Of a DNA stretch of 64,000 nucleotides, positions 1 through 64,000 are shown piece after piece. Position numbers and translations under genes: made by a program. The notes beneath the pieces are model-generated. The model was given only the letters and a program-made list of their open reading frames with translations, was not told the DNA's origin and searched no databases. Each line of letters begins with the position of its first letter. The stretch's first letter is position 1. This DNA comes from a virus (Duplodnaviria; Caudoviricetes): IMG/VR virus record IMGVR_UViG_3300032233_003524, positions 18,028 through 82,027 of that record. One strand, written 5' to 3'.

Positions 1-1802
1 GACAAGCCCAGTGTATCCATTTTTACTAGACCATTTTCTTCTGCTTTTTCTTTATCATATTCTAGTGCTAAAGCGCCATCTTTATCTTTTCTTAGTGGCA
101 CTAATCCTGTTAATGGTCTTGCTGAAATAATAATTCCACCTGCATGTGTAGACCAGGCTCTATATTTTCCACAAATATCCTTGTACTTTAGTAATTCTGG
201 ATATTGTTTGCAATATTCTGCAAACAAAGGTATCTTTTCAAAAGCATCATCAATAGAATGTATTTCTGAAGGTATACAATCAGCAACATCATTTCCTATT
301 TTAATTGCAGAATCTCTCGACCCTCCCAATTCACAGGCTCGTGCAATGTCTCTAACATACACTTTAGGAGTGATAGTGTTTACGTTAGATACGTGAGCAA
401 CATGATCTTCTCCATATTTGTTTCTAAGATAGTTTTGAACTTTTTCTCTTCCAGAAGGTGCGAAGTCACTATCAATATCGGGGAAACTGCTTTTTTCTTT
501 ATTATGGAATCGGGCAAAGATTAATCCATATTTAATAGGATCAGCTTGATGGATTCCTAATAAATAAGCAATAAGAGACCCGCCTACTGATCCACGACCT
601 TCGCCTACAGCGATATTATTTCTTTTAGCCCAAGCAATATAATCCGCTACAATTAACATATAGCTAGAAAAACCGTGATATTCTAAAACGTCTAGCTCTT
701 CATCAATTCTATCATTATAGATTTTTAATCTTTCTTCATTTAAATCTTTAATACGCAGTGGCAATTTTTGTTGACATAAATATCGTAAATATAATTTGTC
801 CTCATCTATTTGTTGAAGATCAGTAATTTGATTACTTTTCCAAGCTATGAACTTTTCATATTCTGGTTCATCTTTAACTGGAAAGATAGGTAGTTCTTTT
901 CCTGAAGGATTAGAGAATTTAGGATCAATCCATTCAGGTATTTCACACATGTCTGAAAAATAAATAGTATTTTTGCATATTTCTTCTGCAAATTCTTCGC
1001 CATAATTTCTACTAAAAAAAGATTTTATTTCATCTGCAGATTTTAAATAGAAATCTGAAACAGTATATTTTAATCTAAAATTAGAATATTTTGGCTGATG
1101 AGATCCAATACACAAAAATACATCATGAATATCATGATCTTCTTTTGTTAGATAATGAGTATTGCAAGCAGGAATAACTTTAATATTATGCTTTTTCCCT
1201 AAATCAATTAATCTTTTATTAATGAATTGTTGGTCAATTTCATCATTAAATACATTTGACCCTCTTTTCATATTATTAGGCTGAATTTCAATTCCCAGTC
1301 TATTATCAAATATATTTTTTAGACGAAGTAATGTTTGTTCTGCATCGTCAAATTTACCTTTCATTAATAATTGACTAATGATTCCATTACCACATGCAGT
1401 TAAACAAATGAGCCCCTCGGAATATTTTTCTAATAATTTCCAATCAATTATAGGATAAACTTTTTTGCCTAAAAATGCCCCTTGGTCAAAGCCTTTTTTA
1501 TTAATAGTTAATAGGTTTTTATATCCAACTGAGTTGGTAGCAATAAGTACAATATGTCTAAATTTATCATCACTATTAGATGCGTCATCTTGAAAGTAAC
1601 ATTCGCACCCAATAATTAATTTAATTCCAATTTCTTTGGATGCTTTCCATGCATCCCAAGTTCCAGCTAAAGAGCCATGGTCTGTGATTGCAATTGCATT
1701 TTGTCCAAGCTCTTTAGCTCGTAACAATAAATTTTTTGGAGAACAAATTGCATCTAAGATAGAAAAATAAGTTTGATTATGCAATGAAACAAAATCTGTC
1801 AT
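1..1802 (-). CDS. dnaE: DNA polymerase III alpha subunit, N-terminal part, runs off window start
   Basis: Not in ORF track; translated by hand from ATG 1802: MTDFVSLHNQTYFSILDA..AIAITDHG (PHP domain), GRGSVGGSLIAYLLGI, FPDIDSDF, and ENGLVKMDTLGL in the same frame at the window edge; SD AAGGA upstream. Confidence 0.95.
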   Translation of the reverse strand, partial: MTDFVSLHNQTYFSILDAICSPKNLLLRAKELGQNAIAITDHGSLAGTWDAWKASKEIGIKLIIGCECYFQDDASNSDDKFRHIVLIATNSVGYKNLLTINKKGFDQGAFLGKKVYPIIDWKLLEKYSEGLICLTACGNGIISQLLMKGKFDDAEQTLLRLKNIFDNRLGIEIQPNNMKRGSNVFNDEIDQQFINKRLIDLGKKHNIKVIPACNTHYLTKEDHDIHDVFLCIGSHQPKYSNFRLKYTVSDFYLKSADEIKSFFSRNYGEEFAEEICKNTIYFSDMCEIPEWIDPKFSNPSGKELPIFPVKDEPEYEKFIAWKSNQITDLQQIDEDKLYLRYLCQQKLPLRIKDLNEERLKIYNDRIDEELDVLEYHGFSSYMLIVADYIAWAKRNNIAVGEGRGSVGGSLIAYLLGIHQADPIKYGLIFARFHNKEKSSFPDIDSDFAPSGREKVQNYLRNKYGEDHVAHVSNVNTITPKVYVRDIARACELGGSRDSAIKIGNDVADCIPSEIHSIDDAFEKIPLFAEYCKQYPELLKYKDICGKYRAWSTHAGGIIISARPLTGLVPLRKDKDGALALEYDKEKAEENGLVKMDTLGL

Positions 1803-1918
1803 ACTAATCCTTAATTAATTTTATATTATAATATCTTACAACGTCTTATAAAAAGATCTATAAAATTTAATATTTTATGTGTAGATACCAGTGAATATGG
1901 TTTAAATAATTTATAACA

Positions 1919-2584
1919 CTACATGACTAATGTATTTTTTAAATATTTTTCGTCAAGGTGCATATTTTTTTCAAAAATATCATCAATTATTTTAAATTGT
2001 TCTTTCCAGAATATTTTATTAGGGCTTTTCTTAAGTAAAACTTTTTTTATGTCAAAAAATGATAATCTCTTTTTTGAAAATAATAAATGAGAAATTAAAG
2101 TAACGTCATCCCAATATTCTTTTAATTTATGTAAAATTTGATTTATTTTTTTCTTTTTATATAAATATCTTTTTTTACCAGGAGCTACAATATTATATTG
2201 TCTAATCAATGCTGCTGCTGATAATGTATCATCAGAAGAACCATCTCTTAAAAAGATTGGAAACTTATCTGATCCAGATATTACTTTAAAATGATATTTC
2301 TCTGCAGTTAATCCAGCATACTTTATTCCTATTTCTGAATCAACTAAAGAAAACACCAGATTAGCATCTTTAATTAATGCTAAATCTGGCGTTTCATAGC
2401 AACAAAAGCCTTGTATTCTTTTATTTTTTTTATTTTTAAATATAAAAACATATGGCACTCTCATGCCACATAACAAACTATATATGGCATGACCAGCTTC
2501 ATGATATGAAGTTGATATCATTTCATGGATATTAGTAATCTTTTTTCTTATATCAGATATAGATCTAACTCCATTATTAGCCAT
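1919..2584 (-). CDS. Putative zinc metallopeptidase (HExxH, M41/M50-like)
   Basis: SYHEAGHAI motif and downstream YAGLTAE. Confidence 0.55.
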   Translation of the reverse strand: MANNGVRSISDIRKKITNIHEMISTSYHEAGHAIYSLLCGMRVPYVFIFKNKKNKRIQGFCCYETPDLALIKDANLVFSLVDSEIGIKYAGLTAEKYHFKVISGSDKFPIFLRDGSSDDTLSAAALIRQYNIVAPGKKRYLYKKKKINQILHKLKEYWDDVTLISHLLFSKKRLSFFDIKKVLLKKSPNKIFWKEQFKIIDDIFEKNMHLDEKYLKNTLVM

Positions 2585-2587
2585 AAT

Positions 2588-2866
2588 TTAACCTATTTGA
2601 TGTAGTAAGTTCTCGAAATCATTAAGCTTTTTTTCGCAATCTTGCTTTTTACACTTAATTTGAAGTTTATCAGAGCCGAAAGGTCCTGTTATTATAAAGT
2701 CCAAATTATCGACATATAATATGCCTGCTTTTGTAAAATGTTCAGATTCTTTAAAACCTAACTTGTTTAAAGACTCACAAAATAATTTATCTATAGGCTT
2801 ATCTATTTTAAAAATAATTGTTTTTCTACCACAACAAGCTTGAATAGAGTGTCTTTCTATTTTCAT
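2588..2866 (-). CDS. Hypothetical protein
   Basis: 92 aa ORF tightly packed in minus-strand run. Confidence 0.7.
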   Translation of the reverse strand: MKIERHSIQACCGRKTIIFKIDKPIDKLFCESLNKLGFKESEHFTKAGILYVDNLDFIITGPFGSDKLQIKCKKQDCEKKLNDFENLLHQIG

Positions 2867-2868
2867 AT

Positions 2869-3186
2869 TTATTCTTTATCATCTAAATCTACGCCCTTTC
2901 CTTCTAATAAATAAAGAGCATATTTAATTTTGGCAGTTTGTACTTTTAAAGCGTCACGATATGGTGCAGCATATTCTTTAACTAATTCTTTTGCACTATT
3001 TAGTTTGGAGTCTAGATCTTTTTCCTTATCTATAGTGTAGATATTTCCTTCACAAGTTATAATGATTTTTTTTAAATCATCAGTACTTGCAGCCTCGGCA
3101 GTATCTTTAAATTCTGGCAAATCTTTTAAAATTTTTGCCCACTTTTCTGGGAAACTATTTGGTGAATCGGTGTTTTTCTTACTCAT
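2869..3186 (-). CDS. Hypothetical helical protein
   Basis: 105 aa ORF, SD GGAG upstream. Confidence 0.75.
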   Translation of the reverse strand: MSKKNTDSPNSFPEKWAKILKDLPEFKDTAEAASTDDLKKIIITCEGNIYTIDKEKDLDSKLNSAKELVKEYAAPYRDALKVQTAKIKYALYLLEGKGVDLDDKE

Positions 3187-3197
3187 TTAAATTCTCC

Positions 3198-4445
3198 TCA
3201 TTCAACTACTTTAGCATTTTTTACAATAAAATCAACTGTGTGCTCATCTCTAATTCGAGAGAAAAGTATTTGTAAATATCCTGTTCTACTCATTTCTTGC
3301 AAAACTTCATCTATTGAAGTTGGCAACTTATTATTTAATAATGTCCTCTTAACTATTTCAAAAGTCTCTTGATCAGTTAATTGGGCTTCTGGTTCAAGTT
3401 CACGTATTTTATCTAGAATAAGTGAAAGTTTTACATTTTTTTCAGACATTTCAATATATTTTTCTTTATCTACATCTGGCAAAGTTGCCCAATCTACTTT
3501 TGATGCATGTGCTAAATATTGGGCTTCTGACAAAGACATCCAATTAGGGACATCTATTTTATTATCTTCAACTAGTTTTCTAGAAACTGCAACACTTAGA
3601 TCTGATCTAAATTTATTATTAATTGTAGCTTGAGCAGAGCCCAAAACAAATTCTTTAAGTTCTGAAAAAGTATTTTTGCCTAATTTTGAAGCCATAGCGT
3701 CATCTAATGCGCAGGGAACTGTTTTTGAACCCATATGCAAAGTAACTTTAAATTGCACTGTTTTTCCTGCTAGAGATGGTAAGCCAGTTTCTGGAGCTAA
3801 TAAATTAAACTCTCTTGTTTCTCCAACCTTCATGCCTAATAAATTTTCATCAAAAGTAGGAAGCTGGCTTTTACCAACAGTAAGCATTTCATTTTCTGCT
3901 GTCAAGCTGTCTACGGCTTGACCATCTACAGAACCAGAATATGAAATCATTATACTGTCACCTGATTGAACAAAATCAGAATCAGTGTATCCAACAACTT
4001 CACCATATTTAATTCTAAGATCTTGAATTATCTTTTCTGACAATACTGATGCGTCTTCATCTTCATGAGGCTTTGGCACTTCTAAATGAAGATATGGCTC
4101 AAGTTGAAAATTTGGTTTAGTATAAACCTCAAATTCGCAGCTAAACTTTCCGTCACCAAGCAAAATCATTCCAAATTTTGGAGCACCATGAGGTTTAATT
4201 TCTTTTTCAAATAATGTATTGTGAAAAGCCTCTTCAGCCAATGCTCTTTTTAGAGAAGAGTCAATTTGTTCTCTATAATACATTTTAATAGAATCAGTTG
4301 AAGCTTTTCCTGGTCTAAATCCTGGAACTGGAGCTTTTTTAAAAATTGAAACTACTTCATTTCTTTTATTTGATATTTGTTCAGGGCTGGCTTGATAAGA
4401 AACTCTTAGTTTACATGGTTCAATTTCTGTTACATTAATTTGCAT
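3198..4445 (-). CDS. tig: Trigger factor (ribosome-associated chaperone/PPIase)
   Basis: N-terminal ribosome-binding signature VPGFRPGKA, FKBP-like middle domain, 415 aa, SD GAGGA. Confidence 0.93.
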   Translation of the reverse strand: MQINVTEIEPCKLRVSYQASPEQISNKRNEVVSIFKKAPVPGFRPGKASTDSIKMYYREQIDSSLKRALAEEAFHNTLFEKEIKPHGAPKFGMILLGDGKFSCEFEVYTKPNFQLEPYLHLEVPKPHEDEDASVLSEKIIQDLRIKYGEVVGYTDSDFVQSGDSIMISYSGSVDGQAVDSLTAENEMLTVGKSQLPTFDENLLGMKVGETREFNLLAPETGLPSLAGKTVQFKVTLHMGSKTVPCALDDAMASKLGKNTFSELKEFVLGSAQATINNKFRSDLSVAVSRKLVEDNKIDVPNWMSLSEAQYLAHASKVDWATLPDVDKEKYIEMSEKNVKLSLILDKIRELEPEAQLTDQETFEIVKRTLLNNKLPTSIDEVLQEMSRTGYLQILFSRIRDEHTVDFIVKNAKVVE

Positions 4446-4471
4446 TTTTCCTCTTTATTTTATTTAAATAA

Positions 4472-5260
4472 TTACCAATTGACTTGACCATATATCTTAG
4501 ATGGATCAAGTTTTTTTCTACCTTCTTCACATACTTCAACAAAGTCACAATATCCACAAAGTGGTGATGGATTTGCGGCAAATTCTTTTTCTGATAAAAT
4601 TTGCCTTGCATATTCTATATATTTATCTTTAATTTCTAATATTTGTGGAACAGAAAATTCTGTAGTAATATACTCAAAGTCATGTCTCAATAATATATAT
4701 GAGGCTCTTACTTTAGTAATTGTTGGGTCTTCAGTCAGCATAACATAAGCATAAGTTAATAACTGAAAAAAATCATTTTTTAAATATTTTTTATTTTTTA
4801 CTGTTTTGTAGTCGCATACGTGTGGAACATTATCAGCATCAATTTGAACTCTGTCAATCATTCCATTTAATATTATATTTTTATCGACTTCAAAGAAAAA
4901 ACTTTTTTCACACGCAGTTACATTTGCAGGTAAATTATTTTTTTTATCTTGACTTACTATTTGTAAATATCTGTTAATAATATCCCAGCATTCTTTTTTC
5001 ATTTCAGAAGTCATTTTATTTCCATATTCAGATAGTGCTGTTTTATAAGCAATACCCATTTCAATATTAAATGGTTTTTCTGAATGATCATTAATATAAG
5101 CATTATGAAAATCTTCTAAAACTTTATGACAAAATTTTCCAAATATATGATAATCTCTTTCTTTTTTAGGAAATTTTAAAATATATGAAAAATGAAATTG
5201 CTTTTTACATTGTAAAAAACATTTTGTCTTGCTTACAGACAATCTTAAATCTTCTGACAT
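4472..5260 (-). CDS. PD-(D/E)XK nuclease, RecB/AddB/Cas4-like with Fe-S type cysteines
   Basis: GKFCHKVLE, GMIDRV, DYKT, FQL..Y, C-terminal CGYCDFVEVC plus N-terminal Cys. Confidence 0.85.
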   Translation of the reverse strand: MSEDLRLSVSKTKCFLQCKKQFHFSYILKFPKKERDYHIFGKFCHKVLEDFHNAYINDHSEKPFNIEMGIAYKTALSEYGNKMTSEMKKECWDIINRYLQIVSQDKKNNLPANVTACEKSFFFEVDKNIILNGMIDRVQIDADNVPHVCDYKTVKNKKYLKNDFFQLLTYAYVMLTEDPTITKVRASYILLRHDFEYITTEFSVPQILEIKDKYIEYARQILSEKEFAANPSPLCGYCDFVEVCEEGRKKLDPSKIYGQVNW

Positions 5261-5289
5261 TATGTTATACTTTCTATTTTTAAAATGTG

Positions 5290-5314
5290 TTACATACTAT
5301 ATATCAGTATGTAA
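5290..5314 (-). promoter_or_regulatory. Extended -10 promoter (TGATATATA) within a 9-bp inverted repeat
   Basis: ttacatact-atatatc-agtatgtaa, about 30-50 nt upstream of ATG 5260. Confidence 0.5.
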
Positions 5315-5373
5315 TAATTAAAATATAAATGGCAAATTAAGTTTTATTAACTTCAAATTAATTATATAATATA

Positions 5374-6363
5374 TTAAAAAAGTACTCTTCTTGGAAAATT
5401 AACCCATTGAAATACAAATCCTGCACCTTTTTCTTTTGATACTGCAACTCCTGATAAATTACCATCAAATGGTCCAGTAGGTTGATATGGTGTTTTAGAA
5501 ATAATCCATTTATTAGTCCATGTATCTAAATAATAATAAGTCATGGAATTATCTCTTGGATTATAATGAGATCTTAAAAAAGTTCCATTAACAGGCGGAG
5601 CATCTATACCCGCTGTATAATAATTGTTTCCATCTCTTGCTTTATTAGGGTCTTCTAAAGAGAAGAATTGTCTATTTATATTTGGAGGATCTTCTGGATT
5701 TTCTTTTTCAAAATCTTGGAAAATTACAAATGCACGAGGATCAAATGTAGATGTAAATTGAGAAGTATATTCTGGAATAGCAGGTTCTTGCTCAATTTTT
5801 ACAGTGCCAGGTAATGTGCCTACGCCTATTTTAGATTCGCCTTCAGCGTTTCTAGTAGAATAAACTATACTATAATTTTCAATATTATATGGATTATTTG
5901 TATATCCTGTTTCATATCCGTCTCCATCAAACCCTGTTGCAGTAGAAGGTATTTCAGGATTATTTACAGTTATTCCGGCATCTCCAGGATTTAAATAGGC
6001 AGTATCTGGCTGAATTGGGTTAGTACCAAATGGATATAATCCAGGGATTGCACTTTCAGCCTCAGCATCTGTTGAAGAATGTGGAAGCCTAGCATTATTT
6101 AATATATTAGTAATATATGTTTCAGTAACAATTAAAGAGTAATCTATGCCATTAGTTGCAAGAACTTTTAAAGTAATAGATAAATTACTATTATATTGTA
6201 TATTTATTGGAGAGGTATAAATGTTACTAAATAAATCAGGCTCTGATCCATCTAATGTATAAAATATAGTAGATGGAATATTTGTAGATATAGATACTGT
6301 TTTAGGAATACCAAATACTACTTGTTCTTCAGATTCTGTAATTGAAACACTTATGACTGACAT
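5374..6363 (-). CDS. Protein with chitobiase/Fn3-associated beta-sandwich domain
   Basis: TIFYTLDGSEPDLFSNIYTSPI motif; rest unknown. Confidence 0.65.
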   Translation of the reverse strand: MSVISVSITESEEQVVFGIPKTVSISTNIPSTIFYTLDGSEPDLFSNIYTSPINIQYNSNLSITLKVLATNGIDYSLIVTETYITNILNNARLPHSSTDAEAESAIPGLYPFGTNPIQPDTAYLNPGDAGITVNNPEIPSTATGFDGDGYETGYTNNPYNIENYSIVYSTRNAEGESKIGVGTLPGTVKIEQEPAIPEYTSQFTSTFDPRAFVIFQDFEKENPEDPPNINRQFFSLEDPNKARDGNNYYTAGIDAPPVNGTFLRSHYNPRDNSMTYYYLDTWTNKWIISKTPYQPTGPFDGNLSGVAVSKEKGAGFVFQWVNFPRRVLF

Positions 6364-6364
6364 T

Positions 6365-6679
6365 TTATACCAAGTTAAGGAATTTAATATTTTTAGGTGT
6401 TAAGTTTCTTTTTAACATTAATCTATATATTTTATGAGCAGCTTTTCTAAATACTTTTGCCATTTGCAAATATAGATCATTACCTTCTCTTCTATACAGA
6501 ATTATGAACTGATTATAATATTCCAAAAGCTCTAAATTTGGAGATATTCCTGAATACTCTTTTTTTTGCATTTTCATTAATTTATTAACAGAATAAAACA
6601 ATAAAAAGTTATAGAACTTTTCTTCTCCTCCTGATAAGTACTTTGGTACGAATTCTTTTTTAAGTGTGTCCACAACCAT
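6365..6679 (-). CDS. Hypothetical protein
   Basis: 104 aa ORF abutting neighbours. Confidence 0.7.
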   Translation of the reverse strand: MVVDTLKKEFVPKYLSGGEEKFYNFLLFYSVNKLMKMQKKEYSGISPNLELLEYYNQFIILYRREGNDLYLQMAKVFRKAAHKIYRLMLKRNLTPKNIKFLNLV

Positions 6680-6703
6680 AATAGTTATGCAAAAATATAC
6701 TTA

Positions 6704-7294
6704 TTATTTTGCAATAATTAGATTATTTATAAATTTTCTTACTTGGTCATTAAGATCATCTAAAGTTCCATTATTGTTGACTATAAAATCAAATTCGGAA
6801 TTAGGGATATTATCCTGTTCGGTTTCACTGCTATGATTAATTATAGCACAATCATCTCTTGTTATTTTAAGAGTTTTGAATCCTTTATTTTTAATATGCC
6901 TAAATTCATTTAAAAATCTGCAGTCAGTTAAAATTACAGCGTTATGTGTTTTATTTTCATTTAAATTAAAATCAAATACATCTAACCATATATCTGGTTT
7001 ATAATTACGACCAAGACCGGTTCCAATATCAATCAATAATTGCCTAACAGTTAGCTGCTTTTGATCTTTAAAAGCATTTGGTATTACAGATGACCTATAT
7101 TCTGAAGGTCCTGTTAAATACTCTTCTGGCATGGTTGGAAACATTATTCTAGCTATAGCTTTTACAGGATCCGCAAATGCAACATAATTGCAAGAAATAA
7201 TATCATGCTTTGACAGCTCTTTTCCAATTATTTTGGCAACTGTATCTTTTCCTGATTTAGCTTTTCCGCAAATAGCTATTTTGTATTTGTACAT
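6704..7294 (-). CDS. Deoxynucleoside monophosphate kinase (phage type)
   Basis: IAICGKAKSGKDT P-loop, AFADPVK, RQLLIDIGT, TDCRFLNE, HSSE. Confidence 0.88.
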   Translation of the reverse strand: MYKYKIAICGKAKSGKDTVAKIIGKELSKHDIISCNYVAFADPVKAIARIMFPTMPEEYLTGPSEYRSSVIPNAFKDQKQLTVRQLLIDIGTGLGRNYKPDIWLDVFDFNLNENKTHNAVILTDCRFLNEFRHIKNKGFKTLKITRDDCAIINHSSETEQDNIPNSEFDFIVNNNGTLDDLNDQVRKFINNLIIAK

Positions 7295-7300
7295 ATAATC

Positions 7301-9526
7301 TCAATATGAATTAAAAACTCTTGCTCGACTTATCATATTTATATCTTGCTCAACCAATACTGAATGTTTAAATTTATCTTTTAAACGATCATTGTGAGTG
7401 ATAACTAAAATAGTAAAATCTTTTTGAAAATGTTTTACAATATTTGCAAAAGCATCTACACTAGCTTTATCTAAAGCCTGATCAATTTCATCTAATAATA
7501 AAAATTTAATATTAGTACCTATCATTTTTTGTAATAAAAATGATAGTCCCAACTTAAGGCTAAAAGTTACAGATAACTTTTGTGCGCCTGATAATTGATC
7601 ATATTGCCTTTCTTTGCCATTAAGAAAGTAGTTTATATCTAATGTTTCAGCTTCTGAGCCATCTGTTTTTGTTTTTTCAGTAGCAAAATTTAATTGTAAA
7701 GCAGGATTTAGTTGTATTAATAAATTATTAGCTTCTACTTGCAAATCATCTAATACATTTTGTATAATTAAATTAGGTATCCCTGTAGAGGAAAATGCCT
7801 GTAATACATTTGGATATACAGTATATTTATTGTTTAATTCTTCTAAAGATTTTTTCAACTCTTCTTTTTTTATTTTTTCTTTTTCTTTTTGCTCAATGTT
7901 ATGAGCAAGTACTGCTTTTAATGAATTATTATGAGATAGCTCTTTATTTATTAGGGCTATTTCTTTATTCAAATTATCAATATCTACTGATTGTTTTTCT
8001 ATAAGTTGCTTTATCTTATTAGATTCTTCTTGAGAAGAAGATTGAAGGTCTATTAAGTTTAATTTAATTTTTTCTTCAACTTCTTTCAAATCATTTTCAA
8101 ATTTAGATAATAAATCTAAATATTCTTTATGTAGAGCTTTTTTATCTTTTAACTCTTGTTCCTTAAAAGATATACTGTCTATAATTTTATCTAATTCTTT
8201 TTTTGAATTATTAAGATAGTTAATATCTTTTTGTGCTTCTAACAATTCAGAATTTAATAGCACATTTTCTTTTTTTAAGAGACCAATATGTAATTGGCAA
8301 TCTTTTAACTCTTTATCAATTTGTAATTGACAATTAATTTTATGCTCATCAGACAATACTTGCCGACAATGACGGCATTCGGCATCTAAAGGCAATGGTA
8401 TTTTTAACTCTTCAATTTTTGAAATATTATTTTGAATAATTACATTATTTTTAGTTAAAGATTCTTTTTTTCCATTAACAATTTCATTTAATGAATTTAT
8501 TTGATCATAGTTAATTTCAGATAATTTTTCTTTAGATTCTTTTAATTTTTTTAAATCTGCAATGACTTCATTAGCGAATTTAATAATATTACTTTTTTTA
8601 TCTGTATATTCTTTAATAGACTTTTCTATATTCTTCTTTTCTGTATTTAGATTATTATTAGTAATAATAAGACCAGAAAACTTATTTTCTAATAATGAGT
8701 TTTCCTCTTTTAGCTTATTTAAATTATTGTTGTAAGAGTTTAATTCAGATAATTTATCTTTTAATATTTCAGATTTATTAATAATTTGCAAATCAATATC
8801 TGATAATTGACCGGATAAAGATTCTAAATCTTTTGCTGGATCTTTTAAATTTTCAATTAATGTTTGATGTTTTTCAATATCTTTATACAAAAGATTTGAT
8901 TTGTCTTTTGCTATTTTTTCTAGTTTAGAATAAATAGCTAAATTTAAAGCCTCTTTTAGAATTCCTTTTCTTTTTTCAGGAGTGGCTGTTGTTAATCCAG
9001 AAAAATCATTTTGTACGAAATGCACAGTTCCTCTAAAAGATTTAAAATTTATTTTTAAAAGTTTATTTAAATCTTTTTCTGTATCAATTGCTCTTCTTCC
9101 AGAAATGTCCTTCCAATATTTTTCTTCTATAATTGGAATATAAATTCCATCATAATCTTTATTTTTTTTATGTATCAGGTCATTAGATTCTAAATCTATA
9201 GAAGTTCTTTCAAATAAAGAAATATCTGTTGTTCCTTTTTTTGTTCTAGTCCTAACTAATCTATATTCTTTTTCTTCAGAGGTAAAATCTATTGTAATTT
9301 TACAAGAAGCCGCATCATCTCTGATAATTTTTTCTAAATTAACATCTGCTTGATTAAAAAAACCATATTCAATAGCTTTAAATATAGTAGTTTTACCTAC
9401 TCCATTAGAATATAAATCATTATTATCTACTTTTCCTAAAATTAATGCTGAATTAAATTGTGAAAAATCTATATAGCTAGATTCATGGCACATGAAATTT
9501 TCAATATAAAGTCTTAATATTTTCAT
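7301..9526 (-). CDS. sbcC: SbcC/Rad50-like SMC ATPase
   Basis: Walker A NGVGKTT, coiled coil with CRHC hook, LSGAQK signature, Walker B LLLDEID, ITH. Confidence 0.92.
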   Translation of the reverse strand: MKILRLYIENFMCHESSYIDFSQFNSALILGKVDNNDLYSNGVGKTTIFKAIEYGFFNQADVNLEKIIRDDAASCKITIDFTSEEKEYRLVRTRTKKGTTDISLFERTSIDLESNDLIHKKNKDYDGIYIPIIEEKYWKDISGRRAIDTEKDLNKLLKINFKSFRGTVHFVQNDFSGLTTATPEKRKGILKEALNLAIYSKLEKIAKDKSNLLYKDIEKHQTLIENLKDPAKDLESLSGQLSDIDLQIINKSEILKDKLSELNSYNNNLNKLKEENSLLENKFSGLIITNNNLNTEKKNIEKSIKEYTDKKSNIIKFANEVIADLKKLKESKEKLSEINYDQINSLNEIVNGKKESLTKNNVIIQNNISKIEELKIPLPLDAECRHCRQVLSDEHKINCQLQIDKELKDCQLHIGLLKKENVLLNSELLEAQKDINYLNNSKKELDKIIDSISFKEQELKDKKALHKEYLDLLSKFENDLKEVEEKIKLNLIDLQSSSQEESNKIKQLIEKQSVDIDNLNKEIALINKELSHNNSLKAVLAHNIEQKEKEKIKKEELKKSLEELNNKYTVYPNVLQAFSSTGIPNLIIQNVLDDLQVEANNLLIQLNPALQLNFATEKTKTDGSEAETLDINYFLNGKERQYDQLSGAQKLSVTFSLKLGLSFLLQKMIGTNIKFLLLDEIDQALDKASVDAFANIVKHFQKDFTILVITHNDRLKDKFKHSVLVEQDINMISRARVFNSY

Positions 9527-10719
9527 TCTTTTACCTCAGCCTTATACATATTGTATATGTCCATAGCTAGCTCTATAAATTTCTCTCTATCTTTATCTTC
9601 TACATAAGATAATGAATATCTTTTTATTGCGGAGTTAATATCCATTTTATTATCAATAGTATTGTTACTATCTTTTTTTATTATATTTGTTTTCTTTGAT
9701 TCAGATATTCCAGCAATATTAAATGCGCCTTTTTTATTAAGAAATTTTTCTATATCCGATTTGTTAACAGAATTTAATTGTGAGTCAGATAAAGATATTT
9801 CAACTTTAACTATTGCTTTATTGATTTCATCTAATTTTTCAATCTCTTCTAAAACATATTTTGTTGTATCTACTGTATCTTTAGGCACAGTAATACTTAA
9901 TTTTTTTAAAGATCTAGTTGGCAAATATTTTATTTCAAAATCTTTATTAGAAGATAAACAATTATATACTACTATATATTTTTTGTGATCAGTCTCTCCA
10001 AAATTAGAAAGATCCATACTTCCAATGTGAGAAACATACGGGTTATTCTTTTTTAATACTTGAGGTTTATGTACATGACCCATCCATACATAATCATAGC
10101 CTGTAAACATAGATATTGGACAAAATAGTTCATTTGAAATATCATCTATTTCGTCGCCAATAGGTATAGAGCCTTCTAAAGCTAAATGTCCTACTACAAC
10201 TTTTTTATAAGTTTTAGGTATACCTGCCAATTCATATATTAACATATCGTTTAGCAATGATACAGCATCTGAATTAGATTTAGATCCTAAAGATTTTCTA
10301 TCTCTAAAGGGCATAAAAGTAAAGGCTGAAGACCCAAGAATAATAGTGTTAATTTCTTTATAAATAGAAACATTGCTTAAGTCAGCCTCATAGATAATAT
10401 CTAATGGAGAAGAGTAAATAAAACCAGTTCTAAATACATCATGATTGCCAGCAATCAAATGTACATCTACATTATAACTTTGACACTTTTTTAGCCATGA
10501 AATAAAATAAGCAATAATTGATGGATGAGGTTTTGGCTCCTCAAAAATATCGCCAGTAATAATAATATGACCTGCAGCCTCTTCAACTGCCTGCTCTAAG
10601 GTCCAATCTAAAAGATTAAGCTGGTCAGCTAATCTACTGTTTAAATTGGAGCCCAAAGAAGTTTTTCCTAATGTTTGAGATTTTCCGAGATGTACATCTC
10701 CAAGAATTATTGCTAGCAT
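9523..10719 (-). CDS. sbcD: SbcD/Mre11-like metallophosphoesterase nuclease
   Basis: GDVHLG, GDIFE, GNHD, GHL, GHVH motifs; 4-nt overlap with sbcC. Confidence 0.92.
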   Translation of the reverse strand: MLAIILGDVHLGKSQTLGKTSLGSNLNSRLADQLNLLDWTLEQAVEEAAGHIIITGDIFEEPKPHPSIIAYFISWLKKCQSYNVDVHLIAGNHDVFRTGFIYSSPLDIIYEADLSNVSIYKEINTIILGSSAFTFMPFRDRKSLGSKSNSDAVSLLNDMLIYELAGIPKTYKKVVVGHLALEGSIPIGDEIDDISNELFCPISMFTGYDYVWMGHVHKPQVLKKNNPYVSHIGSMDLSNFGETDHKKYIVVYNCLSSNKDFEIKYLPTRSLKKLSITVPKDTVDTTKYVLEEIEKLDEINKAIVKVEISLSDSQLNSVNKSDIEKFLNKKGAFNIAGISESKKTNIIKKDSNNTIDNKMDINSAIKRYSLSYVEDKDREKFIELAMDIYNMYKAEVKE

Positions 10720-10722
10720 ATT

Positions 10723-11337
10723 TTATTTATTATAATTTGTAATAGAATCTATTAATTGTTGTACAACTGATTTTAACGCTTCATTGTTTAAATCATATTT
10801 TTTATTGATTTTATCAAATATTTGACAATTATTTTCTATAAAATCAAAAGATGACTCATCATTAAAATTAATATGGAAATCTCTAACTGCATTCGAATAT
10901 TGCATCATTATTTCCATGCGTTCAGAAAAATTTTGTCTATCTATAAAAAAATCATCTTCTACTTCAGAAGAAAAATTTTGTAATATTTTTTGTGCAGCTT
11001 TAACTTTTGTACATTTATCCATATAGTGCACAAAATCTACGGGTTTACTCCCTTGTCTACAACCATAACAAAAATAAGTATTAGTATCTGGATAATAATA
11101 AAAGGAAGCCGTACTTTCACGACCTCCTTTATGCGACTTAAATGGACATGTTGTTTTACGATTATTTTCATCTAGTCGTAAACCATACATCATAAAAATT
11201 TTTTTTATAGAAATACTATTTGCCTGTTCAATTATATTTTGATACCCTTCTCCCGCAAAAGGAGCTGTAAAACTTCCAGCCTCCCCTGATGCCTCGCTAG
11301 AACTAATGGGTCTATTTGAACTTGATAGGTCGCACAT
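10723..11337 (-). CDS. Stand-alone CHC2 (DnaG-type) zinc-finger protein, no TOPRIM domain
   Basis: CPFKSHK..E.TASF..Y....YFCYGC. Confidence 0.8.
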   Translation of the reverse strand: MCDLSSSNRPISSSEASGEAGSFTAPFAGEGYQNIIEQANSISIKKIFMMYGLRLDENNRKTTCPFKSHKGGRESTASFYYYPDTNTYFCYGCRQGSKPVDFVHYMDKCTKVKAAQKILQNFSSEVEDDFFIDRQNFSERMEIMMQYSNAVRDFHINFNDESSFDFIENNCQIFDKINKKYDLNNEALKSVVQQLIDSITNYNK

Positions 11338-11420
11338 AGTTGTGAATACTGGCTAAATAATTCTTTTTCCTCTGACAATAAAGATAATAAAAATTCTTTT
11401 GTTATAGTTAAGTTATTCAT
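11232..11420 (-). CDS. Small hypothetical protein overlapping the CHC2 gene
   Basis: ATG 11420 overlaps upstream stop (ATGAATAA coupling); MNNLTITKEFLL..LARHQGRLEVLQLLL. Confidence 0.45.
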   Translation of the reverse strand: MNNLTITKEFLLSLLSEEKELFSQYSQLCATYQVQIDPLVLARHQGRLEVLQLLLREKGIKI

Positions 11421-11916
11421 CTTTTTTAGTCTTGTCAAGGGATTGGATTTGTTTTATAATTTTAGAAGATAAATTATCTATATCAATTTTTTTATCTAAT
11501 TGGCTAATAGAATATTCTAAATTATTAATTCTGTCTCTTTGAGATAAAACTGTTTTAAATAATAAGGTTATCCAACTTAATGATCCCATTCCCTCTTGTT
11601 CATTGGGATCATTATTAATTTCAGATGCTAGCTGAATCATTTTTGATAAAACTTCTCTTTCTAATTCTGTATTAAAAATATTTTTATTTTGTGATAAAGT
11701 TTTATCTTCTACAATTTTTTTAAATTGTACTGCAAGTTCTGCTGCTCTTTGTTTATAACTTGCCATTTTCTGTTCAACAGCTTTGACTTGTTTTTCAAAA
11801 TCTTCTTGTGTTGGCTTCTTTTTCATTTGCTCAAAAATAGATCTTTGTGTACTTACATTTTTAAGACCTGTTTTTTGATTAGAAACTTGGTCTTCATCTT
11901 CTTCATCAAATGGCAT
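11413..11916 (-). CDS. Hypothetical coiled-coil protein
   Basis: 167 aa ORF, SD GAGGA. Confidence 0.75.
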   Translation of the reverse strand: MPFDEEDEDQVSNQKTGLKNVSTQRSIFEQMKKKPTQEDFEKQVKAVEQKMASYKQRAAELAVQFKKIVEDKTLSQNKNIFNTELEREVLSKMIQLASEINNDPNEQEGMGSLSWITLLFKTVLSQRDRINNLEYSISQLDKKIDIDNLSSKIIKQIQSLDKTKKDE

Positions 11917-11931
11917 ATGTCCTCATAAATG

Positions 11932-12210
11932 TTATTTTTTTCTAGCTATGACTAAAAATCTTTCCATTCTTTCAACTGTAAATGTAGCGCCTAATGCAAT
12001 CTCTAATGCAGGCAATACAGAAGTTGCCGAAGCTATTACATATAATTTTGAAGGCTCAACAGTTGCGGGCTTGCAATACTGGCTAACTATTTGAGATGGT
12101 AATGAAAACATTTCAATTTTTTTATTCTTTATTTCTGCCCAAATTTTTTCTGCCTCTGTTTTTTGCGCTTCTGGTTTTTGTGAAGTTTCTTCTTTAGAAT
12201 TTTTACTCAT
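11932..12210 (-). CDS. Hypothetical protein
   Basis: 92 aa ORF, SD AGGAGA. Confidence 0.75.
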   Translation of the reverse strand: MSKNSKEETSQKPEAQKTEAEKIWAEIKNKKIEMFSLPSQIVSQYCKPATVEPSKLYVIASATSVLPALEIALGATFTVERMERFLVIARKK

Positions 12211-12228
12211 AAAATCTCCTTATAAATC

Positions 12229-12525
12229 TTATATATCATTAAATGCGTTTTTAAATGCAGATGTCATGCTGACGCCAGTTATTCTTTTAATTTCTTTATT
12301 TTTAAATAAAATAACTGTAGGTATTTCTTCTACTTTAAATCTTGTACATAAATTTTTAAAAAAATCAGTATCTATTGCATAAAAGATAATATCTTTATGC
12401 TTTTCTTCAATTTTAGAAATCATTAGTAGCATTTTTTTATTGAAAGGCATCCAAGATGCATAAAAATATAATGCTACTTTTCTATCATTGAGATTTAAAT
12501 CGTTTTCTTCTGTAAGAAATATCAT
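12229..12525 (-). CDS. Thioredoxin-fold protein lacking CxxC
   Basis: FYASWMPFN in place of FWAxWCGPC; IPTVILFKN cis-Pro motif kept. Confidence 0.75.
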   Translation of the reverse strand: MIFLTEENDLNLNDRKVALYFYASWMPFNKKMLLMISKIEEKHKDIIFYAIDTDFFKNLCTRFKVEEIPTVILFKNKEIKRITGVSMTSAFKNAFNDI

Positions 12526-12764
12526 TAATTTTTCTTATCATCAGAATTATAAGATTGAACAATTGAATCTAAATCTTGTGTTATATTAGCCTTTTCTAAT
12601 AAAGATTTTGCAACTTTTTCAGATAAATCTTTCATTATGCTAGAAAATTCTTCATTATTAGTAATATTATTTTTAATTAATATTTTTTCAATAGTTGTTA
12701 ATCTTAGTAAGATATCAGCTATAATAATTTCTTGTTCTAATCTTTCTAAATCTTTTTTATTCAT
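12525..12764 (-). CDS. Hypothetical protein
   Basis: 79 aa ORF coupled to neighbours. Confidence 0.7.
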   Translation of the reverse strand: MNKKDLERLEQEIIIADILLRLTTIEKILIKNNITNNEEFSSIMKDLSEKVAKSLLEKANITQDLDSIVQSYNSDDKKN

Positions 12765-12765
12765 A

Positions 12766-13284
12766 TTATTTTCCGCAACATTTCTTATATTTTTTATTTG
12801 AACCGCAAATGCATAAAGTGTTAGGTTTTGGTTTATTATTCAGTTTTACAGATTGAATTTTATGATCCATAAATAATACAGAATTTAAATGATCTAATTC
12901 ATGCTGACAAACAACTGCAATTAAGCCTGTAGCTATAAAAGAATTAGGATATTTTAAGTTATTACTTACATGAATTTCTTGAAATCTAGTAGTAGTTTCT
13001 ACACGTCCAGGAAATGATAAGCAGCCTTCATCTTTAAAAGTTTTAGGATCAAATCCATTTTGTAACTTACAATTAATTAAATTGATATTAATACTCCCAA
13101 GTCTAATAATAGCAATATTTTTAGCTATACCAATTTGTGGAGCTGCAAGTCCTATACCGTTTTTGCCTAAACGATTTGCATATTTTAATTCAGACTCTAG
13201 TGTATCAATTAAAGTGCCAACCTCATCTAATGACACTTCATCGCATTTTACTCTTAAAGCCTCTTCATTATTTGTAATAATCAT
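12766..13284 (-). CDS. def: Peptide deformylase with C-terminal SEC-C motif
   Basis: GIGLAAPQIG, EGCLS, QHELDH; tail PNTLCICGSNKKYKKCCGK. Confidence 0.93.
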   Translation of the reverse strand: MIITNNEEALRVKCDEVSLDEVGTLIDTLESELKYANRLGKNGIGLAAPQIGIAKNIAIIRLGSININLINCKLQNGFDPKTFKDEGCLSFPGRVETTTRFQEIHVSNNLKYPNSFIATGLIAVVCQHELDHLNSVLFMDHKIQSVKLNNKPKPNTLCICGSNKKYKKCCGK

Positions 13285-13292
13285 TAATGATC

Positions 13293-13301
13293 AATATATC
13301 A
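13293..13301 (-). promoter_or_regulatory. Extended -10 box TGATATATT, 8 nt before def ATG
   Basis: Read directly; no SD between box and ATG. Confidence 0.55.
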
Positions 13302-13316
13302 TCATTGAAATTTTAA

Positions 13317-13517
13317 TTATTTTGATTGGCAACGGCATCCATTTTGTTTTTTATTAGCATTTAACACTATATGTTTTAAACAAATAGAACAGACTTGATC
13401 TTTTTTAGAACATTCGTCGCATAATATGTACATATTTATTTCAATTTTCTCTTTGCATTTTATACATTTATGCTGGTTATATTTAAGTAGTAATGTTGAA
13501 CATGTATTGCAAAGCAT
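13317..13517 (-). CDS. Small Cys-rich zinc-binding protein (CRIPT-like spacing)
   Basis: Four CxxC pairs plus CRC tail; SD GGAG. Confidence 0.7.
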   Translation of the reverse strand: MLCNTCSTLLLKYNQHKCIKCKEKIEINMYILCDECSKKDQVCSICLKHIVLNANKKQNGCRCQSK

Positions 13518-13560
13518 AAAACTCCATATTATAATAATATGGTATATTATTGGAGGATAA

Positions 13561-13710
13561 ATGGATAAATTTTTACCATTCTTATACGAAAAGGCAAAGA
13601 AAGATAAGTTTGAACAAAAATTTTTATATGTGGATTATCCAATAAAAGAAAATAACAAAGATGACTACGAAAATGAACAGTCATCTGTTGAAATTATAGA
13701 AATACTATAA
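13561..13710 (+). CDS. Small hypothetical protein (49 aa, not in ORF track)
   Basis: MDKFLPFLYEKAKKDKF..EIIEIL*; SD GGAGGA and TGGTATATT box at 13540-13548. Confidence 0.65.
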   Translation: MDKFLPFLYEKAKKDKFEQKFLYVDYPIKENNKDDYENEQSSVEIIEIL

Positions 13711-13935
13711 TTACTTTAACACTTTATCCCAAAGTGTCTTATTATTTGAAATACTCAAATAATTAGATAGCATATCTTTTACTTGACTATAGTCATTTTC
13801 CGGATCACTATCGTCCAAACAATTTTGGCAAATTTTAAATTTAGTTACATTTATAGATGATAAAGTAACATTATGCAAATCATCTGGATTAAATTCTTCA
13901 GCACATATAATACAATTTTCTGCTTGTGAACTCAT
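13711..13935 (-). CDS. Small zinc-binding protein
   Basis: CIIC..CQNC. Confidence 0.7.
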   Translation of the reverse strand: MSSQAENCIICAEEFNPDDLHNVTLSSINVTKFKICQNCLDDSDPENDYSQVKDMLSNYLSISNNKTLWDKVLK

Positions 13936-13941
13936 GATATA

Positions 13942-13950
13942 AATATATCA
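13942..13950 (-). promoter_or_regulatory. Extended -10 box TGATATATT, 6 nt before ATG 13935 (leaderless geometry)
   Basis: TGATATATT-tatatc-ATG. Confidence 0.6.
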
Positions 13951-13972
13951 CAATATTACGTGTGTTATAAAA

Positions 13973-14488
13973 CTATACAATAAAATTGTCCCAATCATTA
14001 TGCCAATGATCTGTATAATCATAAATAAAATATGCCGAATTATAAGAGGGATGTGTTGGCTTTTTTAAAAGCTTCATATTTGCCTGCTCTGGAGTATTAT
14101 TTGCTTTTTTACTATTACATGTAAGACAGCATATAACACAATTATTAAATGATGTTGCCCCTCCATGAGATTTTGGTATAACATGGTCTACTGTAATTTG
14201 TGATCCGACTAATTTTTTATTACAATATTGACATGTACTTTTGTCTCTTTTTATTAAGACTTTTCTACTAAAATTTACATTAGTTTGATTAATTTTTACA
14301 TAATTTTTAAGTCTTAATACAGAGGGGAAATTTATTTTTCCAGAGCCCCAAGCAATACACTCTTCCCATGTAGATAATATTTCGGCTTTATCTTTAAAGA
14401 TTAATTTTAATACTTTTTTTGCAGGTATAAAAGATAAAACCTCATATGTAGCATTTAATAATAACGTTTTTTTAGACATATTTTTCAT
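13973..14488 (-). CDS. HNH endonuclease
   Basis: RDKSTCQYC..TVDHVIPKSHGG..FNNCVICCLTCNSKK. Confidence 0.9.
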   Translation of the reverse strand: MKNMSKKTLLLNATYEVLSFIPAKKVLKLIFKDKAEILSTWEECIAWGSGKINFPSVLRLKNYVKINQTNVNFSRKVLIKRDKSTCQYCNKKLVGSQITVDHVIPKSHGGATSFNNCVICCLTCNSKKANNTPEQANMKLLKKPTHPSYNSAYFIYDYTDHWHNDWDNFIV

Positions 14489-14505
14489 CTAAATCTTTAC
14501 TCTTA

Positions 14506-15216
14506 TTAAAGATATCTTTTTATTGAAATATTTATATCTTCGCCATTGCAAACTTCATTACCAAGACATGTCCATCCAGGTCTAACTCTTCTGGCAAATA
14601 ATTCAATTTTATTAAATTGATCATCTGGAAACATCTTTTCCAAAGAATCTTGTAGATGTTCTGGTTTAGCAGAATGTCTAAGATTTTCTCCAAAACTAAC
14701 AGATCGTTGTGATTTATTTTTTAAATGTTTATAAATTTTATTACTATTAGTGCCTACTAAACAAATTTCATGAGTCTGTCTAAATAGGCGCCCCATTCCA
14801 AATGATAATTCATCAGCTAAATTAATGTTTCCAGTATAATTAATAATATTATTAATAGCATTAATATAAGTAGACTTGTCATAAATTTTAGTTGACTTTA
14901 ATACATTTTTTTTAATCCATTTATTAAAATTATTTAATATTTGTTTTTTAGACTTAACCCAAACGTAAGTTTGTTTATGATTAAATCCCCAAGCTTTCAT
15001 TACATCTAAGCCTTCTTGCAATAAAGAAGACGGAACCCATAAAGCTAAAATTGCCCCTTCAGGATCAGCAATAGAGTTTACTGGTATATTTTTAATATCT
15101 TCATTGCTCATTAATTTATAATTATCAGATGCACCTCTAGGAGTATCTGACATTTTTAATCCATCAAAAAAAAACCAGGGCGGGTCAGCTACTAAAACCG
15201 TAAATTTTTTAGACAT
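14506..15216 (-). CDS. MT-A70 family adenine methyltransferase
   Basis: VADPPW, LALWV, WGF...Y.WVK, HSAKP, IELFARR..GW..LGNE. Confidence 0.9.
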   Translation of the reverse strand: MSKKFTVLVADPPWFFFDGLKMSDTPRGASDNYKLMSNEDIKNIPVNSIADPEGAILALWVPSSLLQEGLDVMKAWGFNHKQTYVWVKSKKQILNNFNKWIKKNVLKSTKIYDKSTYINAINNIINYTGNINLADELSFGMGRLFRQTHEICLVGTNSNKIYKHLKNKSQRSVSFGENLRHSAKPEHLQDSLEKMFPDDQFNKIELFARRVRPGWTCLGNEVCNGEDINISIKRYL

Positions 15217-15261
15217 AATTATTCTTTCTAAAAATATAATTGAATATAATAATAATATTTA

Positions 15262-15987
15262 TTATTTAATAATTGCTATTGGTAATTCAAATGGAGATTT
15301 AGAGCCATCTACTATAATAATTTGTGTAGATTCTAGTTTTTCTTTTGTCATAGACTCTCTTTTTTTAATAATTATTTTATATTCTCCAGGAGTCAATGAC
15401 GCCATCCATTTTCCAGTACCATTTGTTCTAGTTTTAAATACAGTATCAGAAGTAAGATTATTTGTAATCTCTACATCTGCTAGAAATATTGATTTGCCAT
15501 TTTTATCTACTATTCTTTGTATGACAGGGACTGAAGTAGTATTATTAGATGTATTTTCTACAGATTTTGAAATATTTTTTTTGCTTTTACTTTCTTCATT
15601 TGAGCTTACTAAAATGGTTGGAGTTTCATCTGCTTTTACTTTTTTATCTGCTTTTTGAACATACATGTTGTCTCCAGAAAATGTTTCTGGTCTAGATGTT
15701 CTTCTAAATCCTTGAGGATTATTATCAACAGATAAATTAAAATCAGAAGATATCTTAATATTATTATCTTCTTCATCTTGCTGATTTTTCGTAAGCGTAG
15801 ACATATCCACCGCTTCAATTTTAATATTAGGAGACTGTGTAGTATTAATTTTGTCAACTATACCATTTAATTTATTAGATAAAATCTTTATATTTAAATC
15901 TTGACTTCTAATTATGTTAGTCAAAATATCAATTTTAGATTCTAAATCTAATAAAACATCAGTCGCTTTTCTTGGTCCCTTTTCCAA
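15262..15987 (-). CDS. Hypothetical protein (N-terminal coiled coil, C-terminal beta-sandwich)
   Basis: 241 aa ORF, SD GAGG. Confidence 0.7.
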   Translation of the reverse strand: MEKGPRKATDVLLDLESKIDILTNIIRSQDLNIKILSNKLNGIVDKINTTQSPNIKIEAVDMSTLTKNQQDEEDNNIKISSDFNLSVDNNPQGFRRTSRPETFSGDNMYVQKADKKVKADETPTILVSSNEESKSKKNISKSVENTSNNTTSVPVIQRIVDKNGKSIFLADVEITNNLTSDTVFKTRTNGTGKWMASLTPGEYKIIIKKRESMTKEKLESTQIIIVDGSKSPFELPIAIIK

Positions 15988-15996
15988 AATAATACC

Positions 15997-16620
15997 TCAT
16001 TCTAAAAATAATCCTACTTTTATATTTACTTTTTTAATAATACTAATATCTTCTAGTGCGATAGGATTTCCTTCGCATAATTCATGTTCTCCAAAAACTA
16101 AATCACATGCTTGTTTTTGTATATATTCAGAGTCTCCTGAGCAAATGATCACATCATTTACTAGTAGCAAATAATCTCCACTTTTTAAATTATGAATAGT
16201 ATTAGTTATACTATCTTCAGGAACAGAATGGGAGCTTGTAGAACTCCCATTCTGTTCTGCTATCTCAAAATTTGCTGATGAAATATAATCATTATTATCA
16301 ATCATTTTTGAATGGTCAATCTCTTCAAAATCATCAATAATTTCTCCATCTAAACTTGACCATGCCTGATCTAAATTATTACCAACATTTGGAAGCGTAT
16401 TGTTAATAACATTAGTGCTTATTGTATTTCTTAATGAAATATTTTTAATTCTAGGATTATCCTGATTAGGCACAGCTAAAGGGGTATTGTTAGGAACAGC
16501 ACTTCCTTTCCATTGTTCCGGCTCTACTCCTAAAACTTGATATTGCGGAACATATGGATTATATGGAGAATCAACATTTCTTTCAGCATTTTTATAAAAT
16601 TTTATTTTATTTTGAGACAT
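15997..16620 (-). CDS. Hypothetical protein
   Basis: 207 aa ORF. Confidence 0.7.
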   Translation of the reverse strand: MSQNKIKFYKNAERNVDSPYNPYVPQYQVLGVEPEQWKGSAVPNNTPLAVPNQDNPRIKNISLRNTISTNVINNTLPNVGNNLDQAWSSLDGEIIDDFEEIDHSKMIDNNDYISSANFEIAEQNGSSTSSHSVPEDSITNTIHNLKSGDYLLLVNDVIICSGDSEYIQKQACDLVFGEHELCEGNPIALEDISIIKKVNIKVGLFLE

Positions 16621-16623
16621 TAT

Positions 16624-16986
16624 TTATCCATTTTCTACTTCTGCTGTTTTTCTCTTTCTTTTAAAGAATTTATTAGATGAATTTATTTCTAATAATTTTC
16701 TCTTCATTTCATTTCTTTTTCGTCTCTTCTTGTCAGAAGGCTTTTCATAAGATTGTTTTTCTTTATATAAAGAAAGAGTTCTTTCCTTTTGTACTAGTGC
16801 CCTAAAAGCCCTTAGAGCTTTATCAAAGCCATTGTTGTAAACTACCACTTCTAATGGTTTTGCAACTACTGGTTGTATATGGGAAAAATCTGTATTATCG
16901 CTGCTGACAACAGCTGTCTCGAATTCACCCCCTCTCAATGACTTTGATGGTTTATTTTTATATTTTTTAAATGTCTTTTCTTTCAT
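16624..16986 (-). CDS. rpsU: Ribosomal protein bS21 with N-terminal extension
   Basis: LEVVVYNNGFDKALRAFRALVQKERTLSLYKEKQSYEKPSDKKRRKR matches the bS21 pattern (V.V....E.AL+.F++.......l.e.+.+..YEKPS.+++++). Confidence 0.85.
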   Translation of the reverse strand: MKEKTFKKYKNKPSKSLRGGEFETAVVSSDNTDFSHIQPVVAKPLEVVVYNNGFDKALRAFRALVQKERTLSLYKEKQSYEKPSDKKRRKRNEMKRKLLEINSSNKFFKRKRKTAEVENG

Positions 16987-17014
16987 ATCTATCTACTAAC
17001 CCGGTTTAACCTTT

Positions 17015-18328
17015 TCATTTAAAGTATTTATCAGTCTTGATTGACTTATTATTGACAATATGTTTTTCTTTAATAAGCTTCATCAATGCTTTATCTATAT
17101 CCTTCTCTGTTGGATTTTTTCTATTATTAGACAATGCTTCAAACATTGAAGAAATATAAATATCTTTTAAATAAGCATAAGAAAATTGATAAGATTCCGC
17201 ATACTTAGATAAGTCTCTGCACTTCTTTATGGATAATGTATTTCCAAACCATTTTTTTAAATATAAGAAAGCCATTTCTTGATTTGGTAATGGTATTTCC
17301 ATCTTCCTATCAAATCTAGATGGTCTATCAGTAATACTTGGTTTTAATTTTTTAATTTCATTAGCCGTTGCAACTACCAATAATCCATTTTTAGCAGAAA
17401 TGCCATCCATTAAATTTAAAAATGAAGATATGTCATTTTTTTCTAAAAGAGAATCTAAGTCTTCAAAATATAGTAAGGATGGACTTTGTTCTTCTGCATA
17501 AGCAAAAGCATCTCTGATAGCATCATCACTTGCTCCTGGAAATATAGTAACGGGTTTGAAATTATACATAGACATAATGGTCCTTATAATTGAAGTCTTA
17601 CCGTTACCAGGCTTACCATATAGCAAAAGACCTCTTTTCCATGGCATTTTATTTTTTAAATAAAAATCTTTTGATGAAAGAAATCCTTCTACTAAATTTT
17701 TTAATTCTAATTTAATATTTTGTGGCAAAAACAAATCATCCCAAGTTAAATCTTTATTATATGGAATGTCTTCGCCATCTATTACTCTAATATGTAAATT
17801 AGATCGGTCTCTAAGCTGAACCCAATTGTCAAATTCATTTCTTAATTTGATATAGGTTTCATAATTTTTATTAGATACAATTGTAAAAAAGCCAACTTCA
17901 TCTTCATTTTGATTTCCTTTATGAAATAAAGCGGCGTGAATAAATTCTAAATTTTTAGACTTTATAAGAAAAACGCCTTGAACAAAGAACTTTTCATATT
18001 CATGATCTGTTTTCCAAGAAATAACAGAATCTTTATATAGGCATTCAATACTTATATTTTTTTCCTTACAAAACTGTATAAATTGTCCATCAATTACAAT
18101 TCTATTATGAACAAATTTATTTAAATCATGCTTATCTTTTAAAGCAAAAGAAAAATTATTTAATCCCCAATTCATTAGTTCTATAAAATTAGAACTTGGT
18201 CTTGGTGGTAAACTATCTACTTGCTGATTATATACAATAAAGCTGCTTAATTTATCTGCAGATAAATGCTCTTGGTTTTCCATTTCTGTTGGTGATAAAT
18301 AATCTTGAATTTTTGTTTTACTTTGCAT
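17015..18328 (-). CDS. AAA+ ATPase (single domain, classic clade)
   Basis: LLYGKPGNGKT, YFEDLD, FLNLMDG, DRPSRFD. Confidence 0.9.
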   Translation of the reverse strand: MQSKTKIQDYLSPTEMENQEHLSADKLSSFIVYNQQVDSLPPRPSSNFIELMNWGLNNFSFALKDKHDLNKFVHNRIVIDGQFIQFCKEKNISIECLYKDSVISWKTDHEYEKFFVQGVFLIKSKNLEFIHAALFHKGNQNEDEVGFFTIVSNKNYETYIKLRNEFDNWVQLRDRSNLHIRVIDGEDIPYNKDLTWDDLFLPQNIKLELKNLVEGFLSSKDFYLKNKMPWKRGLLLYGKPGNGKTSIIRTIMSMYNFKPVTIFPGASDDAIRDAFAYAEEQSPSLLYFEDLDSLLEKNDISSFLNLMDGISAKNGLLVVATANEIKKLKPSITDRPSRFDRKMEIPLPNQEMAFLYLKKWFGNTLSIKKCRDLSKYAESYQFSYAYLKDIYISSMFEALSNNRKNPTEKDIDKALMKLIKEKHIVNNKSIKTDKYFK

Positions 18329-18356
18329 AATTAATATTTAACCGCTTCTTTCTATT

Positions 18357-20132
18357 TCAAAGTGAATTTGTATTTTTACATTTGGGGTAATTAGAGCATG
18401 CCAAAAATTTATTTCCAGTATTTTTTGCAGTTCTAGTCATCATTGGAGAATTACATTTATCGCATAATTTGCCACCATGATTTATATATGCGCCATCTAA
18501 TTCTTTTTTATATTTGGAATAAAAGTTTTTTAACATTTCAATATGATTAATTTTTCCTGCTTCAATTTCATCTAATTGCTGTTCCATTTTTGCAGTATAA
18601 TCATAGTCCATAAATGTGAAAAAATTACATAATGTATTTGTTATTTCCGATCCCAAATCTGTAGCATGATATACATTACCCTTTTTTTCTACATAATTTC
18701 TTAAAGTAATTTTGCCCAATAAGTCCGCATAAGTTGCTGGTCTTCCTATATTTTTATTAACTAACTCTTTAATTAGTTTGTCTTCTGAATATCTTGGAGG
18801 AGGCTGAGTTTGTTTTTTTTCTAATTTTACAGGAGAAGAGCCGTGTAAAGTACAAATATCACCTTCATTTAAATTTGGAATATCAATCTTGCTATCATCT
18901 GTAATTCCTAAAATTTCTAGAAAGCCTTTATATTTTAAAGCTTTTCCTGAAGATTTAATCTGTAATGAAGGATCATTTTTATGATATAGCGTAACCTTTA
19001 GAGTATCAAATATTGCTGGCATCATTTGACTAGCAACAAAATATTTCCAAACTGTTTCATATACTAATTTTTCATCAGGATTAATTATAGCAAAATTTTG
19101 GTTAGGTAAAAGATTTATATCTGATGGTCTGATACATTCATGAGCATCTTGAGCGGCATCTTTATTTTTAAATACATTAGCTTTTTTTGGAACATCATAT
19201 TTATTTTCTGATAAAAATTCTCTTAATTCTTTTAATGAGTCATCATTTACTCTTACAGAGTCGGTTCTAATATATGTACAATATCCTGACTCATATAAAG
19301 ATTGAGCTGCTTTCATAGTTCTATCAGCACTAAACCCATGTTTTCTAGACATAATTTGCTGTAGCGATGATGTAACTAGTGGCGGAGGCGGAGCTTTCTT
19401 TTCTTCTTCAGAAAGAATTTTACTTACAATATATTCTGATTTTCTATATGATAATTTTTTTTCAATATTTTTTGCTGTATTTTCATCTGTAATTTTATCG
19501 CTATATTTTGCTGTGAATGCCCCATTAGGATTGCTAATAGTAACTTGAATAGTCCAGAAATCTTCTGGGTTGAATAACCCAATTTCATGTTCCCTTTCTG
19601 TAACCATTCTAGTAACAACAGACTGGACTCTTCCTGCAGATAATTTTGGACCGAAAAAATTCATAAGAAATGGCGATGCAGTAAATCCGACTAAACGATC
19701 TAGTATTCGCCTTGCCTCTTGAGCATGAAATAAATTCATGTCAATATCTCTTACATTTTTTACAGCTTTTAATAGTTTATCTTTTTTAATTTCATTAAAA
19801 ACCATTCTTTTAATTGGTTTTCCTGTATCCTCTAATCTTTTTGCTAGATGCCAAGCAATAGCTTCTCCCTCTCTATCAGGGTCGCTTGCTACAAAGATTT
19901 GATCTACTTCTTTTGCCGCCTTAAGTAAATTATCTAATATATTAATTTTATCTTCCATTAATATATAATGAGGTTTAAAATTACTATTAACATCTACCCC
20001 TATGCCGTGAGCCCCTCCTTTAGCAAGATCTGTAATATGACCTTTGCTTGCCATAACAATATAGTCTTTTCCTAAATATCCTTGAATTTTATCGGCTTTA
20101 GATGGAGATTCAACAATTACAAGAGTTTTCAT
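18357..20132 (-). CDS. topA: DNA topoisomerase I (type IA)
   Basis: LVIVESPSKA, SDPDREGEAIAWH, SAGRVQS, catalytic TYIRTDS, C-terminal zinc ribbon; start set at ATG of MKTLV rather than the TTG at 20147. Confidence 0.95.
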   Translation of the reverse strand: MKTLVIVESPSKADKIQGYLGKDYIVMASKGHITDLAKGGAHGIGVDVNSNFKPHYILMEDKINILDNLLKAAKEVDQIFVASDPDREGEAIAWHLAKRLEDTGKPIKRMVFNEIKKDKLLKAVKNVRDIDMNLFHAQEARRILDRLVGFTASPFLMNFFGPKLSAGRVQSVVTRMVTEREHEIGLFNPEDFWTIQVTISNPNGAFTAKYSDKITDENTAKNIEKKLSYRKSEYIVSKILSEEEKKAPPPPLVTSSLQQIMSRKHGFSADRTMKAAQSLYESGYCTYIRTDSVRVNDDSLKELREFLSENKYDVPKKANVFKNKDAAQDAHECIRPSDINLLPNQNFAIINPDEKLVYETVWKYFVASQMMPAIFDTLKVTLYHKNDPSLQIKSSGKALKYKGFLEILGITDDSKIDIPNLNEGDICTLHGSSPVKLEKKQTQPPPRYSEDKLIKELVNKNIGRPATYADLLGKITLRNYVEKKGNVYHATDLGSEITNTLCNFFTFMDYDYTAKMEQQLDEIEAGKINHIEMLKNFYSKYKKELDGAYINHGGKLCDKCNSPMMTRTAKNTGNKFLACSNYPKCKNTNSL

Positions 20133-20165
20133 ATTTTTATCTTTCAATATTTTAGAATATAATTA

Positions 20166-20573
20166 ATGGACATTTTACATCGCTCTATAGAGAATTTCTT
20201 TGAAAAGATTTTTGATGATTTAAGATGTGAGCCTGCTACAAAAGCATATATTATTGGAATTTATATAAAATATAAAAAACCAGACTTCGACTTATCTAAA
20301 GATAGTGTCGGTTTGCTCTTTTTGCAAGCCCGTTTAAAAAGTAATTTTTTATTGTATCAAACTTTAGGCGATTGGATTTTTTTCTGTAATACTATTGCTC
20401 CACAACATTTAAATAATGCTAGCAAAGATTATTACGATAATATTGCCAAACTATCATACAATTCATGCTATAATTTGATTAATAGAAAATGGAAATTATT
20501 TGAAGAATTATCTGATAATTTTAATGATTTAGAAAATCAAGTTAAAAATAAAATTAAATTTATTAATCAATAA
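20166..20573 (+). CDS. Hypothetical helical protein
   Basis: 135 aa; LGDW.FF, YY...A..SY, LFEELS..F pattern resembles a conserved bacterial hypothetical family (from memory). Confidence 0.6.
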   Translation: MDILHRSIENFFEKIFDDLRCEPATKAYIIGIYIKYKKPDFDLSKDSVGLLFLQARLKSNFLLYQTLGDWIFFCNTIAPQHLNNASKDYYDNIAKLSYNSCYNLINRKWKLFEELSDNFNDLENQVKNKIKFINQ

Positions 20574-21001
20574 TTATATTTACCTTTTCTGTTTAAAACT
20601 TCTAGTCTATTTTGTGAAGATTTTTCATAAAATGACCATATAGTTTTGCCACATTCGCAAGATAAATATTCCATATAATCATTAAATGGATTAATTCCTT
20701 TATTTCTAGTAGCTCTAGTTTTATACCCTTTATAATTTACAGTATAATTAAGATCGCTGAGCCCTTTTATTGATGATGGATTAATTTGCAAATAATAATC
20801 ATGACACATTCTTTTACGTGCTGCTTTTACCCAATTCAATAAGTTTATTTGTCTTCTAAGTGAAGGATTACAATTAGGATTTTTCACATAAAAATAACGG
20901 TTTAAAGAGTAAGATGGTGATCCACCGCATTTTTTACATCTAGCTCTGTGTAAAAAAGTAGATGAAATATTTAATCCCCAATTTTTAATTTTTATTTTCA
21001 T
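20567..21001 (-). CDS. Hypothetical zinc-binding protein
   Basis: CKKCG..CECG. Confidence 0.65.
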   Translation of the reverse strand: MKIKIKNWGLNISSTFLHRARCKKCGGSPSYSLNRYFYVKNPNCNPSLRRQINLLNWVKAARKRMCHDYYLQINPSSIKGLSDLNYTVNYKGYKTRATRNKGINPFNDYMEYLSCECGKTIWSFYEKSSQNRLEVLNRKGKYNY

Positions 21002-22226
21002 AAATTTTATTAATAATATTTTGTCTAATTCTATTTACATAAACCATCCCTCCCATTTGATAATGAGGAGGAACACGAAGGTGTGTAACAATAACTTCTG
21101 TATTAGGTTTTATATCTCTTACTTTGATTTTTGAAAAAGTATAATTTACTACATTATTTAATATAGATTCATTTGTATTACTATTTATAATATCTAATAT
21201 TTTACCAATATAATATGGTTTAGTATATGAAGCTTTTCTTCCACCAATATAAAATTCTTCAGTTTTATTATTAATAATTCCTTTGCTATTTGTTTTTGCT
21301 GTGAAAGTCGAAATGCCATCAAATATACACAAACTTTCATGAAGTAAATTATCTATAGTAATAACTTTATTGTTTTTCTTAATAACAAAAGGCATGGATT
21401 TTTCTAAAAGACTAATATATTCTTGAAAAATTTTGTTTTGAAACCCGCCCCTTCTACTATTATCATATAAATAACTTATCATTTCATCTTGAAATTTTAA
21501 TAATAAATTTTCAAAAGCCTGATATACAAGCAATTTATGTTTTAATGTAAAATTATGATTACTATATGATAATTCGTTACTTTGCTCTTTAATAATATTT
21601 AATAAAAATTTAGCTTTATCATTTAAATAGTTTGGATTATCTTTAGATAAAGATGATTCTTTAAATGTAGAAGCATATATAGAGATATTAGACTTATCTG
21701 TTGGATGTCTTAAACTTTTTAAAGCCAAGATATCTCCAATAAATGAGCAGTCTAAATATGGACAAGTTATTTTATTATTTTTAATGGCAGACTTACTAAT
21801 AAATCTAAAACATTCTGGACATTTATAGCCAGACAGTGCATGATTGCAAAAATGTTTGTATAATGATTTGTATTTTATATCTTCAGTTAAACTGTATTGT
21901 TTTAAACACTCTTTACAATTAAAATATTTATATGCATGTGCATATGTGTTTTTGCCTAAAAATAAACATCCAGGACATAGATATAGCTTATCCTCTTTGA
22001 TAGATGGTTTTACTTTAAATAGTTGATTTAGATCATAAAATAAATTTGAATAAATTTCATCTTCTGCAATAGATTTATTTAAAGAATCGTTATTAATCAA
22101 ATTAGATTTTACTTGTAAAATAAAATCATTAAATGATAAATTGTCTTTATAATATGAGTTATAAATATAATTAATTCCGTTATTATATTTTATAATAAAA
22201 TTGTCTAATACTTCTTGCTTATTCAT
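20985..22226 (-). CDS. Hypothetical multi-zinc-finger protein
   Basis: CPGC, CKEC, CPEC, CPYLDC. Confidence 0.7.
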   Translation of the reverse strand: MNKQEVLDNFIIKYNNGINYIYNSYYKDNLSFNDFILQVKSNLINNDSLNKSIAEDEIYSNLFYDLNQLFKVKPSIKEDKLYLCPGCLFLGKNTYAHAYKYFNCKECLKQYSLTEDIKYKSLYKHFCNHALSGYKCPECFRFISKSAIKNNKITCPYLDCSFIGDILALKSLRHPTDKSNISIYASTFKESSLSKDNPNYLNDKAKFLLNIIKEQSNELSYSNHNFTLKHKLLVYQAFENLLLKFQDEMISYLYDNSRRGGFQNKIFQEYISLLEKSMPFVIKKNNKVITIDNLLHESLCIFDGISTFTAKTNSKGIINNKTEEFYIGGRKASYTKPYYIGKILDIINSNTNESILNNVVNYTFSKIKVRDIKPNTEVIVTHLRVPPHYQMGGMVYVNRIRQNIINKIYENKN

Positions 22227-22229
22227 AAT

Positions 22230-23210
22230 TCAATTAATAAATTGTTTTGGCGATACATAGGCAACTTGAAATCTTTCAAGATTTCTAAAATTATCTTTAA
22301 TGATAGCATCGCCTTTACCCATTAAGTTTTCTGCACCAGAGGAATCAAGAATAATTTTAGAATCTATATGACTTGAAACTTTACAAGATATTCTTGCTGG
22401 AAAATTTGCTTTTATCATACCATTAATAATATTTGTAGATGGTCTTTGTGTTGATAACACTAAATATATTTTTGCTGCTCTACATTTTTGAGCTAACCTG
22501 CAAAGATTGTTATAAAATTGATAATCAGTATCTTGCATAATTAAATCTGCGAATTCATCAATTATAACAACCTCTGAAGTAAAATTACTTTCAGGAACAC
22601 CATTTCTCATTAATGAAAATCTGTATTCCATTACTTCAATTAATGAATTTAACAAGCTCAATGCCGAATGATAATCATAAAAAACATTAATGTTAAAGTA
22701 TCTATTTTGATATGGCGCAAATTCTATATTTTTAGGATCAATTAGATAAATATTTGCAGAATTATAATAAATAATATTGGCAATTATATTATGTAAAATT
22801 GTACTTTTACCAGACCCTGTTGTACCGCCGACAATAATGTGAGGATTTTGTGACAAATCCATCCATAGAGGAAGACCATTAACCTGATATCCTAATAAGC
22901 AAGGAATATTATAATTTGGTTTTTCATATAAATTTAAACATTCTAATAAATTAAATGATTGATTGTTTTTTTTAAAAAATTCCAATCTAACTACACCTTC
23001 CTCATGAAGGATCTTTATACTAGGTTTAGATGGAGCTTGTAAAGCCAATGCAATCTCATTAGAGATATTCTCTATAGATTTTATCTTTGCTGCAGGTCCC
23101 AATTTTAAATCATAATAGAAATAATTATTTATTTCTTTAAATCTTACGCATTCAGCTTTAATTTTAAAATTTTTAAAAATTGAATTTAAATTTTGAATCT
23201 GATTAATCAT
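22230..23210 (-). CDS. FtsK/SpoIIIE-family ATPase, soluble motor-only form
   Basis: PHIIVGGTTGSGKS, IDPK, IIDEFADL, LSTQRPS, IKANFPARI, GAENLMGKGD; no TM or gamma domain. Confidence 0.9.
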   Translation of the reverse strand: MINQIQNLNSIFKNFKIKAECVRFKEINNYFYYDLKLGPAAKIKSIENISNEIALALQAPSKPSIKILHEEGVVRLEFFKKNNQSFNLLECLNLYEKPNYNIPCLLGYQVNGLPLWMDLSQNPHIIVGGTTGSGKSTILHNIIANIIYYNSANIYLIDPKNIEFAPYQNRYFNINVFYDYHSALSLLNSLIEVMEYRFSLMRNGVPESNFTSEVVIIDEFADLIMQDTDYQFYNNLCRLAQKCRAAKIYLVLSTQRPSTNIINGMIKANFPARISCKVSSHIDSKIILDSSGAENLMGKGDAIIKDNFRNLERFQVAYVSPKQFIN

Positions 23211-23216
23211 GCATAC

Positions 23217-23244
23217 AGCATAATTTTTTTATAAAAACAAGCAA
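23217..23244 (-). promoter_or_regulatory. Sigma70-like promoter TTGCTT-N16-TATGCT, 6 nt before FtsK-like ATG
   Basis: Read directly. Confidence 0.5.
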
Positions 23245-23267
23245 GCTTTGTAATTAAAAAAAATTTA

Positions 23268-23645
23268 TTATATTATTTTTTTTAATTGTTCTTTTGTAGG
23301 ATTAAATAACTCAATATTTGATCCAACTTTTATATTTAAATCATTCATGGTGCCATAAGGAAATTCAACTACTAAATCAGTATCTATACCTCTTCCAATA
23401 AGATTAGTAGAATATGGCTCTCCTTTACAAATTTCTGTAATTTTACCATTATAAGAAAATACAATGTCTAATGGGCTTGGAGTATTTTTCATCCAAAATT
23501 GAACAGGCTTAGGATATTTATATATAAATGACATTACTGGAGGAGGCCATGGTTGATGCATTAAGCCTTTTGTTTGCTCCTCCTCTGATAATGCTATAAG
23601 AGTTTGAAATATATTGTCATTTATGTAAAGATATCCATTTTTCAT
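23268..23645 (-). CDS. DUF192 family protein
   Basis: EEQTKGLM..MSF.Y....FWMKNTPSPLDIVF..G.I..VVEFPYG. Confidence 0.85.
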   Translation of the reverse strand: MKNGYLYINDNIFQTLIALSEEEQTKGLMHQPWPPPVMSFIYKYPKPVQFWMKNTPSPLDIVFSYNGKITEICKGEPYSTNLIGRGIDTDLVVEFPYGTMNDLNIKVGSNIELFNPTKEQLKKII

Positions 23646-24883
23646 TTATTTTTATTAGAATATTTTGCCTTTAAAATATTAATTATTTTATTTAAATTTT
23701 GAAGTGTTTCTGTAATTTCTTTTATTTTATCATTAATTTCAATTAATTCTTGATCTTCTTCAATTGAATTAAGTATTTCATTTAAAATTACTTTTAATCT
23801 TTCAGATAAATTGTAACCGCTTAATCTAATGGCAGATGATTCATCAAATAAACTAGATTTATGAGTTAGCTTTCCAAACCATCTACTTAAAGTATGTTGA
23901 GCTTTAGATTCTAAATTAACATTTTCTAATAATAAGTTTATTTTATTATTTTTCCATTCTTCAATAAATCTTTTTGCTACATTTATTTTTTGATCTTGCG
24001 GGGCAAGCATGTATCTAGTATAAATTTCACTCAAAACTTTAGTATTTATTTTTGATAAATGCTTAGGATCCGCAATGTATTTCTTATATTCATCATGAGC
24101 CTTATTAAATTTATCTATAATATCTAAATCTTCGGCAGATATATTTTTTATATTTATATTTCGAGGTTTATTATCTGTGTTTTGTTGAGCATTTTGATTA
24201 GATATGTTCTGACCATAACCATCACTCTCGTCTTCATCTTCTTCAGATTGTAAAGATTCCATTTCTTTTAATGCTATTTCTAATTGATCTTTAATAAAAG
24301 AAAAATCAGTAAAAATTTTTCCCAATTCATCAGAGGCAGTATTAATGCTTTCATCTGAAGATTTCATTAAATAGTATTGAAAGTAATTTATTTTTTTTAT
24401 AATTTTAGGTATTATATTTAATAATGATTTTTTATATTCAAATTGAATTTGCTCATATCCATCTAAAAATGTTGTATTATCTAATTTTTTAAAAAATCTA
24501 GAAAATGGATTTGAAGCATTAGCTATTAAATTATATTCTTTACTAGCGAATGAAAAAGATGTTTGATTTGGATTTGCTTCGTTTGGATTTCTTCTTCTAC
24601 CTTTAAAATATTGAACTTGTTGTTCAACAATTTTATTTCCTTTTTGAGAAAGATCATTAAAATCTCCAGCAAGAGACCCTATAATTGTTACAGGATCTGC
24701 AGGAATAGGATTTTTTATATAAGATCTTTCCATATGAAATTTATTTGGCCAACCATTCATTAATTTTTTTAAATGAATTAAATCGTCAATAAATTCAGAT
24801 ACCTGCTTATTCCAATCAGATTTTGATTGTCTAAGCTTTTCTTGATTAGGATCTGTAGATGGTTTTCGAGCAGTTTTTCGCAT
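23642..24883 (-). CDS. Hypothetical helical protein
   Basis: 413 aa ORF. Confidence 0.7.
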   Translation of the reverse strand: MRKTARKPSTDPNQEKLRQSKSDWNKQVSEFIDDLIHLKKLMNGWPNKFHMERSYIKNPIPADPVTIIGSLAGDFNDLSQKGNKIVEQQVQYFKGRRRNPNEANPNQTSFSFASKEYNLIANASNPFSRFFKKLDNTTFLDGYEQIQFEYKKSLLNIIPKIIKKINYFQYYLMKSSDESINTASDELGKIFTDFSFIKDQLEIALKEMESLQSEEDEDESDGYGQNISNQNAQQNTDNKPRNINIKNISAEDLDIIDKFNKAHDEYKKYIADPKHLSKINTKVLSEIYTRYMLAPQDQKINVAKRFIEEWKNNKINLLLENVNLESKAQHTLSRWFGKLTHKSSLFDESSAIRLSGYNLSERLKVILNEILNSIEEDQELIEINDKIKEITETLQNLNKIINILKAKYSNKNK

Positions 24884-24908
24884 AAAATAATAATATTTTA
24901 TTAGTATT

Positions 24909-25292
24909 TTATTTCTTCCTGCTTATATATTTATATATTTTCCCATTATAATCTATTATAGAATTTTTTGTATTTTCGCTAATAAATTCTTCTTTATTTC
25001 TAGGAAATGAAGTTAGATCATAAAATATATTTGCCCCAAAGCATTCATAAATATGTGGTGAAAAATGTTCAAATCCTTTATCTTTTAGTAAAGGTATCAT
25101 TTCTTTTATAATTTCTTCATTGCCTATATAATCTTCATTATTCTTATTTAATAAAGCATTATTGCTAGCAGTTTCAAGTAAACTATCACAAATAGATTGA
25201 AATTCGCTTTGACTTATATTTTCTGGTCCTAAGAAATACTCAGGACTATAAGTTTCAAAATAACAATTAACAATTACAAATATTTTATTCAT
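24909..25292 (-). CDS. Hypothetical protein
   Basis: 127 aa ORF. Confidence 0.65.
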   Translation of the reverse strand: MNKIFVIVNCYFETYSPEYFLGPENISQSEFQSICDSLLETASNNALLNKNNEDYIGNEEIIKEMIPLLKDKGFEHFSPHIYECFGANIFYDLTSFPRNKEEFISENTKNSIIDYNGKIYKYISRKK

Positions 25293-25876
25293 AAGATTAT
25301 TTTATCAATTATTCCATATTTTAAAGCCTGTTTAGCATCCATCCATAAATCTTGTTGACAATCTTGTTTAAGCTTATCTAAAGAATGACCTGTATGATGC
25401 GCTAATATTTTCATAATATTATCATTATTTTCTTTTAAGAAATCATAATAATTTTTTGAATTAATAATATCTTGTCCTGGTAATGGAAAACCGAACTGAA
25501 TACCATGTATCATAATTTTTGATGATTTTAATGCATATCTGCCGCCTTTAGTTCCTGCCGCCAAAATAACAGCACCTGCAGAATAACATTTACCAGTACA
25601 AACAGTTTTAACTGGAGCTTTTATTAATTGCATAACATCATAAATGTTTGCTAGTCCAGAGGCATCTCCTCCATTAGAATTTAAATAAATTGTAATTGGC
25701 TCTTCACGATTTTCATTATCATAATATAATAATAATGCTGATAACTGTGCGGCACTTTCTTTTGTAATATCTTCAGATACAAAAATAACTCTATTTTTAG
25801 TTAATTTTATATAAGTATCTGAATATCCTCCCAATAAAGGAGTTTTAAACACTTCTGTTTCGTGATTTTTAGGCAT
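25289..25876 (-). CDS. clpP: ClpP protease subunit, catalytic triad intact
   Basis: LYLNSNGG, GKCYSAGA (Ser), IMIHG (His), QDLWMDAKQA (Asp). Confidence 0.9.
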   Translation of the reverse strand: MPKNHETEVFKTPLLGGYSDTYIKLTKNRVIFVSEDITKESAAQLSALLLYYDNENREEPITIYLNSNGGDASGLANIYDVMQLIKAPVKTVCTGKCYSAGAVILAAGTKGGRYALKSSKIMIHGIQFGFPLPGQDIINSKNYYDFLKENNDNIMKILAHHTGHSLDKLKQDCQQDLWMDAKQALKYGIIDKIIL

Positions 25877-25882
25877 AGATCC

Positions 25883-26467
25883 TCATTTATTGGAAGTTAC
25901 TACTTTGTCTATTAAACCGTATTTTACTGCTTGATTAGCGTTCATAAATACACGACGATCAAAATCGTCAGATACTTGCTTTAATGGTTTATTGCAGCCC
26001 TTGGCAATAATTTCCATCATTCTTTTATTGTCTATTAAAGATTGATCTAATATTTTTTTAGCGTCTGTAATATTAGAGTGAGTATACCAATCATGAACTA
26101 ATTGGCTAACTGCAATTACAGAATTTTTGGTAGCAAATCTAAGACCTGGAGTACCTCCGACTAAAATTATAGCAGCTTCATCCATTGCAGAGCCAATACA
26201 TATTGTTTCAATTGGCGCATTAATTACATCCATAACATCATAAATCATTAATGCATTTCGAATATCTCCTCCATCAGAATTAATAAATAATGTTATTTTA
26301 GATTCTGAATCTTCTGCATCTTTTAACAATAATGTGGCAATGATATCTGTTGCAAGCTCATCTGTAATTTGATTACAAATAAATAAAATTCTATCATTTG
26401 CTAATTTTTGATACACATCTACTGGAATGTCTCCAGCCTCTGTTGATTCAAGTACTAATGTATTCAA
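25883..26467 (-). CDS. ClpP-like subunit with degenerate triad (ClpR-like)
   Basis: DRILFI, LFINSDGG, A.KYGLID kept; Ser>Asp (GSAMDEAA), His>Ser (IAVSQL), Asp>Arg (DRRVFM). Confidence 0.85.
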   Translation of the reverse strand: MNTLVLESTEAGDIPVDVYQKLANDRILFICNQITDELATDIIATLLLKDAEDSESKITLFINSDGGDIRNALMIYDVMDVINAPIETICIGSAMDEAAIILVGGTPGLRFATKNSVIAVSQLVHDWYTHSNITDAKKILDQSLIDNKRMMEIIAKGCNKPLKQVSDDFDRRVFMNANQAVKYGLIDKVVTSNK

Positions 26468-26479
26468 TTTATTACCTCT

Positions 26480-26827
26480 TCAAGATTGTTTTTCAATTTC
26501 TCTATCTTCTGCGCATGATATGCATGTGACAAAATATGGATTAAATAATAATCTTTTTTCTGAAATTTCTTCTCCACAATCATCACACATGCCATATGAA
26601 TTATTATCTAACTTAGATAGTGCTTCATTTATTTGATTAATTTTATTTTTTGTTCTAGCATTAAATTTATTATTTAAATCAAAAATAAGTGCTGCTTGGA
26701 TTTCATCTACTTCATCTCCATCCATATCTACATCTTCTTTCAAAGCTAAATTTGCAGATAAAATTAGAGATTTTCTTTCTTCAAGAAGGGAATTTTTTAT
26801 TTTTTTTAAAAAAGTTTTTTTGAACAT
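26480..26827 (-). CDS. dksA: DksA/TraR C4 zinc-finger transcription factor
   Basis: GDEVDE tip, coiled coil, YGMCDDCGEEISEKRL..P....CISCAE. Confidence 0.88.
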   Translation of the reverse strand: MFKKTFLKKIKNSLLEERKSLILSANLALKEDVDMDGDEVDEIQAALIFDLNNKFNARTKNKINQINEALSKLDNNSYGMCDDCGEEISEKRLLFNPYFVTCISCAEDREIEKQS

Positions 26828-27205
26828 TTAAATTAACCTTATTTCGTTTTTTGGTACAATAAACGTACCTTTAAAATTTTGTTTAGTATCAGGATCTATT
26901 TTTTTAATAAAAATTAAAAAAACACTATTGGATGGCTCTTTTAATGGAAAAGAATTTACTAACCAACCATTAAATATTGCCTTTTGAGGATTACCATCAA
27001 ATTTTAAATTAGTATTAATTTGTACTTGTTGTACTTTCTTTTTAAGAAATGGACCCGATATTTTTGATGGATTAAATCCGTATCTAATTTTGAATACATT
27101 AGAAGCTTCTTCTTCTGTAGAGGCTTCAATATTTTCAAATACTAATTCTGAATTATGTACAGATGCACAAACAAATATAATTTTTCTTTTATTTATACGA
27201 TTCAT
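26828..27205 (-). CDS. Hypothetical protein
   Basis: 125 aa ORF. Confidence 0.7.
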   Translation of the reverse strand: MNRINKRKIIFVCASVHNSELVFENIEASTEEEASNVFKIRYGFNPSKISGPFLKKKVQQVQINTNLKFDGNPQKAIFNGWLVNSFPLKEPSNSVFLIFIKKIDPDTKQNFKGTFIVPKNEIRLI

Positions 27206-27532
27206 TTAATCATTTCCAATAGATGCGTCAACATCTAAATAATTAATTAATTTATCTCTAAATTTTTTAATTAATGAAATTTTTAATCTTTTAGATCCTT
27301 TTGAGATCATTATTTTTTGGTGTCTTACGTCAAAATATTTTTTAGGTTTCTTATTTTCTAATAAAATTGAAGCAAAATTAAAAATTTTAATTCTTTTATT
27401 AGACTTTAAATCTTTAATCATTTCTTCAAATAAAATTGATAATACTGCAAATACATGATAATGATGTGTCTTATTTTTTGTTTTTTTGTTTAAAATTCTC
27501 CAAAATAATTTTTTATTTATTTCTCTATTCAT
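27206..27532 (-). CDS. Divergent HU/IHF-like DNA-binding protein
   Basis: LFEEMIKDLKSNKRIKIFNFASI..KPKKYFDVRHQKIMISKGSKRLKI resembles the HU helix2/arm pattern. Confidence 0.6.
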   Translation of the reverse strand: MNREINKKLFWRILNKKTKNKTHHYHVFAVLSILFEEMIKDLKSNKRIKIFNFASILLENKKPKKYFDVRHQKIMISKGSKRLKISLIKKFRDKLINYLDVDASIGND

Positions 27533-27996
27533 ATAGGCTGCTTAATTACATGCTTTAAATAATCATTAAACATAGCGCCTTGAAATATTGATTCATCATT
27601 TTTAATGATAATGTCATTTTCTATTAACTCTTTAATAGTAAAGATAATATCATCTTGCTTTTTAGACAAATTAAATAAATTGCTTATATTCAAACACTGT
27701 GACTTTAATAAGGAAGAGCAAATTAGTTTTGCAATATTTTTATTGTGTACACTATGTAATCGTAAAATTTTCATATCAAGTATAAAATTTTTTTCTTTTT
27801 TGTCAAACATTTCAATTACATCTAGTAATTTGCATCTTTTTTCTTTTAAATATTCAATTTTTTTAATTTGCTCATCTATTATAGATATTTCTTCAAGAGC
27901 TAAATTTGCTATATCTTCTGCATTTGTAATACTATTATTAATACAATCTTCTATAAAAGAATTTATAAAAGATAAATCTTTTTTCTTTCCCTTCAT
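27529..27996 (-). CDS. Hypothetical protein, possible C-terminal winged helix
   Basis: 155 aa; C-terminal IKELIENDII pattern. Confidence 0.6.
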   Translation of the reverse strand: MKGKKKDLSFINSFIEDCINNSITNAEDIANLALEEISIIDEQIKKIEYLKEKRCKLLDVIEMFDKKEKNFILDMKILRLHSVHNKNIAKLICSSLLKSQCLNISNLFNLSKKQDDIIFTIKELIENDIIIKNDESIFQGAMFNDYLKHVIKQPI

Positions 27997-28529
27997 AATT
28001 CACCATAAATGTTATTATGATATTTTATAAAAGATAATAACAGCTCATGCTGTTCTTTATAATCTTCACACTTCTGCATAGAATACGCAATATCTTTTAC
28101 ATTTTCCATCCCTGATAAAAAAGATGCTTGAATTGCAATATTTGTTGGTAGCCATGTTTTATTATCGACACATAAAGCAATTAAAGAATCATTATCTATA
28201 TTTTTATTTATGCTATATGCTGAATATAATCCATATGAAGCTGAGCTATCCATGCTAACTAGCAATGCATACTCTAATACATCAGGATCTATTGAGCAAT
28301 CTCCTAGTAATATTTTTAATTTTACTTTTTCAAATGAAAGTTGAACTCCCCATATTGAATTTTTAATTATTTTATTAGACTCTTCGTCAGAAAATGATAA
28401 TTTTTCATTTAATAAATAATCTGATGATTTTAAACTTTTAAATTTTTTATTATTAAAATTTGATTGATTGATAATCATCAAATTTGAAAAAATATGATTT
28501 ATTATTTGTTCTGTTAATTGTTTATTCAT
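27993..28529 (-). CDS. Hypothetical protein
   Basis: 178 aa ORF, coupled overlaps. Confidence 0.7.
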   Translation of the reverse strand: MNKQLTEQIINHIFSNLMIINQSNFNNKKFKSLKSSDYLLNEKLSFSDEESNKIIKNSIWGVQLSFEKVKLKILLGDCSIDPDVLEYALLVSMDSSASYGLYSAYSINKNIDNDSLIALCVDNKTWLPTNIAIQASFLSGMENVKDIAYSMQKCEDYKEQHELLLSFIKYHNNIYGEL

Positions 28530-28849
28530 TTTAATACCACATTTAATTTTTGAATTTCATAAGCCAATAATCTTAAATCTGGTTTAGAAAAATCTAATTT
28601 TGGCAAAGAAGATAAAGATTCCTCAATATAAGATTCATAATTAAAATTACTTCCATTTTCTCTGCGGCTAGATAACTCTAACATGGAAGCTACCGCCAAA
28701 TCCTTACTATAATTTAAATACCTATTTGCAACAATGATTTGACAAAGCTTTTCAGAGGTGAATTCTGGAATTTTTTCTTTTATTAAATCTTCAGTTACGA
28801 TATCGTCATTTTCGAGTAATTCTTCATTTATATCATCAATATCAATCAT
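28526..28849 (-). CDS. Hypothetical protein
   Basis: 107 aa ORF, coupled overlaps. Confidence 0.7.
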   Translation of the reverse strand: MIDIDDINEELLENDDIVTEDLIKEKIPEFTSEKLCQIIVANRYLNYSKDLAVASMLELSSRRENGSNFNYESYIEESLSSLPKLDFSKPDLRLLAYEIQKLNVVLK

Positions 28850-29195
28850 TTTTTAATCTCTTTATATTGGGAGGTGTAGTTATCTTCACTCTTATATTTG
28901 GTATAATATATCCATTTTTTTTGCGACTGTAAAAATACAATTTTGTATTAAAAAATACATTATGAAAATTTATAATATCACCTAAAATAAGCAACTCCCT
29001 AAAACTTTGAAAAATTGTTTTTACAATAAAAGCTATTTCAGATTTAGAAATAATTGGATATCTTTGATGAATTCTATTAATTAAATCTTCATTATATTTT
29101 AAATTAATAGGCAATTCATTATCGATCAGATTTGAAACCTCTTCATGAGATGCTTCTTTAAAATAAAATGGCTTTACAGTTTTTTGTTTTTTCAT
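28842..29195 (-). CDS. Second divergent HU/IHF-like protein
   Basis: EDLINRIHQRYPIISKSEIAFIVKTIFQSFRELLILGDIINF resembles the IHF/HU N-terminal helices. Confidence 0.5.
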   Translation of the reverse strand: MKKQKTVKPFYFKEASHEEVSNLIDNELPINLKYNEDLINRIHQRYPIISKSEIAFIVKTIFQSFRELLILGDIINFHNVFFNTKLYFYSRKKNGYIIPNIRVKITTPPNIKRLKND

Positions 29196-29361
29196 ATAAC
29201 AATTGTACTCCCCCTATATATATATCCCCCTCTTATTTTGTCGAGATTTAGTATATTTTAGTATGAAATAAAATTTCATATATAAAACCAGTGCTGTCGC
29301 CAGCATACTAATACAATTTATAATATTGCCCAGTAAATTTATAACAAAATAATAATCTTTA

Positions 29362-29428
29362 AATGCGGTCTTGCAGCTTTGTCGTCACAAGATATTTTAT
29401 AATTTAATTATAAGATATAAGACGCATT
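29362..29428. other. Nested stem-loop element in divergent intergenic region
   Basis: Outer stem 29362-29372/29419-29428 (one bulge), 12-bp inner hairpin 29392-29418 (one G-U), small ttgt-cgtc-acaa hairpin. Confidence 0.35.
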
Positions 29429-29494
29429 ATTGAATAATGGATATAGTAATAAAAAGATATTGTGATGAATATCAACAACTATAAAGGTGTTATT

Positions 29495-29941
29495 ATGGAT
29501 AAATGTTGCAAAGTTGGTGCGTTATATGTAGCTTCATTAAAAGCTATGGCTTTAATTCATCAGCAGAGTCATTGGACTACAAGAGGTGAATCTTTTTATG
29601 GAGATCATTTGTTATTTGAAAAATTATATAATTCTGCATTAGAAGATTTAGATCTTGCAGCTGAAAAATTCATTGGGCTATTCGGTCTAGAATGTTTGAA
29701 TTATGAATTACAAGTAAAATTTTTATCAGATGTTTTATCTAGATATAAAAAATTATCTGGATCTCCATTAGAGCTATCTTTAGCAATTGAAAAAGATTTT
29801 ATAAAATTTTCTAAAGATGCTTATGATTGCTTTGAAAAAGAACAAACTATGACATTAGGACTTGATGACATGATCATGTCTATTTCTAGCAATAGAGAAA
29901 AGTCTCTCTATTTATTAAAGCAAGCTTTAAATCAATCTTGA
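29495..29941 (+). CDS. Dps/ferritin-like protein
   Basis: HQQSHWTTRGESFYGDHLLFEKLY..D.AAEK; start at ATG 29495 after SD AAGGTG. Confidence 0.85.
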   Translation: MDKCCKVGALYVASLKAMALIHQQSHWTTRGESFYGDHLLFEKLYNSALEDLDLAAEKFIGLFGLECLNYELQVKFLSDVLSRYKKLSGSPLELSLAIEKDFIKFSKDAYDCFEKEQTMTLGLDDMIMSISSNREKSLYLLKQALNQS

Positions 29942-30202
29942 TAGTAATGCATCTTTTAGTGATACATATACATTAATATTTTCTTTTAAAGAAATTTTAG
30001 TTAAAGTAAATAAAATCTCGCCAAACATGCGAGATTTTATTTTTTTTAGATCTTCTTCAGAAAAATTTTCATTATTATTAAGTGATTTATATAAATTTAT
30101 TTTTAATTCTAATTCAGAAATTATGCTATTTATTTCATCTGAAGAAATATTATCATGATTTTTTTCACATTTGTCCCATAAATGTTCAAAGTGAACAATC
30201 AT
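29927..30202 (-). CDS. Small protein with degenerate MazG-like fold
   Basis: FGEILFTLTKISLKENINVYVSLKDAL resembles GDLLF....A...ID.E.AL; SD GAGGAG. Confidence 0.45.
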   Translation of the reverse strand: MIVHFEHLWDKCEKNHDNISSDEINSIISELELKINLYKSLNNNENFSEEDLKKIKSRMFGEILFTLTKISLKENINVYVSLKDALLSRLI

Positions 30203-30204
30203 AA

Positions 30205-30399
30205 TCACTCCTCAAGATCTTTATTATCCATAACTGCTATTTGCAATTGCTCGTCGCCCTTATCTGAAATGAATACTAAAAATACAGCCCCATGATAACA
30301 ATCAATTAATACAGGCGCTTTTATTTTCCCTACATAAAAAGTTTGTCCGTCTACGTCTTTTCTAGCCTTTAAATCAATTACAACATTTTTATTAGACAT
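30205..30399 (-). CDS. Hypothetical protein
   Basis: Start MSNKNVV after SD GGAGA. Confidence 0.7.
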   Translation of the reverse strand: MSNKNVVIDLKARKDVDGQTFYVGKIKAPVLIDCYHGAVFLVFISDKGDEQLQIAVMDNKDLEE

Positions 30400-30414
30400 A
30401 ATAATCTCCAATTT

Positions 30415-31281
30415 TCAAATATTTTTAATATAATTAAACATACAATTTTTTAATGCTTGTTCTGAGGGCATCATTTGAAACCCTAAGTTATAAAGTTTTT
30501 CAGTATTAAGAATACAATTTGATCTTTTTGCTGATGTTAATAAATCTAGCTCATTTTCATCAATGATTTCAAACTTATGATTTGGAACATATTTTTTATA
30601 TTCATTCATTATTTGAGCAGCAGTTAATGGCTCTGGATTGGTAACATGAAATATTCCAGAATAAAATTTCTTATTATCAATGAACCAATCAACACATCGT
30701 TCCAAATCATCCATAAAAGTCACTGAATTGGGAATGTCAATTATTTTTTGATATCCAGTTAATTTATTTAACAAATTTCTAGGATTATTTTTGCTAGAAA
30801 TTGGCATTCGAATACGAAGTGTAGCGACATTACTCATATTTCCTAAAGCTAAGTCGCAAGCATATTTAGTTTTAGAGTAATAGGATTTAGGATTTGCAAA
30901 ATCTTCCTCTTTCCAGCCGCTATCTTTCATTGGAGGGTCTCCAATTATTATATCGTATTTTTTAATTGGCTCTTTGTTAGGAGATTTTCCAAAAAATATA
31001 CATCCAGATCCTATTTGGATCATATAAATAGAGCGTTTTGCACATTGTTCAGCTAATAAAACTGGTATTGCTATATTTGCTGACGCAGTTTCTTCTCTAT
31101 GCAATTCGCACCAATCTACATTGGGTCTTCCAGTTTTACCAATACAGTTAATAACTATATCTGGTTTATGTAAATCTAATATACGAGAAATAAAATTTGA
31201 ATCTGGAACTAATCTTTCTTCAAAAATAGAATACTTTAAATGATTGGCAACAAAACCATTGCCAAATGTTAGTACTTTCAT
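30415..31281 (-). CDS. NDP-4-keto-6-deoxyglucose 3,5-epimerase/4-reductase (NRS/ER, UER-type; RmlD superfamily)
   Basis: GKTGRPNVDWCE.H+EET..AN, GSGCIF, SYYSKTK, LRIRMPIS, PRNLL.K...Y.KIIDIPNS, TNP, RSNC.L..EKL. Confidence 0.85.
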   Translation of the reverse strand: MKVLTFGNGFVANHLKYSIFEERLVPDSNFISRILDLHKPDIVINCIGKTGRPNVDWCELHREETASANIAIPVLLAEQCAKRSIYMIQIGSGCIFFGKSPNKEPIKKYDIIIGDPPMKDSGWKEEDFANPKSYYSKTKYACDLALGNMSNVATLRIRMPISSKNNPRNLLNKLTGYQKIIDIPNSVTFMDDLERCVDWFIDNKKFYSGIFHVTNPEPLTAAQIMNEYKKYVPNHKFEIIDENELDLLTSAKRSNCILNTEKLYNLGFQMMPSEQALKNCMFNYIKNI

Positions 31282-31299
31282 TTGTCCTCTTATTATAAA

Positions 31300-32019
31300 T
31301 TAAGAATTTTTATAAAAATGATTATTAAGCCAATTTATTGCTTCATGAGTTCCGGCATCACTCCATAAACCATTAGCCATAGTCCAACTTAAATCATTTG
31401 CTGAATTGTATTGTTGAATAATGTCAGTAATTTCATATTCCCCTCTAGGGCTTGGTGTCAATTTCTGATAAAATTCAAAAAATTTCTGGTCAAATAAATA
31501 ACAGCCAGTAATAGCATAATTTTTATATGTATAATCAATCTCTTTAGGCTTTTCTACTATTTTACAAATTTTATTGTCAGAGTCAATAGAAGCTACGCCA
31601 AATCTAAAAAGCTCGGCATTATTGTGCAAGACAATTTGTGCGGAGCAGGTAGTTTCTTTATTCCAAAAGACTGGCTCTTCATAAATATTGTCACCTAAAA
31701 TTACTACAAATTTATCATCATCTAAAACGTGTCTTTTACAAAGATTTATAGCGTTAGAGATTCCTTTAGGTTCATTTTGATAGACGTAATTAAAATTTAA
31801 TCCGTGCTTTTCTCCATCCTTTAAATAACCTACTATTTGGGAAAAATGAGTACCGCCTAAAACTACAGTAACATTTTCTATCCCCATTTTTTTTAATGTA
31901 TTTAAAGGATATTCAATAATAAATTTTCCATTTATTGGCAATAATTGTTTATTAACAACTTGAGTTAATGGGTTTAATCTAGTACCTAAACCGCCCGCTA
32001 AAATTATTGCATTTTTCAT
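31300..32019 (-). CDS. rmlA: Glucose-1-phosphate thymidylyltransferase
   Basis: ILAGGLGTRLNPLT..NKQLLPI, Q.EPKG, LGDN, PSPRGEYEITD, W.DAGT; start reassigned to ATG 32019. Confidence 0.92.
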   Translation of the reverse strand: MKNAIILAGGLGTRLNPLTQVVNKQLLPINGKFIIEYPLNTLKKMGIENVTVVLGGTHFSQIVGYLKDGEKHGLNFNYVYQNEPKGISNAINLCKRHVLDDDKFVVILGDNIYEEPVFWNKETTCSAQIVLHNNAELFRFGVASIDSDNKICKIVEKPKEIDYTYKNYAITGCYLFDQKFFEFYQKLTPSPRGEYEITDIIQQYNSANDLSWTMANGLWSDAGTHEAINWLNNHFYKNS

Positions 32020-32026
32020 ATATTTA

Positions 32027-32035
32027 AATATATCA
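32027..32035 (-). promoter_or_regulatory. Extended -10 box TGATATATT, 7 nt before rmlA ATG
   Basis: Begins immediately after the infC stop codon. Confidence 0.55.
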
Positions 32036-32560
32036 TCAATTTCTACTAGGGGCAACGATCATCCACATAAATTTTCCTTCCATGGATATTTCTGGATTTG
32101 ACAAAATCAATCCATCTAACTGCTGAATTATCCAAATTAATTTATCTTTTGCAACTTGAGGATGAGTTATTTCTCTACCTCTAAATTTAATTGTAAATTT
32201 TACTTTATTGCCTTCAGATAAAAATTCTTTTGCAAAAGCCAATTTATGTAATAAATCATTCTCTTCAGTATTTGGTCGAAACACAATTTCTTTTAATTCT
32301 TGAATTTTCTGCTTTTTTCTGATTTCAGATTGTTTTTTCTTTTCATCATATTTGTATTTTCCAAAATCAATTATTTTACAAACTGGAGGCGAAGCCTTTG
32401 GATTAATTTCTACTAAGTCCAATCCTTGGCTTTGTGCAAGTTTTAAAGCATCACGAGTTGGCATTACACCAACCGACGTACCATCCAATTGAATTACTCT
32501 CACTTGTGGAACTTTAATTTGAAAATTAACTCTAATTCTATTTTGATTATTTGTTTGCAT
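32036..32560 (-). CDS. infC: Translation initiation factor IF-3
   Basis: VRVI..DG..VG......AL.LA...GLDLVEI.P.A.PPVCKIIDFGKYKY, KEIVFRP, KVKFTIKFRGRE. Confidence 0.96.
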   Translation of the reverse strand: MQTNNQNRIRVNFQIKVPQVRVIQLDGTSVGVMPTRDALKLAQSQGLDLVEINPKASPPVCKIIDFGKYKYDEKKKQSEIRKKQKIQELKEIVFRPNTEENDLLHKLAFAKEFLSEGNKVKFTIKFRGREITHPQVAKDKLIWIIQQLDGLILSNPEISMEGKFMWMIVAPSRN

Positions 32561-32610
32561 ATAAAATATTTAATAAATTATTTTATTAAAAGTGCCCTGT
32601 TGACGTATAT

Positions 32611-32638
32611 AATATATCATTTAAAAAATACAATGCAA
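32611..32638 (-). promoter_or_regulatory. Sigma70-like promoter for infC, TTGCAT-N16-TATATT with TGn extension
   Basis: Read directly. Confidence 0.5.
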
Positions 32639-32699
32639 GGCTCAAATATTTAAAATAATAATGTTAGAATATTTTTGTATATTTTATAAGGAGAAATTT

Positions 32700-33329
32700 A
32701 TGGCAGCCACACTAGTTCCTACTCAAAAAACATCGTATACAGTACCACAAATGATTGAAGGATTTATTAAAGGATGGTTTAAACAATTTAATGAAATCCC
32801 TAAAAAAGAATCAGTAGGAGTTATTTGGTCTCAAAATGCTATTGAAACAGGGTCTACTACAGCGATGTGGAATAATAATATTGGAAATGTAAAATATGCT
32901 CCAAGTAAAGACCCGAATCAAGATAATGATATTAAATACATGATGCTAAATAACGTTTGGGAGATAATAAATGGTAAAAAAATTATTTTTCAACCACCAG
33001 ATCCAGCAACTTGGTTTAGGTCATTTGACTCATTAGAAGAGGGCGTTGCATTTCATTTAAATTTTTTAAAAAATAAAAGATATAAAAATTCTTGGATAGC
33101 AGTAGAGGCAGGAGATCCTGAACAATTTGCTCATTTATTAAAACTAGCAAAGTATTATACTGCCGCAGAAGAAGATTATGCTAAAGGTATGAGATTTCAC
33201 TTTAATAAGTTTATTAAAGACAATACCTTTGATTTAGTTGTTGAAAAAATTAAAGAAACATATGATGCTGAAGGCTTAAAAAACAGTGTTGATTTATTCA
33301 ATCAAACTTTTAATCAACCTAATAGCTAA
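32700..33329 (+). CDS. GH73 (FlgJ/glucosaminidase-like) peptidoglycan hydrolase, putative endolysin
   Basis: QNAIETG..NNIGNVK, FRSFDSLEEG, RY, A.YYTA..DY; start ATG 32700 after SD AGGAGA. Confidence 0.75.
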   Translation: MAATLVPTQKTSYTVPQMIEGFIKGWFKQFNEIPKKESVGVIWSQNAIETGSTTAMWNNNIGNVKYAPSKDPNQDNDIKYMMLNNVWEIINGKKIIFQPPDPATWFRSFDSLEEGVAFHLNFLKNKRYKNSWIAVEAGDPEQFAHLLKLAKYYTAAEEDYAKGMRFHFNKFIKDNTFDLVVEKIKETYDAEGLKNSVDLFNQTFNQPNS

Positions 33330-33332
33330 TTT

Positions 33333-33695
33333 TGGTGGAGATAGGCGGCACTGCCCCGCCGTCCGCAATTATCCATGTATAAAATTCATTCACAAGTGTA
33401 GGATTTAATTTTATCGAAAATTAACCAAACGATGATTGAATTCGTTCAATCAAACTATCTTCTGTTTATTTCATAAATAATATCCGAAGAACAATACTAT
33501 TATTATTTTTAGTGGTTAATAATCTAAGAATACCAAAAATATCTTTTCTTAGACCATCCAAATTAAGCTGCGAGAGCCATTGGAGCAAATGCATTATCGT
33601 TGGCATTTAAACGTTGATTGTATTGATAACCCATTTACAATCATGAGGGACTTGCATTTTATCATTTCAAACCACGTCGAAACTGTTGTATCCCC
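33333..33695 (-). ncRNA. ssrA: tmRNA, one-piece, tag (A)ANDNAFAPMALAA
   Basis: 5' GGGGATA pairs with 3' TATCTCC-ACCA including the G3-U alanine determinant; T-stem GGCGG/CCGCC; resume codon GCC at 33604 to TAA at 33563; 363 nt. Confidence 0.95.
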
Positions 33696-33709
33696 AAATT
33701 TATATAAAT

Positions 33710-33737
33710 AATATAATTATATTACATTATTTGTCAA
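33710..33737 (-). promoter_or_regulatory. Sigma70-like promoter of tmRNA, TTGACA-N16-TATATT
   Basis: -10 ends about 15 nt upstream of the mature 5' end. Confidence 0.65.
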
Positions 33738-34035
33738 GTGGCGAAGGGCAACCTTTATAAATATCCGCAAAAGGATCACAATTTCTATATATTTCTACAT
33801 AAAATAATTTTCCTTCAGGATCTTTTAAAAGTATCCATTCAGTGCCGCAATTCCAAGGATTATCATAATCATTTGAAGTTGATGATGAACTTGAAACAAC
33901 ATATTCTGGATATGCGCCAGTATATCCGCCTACTGAATTGTTAATAATTTCTTGCTCTGGTCTTTCTACGGGCTGATAACAAGCCGTATTTATTAACAAG
34001 ATTCCAATTAGCCATATTAGACTTCGAATCTTCAT
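33727..34035 (-). CDS. Putative lipoprotein
   Basis: Basic N-terminus, hydrophobic stretch, LINTAC lipobox-like; Ser-rich linker; SD GAGG. Confidence 0.6.
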   Translation of the reverse strand: MKIRSLIWLIGILLINTACYQPVERPEQEIINNSVGGYTGAYPEYVVSSSSSTSNDYDNPWNCGTEWILLKDPEGKLFYVEIYRNCDPFADIYKGCPSPLDK

Positions 34036-34090
34036 ATTGACCTCGCTAGATAAGATAATATCTTACTTATAATATAAGTAAATATTAATA

Positions 34091-34876
34091 TCAAAAACTA
34101 TCTTGTCTAAAAATATCTGCACCATTTTTAAAGATATTATTTAAAAATGACTGCTCTTTAGTAAATATTGGCAATTCAGTATTTATAGTCCATTTATTTT
34201 TCATTGAATCGCCTATAACTTTCGGAACCTTATAGCAAGCTATTCCTCTTCTAAATGGAATTGGATATTGATTAAAATCTACGTCGCATTCTTGTTGTAA
34301 AATTTCAACTTTTTCATCAAAAGATAGCCCAGTCATCATTTCTTTTATATATGTTTTATCATATTTTTTTAATAATTCATAAAAACAGGCAAATTGTATT
34401 GATGTATGAAAATTTTGTTGTTGTTTATAGATAATAGTGTTTATAGCTTCAATAATATTTGGAACAGTAAATGATTGAGTATAAAATACGGGCTCACTAA
34501 GTAAATTTAAATCTGTTTGAGCTAGACATTTATTGAAATGTAATGTCGCAATAGAAGAAATAGTCGAGGATAATTTTTGAATCTTATTATCAAACCAAGA
34601 TGAAGAGTCTTGAGATTGATCATTTCTAGATACCAATATGATTTCATCATTGTGATGATAAGCAAATATAGCCCCTTCAACCTCTGAACATAATTTCAAA
34701 GAGGTTGATACCATACATTCAGCAAATTTTTCACAGTATGGCTTATCTAATAAAGAAGTGCATTTTGCAAATGCACGACCGTTAACTATAGTTATTATAG
34801 GTATACGATTTAATAATTTATAGTCTGCCTGCTCTTTATAAGACTCAATTCTATCTTTAAGCTTTTGATTTGACAT
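34091..34876 (-). CDS. Thg1-like (tRNA-His guanylyltransferase family) protein with degenerate motifs
   Basis: LKDRIESY, VNGRAF (canonical DGR.F), KPY...F, YHHNDEI (canonical YxQSDE), FRRG; start MSNQK at 34876. Confidence 0.75.
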   Translation of the reverse strand: MSNQKLKDRIESYKEQADYKLLNRIPIITIVNGRAFAKCTSLLDKPYCEKFAECMVSTSLKLCSEVEGAIFAYHHNDEIILVSRNDQSQDSSSWFDNKIQKLSSTISSIATLHFNKCLAQTDLNLLSEPVFYTQSFTVPNIIEAINTIIYKQQQNFHTSIQFACFYELLKKYDKTYIKEMMTGLSFDEKVEILQQECDVDFNQYPIPFRRGIACYKVPKVIGDSMKNKWTINTELPIFTKEQSFLNNIFKNGADIFRQDSF

Positions 34877-34895
34877 CAATATACAATATAACACA

Positions 34896-35456
34896 TTATT
34901 TTGTTGGAGCAAGTGTTATTAATGTTGTTAAAAAATTTTTAAATTTTTCTTTAATATTCACACCTATTTTAGTCGCTAATTGGCTTGAGGGGTTAACTTG
35001 AGACAGTTTTTCTAAATTTTGAATATTTAATAGATAATTAATTTTATCTAAATATTCTTTTTTCGTTAATGCTGAGGTATAATTTATACCACTATTATAA
35101 ATTTTAATATAAAATTCTTTTGCAAACAATACAATTGCTTTTAAATCTTTTGAAGCTGGTGAAAAGGTTGCATCAGTATATGTAAATCCTGTTTGAAATG
35201 CATTTTGTAAATTATATTGACCTGTACTAGCATAAAACATTGCTTTATTTAATTCATTAGCCATTTGCTCAATTACACGATAAGCCCCAGGAGTATTAAA
35301 TGCCTTTAATATAGAGTCTTTATTTGTAGGATTAAAATTAGGAGGAGTTCCTAAATTAGGAACTATATTAGCCGCTTTATCCGTAGTTGGAATATTAGAT
35401 TGAGCTAATGCTTTTAGCAGTTTTATTCTAAATTTAGATGGCATGTATTTATACAA
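34896..35456 (-). CDS. Hypothetical protein
   Basis: 186 aa ORF; true start may be MPSK at 35444. Confidence 0.65.
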   Translation of the reverse strand: MYKYMPSKFRIKLLKALAQSNIPTTDKAANIVPNLGTPPNFNPTNKDSILKAFNTPGAYRVIEQMANELNKAMFYASTGQYNLQNAFQTGFTYTDATFSPASKDLKAIVLFAKEFYIKIYNSGINYTSALTKKEYLDKINYLLNIQNLEKLSQVNPSSQLATKIGVNIKEKFKNFLTTLITLAPTK

Positions 35457-35493
35457 ATATTATAGTAGAATTATTTATGATATAAATAATAAT

Positions 35494-36090
35494 ATGATTA
35501 CTTTTATTGTGCCAACAATTAATAGAAATAGTCTTAATACTGCAATTAATAGCCTATTAAGTCAAACTAATCCAAATTGGAATGCTATTATAGTTTTTGA
35601 TGGAATACCAGCTTTAAATTATAATGATGACAGAATATCATGTATTAGTATACCGAAATGTGGAAAATCTAATCATGCAGGGCTAGTAAGAAATGAAGCC
35701 ATAAAGCTAGTAAAAACTGATTGGATAGGCTTTTTGGATGATGATGATACTATAGATAAAGAATATGTAAATAAATTTTTTGAAGAAATAAATATTAATG
35801 CAGATGCAGAATGCATAATATTTAGAATGCATACTAAATTTGATAGAGATAAAATATTACCTGCACCACATCATAATGATTTTTATAAAAATAAGGTCGG
35901 AATTAGTTTTTGTTTTAATAAGAGATTAAATCTATTATTCGAACCATCAACTACTGAAGATTTTTATCTATTAGATAAAATTAGAGAATTAAATCACAAA
36001 ATGATTATTTCTCCATATGTAACTTATTTTGTAAGATCTTCTCCAGTCTCAACAGATATCTATAATAGAGTAAAAATTAATTATCTATAA
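35494..36090 (+). CDS. Glycosyltransferase family 2
   Basis: ITFIVPT, SLLSQT, IIVFDG, RNEAI, GFLDDDD; start at ATG 35494. Confidence 0.85.
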   Translation: MITFIVPTINRNSLNTAINSLLSQTNPNWNAIIVFDGIPALNYNDDRISCISIPKCGKSNHAGLVRNEAIKLVKTDWIGFLDDDDTIDKEYVNKFFEEININADAECIIFRMHTKFDRDKILPAPHHNDFYKNKVGISFCFNKRLNLLFEPSTTEDFYLLDKIRELNHKMIISPYVTYFVRSSPVSTDIYNRVKINYL

Positions 36091-36752
36091 TTCTTAAATA
36101 TAGAGGGAGGAACTGATTGCATTATATAATCACTATATTTTAAGCATAATGGATGAAAAATATTTCCTAATATTTCTGTCCATTGTATAGGGTATTTAGA
36201 AATTTGATTATTTATGAGCATACCAGGCTTTTCTTGAGGGTGTATTGATGGATTAATTTTTAATAACTCATAATATAAGTCTAGTTTTTCATTAACAGCG
36301 CCGATCCAGTCGTAAGTAAAATTTGTATAAGGTTTACATATAAACGAGCAGCACCCAATTAGTTTTTTATAATTTTTTTGTAATTCAAAATATAATGGCG
36401 GCTCTACATTTGCAACTGCATTTGGACTAATTTCAGGATAACCATTTATCCATTTACTACTATTATTTAATTCATCAAATGCATTATTCCAAGAATGTGT
36501 AATTTCTTTTATGTCAGAGTAGCCTCCGCCGTAATGATGCATAAAGTAACACCTTAAATAATCTGATTTATGAGTTGAACTCAAATAATCATAAGACTTA
36601 TGTAAAGGATATTCTTTTTTTATATAATCTTTAATATTATTAGGTGTAATGAGCGTTATTTTACATTCTGATTTTGACATGCTATCAAAACATCTTTTTC
36701 TATTAAAAGACATTTCATTATATCCAGTCCAAAAACAATAAATTTCATTCAT
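36081..36752 (-). CDS. Glycosyltransferase, GT32/capsular-polysaccharide-synthesis-like
   Basis: IYCFW.G, SDYLR..FMHHYGGGYSDI. Confidence 0.75.
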   Translation of the reverse strand: MNEIYCFWTGYNEMSFNRKRCFDSMSKSECKITLITPNNIKDYIKKEYPLHKSYDYLSSTHKSDYLRCYFMHHYGGGYSDIKEITHSWNNAFDELNNSSKWINGYPEISPNAVANVEPPLYFELQKNYKKLIGCCSFICKPYTNFTYDWIGAVNEKLDLYYELLKINPSIHPQEKPGMLINNQISKYPIQWTEILGNIFHPLCLKYSDYIMQSVPPSIFKNYR

Positions 36753-36756
36753 AATA

Positions 36757-37287
36757 TTATTTTGTAGCTAGTGTAGTATATTGTATTGGCATTAAAAACC
36801 TAGAATCATCCTCTAATGAAGATATTTCTATATTTTTAAATTTACTAAATAATACATTTAATCCATGAACCGTAAATCTCCAATTATCTGGTAAAGGTCC
36901 ATGTATTCTAAAATTAAATGGAGTTGATGCCGCTACTGTCCCATTAACTTTACACATACGATACAGCTCATCTACTGCTAAAAATGGATTGTTAGTATGT
37001 TCTAAAACCTCTGTACATACAATTAAATCAAAAGTATTATCTAAAATAGTAGAAGAATTATTATTACATATATCTAAAATATAGTCAGCATTAGAAGATG
37101 GATCAATATCTAATGTTAGCACTTTTGCATTTTCAAAAATCCCCTTAACGCCATTATGTACTTGTGGGGCAATATCAAGAATTGTTATATTAGAATTATC
37201 ATATTTGTCTTTTAATAATTCTAAAAATTTTTTAACATTATCTCTTATTACTTGGTAGTGTTTTTTATCAGTCTCGCTTATTATCAT
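36757..37287 (-). CDS. Class I SAM-dependent methyltransferase
   Basis: ILDIAP, TLDID, FDLIVCTEVLEH, STPF...HG...D.WRFT. Confidence 0.85.
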   Translation of the reverse strand: MIISETDKKHYQVIRDNVKKFLELLKDKYDNSNITILDIAPQVHNGVKGIFENAKVLTLDIDPSSNADYILDICNNNSSTILDNTFDLIVCTEVLEHTNNPFLAVDELYRMCKVNGTVAASTPFNFRIHGPLPDNWRFTVHGLNVLFSKFKNIEISSLEDDSRFLMPIQYTTLATK

Positions 37288-38552
37288 AATAGTGCCTCAA
37301 TACAATCAGGGGCAAAAACAGGTATTTTCAATTTATTATAAACTTCTTTTCTTTCTGAAAATGAATCATCAATAAATATTGGCTTTTCATCCACTATATA
37401 ATTAGATTTTAAATCATATTGATTTAATTTAATTATTGAATTAAAAATTTCTGAATTTATTTTATAATTTTTTAATGTATCATACACATCGTATTTATGT
37501 TTAGTTATAAGGTAAATTCTTTTTTTATTATTAATGCAATTATATAAAAATTTTATTAAAGTTTCATTAACTTTATCATTGATAATCAATGTATCATCAA
37601 AGTCTACATAAACACTTTTAAAGTTCAAATCTAATTTTGCCTTAATATTTAGACTTCTATCTATAGAAATATTTATATTATTATTAATAATTTCAATATC
37701 ATCATAAATATAGTTAATAACATTTAAGTAGCCAAAATTTACACCAAGTATTCTGTTTAATGATGAAGATCCCGCAAATCTGCTTGCTATTTCCAATAGC
37801 TTATAGCTATTATTTTTATCTTTTTTTACTTGAAAAAACCAAGCCCCATTTATTTCTATATTGTCATTTATAATATTAGCTATTTTTTCTAACTCTAAAT
37901 CATAAAATGTAGTAGTTCCTACGCTAATACCATTACTTACTCTGGCTCTTTTTCTTGGACCAATAAATTTTAATTTTCTATTTTTTGTGGTAAAACAGTC
38001 AACAGTGTACTCTTCTCCAGGCAAATATTCTAATAGCATATTATTTGGATATTTTTTAGTCCAATATAATAAGTCATCTTTATTTTCAATTTTAACTGTG
38101 CCTCTACTACTAGATCCTATTTCTGGTTTTGAAAAAACTGGATATGTATTAATGTCTTCTTTTTTTAAGATATCTGGTACCCTTAAAAGTTTTTTAAAAT
38201 ATTCATACGTTTTTCTTTTTGATAAGAAAATTTCTGTAGTAGAATAAGGACATGAAATTACAGTACAGCCTAATTCTGATTCATGTTTTTTTAGTTTTTC
38301 TATAGCCAAATCTAAACAAGGATAAATAAAATCTATTTTATAATCTATTACAGTTTTTTTTATAAAATCAATAAAGCTATTTTCACTTATAAAAGGGCAG
38401 CCATCAATATAATTTTTAAAAACATATTGTCCATGATCAGAAACGCTACTTAAACCAATTAAATTAATATCTTTTTGATATTTTAAAGAATTAAAAAGTT
38501 CAAGCGCAATTTCTGAACCACAAGGAAAAACTAATATATTATATTTTTTCAT
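37284..38552 (-). CDS. ATP-grasp enzyme with C-terminal HAD-like domain
   Basis: PVFSKP..GSSSRG, EYLPGEEYTVD, FFQ.K, EIASRFAG; HAD motif VDFDDTL. Confidence 0.8.
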   Translation of the reverse strand: MKKYNILVFPCGSEIALELFNSLKYQKDINLIGLSSVSDHGQYVFKNYIDGCPFISENSFIDFIKKTVIDYKIDFIYPCLDLAIEKLKKHESELGCTVISCPYSTTEIFLSKRKTYEYFKKLLRVPDILKKEDINTYPVFSKPEIGSSSRGTVKIENKDDLLYWTKKYPNNMLLEYLPGEEYTVDCFTTKNRKLKFIGPRKRARVSNGISVGTTTFYDLELEKIANIINDNIEINGAWFFQVKKDKNNSYKLLEIASRFAGSSSLNRILGVNFGYLNVINYIYDDIEIINNNINISIDRSLNIKAKLDLNFKSVYVDFDDTLIINDKVNETLIKFLYNCINNKKRIYLITKHKYDVYDTLKNYKINSEIFNSIIKLNQYDLKSNYIVDEKPIFIDDSFSERKEVYNKLKIPVFAPDCIEALL

Positions 38553-38583
38553 AAGTAATTAGAATTGCCCCTTGAAATTAATA

Positions 38584-39222
38584 TTATCTATTTGCTTTTG
38601 TATAAATATCAAACTTAGATAGATCTGGATATGGCATTTCTAAATCAGGATTATCTTTAGCAGTACCATCTATCTTATAGAATTGATTCATTAAAAGTAA
38701 TCCTCTTGCCGCTAATTCGGGCATCATATAAAAATTCCAACCCAACATATCAAAATGATCATCATGATATGAGCATTCTCTTCTACCGCTATATCTTGCC
38801 CTCTTAAACCACAAATATGCCTCATAATTATCTGTTAGAATTGCTCCGCCCTTACTTAATTTAAAATGCTTATAAGGACCAGTAAATGAGATGCACATAT
38901 GTTGTCCAGGAATATACATATTATGTGTAAACCTTAAAGCACTGTCCCATACATTAGTGGGCTCTAGCCTATAAGCACCTTTAATAGTTTTTCCATCAAC
39001 AGGTGAAAAATTAACTAAACCTCCTGCATGTATAATTTCACATGGAACTGATGGATATGTACGGCTAGGTATAGTTATTTCTTTCCCTTTAATGTTTTCA
39101 TAAGTTAATGCTAAAAATAAAGCATTACTTGCATTATCAAGAGTAACTACATATTTAGCGCCCGTATATTCTGCTAATTTTTCTTCAAATTCTTCAGTGA
39201 TTTTATAAACACCATTTGCCAT
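38584..39222 (-). CDS. Short DegT/DnrJ/EryC1/StrS-family sugar aminotransferase
   Basis: FEEKLAEYTGAKYVV.L.NAS.AL.LAL, PS.TY.SV, SF....K.....KGGAI, GWNFYM.ELAA..L. Confidence 0.8.
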   Translation of the reverse strand: MANGVYKITEEFEEKLAEYTGAKYVVTLDNASNALFLALTYENIKGKEITIPSRTYPSVPCEIIHAGGLVNFSPVDGKTIKGAYRLEPTNVWDSALRFTHNMYIPGQHMCISFTGPYKHFKLSKGGAILTDNYEAYLWFKRARYSGRRECSYHDDHFDMLGWNFYMMPELAARGLLLMNQFYKIDGTAKDNPDLEMPYPDLSKFDIYTKANR

Positions 39223-39310
39223 TGTATACCTTAATATTATTTAAATTATTAAACTCTATTAGCAATATGCTATATAATATATATTATATATCAATATATT
39301 TATTATATCC

Positions 39311-42300
39311 CTATTTAATCCCAAATTCATTTAAATTTATTGCTGCTTGATTTAAATTTAATTTTTCTATTGACTTATGATTAAGCAAATTATGATCATG
39401 AACTATTTGAATTGCTTCTAAATTTTTATATTTTTTACCATCTATTTTGCTTTTAATAGAAGAGTGATCATAATTGTATATCACGCACTCTAAATTTGAA
39501 TCATTTTTTTCAATAACAGAAATAAATGGGCTTGTAATTTTTTTATAAAAATCCTTATAATAACTTATATTATTTATTATAGAGTGCATATGTACATTTT
39601 CAATATCAAAATAAAATTTAGTAATATTAGAATTATTATTTAAATAGTCATTAACATTATTATGTAAATTTTCTATAAAATTATTTTTTATAACATCATC
39701 TCTATCAATTCTTGTCATTAAAATAAAATCATATTTTTCTGGTAAAGAAGAAATATAATTTTTTACAACACTAGTAATTTGAGAGATGTCGTTAACAAAT
39801 AATATTTCTTCATTTTTATTTAATTTGCCGTAATCTTTAATTTCTGAATCTACCAAAGATATTAATCTAAAATTTTTATTAGTCTGATTTTCTAATGATA
39901 CTCTACAATAATTATCATATAAATAAAAACTATTATTTACCCAATTTTCCCAATTCAGTCCAACTTCATGATTTCTATTGTTCCATTTTATGGCAACACG
40001 GCTGATAACTAAATGTAAAAATTTTGAATGATCATTTAATGATATTTTTTGGCAATCAATAGTAGATAATTTTGTTAAATCTGAATCAAAATTATTTTGT
40101 ATTTTTTTACTTATTATATTTTTATATGTAGACCTTAGCTCAGATTGCATCCCCGAATCTTTTGTTTTAGTTAAGTTATTATCATGTATTCTTCGATAGA
40201 AGAGTGGCTTTTTAATTACTAACTCTTTTATATTTTTAAATTTACTTCGCTCTATAAATTCTGCATCAGCGGCACATTTCCAAGGCTCAAACCCATTTAA
40301 ATTTAAAAATATTTCTTTTTTTATACCAAATGTACCGCCAGCACAAGAACTTGATAAGTTATAATATTTATTTATTTTATTTTCAAAATTAATAAAATGA
40401 TATCTTACAGTGTCGAACTGATCTAAATTGCTTACTACTTCATATAATAGTTCAGGACCCATAACATCATCAGCGTCAAAAAACAATATATTTTTGTACA
40501 AGCACTTTTCAACTAAAGTGTTTCTTATAATGTATGGTCCAACATTACTATTAAACCAATAAAAATTTATATTTTTAAATTTTTGTTTATTATTTTCAAA
40601 GAATTTTAAAGTTTCTTGACAGGCATCAATGCCAATTAATATTTCTATTTTTAGATTATTTAATTTTTGGCTTAAGATAGAATTTATACAGTCTTCTAAA
40701 AAAATATTAGCTTTATAAGCTGGTATTATAATTGATAATTTACTTTGATTTAAATTATCTTTAAAAGATAATTCTTGCGTTTCGAATATTACTCTATTTT
40801 TTAAATGCCAATTATTTTTCTGTATTTTTCTATTTATTTTTGAAACATAATCTTTTCTTAAGGCAGATCTTTCATTTGTATCTTTATGAACAGTTAAATT
40901 ATTATCATGTAATCTTCTGTAAAAAAAAGACTTATTTAAATCTATAGAAAATATTCTATTACGCCTAGCTCTTAATTGAAATTCTGTATCTGCCGCACAA
41001 CGCCAATCTTCAAAGCCATTTAATTTTATTAATGTTTGTTTTTTTATCCCAAAAACTCCTTCTCCAATTTTTTTAATAGTAGAAGCTTGGGATATACCTT
41101 TAGAATTAAAAAAATCACAATATTTAAATTTTAATATTGTATTTTCTTTGATATTATTAAAAAAATCTGATATCAAATTTGAATTCATGACATCATCAGC
41201 ATCAAAAAATAAAATATTATCATTAGTTGCAAAATTAATTAAAGTATTTTTAATAATATATGGTCCAATATTATTGCCAAACCAAAATACTCTAAGATTA
41301 GTATAGTTTTTAGCATAAACTTTAAACCAATTTAAAGTCTCTTGGCAATTATCAATACCAACTAATACTTCTACGCCATATTTTTCATTGTTTAATTGAT
41401 TATAAATTGAATCTAAACACTCTTTAATGAAATTTGAAGCTTTAAATGCCGGAATAATAATTGATATATTTTTTTCTTTTATCTTATCGTCACAAGAAAA
41501 ATTATTTTGGTCTATGTCTTTGTTAACAACAGTAGTAGCACTTACTACTAACTCTTCTTTTTCTTCAATTTTTTTTATATTATTTGCCAGCTCATTTTTA
41601 TAGTGAATAAATTGATAATCTACAACTCTTATAAAATTATAAGTTTTTTTATTATTTAATATCCATTTTTTATTTCTTAATTTTTGATTGATTATTTTAA
41701 TATAATTTTGTTTTAATAATGTTCCATTTGTATCTAATTTTAGAGACAGACCATCTTTATGAATTCTTTTATTAAAGAATATTTTTTCTATATTTTTTGA
41801 TGTAATTTTATTATTAACTGTCCTATAATGAAATTCTATGTCTGCTGATGATTTCCAATTTTCAAACCCATTAAGTTTATTAAAAGTTTGCTTTCTTATA
41901 CCAAAATTACTATCAGAAAATACTCTAGAAATAGAGCCTTTACTAATATCTTTTTTTAATTTAAATTCAGAATATTTAAATCTAACAATTAAATTATTTT
42001 TTATATGAAATAAAAAATTGGGTATCATGTTTTTATTCATGATATCATCAGAATCAAAAAATAAAATATTTTCACTTAAACACTGGTCTATTAAAGTGTT
42101 TTTTATAACATAAGGTCCTATATTTTGCTCAAACCAAAATACTTGTAAATTTTTATATTTATAGCTATTTTTTTCTAGCCAATTTAAATCACTAATTGAA
42201 TGATCTATCCCTATTAAGACTTGAATATTTATTCCATTTGCAGACTCATAAATAGAATTTAAACAATCTTCTAAAAACTCAAAAGAGTTATGTGTAGCAA

Positions 42301-42385
42301 TAATAATTGAAATTTCAAAATAGTTTTCAACTAGCGCAGTATTACTAATACTAATATTAGTATTTTTTAAATGATTATTGTTCAT
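39311..42385 (-). CDS. Multidomain glycosyltransferase: three tandem GT2 domains plus a rhamnosyltransferase-like C-terminal domain
   Basis: Three repeats of ISIII.A...CL.SI..LIGID..N.GPY.I.N.L..ILFFD[SA]DD..GFE.W..AD.EF; C-terminal SLENQTNKNF..TRIDRDD. Confidence 0.88.
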   Translation of the reverse strand: MNNNHLKNTNISISNTALVENYFEISIIIATHNSFEFLEDCLNSIYESANGINIQVLIGIDHSISDLNWLEKNSYKYKNLQVFWFEQNIGPYVIKNTLIDQCLSENILFFDSDDIMNKNMIPNFLFHIKNNLIVRFKYSEFKLKKDISKGSISRVFSDSNFGIRKQTFNKLNGFENWKSSADIEFHYRTVNNKITSKNIEKIFFNKRIHKDGLSLKLDTNGTLLKQNYIKIINQKLRNKKWILNNKKTYNFIRVVDYQFIHYKNELANNIKKIEEKEELVVSATTVVNKDIDQNNFSCDDKIKEKNISIIIPAFKASNFIKECLDSIYNQLNNEKYGVEVLVGIDNCQETLNWFKVYAKNYTNLRVFWFGNNIGPYIIKNTLINFATNDNILFFDADDVMNSNLISDFFNNIKENTILKFKYCDFFNSKGISQASTIKKIGEGVFGIKKQTLIKLNGFEDWRCAADTEFQLRARRNRIFSIDLNKSFFYRRLHDNNLTVHKDTNERSALRKDYVSKINRKIQKNNWHLKNRVIFETQELSFKDNLNQSKLSIIIPAYKANIFLEDCINSILSQKLNNLKIEILIGIDACQETLKFFENNKQKFKNINFYWFNSNVGPYIIRNTLVEKCLYKNILFFDADDVMGPELLYEVVSNLDQFDTVRYHFINFENKINKYYNLSSSCAGGTFGIKKEIFLNLNGFEPWKCAADAEFIERSKFKNIKELVIKKPLFYRRIHDNNLTKTKDSGMQSELRSTYKNIISKKIQNNFDSDLTKLSTIDCQKISLNDHSKFLHLVISRVAIKWNNRNHEVGLNWENWVNNSFYLYDNYCRVSLENQTNKNFRLISLVDSEIKDYGKLNKNEEILFVNDISQITSVVKNYISSLPEKYDFILMTRIDRDDVIKNNFIENLHNNVNDYLNNNSNITKFYFDIENVHMHSIINNISYYKDFYKKITSPFISVIEKNDSNLECVIYNYDHSSIKSKIDGKKYKNLEAIQIVHDHNLLNHKSIEKLNLNQAAINLNEFGIK

Positions 42386-42397
42386 GGTAATATATAA

Positions 42398-42406
42398 ATT
42401 ATAACA
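42398..42406 (-). promoter_or_regulatory. Consensus extended -10 TGTTATAAT upstream of the multi-GT gene
   Basis: 12 nt before ATG 42385. Confidence 0.6.
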
Positions 42407-42426
42407 TATATACCTATATAGTCATA

Positions 42427-42594
42427 TTATTGATTTATACTTGGCTTTTTTATTATTAAAATTTCAGTAAATTTTTCTTTCTCAGAGGCATTTGAAAATT
42501 TACACTTTTTACATTTTACTTTTTTTGATACTGCCCTATAATTGCCTACAATGTCTACTTCGCCATTACATAATTTACACTTCAATAATTTCAT
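42427..42594 (-). CDS. Small zinc-ribbon protein (55 aa, not in ORF track)
   Basis: MKLLKCKLCNG..VKCKKCKF..; SD AAGGA. Confidence 0.65.
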   Translation of the reverse strand: MKLLKCKLCNGEVDIVGNYRAVSKKVKCKKCKFSNASEKEKFTEILIIKKPSINQ

Positions 42595-42603
42595 AGATTT
42601 CCT

Positions 42604-43089
42604 TTAAGTAAATAACAATAAATTTTTTAATTTAGGCTCTAAATGTTTTGTATCTAGTTTACAATCTGGATGCTCTTTAATAAATTCTAATATTTTTGCC
42701 CTGCAAGCATTTAACATATCATCTCTAAAATTATTATTTTTTAAATTTATTTTTAATCTAGCAAATCTAATTACTTTTTGTTTTAAATTTCTATCATAAG
42801 AAATATATACTAACCTGCTGCTTCTAGGGGATGAATTAACTCTTACATAATCTTGTAATCCATTATACTCATATTCTAACTCTACAAATGGAACTACAAA
42901 AAGAGTATGGTATCCTTTTACAAATTCAAAATTAGTATAATTACTATTAACAGTTCTCGCACTAAATCCATGATAATATTGGGTGTTATGAACTTTAGCG
43001 TCGGGTATTTTTTCTTTTACAAACTTATATATAAATAAAGACTTTTCTAAATCTATAATTGCTTGATCAATATTTTTTGGCTGTCCCAT
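42604..43089 (-). CDS. Hypothetical protein with C-terminal KLKNLLLFT tag
   Basis: 161 aa ORF. Confidence 0.75.
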   Translation of the reverse strand: MGQPKNIDQAIIDLEKSLFIYKFVKEKIPDAKVHNTQYYHGFSARTVNSNYTNFEFVKGYHTLFVVPFVELEYEYNGLQDYVRVNSSPRSSRLVYISYDRNLKQKVIRFARLKINLKNNNFRDDMLNACRAKILEFIKEHPDCKLDTKHLEPKLKNLLLFT

Positions 43090-43136
43090 AATTAGATTAT
43101 ATATCTAATTATATGAATGCATTCAATATATTTTGT

Positions 43137-43859
43137 CTATAAAACTAAAATAAAATTATTCATTTTAGATTTTTTTACAGATTTTGCAAATTTTTTTATT
43201 TCTTTTATATTTTCACTATCTAACACGGCTTGCTCTAACTTGTTTAAATTAGAATCTTTAAATTTAGATGCAAATAATCTTATGTATAAAAGAGATTTAG
43301 ACTCAATAATTAAGTTTTCAATTTTTTCTAATTGATTTTTATTTTTAGCATGCTTGGCTAATTCAAATAAATATTTAGGATTTTTAGACTCTAAAATAAT
43401 TTTTTCATATTTTTTATAATTAATACTTTTTATATGTTTTATATTTTTTAATAAATTATAAATATATTTTATATTATTTGTTTTTAATATAAAATTTTCT
43501 AATAAATTAATATTTGCTTTTGGTACAAAACATGCAAATTTACAAATATATTTTATATTTTTAGATTTTACAATTATATTTTGTAAAGATTTTATATCTG
43601 ATGTAAAAATATCTTTTGCAAATAAAAAGCAATATTTAGGATCTTTATTTTGCAAAATAATTTTTTGCATTTTATATAATTTATAATTAAAATATATTGA
43701 AAAAAAATATGCAAAACTTGCATTATTATTTTCTTCAATTTTACTTTGAATAGAATCTAATTTTAAATTATTTAAATTATCCATCCCAAATGGCTCAATA
43801 AAATTTAGCCATTTAAAATAGTCTTTTTTTATATCATAATTAAGAGCGTGCTCTTTCAT
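43137..43859 (-). CDS. Helical repeat protein
   Basis: About 26-35 aa repeats of I..S/K.N.KY...FAK. Confidence 0.7.
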   Translation of the reverse strand: MKEHALNYDIKKDYFKWLNFIEPFGMDNLNNLKLDSIQSKIEENNNASFAYFFSIYFNYKLYKMQKIILQNKDPKYCFLFAKDIFTSDIKSLQNIIVKSKNIKYICKFACFVPKANINLLENFILKTNNIKYIYNLLKNIKHIKSINYKKYEKIILESKNPKYLFELAKHAKNKNQLEKIENLIIESKSLLYIRLFASKFKDSNLNKLEQAVLDSENIKEIKKFAKSVKKSKMNNFILVL

Positions 43860-43881
43860 AACTATACATATAACAAAAAAT

Positions 43882-43920
43882 ATAATCGGCTTGATGTTAA
43901 TATTTCATCAAGCCGATTAT
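43882..43920 (-). terminator. Intrinsic terminator after the Hsp20 gene
   Basis: Perfect 15-bp stem ataatcggcttgatg/catcaagccgattat followed by a T-run on the minus strand. Confidence 0.8.
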
Positions 43921-43931
43921 TTAAATATAAT

Positions 43932-44339
43932 TCATTTTACACTAGTGACAGGAATTTTAACAGCTTCTTTTGATTTTTGAGGTTTAGTTGCTAATTTGAT
44001 TGTTAAAACACCATTTTTTAATTCTGCTTTAATATTTTCTGTATCATATTCTTCGGGAACATGAAATGCCTTATTAACCGAATAAGAAGATGTAGCTGTT
44101 TTTCTTTCTCCAGTAATAGTTAAAACATGATGCTCATCAAATTCTACAGCAATATCTTTTTCTTCAATTCCTGGCAAATCTACAGATACAGATAATGACC
44201 CGTCTTCATTTTTTCTATATTCTATACCCAGATTAGAATTGCCAAATGTGTCAGAAAAAAATGCATTAAATAATTGCTTATTTAAATTTCTTCTAGCTGT
44301 CAAATGTTCACTGCCAAATGGACTCCATAAAGATAACAT
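43932..44339 (-). CDS. Small heat-shock protein (Hsp20/alpha-crystallin)
   Basis: DLPGI..DI.V......L.I.GER..F..P...D...I.AELKNGVL.I; SD AGGAGG. Confidence 0.92.
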   Translation of the reverse strand: MLSLWSPFGSEHLTARRNLNKQLFNAFFSDTFGNSNLGIEYRKNEDGSLSVSVDLPGIEEKDIAVEFDEHHVLTITGERKTATSSYSVNKAFHVPEEYDTENIKAELKNGVLTIKLATKPQKSKEAVKIPVTSVK

Positions 44340-44446
44340 ATTACCTCCTATAATAAATTTTTCGTAATTTATATTAGAAAGGTAACGCCATTAATATGGC
44401 ATCAACCCTTTATAATAGAATATATATCATTATTGATTGTAATTTG

Positions 44447-44686
44447 TCACTCTTTAGTATATAGCATAGCCATAAATAAGATTATGGTAGGTATTACTAT
44501 TGACCAAGAAAAATGGCTTCCAGCAAATACAATACATGTATTTTTGCTACTATGGAATGATTGGCTTATAAACGTATATAATCCAATCCAACCAAAAATA
44601 CCTATAATAATTTTCCAAAGTAAACCTTCAACTAAAAGTTTCCATAAAAAAATAATTACTATTAATAAAAATATACTAAATCCCAT
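44447..44686 (-). CDS. Small membrane protein
   Basis: Three hydrophobic segments; SD AGGT. Confidence 0.65.
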   Translation of the reverse strand: MGFSIFLLIVIIFLWKLLVEGLLWKIIIGIFGWIGLYTFISQSFHSSKNTCIVFAGSHFSWSIVIPTIILFMAMLYTKE

Positions 44687-44748
44687 TTTTTTTACCTATA
44701 TACAATATTAAATATTTAATATTTAATGTCAATATGCTTTAAATAAAA

Positions 44749-44776
44749 AAAACATATACTTTAAAGTATATGTTTT
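44749..44776 (-). terminator. Perfect 28-bp palindrome, probable terminator after the Ala-rich lipoprotein
   Basis: aaaacatatacttt/aaagtatatgtttt with T-run on the minus strand. Confidence 0.6.
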
Positions 44777-44806
44777 AATTTAATAAATTAAATTTTAATT
44801 TAAAAA

Positions 44807-45046
44807 TTACTTCTTGACTGCTGGAGCGGCGCTAGCAGCTGGTGCAGCACTTGCTGATGCAGTTGGAGCTGCAGTAGCTGATGCTGTTGCGGCTGCGGCT
44901 GCAGTTGGAGCACTTGACTCTACTGGAGCGGCTGATGCAGTAGATGAAGCACTAGCAGAAGCTGCTGCATCATGTGAGGCACCAGATTGGCAGCCAACGA
45001 GTGAAAGTAAACCAATTCCAACCATAATCATTTTAACGCTGTTCAT
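44807..45046 (-). CDS. Ala/Ser-rich lipoprotein
   Basis: LLSLVGC lipobox then low-complexity ASASA/AAP tail; SD GGAGA. Confidence 0.8.
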   Translation of the reverse strand: MNSVKMIMVGIGLLSLVGCQSGASHDAAASASASSTASAAPVESSAPTAAAAATASATAAPTASASAAPAASAAPAVKK

Positions 45047-45140
45047 TTTATTTTCTCCATTTAAATATTTATCAAAATAGGCTTGATAAAATACTGTACT
45101 ATAAATAATAAATTTAAATAAATTAGCCGATTTAATTTAC

Positions 45141-45464
45141 TTAAAGTTTAGCTTTTAAATAATCTATTAAGCTATTTAAAGGCATAAAGCCTATATTACT
45201 GTCTATTTTATTGCCAGATTTAAAAAAAATCATTGTAGGCACACTTCTTATATGAAATTGCTTACATAAGTTAGGCGAATCATCTATATCCACCTGAACT
45301 ACTTTTAAATTTTTTAAAAATTCATCTGATATTTTTTCTAATACCTTTTCTTGCTCGTTACATGGTCCACACCAATTGGCACCAAATTTTACTAGTACAG
45401 GCATTTCTGAGCACAGTACTTCATCTTCAAAATTAAGATCATTAATTTCTATTAATTTATTCAT
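45141..45464 (-). CDS. trxA: Thioredoxin
   Basis: FGANWCGPC, IRSVPT. Confidence 0.93.
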   Translation of the reverse strand: MNKLIEINDLNFEDEVLCSEMPVLVKFGANWCGPCNEQEKVLEKISDEFLKNLKVVQVDIDDSPNLCKQFHIRSVPTMIFFKSGNKIDSNIGFMPLNSLIDYLKAKL

Positions 45465-45465
45465 A

Positions 45466-46578
45466 TTATTTTTTTATTAAAACATTTTCATTTAATTTTG
45501 TAAAATGATCAAAAAATAACTTACATGAATATAATTTATATTTAGTAATCATTTCAAAATCAAATGAATTATAAAATCCCATTATTTGCATTTCTTTATC
45601 AATTTTATTTTGAATAAAAAAGTTACATAAATTTTCTAAGTATATGAATTTATTTTTTGATTTTGATGAATTATTAATTGTTTTTTGTTTTGCTATATAA
45701 CATGCTGAAACAATAAAAATTAATTTTTCTGTAATGTGTAAACTTTCAAAATTTAAATTTAAGTCACCATTTTCAATTAATGAAACAATAAATGGCTCAA
45801 ATTTTCTATGGTATTCATACCAGATTTTAAATCTTAGTCCAGCTTCATGACCAACATATCCTGATATGATATGTGATATAGTTTCACTATCATTTAATTT
45901 TAAATCTTTTGCTTTTAATAATGAATCTGACGCTAAAGACCATGATCTTGGACTAGGCGATGCATATGACGCATCTTCTAAGTCACCAATTATAAATTCT
46001 GTATTGTTTTTTAAGAAACCTAAAATAAGATCGTGTATTTGATTACTTTTAGCCCAGTCAATCCATTTTTCAAAATTAAATGATAATGTATATTTTGCTC
46101 CTCTATCTAATAATGCAGTACTAATTTTATTAGAGTAAACATTTTCAGATATTAAATTTCCAGTTAGTATACATCCATTAGTATTAATTTTTTTACCATT
46201 AACAGTTCTAAATTGTAGAATTTCTAATAATGGCGCTGTAACTTCTGGTGACGCTTTATCTACTTCATCAAATAAAATCACACAGTCAGGTTTTTGATTC
46301 TCTAAAAGATTAGGCAAATAATATGGAGACTTAAAATAAACAATATCGCTATCTCTCATCATGTCAGGAAATCCTGACAAATCTGTTCGCTCAATTACTG
46401 ATAAATTAATATAGTTAACTTTAAGACCACATTCTTTAATTGCTTGAATTGCAATATGCGTTTTACCAACGCCTTTTTGTCCAAAAAGAAAAATATTTTG
46501 ATTAGAGCGGACAAAAAATTTTGTAAGATTTAAAGCCTGCTCTTGATCAATTGATTGCAGATTCAAATAATTTGACAT
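45466..46578 (-). CDS. MoxR-like AAA+ ATPase, paralog of 53670-54788
   Basis: FGQKGVGKT, FDEVDKA, TGN, LLDR, SPRSW. Confidence 0.85.
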   Translation of the reverse strand: MSNYLNLQSIDQEQALNLTKFFVRSNQNIFLFGQKGVGKTHIAIQAIKECGLKVNYINLSVIERTDLSGFPDMMRDSDIVYFKSPYYLPNLLENQKPDCVILFDEVDKASPEVTAPLLEILQFRTVNGKKINTNGCILTGNLISENVYSNKISTALLDRGAKYTLSFNFEKWIDWAKSNQIHDLILGFLKNNTEFIIGDLEDASYASPSPRSWSLASDSLLKAKDLKLNDSETISHIISGYVGHEAGLRFKIWYEYHRKFEPFIVSLIENGDLNLNFESLHITEKLIFIVSACYIAKQKTINNSSKSKNKFIYLENLCNFFIQNKIDKEMQIMGFYNSFDFEMITKYKLYSCKLFFDHFTKLNENVLIKK

Positions 46579-46634
46579 GATTACCTAATTAAATTATATA
46601 TCATAAATATATGATATGATATGATTTAATTAAG

Positions 46635-47759
46635 TCAGGCGAACATTGATAATTTTTTTAAATCAGGGAATTTTTTCATTAGATATTTAATATCTGAATT
46701 TTTATTATTCATAGACATCCAAGATAATACTTTTTTAGCAGATATCTCAGGTACTTTATTAATTAAATTTACAATTTTATCTACATTTGATCTTTTATGT
46801 GTAGTAAATCGGCTATATAAAGAGTCTAAATAAATATTAGTAATATCATCAGCAATATTTACGTCTAATGCAATTATATTTTTTATATAATCAATATTCA
46901 ATTCTGAATAATTTGCTGTTTTTAATATAACTAAAAAATCCGCAGATAAATCAGTGCTCCAGCACTTTTTTAAATCATTTAAAATAAATTGATTGCTTAT
47001 CAAATTAAGTAAAACTCTTCTGTCTCTTCTTAGATAATGGCTTGCCTTTTTAGTTAAGGCTTTGCCGCCTTTTAATATAGAAAGAAAAAAATCTTTAAAT
47101 GTATTTGGATTAAAATTAATTTGATATTCATCTAATGATAATAAAAATTCTATAGTTTCAGAATTAATTCGTGATGAGTGAAAAAGCATTAAAATATATT
47201 CATCATATGAATTAAAAATTACTGGAATAAATGATTTTACTATAAAAATCATTTTATTTTTACTAACATACATTGGCATGTTCGCCAGCTTGTCTTTTAT
47301 TTCAACAAGTGAATAATTTTTTTCTTTTTTAACTTTACAAAGCTCTAAAAATTGAACATACTCAATATCATTGTCTGCATCAATTTTAAAAGTGTTTTTA
47401 ACAAACCAAAAAAATCTTCTTTCTATTTTTTCTTCAATTGATTTGATAATTTTTTTATTATTTAAAGATAATAAAAAATTTATTCTATGATTCCAATAAT
47501 CAGAGTGCCAAAACATTTGCGATGATTTTTCAAATCTATCCCAAAAATATTTTTTATGATGATTAGATTTTATTAATAAATTTTTGTAATCTTCTATATT
47601 AATATCTTTTCTATCTGTAAAAAATAATAAGTCTGTTAAATGTCTAAAAGTTGGATCTAACTTATCTAGATAAGTTCTATTATATTTAGATCTTGGCTCT
47701 TTTATTTTTTTAATAAAAGTATTACTTTTAGAATTTTTATTATTTTTCATGCTGTCCAA
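46635..47759 (-). CDS. Hypothetical helical protein
   Basis: 374 aa ORF ending DLKKLSMFA. Confidence 0.7.
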   Translation of the reverse strand: MDSMKNNKNSKSNTFIKKIKEPRSKYNRTYLDKLDPTFRHLTDLLFFTDRKDINIEDYKNLLIKSNHHKKYFWDRFEKSSQMFWHSDYWNHRINFLLSLNNKKIIKSIEEKIERRFFWFVKNTFKIDADNDIEYVQFLELCKVKKEKNYSLVEIKDKLANMPMYVSKNKMIFIVKSFIPVIFNSYDEYILMLFHSSRINSETIEFLLSLDEYQINFNPNTFKDFFLSILKGGKALTKKASHYLRRDRRVLLNLISNQFILNDLKKCWSTDLSADFLVILKTANYSELNIDYIKNIIALDVNIADDITNIYLDSLYSRFTTHKRSNVDKIVNLINKVPEISAKKVLSWMSMNNKNSDIKYLMKKFPDLKKLSMFA

Positions 47760-48880
47760 GATAATATATCTTTAGATTCAACTCCAACAGAAATGAAGCT
47801 TACTGGCTTATTTGTTGACTCTTCAACGAGATTAATAAATTCCTTTAAATTATCTTTTACATTTGAATCAGCCCAGCCAGAGACATTGGTATATGTTATT
47901 TTAGGTGAAATAAAATCATAAGATGATTTTGGTTCTGTGTCATATGATGTTGCTACAGTAACTGTATTCATTCCATTTAAAATATCAAATTTAGTTATAA
48001 TAATATCAGTTATGCCGCCTTTTTTACAGGCATAATTTAGTGCTGGTAAGTCTAGCCAGCCAATACGCCTTGGTCTACCAGTAGTCGCTCCATATTCATT
48101 ACCATTTTCTCTTAATTTTTCAGCTTCTTCGCCAAATATTTCAGTAGGAAATGGTCCTTCGCCTACTTTAGTAGTATAACACTTAGCAACTCCATAAACT
48201 TTATCTATAGGATAATAAAAACCGCACGCATACACACCTGCAAGTGTAGATTCGCTACAGCTAACATATGGGTAAACGCCATGATTTATGTCAAGCATTA
48301 CCCCCTGAGCACCCTCAAACAATAAGTTTGAGTTTTTAAAATCATCTTCTAAATCTAGAACAGTAGTAAATTTTACTCCCATTTTTTGCATTTCAACAAT
48401 ATGTTGATAGTTATTATCATTTAAATCTTTTTTAAGAAGAAAATCATTTATTCTGGTGCCAGAACGATTAATTTTTGACTTATAAGCCGGACCAATGCCC
48501 CGATTTGTAGAGCCTATATGACCATTATTTGATTTATCTTCTTGCTTATGCTCTGGTAAAACCACAAATGCATCTTGATCTACATATACTCGACTGGCAT
48601 GTGAAGGATCAATTTCGTATAGCCCCTTAACCTCTTTATGAAGCTGTTCTAAATCTATTACCATTCCAGATGCTAAGAAAGCTTTTGGTTTACTAGATCG
48701 CCAATCAAAAGATGGCATTAAATTATGAACATATTTAACTCCATCACGATAAATGGTATGACCTGCATTTGCTCCACCATTAAATCTAATAATCCAATCA
48801 TAGTTGGGAGAAAAATCATGCACGATACGACCCTTACCCTCGTCGCCATAGACTAAACCTAACACTGCAATATTGGTCAT
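47747..48880 (-). CDS. purA: Adenylosuccinate synthetase
   Basis: GDEGKG, GGANAGHT, GSTNRGIGPAY, FEGAQG.MLD..HG.YPYV, GATTGRPRRIGWLD. Confidence 0.93.
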   Translation of the reverse strand: MTNIAVLGLVYGDEGKGRIVHDFSPNYDWIIRFNGGANAGHTIYRDGVKYVHNLMPSFDWRSSKPKAFLASGMVIDLEQLHKEVKGLYEIDPSHASRVYVDQDAFVVLPEHKQEDKSNNGHIGSTNRGIGPAYKSKINRSGTRINDFLLKKDLNDNNYQHIVEMQKMGVKFTTVLDLEDDFKNSNLLFEGAQGVMLDINHGVYPYVSCSESTLAGVYACGFYYPIDKVYGVAKCYTTKVGEGPFPTEIFGEEAEKLRENGNEYGATTGRPRRIGWLDLPALNYACKKGGITDIIITKFDILNGMNTVTVATSYDTEPKSSYDFISPKITYTNVSGWADSNVKDNLKEFINLVEESTNKPVSFISVGVESKDILSWTA

Positions 48881-48942
48881 TTAATACTCACTTTCTGTCA
48901 TAATAATATAACATACATTAAATTTGGAATATTTATAAAAAT

Positions 48943-49716
48943 ATGTATAATATATATGCAATATATAATAAAATAAACGGGAAGATTTATGTTGGAATAA
49001 CCAACAATTTAAAAAGAAGATGGAGAGAACATAAAAAGAATAGTAAAAAAATAAGTAAAAATAGTTATACTATTCACAAAGCAATAGCTAAATATGGAGT
49101 AGACAATTTTATATTTAAACCTATTGAGCAAGTAATAGACTTATCTTGTGCCAATTCAAAAGAGATAGAGTGGATTAAATTATTAAAAATTAACGGCTAT
49201 AAATTATATAATAGTACAGATGGTGGGAAAGGCACTAAAGGCTATAGTAATTTATGGACAGATGAGCGTAAAAAGAAATTATCAGAACAACGCTCGGGTT
49301 ATCGAAATCCAATGTATGGCGTTAAATTATTTGGATCATTAAATGGAAACTATGGAAAATCCATGAACCCAAATATTAAAGAAAAATTATTAAATAGTCG
49401 TCGTAAATTAACAGATGAACAAATTAAAGATATTATAAAACTGTATGCCACAGGCACGTACACACAGACACGCCTGTCAAAAATTTTTAACATTTCTTTA
49501 ACGCAAGTTCATAGAATTGTAAAAGAAAAAAGTTGGGGAAACAAAAAACATGACGAAATCATTACTAAAAAAAATCTTACAGTCGAAGATATTATTAAAA
49601 TAAAAGAAATGTATAAAACAAAAAAATATACTCAAAAAGAAATTGCAAAATTATTTTCTGTATCCCCAACTCATATTAACAAAATATTGTCTGGTAAAAA
49701 ATGGTATTCTATTTAA
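48943..49716 (+). mobile_element. Free-standing GIY-YIG homing endonuclease (NUMOD3 plus two HTH repeats)
   Basis: IYAIYNKINGKIYVG.T.N..RRWREH; ERKKKLSEQRSGYRNPMYG; duplicated TQ..[IL][AS]K.F.[IV]S...I HTH; opposite strand to both neighbours. Confidence 0.88.
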
Positions 49717-51825
49717 TTATTTGTCACAACAATTATCCATCAAGTTAACATAATTTATTATATGTTCAGATTCTAGATCTGCCCTATTATAAGAGCTGCA
49801 TGAGTCATCAATAAAAGCTAATAATGGATATTTTAATTCATATTTTTTGTTTAAACCAGCAATTGATAGTTCTGGGTTGGCAGCTTCAAAAGAATCTAAT
49901 TCGTCATCAGTTATCATTCCATTAATTTCTTGATACAGTCTTAATGACCAAAGATGTCCAGAACTTAGCTCATCAATTAGTTCAAATAGATTAATTCTTT
50001 TTAAAAAGATAGATTCAATATTTTGAATTTTGTTTTTAAAAGTTGCCGCTCTATATAGAAGATTTCTATCTATTAAGCCGTGTGATTTATTTAAATAACA
50101 AGCTCTAATATATGAATCTCTAGAATTTTCTAAGATTTTTTCATTTATAAAATCATCTAAAGATTGTAGATCGCAAAAATCTTCATCAACTCTTTTTTCA
50201 GAAATTGAATGATCGACTCCATAGAATGAATATTCTGGATTATCTCTATCTAATTCTGATAAATAAGATACACTTAATCGTTTGCCGGATTTTAGTATAA
50301 TCTGTCTAGAAGAAGTATCTGTATTTTTTTCTAATAAACAAAGAATTTTATTTTTGTTATCTTCTTCAATAGAAGAGTAGTTTGTTTGTTTAAAATTATT
50401 TACATTTTTGTCAAATTTAAAAACAATAAGCCTAGACGATGCACTACGTTGTGTTCTTGAAGATGTTTTTACTATACTAGATAGTAGCTTTGGATTCATT
50501 TTATCTAGGTAAAATGAATCATTAAGCATGCTTTCAGTTGTTTTTTCATTTAGGCATATAATCTGAATGCTTTTAAGATTTGCATCATTATCAAATGCCT
50601 TTTTTACATGTCTTGTTGTAATTTCTTTAATATTTAAGTCGTTAATATAAATTTCACTATTTGGAACAAATGAAAATGATCTATTAGTTGATTTTCTAAT
50701 TTTATCTGTTTCTGAACCAAATCTACGATTAAATACGCCCTTAGAAAACATAATTACTGGACAGCCAATATCTACATGCCCAATCAATAAATTTGTGCCA
50801 TTCCACGATAGTTTAGTTAAAAATGATAAATTGCTAAATGTCTGTTGCAATGCATTTCTATAGTAGACATTAGCTAAGAAGAAATTTTCACAATTGTCTA
50901 AATCTTTTTGAGTTGACTCTTTAATTTCTTGTACTATAAGCTTTAATCTATCACTAATTAATTTTTTAGTTGGTTCATCTAAATAAATTTGCTCTCTACT
51001 AGCAGATAAACTTAGCTCACCGACTCCAAAATAAAGATACAAATCGCCTCTTGCAGAATCAATTATTGAAGAATCTGCATAAGATCGAAGCGAAGAAATA
51101 TCAACAGGATACTCAATTTCATCAACAATTAATTTTGTACCACGGCTCCAATTATTATTTAATACAATTGACCATCCATTCCCGCTCATTTTAGATTCAA
51201 TATTTCTCCATACAATATCATATGGCTTAATAATTGGTTTTACTTTCCAATGCCTTGTACATTGTTCAGTATATTCCTCAAACATTCTAAAATCTTTAGA
51301 TTGTACAGGAATAATAATTTCTGTTCCATTAGGATTTTGTGTTGGAGATTCTGAAAGTAAAGATAGCTTACCAATTTTTGTCTCATCAATAAAACAAGCA
51401 TAATTATAACGTACACCATTATAATTAGTTACAATATTGAAAGAGTCGCTGTATGAAAAAGGAGTTTTGGCTCCTAGACCGAATCCACCTGTCTGCACGT
51501 TATCGCTGCGCTTAGTGCTTGCAGTATATTTTATAAAAATGTTTGACATGCGATCAGGGCTGATGCCAGGACCGAAATCCTTAATTTTATAAAATGGCTC
51601 CTGTTGGTTGGGCAAATGAATATGAATTGGAATATCTGCTTTGCCAACTTCACGATGAGCATCACGAGCATTGCATGATATTTCTCTACAAATAGCCAAT
51701 ACAGGATTAGAGTACATCTTATTACGTAAGATGTCAAAGATCATTCCCTGATCTTGAATTGAGAAAAACTGTTCTTCTAGCTGAGTTGAAGTTTCCATTT
51801 CAGGACGAACATCATTAATAATCAT
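49717..51825 (-). CDS. rIIA: rIIA-like protein (GHKL ATPase)
   Basis: MYSNPVLAICREISCNARDAH, IKDFGPGIS, ASTK..N...GGFGLGAKTPFSYSDSF. Confidence 0.9.
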   Translation of the reverse strand: MIINDVRPEMETSTQLEEQFFSIQDQGMIFDILRNKMYSNPVLAICREISCNARDAHREVGKADIPIHIHLPNQQEPFYKIKDFGPGISPDRMSNIFIKYTASTKRSDNVQTGGFGLGAKTPFSYSDSFNIVTNYNGVRYNYACFIDETKIGKLSLLSESPTQNPNGTEIIIPVQSKDFRMFEEYTEQCTRHWKVKPIIKPYDIVWRNIESKMSGNGWSIVLNNNWSRGTKLIVDEIEYPVDISSLRSYADSSIIDSARGDLYLYFGVGELSLSASREQIYLDEPTKKLISDRLKLIVQEIKESTQKDLDNCENFFLANVYYRNALQQTFSNLSFLTKLSWNGTNLLIGHVDIGCPVIMFSKGVFNRRFGSETDKIRKSTNRSFSFVPNSEIYINDLNIKEITTRHVKKAFDNDANLKSIQIICLNEKTTESMLNDSFYLDKMNPKLLSSIVKTSSRTQRSASSRLIVFKFDKNVNNFKQTNYSSIEEDNKNKILCLLEKNTDTSSRQIILKSGKRLSVSYLSELDRDNPEYSFYGVDHSISEKRVDEDFCDLQSLDDFINEKILENSRDSYIRACYLNKSHGLIDRNLLYRAATFKNKIQNIESIFLKRINLFELIDELSSGHLWSLRLYQEINGMITDDELDSFEAANPELSIAGLNKKYELKYPLLAFIDDSCSSYNRADLESEHIINYVNLMDNCCDK

Positions 51826-51917
51826 GTAAGAAATCCTTATAATAACAAATTATGAATAATTCAGGTCAACTGTAACCTGGCACATAAAAATTTATATTTT
51901 AAAAAATAAAAGTCAAC

Positions 51918-51948
51918 TAGCAGGCTATTATATAAAATTAGCCTGCTA
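51918..51948 (-). terminator. Hairpin after the VWA gene, probable terminator
   Basis: 10-bp stem tagcaggcta/tagcctgcta. Confidence 0.65.
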
Positions 51949-51980
51949 ATTTATTTTATTAATTATTTTTAAAAATTAAA

Positions 51981-53648
51981 TCATGCTCTCAAATCAAAGG
52001 CTCTTCCAAAAGGAGGAGTAAAAGAAGTTCCAGAAGTAACTAGCCAAATAGTATCAACTCCTGGGTTTTTCATATTTGCTAAATCTGTATCCATTAAATA
52101 TCCATCAGTAATAACAATAAGAAAATCACATTTACCAATATGTTTTTCATAATCGGAAAAATATTCACCCCATATTGTACCACCTCTGCCTACTACTTTT
52201 ACTTTGCTCAATTCTTCTTGAGAGCATCCCTTTAATTTAGTTGATTGTTCCCAGTAAATTTCACTGTCAGCAGGTGTAACCGTACCTTCAGACCTTTCAT
52301 CTAAGGCTGCAAGCTGAGACAATCCAAATGCCATATCGTCTTTGCTCATTGAGCCAGAAGTATCAAGCAGACATCCAAAATGAGCAAAATAATTCTTTCG
52401 TTTTGGAACTAAAAGACCAGAAAACATTGGTCTAGTTTTAAACTTAGTCCAATCATTTCTACCATTACCAGATCGGGCTTTAAGCAGTCTGCTTCTAACA
52501 ATGTCTTGCCAAGTGACTTTTGGTGCAGTGAGTTTTCCTAGCTCATCTTCCAATGCCGCTGGGACATGACCTGCCATTTTTCTAGCCGCTTCCATTGCAT
52601 CTGAAATTCTTTTAGCAAGCTTTTCTTCTGACTCGGAAGTGTCAATATGATCATCAACAGTTCCGCCAACGCCAAAAATATCTACTCCAGATCCACATTC
52701 ATCGCAACATCCTGATTCAGAGTCAGAAGGCTGGTCGCCATGTTGTGATGGACAACCGCACTGATCATCATGTTCATGATCTTGTCCGCATTGAGGATCA
52801 GATTGCTCGTCACCTTTGTCTTTTTGCTGATCTTCTTGTTGATCATTAGATTTATCATTTTTTTGATCAGATTTTTTATTAGATTTATTTTTATTATCTT
52901 GTGGCATTTTGTATTTACCAATGCTGCCACATTTTGGACATTTTGGAAGAAGATTATAAAGAAACTCATAAATTTTTTCTGGTCTTTTCATATCTTCATC
53001 AAGATCTGGATCGGCGTAAAAGAATGTCATTCTTTTTTCACGCTCTTCTAGTTCTTGCTGCTCTTCAGGAGTTAACTCTCTATCTTCATCTGGACCCGGA
53101 AGAGTAATTCCAGAATCAGATGCTGCAGCTGCCTCCTCCATCATTTTTGCATTTGCTTTAAATGGATCTTTTAAGAATTCAGCATATTCATTTAGTGTTA
53201 AAAACTTTCCTAAATGTTTACTAAACTGTTCTTTAGGATCCATTTTTCTAGCTTTAAAATCATCCATTACAGTACCATTGACAATGTAATCAACGGCGAT
53301 ATTCCAAAGTCTAGGCAATCTAGATCCTCTACGCTGTGGATGCATATATAAAGCGTGCCAAGCTTCATGACCACAGATTATTCTTAATCCAATTTTAGAT
53401 TGCTTTAAGATAAAATTAGGATTCCAATAATATCTTTTTCCATCAGTAGCCGCAGTTGGCATATTTAATGTACAAACATGTTCAACAGGATAAAGCAATC
53501 CAAATATTAGAGGGTCGCCTCCCATGCCTGTCCCAACGTGTTCGTTGTCATATCTAGTTCCAAGTTCAAGAAAAATTTGAGATAATTTTTCTTCTGCTTG
53601 AGCTACTAATTTTGGATCAATTTTTCCTATAACTTTAGAAAATTTCAT
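51981..53648 (-). CDS. DUF2201-type metallopeptidase plus VWA domain protein
   Basis: TAATDG..Y..NP.F, HEAWH..H..R...WNIAVD..VN; MIDAS DTSGSM; GRGGT; ITDG; Cys/His-rich linker. Confidence 0.88.
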   Translation of the reverse strand: MKFSKVIGKIDPKLVAQAEEKLSQIFLELGTRYDNEHVGTGMGGDPLIFGLLYPVEHVCTLNMPTAATDGKRYYWNPNFILKQSKIGLRIICGHEAWHALYMHPQRRGSRLPRLWNIAVDYIVNGTVMDDFKARKMDPKEQFSKHLGKFLTLNEYAEFLKDPFKANAKMMEEAAAASDSGITLPGPDEDRELTPEEQQELEEREKRMTFFYADPDLDEDMKRPEKIYEFLYNLLPKCPKCGSIGKYKMPQDNKNKSNKKSDQKNDKSNDQQEDQQKDKGDEQSDPQCGQDHEHDDQCGCPSQHGDQPSDSESGCCDECGSGVDIFGVGGTVDDHIDTSESEEKLAKRISDAMEAARKMAGHVPAALEDELGKLTAPKVTWQDIVRSRLLKARSGNGRNDWTKFKTRPMFSGLLVPKRKNYFAHFGCLLDTSGSMSKDDMAFGLSQLAALDERSEGTVTPADSEIYWEQSTKLKGCSQEELSKVKVVGRGGTIWGEYFSDYEKHIGKCDFLIVITDGYLMDTDLANMKNPGVDTIWLVTSGTSFTPPFGRAFDLRA

Positions 53649-53669
53649 TTAAACTCCAAATTTTTATTT

Positions 53670-54788
53670 TCAGTCACTAACTTGCTTGTTAATTTTAGTA
53701 ATTACTGGAACCCACTCAGGATGTTCATCCAATGCAAATTTAACTAAACGATGAATTTGAATTTGACTACGTACTGCAACTAATACATTTTCATGTGTAA
53801 CTTTTTGTAGGAATTTGCCGATGTGCTTAATTGACTCTGGCGGATTAGACTCATCTGAGTTATCTAGCTGAGTAGCTAATCTTGCACATGTAATCATGCA
53901 TGCAACAAGTTTTTTAGTTGGTTCTAAACTATTATATCTAGTAGAAACATCTTTCCCCAAGAAAATATCCTCTATCATTGGTAAGAGTTGCTGATAATGC
54001 TCATAATAGTTACTGTATTTAATGCCAGCATCCTTACCAACACAACCACAAACTTTTTTGTTTAGCAGAGATGAATCCCAGCCCTTTTCCTCTCCCTTAA
54101 ACAAAATTTCAGAAGCTCGTGCCCAGCCACGAGGCGAGGGATCGGCATATCTATCTTCTGGATCGACTGCCCCAAACAAATCCTTTGGATGATCTTGAAT
54201 ATAAGCGGTAATAGATGGATGAATATGTCCAGTCTTACCTGCCCAATCTAGCCAAGAAGAAGCATCTGCCTCAACCAAATATTTTTCTGCACGGTCTAGC
54301 AAAGGCAAGCTAGGTCTTGAGCCGCCCTCTGATAAAAGATTTCCGGTCATAATAATTGCCTTTAATCCAGGAAGGTGCCTGCCGTTAATTGATTTGAATT
54401 GTGTAAACTCAAGTAGCGGAGCCCAAAGACTAGGATCTGCCTTATCTACCTCGTCAAGTAAGGCTACTACTTTCTTTTTAGGATCTAACATTAGTTCATA
54501 AAACTGAGGCAATAAGAAGTCTACAAATTTCTTATTATTTGCAGCTGCCATAATATTAGGATATCCGCCCATGTCAACTCTTTCTAGTACTGAAAGATTA
54601 ATATAAACTTCATCCATATCTGCTTTTTTAATTTCTTGCTTAGAGATTTCTGTTTTACCAGTACCTCTTCGACCAAAAATAGCGATGTTGCTTCCAACTT
54701 GGATAGAAGTTGAAACGTGCTCAGCTAATTCTTTTGTATTTAGCTTTTCTAAATTAAAATCTGAACTAGAAACTTGTTGGTTTGCCAT
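53670..54788 (-). CDS. MoxR-like AAA+ ATPase, partner of the VWA protein
   Basis: FGRRGTGKT, LDEVDKA, TGN, LLDR, SPRGW; SD GGAG. Confidence 0.9.
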   Translation of the reverse strand: MANQQVSSSDFNLEKLNTKELAEHVSTSIQVGSNIAIFGRRGTGKTEISKQEIKKADMDEVYINLSVLERVDMGGYPNIMAAANNKKFVDFLLPQFYELMLDPKKKVVALLDEVDKADPSLWAPLLEFTQFKSINGRHLPGLKAIIMTGNLLSEGGSRPSLPLLDRAEKYLVEADASSWLDWAGKTGHIHPSITAYIQDHPKDLFGAVDPEDRYADPSPRGWARASEILFKGEEKGWDSSLLNKKVCGCVGKDAGIKYSNYYEHYQQLLPMIEDIFLGKDVSTRYNSLEPTKKLVACMITCARLATQLDNSDESNPPESIKHIGKFLQKVTHENVLVAVRSQIQIHRLVKFALDEHPEWVPVITKINKQVSD

Positions 54789-54821
54789 ATTTAAAAATCT
54801 CCAATCAAAAAGATTACTTGT

Positions 54822-54860
54822 AATATAAAATAAAAAAAATTATTGTCAAGAGCTGACAAT
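54822..54860 (-). promoter_or_regulatory. TTGACA-N16-TATATT promoter, -35 embedded in inverted repeat attgtca-N5-tgacaat
   Basis: Read directly upstream of the AAA/VWA pair. Confidence 0.65.
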
Positions 54861-54868
54861 TTTTAAAA

Positions 54869-55219
54869 TTAAGAAAAAATTATGTAAGTGTTCAATTTTT
54901 CAAATAATTTCTTTTTATCTGAAAAATCAATATTAAATGCAGGAATGTGAATATTATCTACAATTCTAGCTGCACTAATTGTATAGTGTGGTTTACTAGA
55001 ATAAATGGTAACTTCTATATTTAGACAAGTGAAACTAATATTAGTTAGTGTATCATTATAATAACCAAAACAAAATATTTCATTACAATTTGTGCAGATA
55101 AATCGATCAAAAGATAAATTGTTACTACTAGTATTATTAATTTCTAAATAATTTTGACAAAATAAACATAAAGGCAAATCAAAATTAAAAATATTAAGTA
55201 TTCCACTTATATCATCCAT
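54869..55219 (-). CDS. Zinc-finger protein with C-terminal KLNTYIIFS tag
   Basis: CLFC..CTNC. Confidence 0.75.
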   Translation of the reverse strand: MDDISGILNIFNFDLPLCLFCQNYLEINNTSSNNLSFDRFICTNCNEIFCFGYYNDTLTNISFTCLNIEVTIYSSKPHYTISAARIVDNIHIPAFNIDFSDKKKLFEKLNTYIIFS

Positions 55220-55228
55220 ATGGATTAT

Positions 55229-55537
55229 TTAGTTCAATGCGGCAGAATCATCTGACTCAAATACTAATGTATTATCTTGATACTGCTTAAGCATTTCTTG
55301 ATGAACTTCCCACGGATCTCTGCCATAGGATAATTTTCCAGCAGTCCATTGAATTCTAACAATAATAGAATCTGGACACTGAAGTTTTTCTAATTGCTCT
55401 GATAGCCAAAGACCAGAATAACAAACCTCTCGAATAATTGCAGATTTTAATAAATCTGGAGGTGTAAATTTATCCTCTTCTATGTAATTTGACCATCTAA
55501 TAATATCTTCGTTAGTAATAAAATCAGGTCTAGGCAT
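55229..55537 (-). CDS. Hypothetical protein
   Basis: 102 aa, SD GGAGA. Confidence 0.75.
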   Translation of the reverse strand: MPRPDFITNEDIIRWSNYIEEDKFTPPDLLKSAIIREVCYSGLWLSEQLEKLQCPDSIIVRIQWTAGKLSYGRDPWEVHQEMLKQYQDNTLVFESDDSAALN

Positions 55538-55594
55538 ATGTCTCCATTTAATAAGAAATAATATATGTATAAATTATTATAATTATGAGGGCTT

Positions 55595-55954
55595 ATGTCT
55601 TATACTGCAGATGAAATATTATCTTTAGCATCTTCTTTCCAAGAATTTACAAAAAATACTATCACAAAAATAGCAAAAGCTAAAAAATTAGATCCTAAAG
55701 CAGGCGTCAGAAGCCGAGGAAAAGTTGTTTTTCCTGCTGAAAGTTCTAAAGTTAAAGATAAAAAAGATCATTTCCCAATTAATAACGCTGCACAAGCTAG
55801 AAATGCTTTAGCTAGAGCCAATCAGTATACCAAGGCTCCTAGCTGGTATAAAGGCTCTTTACAAGAACTTGTAAGTGCAATCGCACGAGCTGTTAAAAAG
55901 CATTATCCAAGTATTGAAGTTTCTCCTGCGGCAAAAAAGCCAGGCAAAAACTAA
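55595..55954 (+). CDS. Small basic phage protein (DUF6582-like)
   Basis: VFP....K.HFPINNAAQARNALAR motif; SD GAGG. Confidence 0.65.
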   Translation: MSYTADEILSLASSFQEFTKNTITKIAKAKKLDPKAGVRSRGKVVFPAESSKVKDKKDHFPINNAAQARNALARANQYTKAPSWYKGSLQELVSAIARAVKKHYPSIEVSPAAKKPGKN

Positions 55955-55985
55955 ACATTACTAGGCACACTAGTACAATAATTAT

Positions 55986-56017
55986 AAAAAATAAGCTGTC
56001 AAGACAGCTTATTTTTT
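55986..56017. terminator. Bidirectional intrinsic terminator between convergent genes
   Basis: aaaaaataagctgtc-aa-gacagcttatttttt. Confidence 0.85.
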
Positions 56018-56034
56018 TATTTTAATTTTAAAAA

Positions 56035-56238
56035 TTAATCTGAAAAAACTTTAACTTGAAAGCCCTTTATAAATGAAGGTACTTTGTTTTTTACTTTTAA
56101 AGTAAAAAATTTTGTGCTTACACCAATATAATATTTATCTTCAAATGGTATAACATCGCAAGAATTATACCAATAATAATTACACAATTTCATTTTAAGT
56201 GCGATTCTTGCCTGATTTGCTTCTTGAAAAGTGTACAT
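56035..56238 (-). CDS. Hypothetical protein
   Basis: 67 aa, SD GAGG. Confidence 0.7.
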   Translation of the reverse strand: MYTFQEANQARIALKMKLCNYYWYNSCDVIPFEDKYYIGVSTKFFTLKVKNKVPSFIKGFQVKVFSD

Positions 56239-56244
56239 AATACC

Positions 56245-56835
56245 TCAACTAAATAATAAAAGAGTTTTTATTTTATTTAAAACTAAATCTTGGTTTGAAA
56301 AATCAAAATTTATCATAGGTAAAGTGACATAACTATCACTAATTTTTAGTCTGCCCTCATGTGATGGAGTTAATCTATAAATTATCATATCATTATGTAG
56401 ATGTTCCATGAGGATATTATATTTTTCGTCGCCTTTTAAAAGATTTAAGCCTTCTTGATCTAACGTAATATTATGTAAAGTATTTGTATTAAAATTAAAA
56501 TCAATATCTGCACTGTTAATATATGAATCACATTCGCTGCAATTAGAATAAAAATATAAATAAAAAGTATTTATATCAGGGCTATAATCAAATTGTTTAT
56601 TTACAATAAAAGTACTTGTTTTACAATCAATAATTATTTGATATTTGTTAACAGTCGAATCAGAGTCTCTAGAGTTAACATTAACTGATAAATAAGAGCC
56701 ATATTTTTTATGTTTATAAAGATTGTAAGTATCTTCTGGACCTATAATTACATCAATTTCTCTTGTCAAGGTCTTGCATATCGGGCAATATAAACAATAT
56801 TCCCATAAATTTTCAATGTTTTCAAAACATTTCAT
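56245..56835 (-). CDS. Zinc-finger protein with C-terminal KIKTLLLFS tag
   Basis: YCPIC..CSEC. Confidence 0.75.
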   Translation of the reverse strand: MKCFENIENLWEYCLYCPICKTLTREIDVIIGPEDTYNLYKHKKYGSYLSVNVNSRDSDSTVNKYQIIIDCKTSTFIVNKQFDYSPDINTFYLYFYSNCSECDSYINSADIDFNFNTNTLHNITLDQEGLNLLKGDEKYNILMEHLHNDMIIYRLTPSHEGRLKISDSYVTLPMINFDFSNQDLVLNKIKTLLLFS

Positions 56836-56838
56836 ATA

Positions 56839-57489
56839 TTATAAATGCCAATTAATAGGCTCTATATTTTTAGATATTAGAAAATCATTAACTTTACTAA
56901 ATGGTCTGCTTCCAAAGAATCCAGAATAAGCACTAAATGGAGAAGGGTGAGGACTTTCTAATATTAAATGATGGCTTTCAGTAATTAAATTCTTTTTTTG
57001 ACGAGCAAAATTGCCCCACAAAATAAATGCAACTGATGTTTTTTTATTATTTAAATGAGAAATAATACTATCTGTGAAATTATGCCACCCAATTTTTTGA
57101 TGACTGCCAGGCTGGTTTTCTCTGACAGTTAAAGCTGAGTTAAGCAATAAAACTCCTTGTTTAGCCCAGTCTATAAGACAGCCATGACTAGGCGTATCAA
57201 TGTTTAAATCTGATTTTAATTCTTTAAATATATTTTTTAAAGATGGTGGTGTTTTAACTTTTGGCAATACTGAAAAAGATAATCCATGAGCTTCTCCTGG
57301 ATTATGATAAGGGTCCATCCCCAATATTAAAACTTTAGTTTTATTGAATCGACATATTTTAAAAGCATTAAATATATCTTCTCTTTTAGGATAAATTATA
57401 TATTTAGATTGCTCTTCTTTTATTTGTTTAACCATATCTATATAGTATGGTTTTTTCTGCTCTTCTTTTATAATTTCTTCCCAATTCAT
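56839..57489 (-). CDS. ung: Uracil-DNA glycosylase family 1
   Basis: LGMDPYH, AHGLSFS, PPSLKNI, QGVLLLN, HPSPFS, FFGSRPF. Confidence 0.95.
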   Translation of the reverse strand: MNWEEIIKEEQKKPYYIDMVKQIKEEQSKYIIYPKREDIFNAFKICRFNKTKVLILGMDPYHNPGEAHGLSFSVLPKVKTPPSLKNIFKELKSDLNIDTPSHGCLIDWAKQGVLLLNSALTVRENQPGSHQKIGWHNFTDSIISHLNNKKTSVAFILWGNFARQKKNLITESHHLILESPHPSPFSAYSGFFGSRPFSKVNDFLISKNIEPINWHL

Positions 57490-57492
57490 ATT

Positions 57493-58422
57493 TCAACTTA
57501 ATTTTAAATTAAATTCTTTTAATGCTTTAAATAAAGCTATATTCTTCATTTTAAACTCTAAATCAATATCAATTTTATCTTCGTTGTTAGCTTGTAGCTG
57601 AATATCCGGTATATAATGTATATAATCGCTATGCTTACGACGCTCTGTGAAAGATCCATTAATTAATGTAGGATCAGTGTTAGATAAATGTGTTAAAGGT
57701 CTGTATGAGCCCCAAGTAGACATAGACAAAGATAATGCTTCATTTATAGTCAATTCACAGTCATTAAAAGTATGATGATGAGAATCGAATACAATTGGAG
57801 TTCCAGTTTCTTCATAGACTTTATATAAATCTTTTACATTGAAAGACCGTTCATCATTTTCTAGAGTTAGCCTTCCTTTTACTGTTTCTGACAGCTTTTT
57901 AATACTATTATTTAGTATATCAAAATTGCCTTTAGTGCCTCCATGAATATTAATAGCATAATAAGGGGTTACTGGCAAATCCATTTGATCAAAAATCCAA
58001 GCATGATGATCTAACATCCTAAAAGATTTTTCAATAACATCTGGCTTATTAGATGAAATAACAACAAACTGATCTGGATGACATGTAAGCCTCATTTGAT
58101 TAGATAAAGCATATTTTCCAACTTCTTTTAAGATAGATTTTACATTATCATTATTTTGCAATTCTTTTGTTAGAGAATCATAAAGGGGGAATAAATTAGA
58201 AGATACTCTAAAAGATTTAATGTTTTCTTTATTGCATCTTTGTACTATAGATAATAGCTCTTTTGCATTATGCTCCCAAACCGCTTCTATTTGACTAAGA
58301 GTATATTTTCCTTTTAAAAATTGATTATATTGTAAACCTTTTTCGTCTACAATATTTATATAATCGCCTTTACCATTACGATTAACTTTATATTCGATAT
58401 ATTGGCAGCAAAGACCTAACAT
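57493..58422 (-). CDS. uvsE: UV-damage endonuclease
   Basis: FRVSSNLFP, MRLTCHP.QF, HGG, LTLENDE, VFDSHHH, HSD, EFKMK. Confidence 0.92.
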   Translation of the reverse strand: MLGLCCQYIEYKVNRNGKGDYINIVDEKGLQYNQFLKGKYTLSQIEAVWEHNAKELLSIVQRCNKENIKSFRVSSNLFPLYDSLTKELQNNDNVKSILKEVGKYALSNQMRLTCHPDQFVVISSNKPDVIEKSFRMLDHHAWIFDQMDLPVTPYYAINIHGGTKGNFDILNNSIKKLSETVKGRLTLENDERSFNVKDLYKVYEETGTPIVFDSHHHTFNDCELTINEALSLSMSTWGSYRPLTHLSNTDPTLINGSFTERRKHSDYIHYIPDIQLQANNEDKIDIDLEFKMKNIALFKALKEFNLKLS

Positions 58423-58454
58423 ATATGCACCTATTAATTAGTTGATATTAAAAT

Positions 58455-59411
58455 ATGAAATATAATTATTTATATAATAAAGCAAAAGAATTCTACAAGT
58501 TAGCAGGATTATTGCAATATCCTATTAAAATGCATCAAGAAATTTTGGATTGGGCGTCATCAATATATTGTTCTTATATATTAAAAAGTCTTGAAGAATT
58601 AATAAATGAAATGGACCCAGAATCATTAAACTTTAAAAAAGCTATAATATTAAAAACAAGATTAAGTTCTTATATAAAGTATGATGTTGATAATGTTAAA
58701 AGTTTTAAATTAAATCTAGATGATATTAGTTTTTTAGAAAAAGAAGTCGCATTTGTTAAGCAACATGCGCCAAATGTTTTAAACAAATATGTTACTGTAG
58801 TTTTTAATGTTGTAGATTTTACTCCATCAGAAGAGGGTGATTATAATCCTAAATCTCAAGTCATTACAATTAATAAAGAAGAAGAGCCTGGAATTTCTGA
58901 AAGTAATATTCTTGCTGCTATTAAGCACATTTCTCAATTAATACGACATGAACTGCAACATTTAGTTCAATTTTATGCCAGAGAATTAAAAGCAGTTGCT
59001 GATTATAGAGATATCGGAATGCCTTCTATTAAGATTGCCCCTTATCAAGAAGAAGAGGAAGAGGAAAAAATTAAACATCATTTAAGAAATATAGAATTTT
59101 ATACTAATCTTTCTGACACTAAAGATAATTTAGAAGAGATGTTCAGATTATTTCCAAAATCAGTTCATCGATTTATCTTTGATACATGTATAGGCGAAAT
59201 ACAATATGGAGATTTTTATAAAAAAATTATTACTATATTAAAAGAAATTGATCCAAATTTAACTAAAAAAGAATTTGAAAAAAAATATCGTCGATATTTA
59301 GATATTTTAAATGGAGATAGTAAAGGATATTCACTAATGAAAACTCGTCAATCTGAAAAATATAATAAATTAGTTAAAGAGCTATATAAAAGTTTATCAG
59401 AATATTTATAA
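58455..59411 (+). CDS. Hypothetical protein with HExxH motif
   Basis: EGDYNP..LIRHELQHLVQ. Confidence 0.65.
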   Translation: MKYNYLYNKAKEFYKLAGLLQYPIKMHQEILDWASSIYCSYILKSLEELINEMDPESLNFKKAIILKTRLSSYIKYDVDNVKSFKLNLDDISFLEKEVAFVKQHAPNVLNKYVTVVFNVVDFTPSEEGDYNPKSQVITINKEEEPGISESNILAAIKHISQLIRHELQHLVQFYARELKAVADYRDIGMPSIKIAPYQEEEEEEKIKHHLRNIEFYTNLSDTKDNLEEMFRLFPKSVHRFIFDTCIGEIQYGDFYKKIITILKEIDPNLTKKEFEKKYRRYLDILNGDSKGYSLMKTRQSEKYNKLVKELYKSLSEYL

Positions 59412-59424
59412 TATTAACAATTTA

Positions 59425-60114
59425 TTACTTAAAATTAATGCTTGAAGCAATTTTAATTGCTTCTAAGAAATATTTCATTGCATTTGCTTCTAATTCGTCT
59501 TGTTTCTTAAGTATTTCATTTCTCCAATTTCTTCTTCCAAGATCTTGACTTCTATTTTTATATGTTTGCAATCTATCTCTTTCAATTCTTGCAATATTGT
59601 CTCTAGCTTGCATAAGTATACGAGATCTTTCTATTTCTTCAGGTGAAACTTGCTCTCCCTCTCTTGTTTTTTCATAAAGCTTATGACCTTCATGTTTATA
59701 AGCATCTTTGTTGGTATAATATACAATTAATTCAGATTTGATTCCATTAATTTCAAAATTTAAATGAAATGCTTGTTTATATCCACTTTCTTTATCGTTT
59801 TTTTCTTCCATTGATGAAGCATTAAATAATTTAGAAGCACTTTTAGCAACTTCTTCTAAATTAAACATGGTAGGCACTAATAAAGTGGCTCTTACAACAT
59901 CTGGAATTTCAAAAATATTAGCATATGGTTTTCTATCCATTTTGCTTAAAATGGAATTCAAGCTTTTTATACTGGCTTTGTATCCAAATTTATCTGTACC
60001 ATATTTAGATTTTAGTCTTCTTACTAGTTCAGATAACGCCTCTTCAAATGCTGAGAGGTTGTCAGTATAATCATTAATAATTTGCTATTTTTCTCTATTA
60101 GTTCTATTAGCCAT
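59425..60114 (-). pseudogene. RelA/SpoT-like nucleotidyltransferase (small alarmone synthetase-like) with in-frame TAG at codon 10
   Basis: ATG 60114 MANRTNREK*QIINDY...IKSLNSILSKMDRK..PDVVRAT..SGYKQAFH..SELIV..HKLYE; the ORF-track TTG start at 59961 cuts the K.S.SK motif; could be a readthrough CDS rather than a dead gene. Confidence 0.7.
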
Positions 60115-60131
60115 AGCAAAAATATACTATA

Positions 60132-60419
60132 TTATTCATATAGTAATTTGCTAAAAATTAAGCTAAATGAACCTCCAGCTAGAGTCCAAATAATTAAACT
60201 ATATAAATTAAAATTATTCATTTGCAATAAATAAATAATCCAGCCTGCATGACAGCCTACACAAAAGTAACATTCCAATAATTTATAGAAAAAAACTCCA
60301 ACATATTTATTTCGCATTAACATATTTCGCAAATGCAACATAATATCAAACGGTCCATCACTTTCTTTAATTAAGAAAGCAAGTCCAAAAATTGACAATA
60401 AATAAATTAATGTTTCCAT
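60132..60419 (-). CDS. Small membrane protein (DUF1360-like)
   Basis: GPF...R....LL.CYFCVG.HAGW plus hydrophobic segments. Confidence 0.65.
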   Translation of the reverse strand: METLIYLLSIFGLAFLIKESDGPFDIMLHLRNMLMRNKYVGVFFYKLLECYFCVGCHAGWIIYLLQMNNFNLYSLIIWTLAGGSFSLIFSKLLYE

Positions 60420-60420
60420 A

Positions 60421-60630
60421 CTATAAAAAAATCTTTATTTTTAAAAATCTATCTAATATTTTATCTATTTCCGAATCTTCTATATCATAAAGATCTTCAA
60501 GATCTAATGAAAAGATATGTTTAAATTCATTCTTAGATATTTCATAAGAATTGTCCCAGCCATCAGTAATTTTTCTAATAAGAATACAATTCTTGTGTTC
60601 TACAATTTTATATTTGCTAGTATTAATCAT
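60421..60630 (-). CDS. Hypothetical protein
   Basis: 69 aa, coupled to the methylase stop, ends FLKIKIFL. Confidence 0.65.
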   Translation of the reverse strand: MINTSKYKIVEHKNCILIRKITDGWDNSYEISKNEFKHIFSLDLEDLYDIEDSEIDKILDRFLKIKIFL

Positions 60631-61430
60631 GGCAAAATAATTAATTCATTTTTATTTTGCCAACTATTCTTTTTCCCATTAATAGAATATCTTGCAGCTA
60701 AATCTATAATATTTTTGTTAGAATAATGTGCTCTAATAGCAGGACAATCATCATAAGATAATATCCAGTTTTTTCTGCTATCTAGTAGGTTGCGTAATAC
60801 AAAATGTTGCTGTGGCGGCATTTTCTCTCTATATAAAGATTCCCCGGCAATATAATATGGAGGATCGCAGTAAGCCGGAATATTTGTATTAATAAATACA
60901 TCTAGATTATTAAAACTATTATTTGTAACAGCAGTTCTGCCAGACAATAAACTATTACAATTCAATATTTTTTGTCTTATCTTTTTACTATTGTACCTGC
61001 AGTCAACTTTATATTTAGATTTTTGCTCTTTACCGCCTATAGGTCCACTATTTAAAATACCAGAGAAAGTAGTTCTATTAAAAAATACTGCTTTGTACGC
61101 ACAATCCACATCATCAATAGCTTCTTCTTCTCTTAATTTATAAAAAAGCTCTAAGGTTGGATGTATATCAACTAATTCTAATAGTTTATCTAACTTAGAT
61201 TTATCTTGCCCTGCTACAATATTCCAAAAACAATACATCCAATAATCCTTGTCATTGGCATATAGTTGAGCATTAGGATATTTTTTAGCAACTTCTAATA
61301 ATACTGAACCTCCACCAACAAAGACATCAATAAATGATTTTTGCTCTTTTAATAGAGAATCAATATGCTCCATTAAAACAGGCAAATATTTATTTTTTGC
61401 TCCTGGATATCTAAAAACTGTATCAGTCAT
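60627..61430 (-). CDS. dam: Dam-like (D12 class) N6-adenine DNA methyltransferase
   Basis: FRYPGAK, DVFVGGGSV, NRTTFSG, YCDPPY, WILSYDD. Confidence 0.88.
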   Translation of the reverse strand: MTDTVFRYPGAKNKYLPVLMEHIDSLLKEQKSFIDVFVGGGSVLLEVAKKYPNAQLYANDKDYWMYCFWNIVAGQDKSKLDKLLELVDIHPTLELFYKLREEEAIDDVDCAYKAVFFNRTTFSGILNSGPIGGKEQKSKYKVDCRYNSKKIRQKILNCNSLLSGRTAVTNNSFNNLDVFINTNIPAYCDPPYYIAGESLYREKMPPQQHFVLRNLLDSRKNWILSYDDCPAIRAHYSNKNIIDLAARYSINGKKNSWQNKNELIILP

Positions 61431-62022
61431 TTAATTGAAACAGCTCCTCTTGAAACTTTTCAAGATCTTCTAGATAAACCGCCATCTTATTTCCTCTTAG
61501 CTGATGAACTTTCATTTCTTTAAATAACTTATTTTCATGTAGCCATTTTATTTTAACTACAGCTCTAATAGTTCCAAAACGTTTTGGCACATTAAGAGAA
61601 TTAAATGCAACATAATGATTATCATCTATATCTTTAAATACACCAGTATCACAATCATAATTACCACCATTGCCATACTGGAACACCCAAGAGTCGCCAT
61701 AATTAATAGCAGATTCAATATCTTGAGATTTGACTGCCACTCTAATTCCTGAAGGAGATTTTAAATCTGGATCCCAACTCTTTTGAGTCTTATCAAATAT
61801 AGAAATGTCAGGTTCAGATAAATCAGGAAGATTTTCTAGTAGAACACTATGCGCACCATATTCGCCAATCTTTCCATTACGAATATCTTTTTTTATTTTT
61901 TCTATATTAGATTGATTACGCCGAGCATATTTATCAGCACTAGTTAATACAGAGTCTTGAGCGAATTTCTCACACTTCGCATACATTTCATCAGATATAA
62001 TATATTTTTTATTTAAAAGCAT
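61423..62022 (-). CDS. Hypothetical protein, possible PD-(D/E)XK restriction-like nuclease
   Basis: GKIGEYGA, PD, VAVKS; overlaps the methylase start by 8 nt. Confidence 0.5.
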   Translation of the reverse strand: MLLNKKYIISDEMYAKCEKFAQDSVLTSADKYARRNQSNIEKIKKDIRNGKIGEYGAHSVLLENLPDLSEPDISIFDKTQKSWDPDLKSPSGIRVAVKSQDIESAINYGDSWVFQYGNGGNYDCDTGVFKDIDDNHYVAFNSLNVPKRFGTIRAVVKIKWLHENKLFKEMKVHQLRGNKMAVYLEDLEKFQEELFQLND

Positions 62023-62084
62023 TAAAACCTCTGACGAACTATAACATCAGTATAACTTTTATTTTAGTAGCTATAAAAAAAGTA

Positions 62085-63959
62085 TTAGCTAATTAATTTT
62101 AAGAAATCTTCTTCGCTAAGTAATGTAGTGCCTAGCTTTCTTGCTGTAACTGCCTTGCTGCTTGTTGAATTAGGATCTGCAATTACTAATATATTAAGAC
62201 CTTTGCTTACAGAATTCTTTACATCAGCACCAGCATCAGCAGCCATCTTTTCTAACACTGGTCGCTTATTAACCATAGAGCCCGTAAAACAAATAGATTT
62301 ATTACTTAACTTGCCTTCAACTTTTTTCTTAATAGAAACTCCTACTTTAAGTAGGTCAAGAATTAATTGCTGGTTTTCTCGTAAACCTATTCTTAACGAT
62401 GCCGCTTTAACAGGTCCAACACCAGCAACTTTTTCAAAGTCAACTGCATTCTTAGTAAAGAATGTTTTCAAATCAGACCAGCCATGCGCCATTATTAGCT
62501 TAATAGTGCTGGCGCCAATCATTGGAATTGATAATCCGCCTAAAAATGTTTCTAAAGGAAGCTCTTTATTACAATGCAAAATATCATAACATTTTTTAGC
62601 AGACTTTTTGCCCATGCGATCAATACTGGCAAGATCATCTACAGATAGCGTATATAGGTCTGCAATAGTTTTTACTTTACCAGATTGTACTAATCTTTCA
62701 AGCAATGCGTTACCCCATTCTAAAAGATTTAATTCTGACACCCAATTTTCAATTTTGCCCAAAATTTGGGATTGACAATCATTGGTATTAGTGCATACAA
62801 GATTTTCTCCATGCATTTCTACTTTACCAGCACACTCTGGACAATGTGTTGGAGCCTTAGAAACTGTACCAGTGCCTTTAATTACTTCTTCAATCCGTGG
62901 TATTACATCGTTAGCTCTAGCTACTAGTACTGTAGCTCCAATATCAATTCCTAATTCATTAATATAGGCTAAATTATATAAGCTGGCACGGCTTACAGTA
63001 GCGCCGACTAACATAACAGGGTCTACAGTAGCTACTGGCGTCAATCTGCCGCTATTACCGATTTGCCAGTGAATATCTCGCACTATAGATTCACGAGCTT
63101 CATTATCAAATTTAAACGCTCTTGCACCTTTAGGGCGTAGATTTACATCGCCTAATAGCATTTGTTTTGCTAAATCATTAACTCTAACTACTAATCCATC
63201 AATGTCATAGTCCAATTCATTTCGTTTAGTGTCTTGATATTCTCTCCAATGTTCAGTGACCTCTTTAACTGATGAGAATAACCAATAATTAGGTACTGAG
63301 AATCCATTATTCAAACACCATTTAAACTGTTCTACTTCAGTAGATAGGTCAACATCCCCTAATACCTGATATACAAATACATCTAAATATTCTGTTCCTT
63401 GTCCATCTAATCTTTTAGAAGTACCAGAAGCTGCATTACGAGGATTTGCCTTATCAGAAAAGTGTTTAGTGTGTACGCTTTTCTTCATAAATATTTCGCC
63501 ACGAACTGATCCAGTAAATTTACTGGGCAGCCTATGAGGTACACCCTTCATTTTAACGACATTTACGCTAATATCCTCACCGATTTCACCGTTACCTCTA
63601 GTAATGGCTTGTTTAAAATTGCCATTTTCATAAATAAGCTCAATGCTTAGCCCATCGAGCTTTTCTGTAACAAATAATTTATCATTATTAGCTACATCTA
63701 AAGCCCATTTAGATAGCTCTTCGGGTAAGTTAACCTTGTCTAAACTTCCCATAGGAATTTGATGCTTAGCTTTAAGCCATTCAGATGGCACTACAGGGGC
63801 ACCAATAGCAGTTATTGAGGCATTGGCAGGATCTAAACCCCTTAATTCATCAATCCATGCATCAAAAACTTGATCTGAAATAGTTGGAGTATGATTATAG
63901 TAATTATCTCTAGCTTCAATAATTTTAGACTCTAACTCTTGAATACGTTGTTTTGACAT
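62085..63959 (-). CDS. ligA: NAD-dependent DNA ligase
   Basis: TEKLDG, TRGNG..GED, RGE, NPRNAASG, DGLVVR, G.LTPVA, C4 zinc finger, HhH, BRCT. Confidence 0.97.
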   Translation of the reverse strand: MSKQRIQELESKIIEARDNYYNHTPTISDQVFDAWIDELRGLDPANASITAIGAPVVPSEWLKAKHQIPMGSLDKVNLPEELSKWALDVANNDKLFVTEKLDGLSIELIYENGNFKQAITRGNGEIGEDISVNVVKMKGVPHRLPSKFTGSVRGEIFMKKSVHTKHFSDKANPRNAASGTSKRLDGQGTEYLDVFVYQVLGDVDLSTEVEQFKWCLNNGFSVPNYWLFSSVKEVTEHWREYQDTKRNELDYDIDGLVVRVNDLAKQMLLGDVNLRPKGARAFKFDNEARESIVRDIHWQIGNSGRLTPVATVDPVMLVGATVSRASLYNLAYINELGIDIGATVLVARANDVIPRIEEVIKGTGTVSKAPTHCPECAGKVEMHGENLVCTNTNDCQSQILGKIENWVSELNLLEWGNALLERLVQSGKVKTIADLYTLSVDDLASIDRMGKKSAKKCYDILHCNKELPLETFLGGLSIPMIGASTIKLIMAHGWSDLKTFFTKNAVDFEKVAGVGPVKAASLRIGLRENQQLILDLLKVGVSIKKKVEGKLSNKSICFTGSMVNKRPVLEKMAADAGADVKNSVSKGLNILVIADPNSTSSKAVTARKLGTTLLSEEDFLKLIS

Positions 63960-64000
63960 ACAGCCCTTATATAGGTAAGTTCAAAGCAGGTAAAAACAAA

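Follow-up and report, generated by a model that had tools for sequence, protein, structure and literature searches.

The closest described systems are the huge phages reported by Al-Shayeb et al. (2020, Nature; PMC7162821), which carry IF-3, an N-terminally extended bS21, peptide deformylase, tmRNA, tRNAs and release factors, and which were proposed to intercept host translation. The main text of that study mentions neither trigger factor nor Clp, chaperones or methionine aminopeptidase, and trigger factor appears there solely as an automatic product name in the supplementary GenBank files. Here, we describe a stretch of viral DNA of 64,000 nt (the window) in which trigger factor and a pair of ClpP-family proteins accompany IF-3, bS21, deformylase and tmRNA. 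A sequence-only reading of this DNA had considered so many consecutive steps in one phage notable, which holds for trigger factor and ClpP, unmentioned in the 2020 paper, whereas the other four were already described. All of the genes that it named are real, lie where it placed them and pass family models of Pfam, NCBIfam or Rfam. Its broader proposal, that the phage remodels host ribosomes along the whole pathway to favour its own AT-rich mRNAs, stands only in part: the genes are intact, conserved and carried by a phage, but the AT-rich rationale fails, given that relatives at 41–44% GC hold the same set as the window's genome, at 28% GC.

The window derives from the IMG/VR virus record IMGVR_UViG_3300032233_003524 (contig G000), an 82-kb fragment that CheckV considers 19% complete, and its relatives were counted in three sets: six fragments, five complete genomes and eight contigs picked by terminase alone. 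The contig is phage and not, as a refuting case would have it, a piece of a cellular genome. In fact, it is collinear with relatives encoding terminase, portal and tail sheath, the CheckV-complete ones measuring 435–481 kb; the only Rfam match within the window is the tmRNA, and the same search found no rRNA. Relative G002 has 68 of the 107 ORFs in common, in the same order, and its TerL (2e-57) and portal (2e-51) are accompanied by a head-protease domain and a tail sheath; G007 (447,763 bp, CheckV 100%) is collinear over the whole contig, with 84 of the 107 ORFs. The named genes recur in the same order across independent related contigs, which is far more than chance would give. It could be argued that the contig comes from a cell or a plasmid, or that these genes are decaying, functionless passengers, since IMG/VR labels two complete relatives as ‘provirus’ and both trigger factor (PMC12934698) and translation genes (PMC7162821) can occur on large plasmids. 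This idea is hardly credible and is already contradicted by the terminase, portal, head-protease domain and sheath of the collinear relatives, by the published circular genomes of the clade (438–462 kb), by the lack of rRNA in the window and by reading frames and catalytic motifs that stay intact down to 26–35% identity.

The best explanation is that the window represents about one seventh of a contractile-tailed, uncultured huge phage of about 440 kb, belonging to a Judaphage-type lineage; shared genes and synteny point to the ‘Judaphage’ clade described by Al-Shayeb et al. (2020). The genomes compared, namely GD_PHAGE_CIR_35_878 and BM_PHAGE_CIR_35_55 (437,772 bp), SR-VP_PHAGE_40_16 and SR-VP_PHAGE_CIR_35_26 (462,167 bp), share with the window the trigger-factor family, with N-termini of the form MQIE.KE.E.CK..., and the neighbourhood PDF-SEC-C, SbcCD, dNMP kinase, PD-(D/E)XK nuclease, tig and DnaE. 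The window's genome is nevertheless a distinct member of the clade, as its trigger factor is about 62% identical to that of the 462-kb Judaphage genome and, compared with the Judaphage genomes, it has a lower GC content (28%) and a variable region of its own, from 35.5 to 64 kb.

Trigger factor, deformylase, bS21, the ClpP pair, IF-3, tmRNA and an Hsp20-family protein are all encoded on the minus strand. The earlier emphasis on one 30-kb span was overstated, as each gene stands by itself between replication and repair genes of a long co-directional array; they form no dedicated cluster or operon-like module and keep to set positions within a conserved block of DNA-replication genes. RIIA-like and RelA/SpoT-like genes also occur within the window. 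The genes of the set belong to the core of the lineage: deformylase, bS21 and ClpP are kept in all six fragments and in all five complete genomes, the latter also encoding, in every case, a J-domain protein and a type I methionine aminopeptidase (equivalog 213–218 bits vs. 171), which in G007 lies about 145 kb from tig. Relatives additionally encode tRNAs (37 in G007), suppressor tRNAs and a release factor. The description of the toolkit as ‘near-complete’ was, however, overstated, because SmpB, ClpX and GroEL are each missing from the five complete relatives searched (0/5). Without SmpB and ClpX, rescue and degradation have to draw on host components, and the gene set is host-dependent; the presence of SmpB in some huge phages (PMC7162821) distinguishes them from this clade. 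Furthermore, IF-3 is found in four of the five complete genomes and tmRNA scores above the cut-off in three, so not every step is needed, a point against the supply role proposed below.

We propose that the gene set serves supply rather than selection, keeping maturation and quality control active on host ribosomes during a long infection, a reading with about an even chance of being correct. An ancestor would have taken up bacterial genes for initiation (IF-3 and bS21), for co-translational maturation (deformylase, with methionine aminopeptidase elsewhere in the genome), for folding (trigger factor and the J-domain protein), for ribosome rescue (tmRNA) and for proteolysis (the ClpP/ClpR-like pair), and the lineage would have kept them since at fixed places of the replication gene block. 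A long infection presumably has to make hundreds of proteins, some very large, and the phage factors might keep ribosome-associated maturation and quality control going while host gene expression fades. We infer the binding steps, the timing and the benefit to the phage, and assume that the phage factors are compatible with host ribosomes, SmpB and ClpX; placement in the replication block hints weakly at early timing.

The trigger factor (positions 3198–4445, 415 aa) has the three domains Trigger_N, FKBP_C and Trigger_C of Pfam and reaches 194.7 bits on the NCBIfam tig equivalog (cut-off 180.2). It resembles the bacterial protein in fold, length and ribosome-docking signature, GFRPGK, which is kept in relatives; its AlphaFold model (pLDDT 90.7) finds the E. 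coli trigger factor (1w26, 2vrh) as best PDB match, at about 23% identity in the structure alignment, ribosome binding being predicted. In the proposed supply of maturation factors, this conserved loop would dock the protein at uL23. The gene is present in seven of the eight contigs selected via terminase, the eighth stopping short of the site, and belongs to a family of 161 clusters (50% identity) at E ≤ 1e-30; even where identity has dropped to 32% and 26%, the gene lies between the PD-(D/E)XK nuclease and DnaE, unlike the tig-clpP-clpX order that is usual in bacteria. Among cellular trigger factors, the best found are 25–31% identical to the phage one, and the E. coli protein scores only 74.5 bits, pointing away from a recent host capture; so diverged a trigger factor could have a new client range. 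The trigger factor of this lineage has not been discussed in print. E. coli trigger factor is in molar excess over ribosomes, so a mere supplement would need very high expression, and this would count against supply.

A role mainly off the ribosome has also to be considered. T4 gp31 is a dedicated helper of the T4 capsid protein, and trigger factor can hold full-length clients and assist assembly; trigger factor, J-domain protein, Hsp20 and the ClpP pair could likewise serve chiefly a few structural or giant proteins. The relatives do have very large proteins (1,715 and 1,983 aa) and a sizeable capsid module, 3gty and 3gu0 from T. maritima are among the fold matches of the trigger factor, its sequence is far diverged from cellular ones, and a plasmid-borne trigger factor was assigned to giant secreted proteins in a megaplasmid study (PMC12934698). 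We regard this possibility as quite unlikely, since the docking-loop residues G42, R44, G46 and K47 are among the very few positions that 44 diverse family members all share, the replication block and not the structural module houses the genes, and deformylase, aminopeptidase, IF-3, bS21 and tmRNA would be left unexplained.

The peptide deformylase (12766–13284; PF01327, 88 bits) keeps the three catalytic motifs GIGLAAPQ, EGCLS and HELDH, and its C-terminal helix is replaced by a flexible linker followed by a SecA-type SEC-C zinc motif (PF02810), CxCGSxKKxKKCC, which is conserved. Both domains occur together in at least 120 related clusters, and in the structural model the core is confident, residues 140–149 are disordered and residues 150–172 form a compact non-helical unit. 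The deformylases of cyanophage S-SSM7 (3uwa) and Vibrio phage Vp16 (5mtc), both among the sequence matches, are similarly compact, keep the catalytic motifs and lack a C-terminal helix; the window's enzyme differs in adding the linker and zinc motif after the core. A literature search found no paper combining ‘peptide deformylase’ and ‘SEC-C motif’, and the zinc-tailed enzyme, undiscussed in print, adds to earlier reports. Jamshad et al. (2019; PMC6620043) showed for SecA that its metal-binding domain is by itself sufficient for co-sedimentation with 70S ribosomes and that it crosslinks near uL23. The two tails belong to the same family and consist of a disordered linker and a small basic zinc knuckle, SecA carrying it on a translocation ATPase and the phage on a deformylase, which by analogy may be tethered near the tunnel exit. 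No SecB gene was found in the clade.

The two ClpP-family genes stand in tandem. The first (25289–25876; Pfam 168.9 bits) has an intact Ser-His-Asp triad that aligns with that of solved ClpP, and scores far better on cellular ClpP models than on the phage head-maturation model; a role of the pair as prohead protease is unlikely because a separate head-maturation protease is present in G002. The second (25883–26467; 160.1 bits) is ClpR-like and has lost the triad (Ser to Asp, His to Ser and Asp to Arg), a detail that, like the zinc tail, goes beyond earlier reports, with the substitutions conserved in G002 and G003; that of G004 is also triad-less, with different residues at the Ser position. 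A deeper subclade (G005, G009, G010) has a single copy, the triad being kept in that of G005. Tandem genes for one competent and one triad-less subunit recall the mixed ClpP/ClpR cores of cyanobacteria and plastids; the phage pair differs in that no partner ATPase gene was found (ClpX in 0/5 complete relatives), and its two subunits may form a hetero-oligomer. A host Clp ATPase might drive this core to degrade tagged chains.

The tag would come from a one-piece tmRNA (33333–33695; RF00023, 64.8 bits vs. 47), missed by ARAGORN, with a G3-U pair, resume codon GCC, encoded CCA end and a non-canonical T-loop; its tag peptide is read as ANDNAFAPMALAA. Working with host SmpB, AlaRS and EF-Tu, it would append this tag, ending in ...ALAA. 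Syntenic tmRNAs occur in G002, G006, G007 and G010. It adjoins a Thg1-like tRNA-His guanylyltransferase family protein (34091–34912, minus strand; PF04446, 8.2e-18), with homologs in G002, G004, G005 and G007, of a family acting in tRNA 5′-end maturation or repair. This possible repair enzyme, the 37 tRNAs, suppressor tRNAs and release factor of relatives and the RIIA-like and RelA/SpoT-like genes would suit a set of spares for host translation parts destroyed or inhibited by defences or by phage-induced shut-off, examples being tRNA/tmRNA nucleases, ribosome-targeting toxins and protease-based abortive infection. Such a role is improbable: the sequences give no sign of resistance variants, and neither trigger factor nor deformylase nor methionine aminopeptidase is known to us as the target of a defence system.

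The choice of start site is where bacterial IF-3 and bS21 both act, and a selective role therefore suits them better than supply. The bS21 (16624–16986; Pfam 51.7 bits, TIGR00030 48.2 bits vs. 28.95) has a 45-residue N-terminal extension, conserved in the alignment, and IF-3 (32036–32560; infC equivalog 193.7 bits vs. 60) has both domains, IF3_N and IF3_C. The two could reprogram the 30S subunit so that phage mRNAs initiate preferentially, the downstream factors completing a customised ‘phage ribosome’. The AUU start of E. coli infC serves autoregulation, and the phage gene begins with ATG; a Shine-Dalgarno-like motif precedes only about one third of the ORFs, and RNA binding by the bS21 extension has been proposed in huge phages (PMC7162821). 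We nonetheless hold such selection to be unlikely. Besides the failed AT-rich rationale, G004 and G008 keep bS21 but lack IF-3 (present in three of six fragments), and the motifs are 4–5 fold enriched over background, so that phage starts look ordinary. No mRNA selectivity is known for deformylase, aminopeptidase, trigger factor or ClpP, nor is deformylase, trigger factor or ClpP known to tell phage from host chains.

Next to bS21 lies a classic AAA ATPase (17015–18328, minus strand; PF00004, 68 bits; weak PAN/FtsH-like NCBIfam matches) with Walker A/B and arginine-finger regions; neither a pore loop nor an IGF loop is seen in its sequence, and it is at most a candidate Clp partner. A sigma-70-like promoter match (TTGACA-16-TATATT, 11/12 in a consensus scan; 33710–33737, minus strand) stops 14 nt ahead of the tmRNA 5′ end and is only suggestive, as total matches in the region do not exceed those of shuffles. 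Finally, the Hsp20-family small heat-shock protein (43932–44339; PF00011, 56 bits, with weak NCBIfam Hsp matches) is encoded within the genome's variable region and is present in only two of six genomes.

All the genes named by the sequence-only reading were found in the window, all of them on the minus strand, with confirmation by family models (Pfam, NCBIfam, Rfam), and its attribution of them to a phage and not to a cellular fragment is borne out by the relatives. The window covers bases 18,028–82,027 of a record of 82,027 bp. The record itself has 28% GC, terminal repeats are absent, and CheckV gives its 82 kb a completeness of 19%; the PHROGs families in the window are a DnaE-type polymerase, SbcC, RIIA, HNH and NAD-ligase. 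Five IMG/VR contigs recruited with the trigger factor have 49–68 of the contig's 107 ORFs in common with it, in the same order and with a mean identity of 38–57%. The contig ends about 5 kb before the position of the terminase, and the fragmentary relative G002, which runs beyond this end, encodes the terminase large subunit (2e-57), the portal (2e-51), a head-maturation protease domain and a tail sheath. The CheckV-complete relative G007 (447,763 bp, 31% GC, 37 tRNAs) is collinear with the whole contig at 84 of the 107 ORFs, and the five complete relatives measure 435–481 kb. Terminase, portal, capsid-maturation and tail genes thus occur on one replicon in collinear relatives with genomes larger than 200 kb, which contradicts a cellular or decaying origin of these genes, a reading that we regard as scarcely credible.

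The 462,167-bp contig GCA_902731525.1, SR-VP_PHAGE_CIR_35_26 (Al-Shayeb et al., 2020), has a trigger factor that is 62% identical, and trigger factors of the same family are also present in GD_PHAGE_CIR_35_878, BM_PHAGE_CIR_35_55 (437,772 bp, circular) and SR-VP_PHAGE_40_16. GD_PHAGE_CIR_35_878 and SR-VP_PHAGE_40_16 are placed in the Judaphage clade by the supplement of the same study (Al-Shayeb et al., 2020; PMC7162821). On gene content and gene order we assign the window to a Judaphage-type lineage of huge tailed phages, of which at least 171 IMG/VR contigs were reached through the terminase; the clade has been sequenced before, and the window adds a new member to it. When 25 kb was compared with GenBank phages by megablast, there were no matches, a search of genome contigs for a cellular host by means of the trigger factor returned distant cellular trigger factors only, and the published profile for the clade points to no clear host phylum.

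The first part of the contig, up to about position 35,450 of the window, forms a single long, co-directional and collinear core block, mostly devoted to replication and repair: a split DnaE, a PD-(D/E)XK nuclease, a dNMP kinase, SbcCD, a primase zinc ribbon and HNH, together with an MT-A70 methylase, a type IA topoisomerase, an FtsK-like ATPase, a UvsX-like recombinase and a DksA/TraR-like protein. Genes for translation and proteostasis sit singly among these replication genes, a few bases away from the ORFs on either side, and the notion of one dedicated toolkit cluster has therefore to be abandoned. Their conservation is high: among six fragments, peptide deformylase (PDF), bS21 and ClpP are found in all six (ClpP as a pair in five) and IF-3 in three, two of the contigs stopping short of its site; among the five complete genomes, PDF, bS21 and ClpP are found in all five (ClpP as a pair in three), IF-3 in four and a tmRNA above the cut-off in three. 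As a separate observation, the DnaE-type polymerase is divided into two ORFs (G000:C1:15625-16869 and 17127-19829 in the coordinates of the full record) with a 257-bp gap, the second part occupying window positions 3-1802, whereas one ORF encodes the whole protein in G002, G003, G004 and G007; a gene split, an intervening element and an assembly error are all possible explanations.

The trigger factor (3198-4445, minus strand) has the full three-domain architecture, with the N domain (Trigger_N, 67.7 bits), the FKBP-type PPIase (FKBP_C) and the C-terminal arms (Trigger_C), and exceeds the TIGR00115 cut-off (194.7 against 180.2 bits). The GFRxGxxP signature of the N-terminal ribosome-binding domain is present as PVPGFRPGKAS and conserved in relatives; when 44 diverse members of the family are aligned, no variation is seen at G42 and R44 and hardly any at G46 and K47. 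The AlphaFold model (pLDDT 90.7) finds its best PDB matches in the E. coli trigger factor, free and ribosome-bound (1w26 and 2vrh), with full-length structural matches at TM 0.54–0.62. Binding at uL23 and chaperoning of nascent chains are the predicted functions.

As a check on circularity, contigs were also chosen via the terminase alone. Eight long ones fell outside the trigger-factor list, and in seven of them the trigger factor gene, tig, exceeds the equivalog cut-off; in the eighth the terminase lies 11 kb from the contig end, so that the contig does not reach the tig site. Among 1.8 billion cluster representatives searched, 161 trigger-factor clusters (at 50% identity) were recovered at E ≤ 1e-30, with identity declining smoothly from 57% to 26%, and even trigger factors that are only 32% and 26% identical keep their place between the PD-(D/E)XK nuclease and DnaE. 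The closest cellular trigger factors found are 25–31% identical across parts of the protein (that of E. coli scoring 74.5 bits), and a tblastn against GenBank phages gave only matches of at most 38% identity (at most 31% when covering at least half of the query), mostly in short unannotated records resembling host contamination. This recurrence in terminase-first contigs, the smooth divergence, the kept neighbours and the distance of the cellular homologs identify tig, as far as sequence comparison can tell, as a core gene that a large phage lineage has long passed on by vertical descent, and not as a recent acquisition from a host.

The peptide deformylase (12766-13284, minus strand; Pfam 88 bits) has intact metal-site motifs, GIGLAAPQ, EGCLS and HELDH, judged against the family definition G-x-G-x-A-A-x-Q, E-G-C-L-S and H-E-x-x-H and invariant in the clade, while its score on the NCBIfam equivalog (92.1 bits) is under the cut-off of 103.95. 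The C-terminal helix that docks the E. coli deformylase on the ribosome, a trait of type 1B PDFs and not of the whole PDF family, is not present in the phage protein by alignment and model, and the known phage deformylases 3uwa and 5mtc, which are among the sequence matches, likewise do without it. The match to solved deformylases stops at residue 142. In the model a confidently predicted core is followed by residues 140–149, which are disordered, and by a compact non-helical unit at 150–172, which is a SEC-C motif, CxCGSxKKxKKCC. Four of five relatives keep this tail, as do almost all members of a set of at least 120 related clusters. The tail of SecA, consisting of linker and metal-binding domain, suffices by itself for binding to 70S ribosomes and forms crosslinks near uL23 (PMC6620043), and the deformylase tail has the same layout; by analogy, the zinc tail may tether the phage deformylase at the tunnel exit, standing in for the C-terminal helix. 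A literature search found no paper joining "peptide deformylase" and "SEC-C motif". In the deeper subclade the IF-3 gene, infC, is immediately upstream of the deformylase gene, def (G005:113666-114684 and G009:192745-193840, in a fragmentary and a complete relative), and def of G005 is without the SEC-C tail, which suggests that within the lineage the tail was gained or infC relocated.

For initiation and the small subunit, IF-3 (32036-32560, minus strand) combines IF3_N (105.4 bits) and IF3_C (85.2 bits) with a basic linker between them and scores at equivalog level (TIGR00168, 193.7 against 60), and bS21 (16624-16986, minus strand) is an S21-domain protein by curated cut-offs (PF01165, 51.7 against 27 bits; TIGR00030, 48.2 against 28.95) with a predicted role in the 30S subunit. 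The sequence-only reading had proposed that the whole set favours AT-rich phage mRNAs, but relatives at 41–44% GC carry the same set, so this rationale fails; in addition, Shine-Dalgarno-like motifs look ordinary and are overrepresented, at 32% of starts compared with 7% in the background. A selective takeover of translation through IF-3 and bS21 is an explanation that we consider unlikely. A broader proposal, that a complete phage set of exit-site factors (trigger factor, methionine aminopeptidase, and a deformylase held near uL23 by its SecA-type zinc tail) together with bS21 and IF-3 would displace the host factors and yield a functionally distinct, phage-fitted ribosome, with the tmRNA tag and the ClpP/ClpR pair tuned to the phage proteome, is decidedly doubtful.

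The tmRNA (33333-33695, minus strand) is full length by Rfam (64.8 bits, the gathering threshold being 47). It has a G3-U pair and an acceptor GGGGAUA/UAUCUCC-ACCA whose CCA end is encoded; its resume codon is GCC, and its tag is ANDNAFAPMALAA, whose reading frame ends in a stop and which is conserved with relatives; the beginning of the tag, ANDN, is presumably of proteobacterial appearance. ARAGORN did not detect it in the window even at lowered thresholds, a loose first-pass genome search missed it as well, and the tmRNA of G007 also escaped ARAGORN, probably owing to the non-canonical T-loop that the two molecules share. A sigma-70-like match (11/12) ends 14 nt upstream of the 5′ end and is only suggestive as its promoter. 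SmpB (PF01668) was found in none of the six fragments and none of the five complete relatives, while the same model detects it in 10 of 10 bacterial control genomes.

Two ClpP-family genes lie in tandem. The first (25289-25876, minus strand; Pfam 169 bits) retains a Ser-His-Asp triad that aligns with that of solved ClpP and is best described as a diverged member of the family, given that it scores under the NCBIfam ClpP cut-off (164.5 against 249). The second (25883-26467, minus strand; Pfam 160 bits) has, by comparison with solved ClpP structures, Asp, Ser and Arg at the Ser, His and Asp positions, a pattern kept in G002 and G003, and the copy in G004 is also triad-less, with other residues at the Ser position; by its residues this copy is a predicted ClpP fold without catalytic activity, that is, ClpR-like. 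Mixed ClpP/ClpR cores are known from cyanobacteria and plastids, and the phage pair likewise consists of one competent and one triad-less subunit. The pair was also considered as a prohead protease. This was rejected on two grounds: for both copies the score with cellular ClpP is far above that with the head-maturation model, and in G002 the head-protease domain is a separate one.

As to the unfoldase, the clpX model found nothing in the five complete relatives, where AAA_2 gave marginal matches only. The window encodes two AAA+ ATPases (17015-18328 and 45466-46578, both minus strand), neither of which has a ClpX match or an IGF-type ClpP-docking loop. The former, a classic AAA protein, weakly PAN/FtsH-like and conserved beside bS21, was rejected as the ClpP partner for want of a docking or pore loop. 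With no Clp-type unfoldase found in the window or the five complete relatives, degradation by ClpP would require a host ATPase. Directly upstream of the pair, and kept in relatives, is a DksA/TraR-type zinc-finger protein (26480-26827, minus strand), a candidate regulator acting in the secondary channel of RNA polymerase.

The description of a near-complete toolkit is overstated, in that SmpB, ClpX, GroEL and SecB were not found in the five complete relatives (GroEL 0/5 and SecB 0/5, with controls as expected). A type I methionine aminopeptidase (Pfam M24) is encoded by all five, and the three of them compared with the NCBIfam equivalog score 213–218 bits against 171; in G007 it lies about 145 kb from tig. 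A J-domain protein of DnaJ type occurs in six of six genomes, including all five complete relatives, and in the record studied here it lies 7.5 kb before the window start (L042, G000:C1:9536-10504, minus strand; 322 aa, PF00226 65 bits). A class I release-factor domain is found in four of the five, many tRNAs are also present (37 counted in G007), and Hsp20 (43932-44339, minus strand, an ORF named in the sequence-only reading) is sporadic, in two of six genomes. By family assignment, the lineage owns deformylase, aminopeptidase and trigger factor, the factors that meet the nascent chain at the tunnel exit; rescue and degradation would borrow SmpB and a Clp ATPase from the host, since neither was found in the complete relatives.

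The intact catalytic and docking motifs, the deep conservation, the placement among replication genes and not virion genes, and the dependence on host partners are together consistent with a supply role, in which the phage would sustain protein maturation, folding and quality control on host ribosomes for as long as a prolonged infection has its very large proteome to produce. We give this reading an even chance. That the folding factors serve instead as chaperones of virion assembly appears rather improbable, and a counter-defence role for the set very improbable. We favour the supply role.

What has been written so far on translation genes in huge phages deals chiefly with tRNAs, synthetases, initiation and termination. 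Huge phages have already been reported to carry IF-3, N-terminally extended bS21, deformylase, tmRNA, SmpB, release factors and tRNAs (Al-Shayeb et al., 2020; PMC7162821). The main text of that study does not mention chaperones, Clp, trigger factor or methionine aminopeptidase, although at least 12 of its first 200 supplementary files contain "trigger factor" as a product name assigned automatically. Our literature search found no huge-phage paper naming trigger factor or methionine aminopeptidase and none on a phage trigger factor. What is so far undiscussed (tig as a core phage gene, the trio of exit-site factors, the deformylase with its zinc tail and the ClpP/ClpR pair) consists of variants within a known phenomenon, and the window itself adds one more member to a sequenced clade. 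Their significance is that a virus can long retain three exit-site factors plus a rescue RNA and a protease core, and the lineage offers a testable system both for whether viruses alter co-translational protein maturation and for whether the SecA-type zinc knuckle is a portable ribosome tether.

Further features were observed around the tmRNA and in the rest of the window. One small ORF from the tmRNA, and kept in G002, G004, G005 and G007, is a protein of the Thg1-like tRNA-His guanylyltransferase family (34091-34912, minus strand; PF04446, 8e-18), possibly a tRNA 5′-end repair enzyme. The window itself contains zero tRNAs; relatives have tRNA(CUA) amber suppressors between tmRNA and infC, and G007 has an RF2-type release factor (SPF and GGQ). 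In the window contig TAG is the stop in only 6 of 99 ORFs, and codon 10 of a RelA/SpoT-like ORF is an in-frame TAG. Taken together, these features of the relatives and the contig hint at partial TAG read-through in this lineage; the TAG-related sites are 59425-60114 (minus strand) in the window, G002:11405-11481, and G007:212881-213035 and 425360-426439. Positions 35,500-64,000 are variable, with almost no homologs in G002–G005 and partial matches in G007, and carry sugar-modification genes, adenylosuccinate synthetase (47747-48880), RIIA (49717-51825), UvdE (57493-58422) and NAD ligase (62085-63959).
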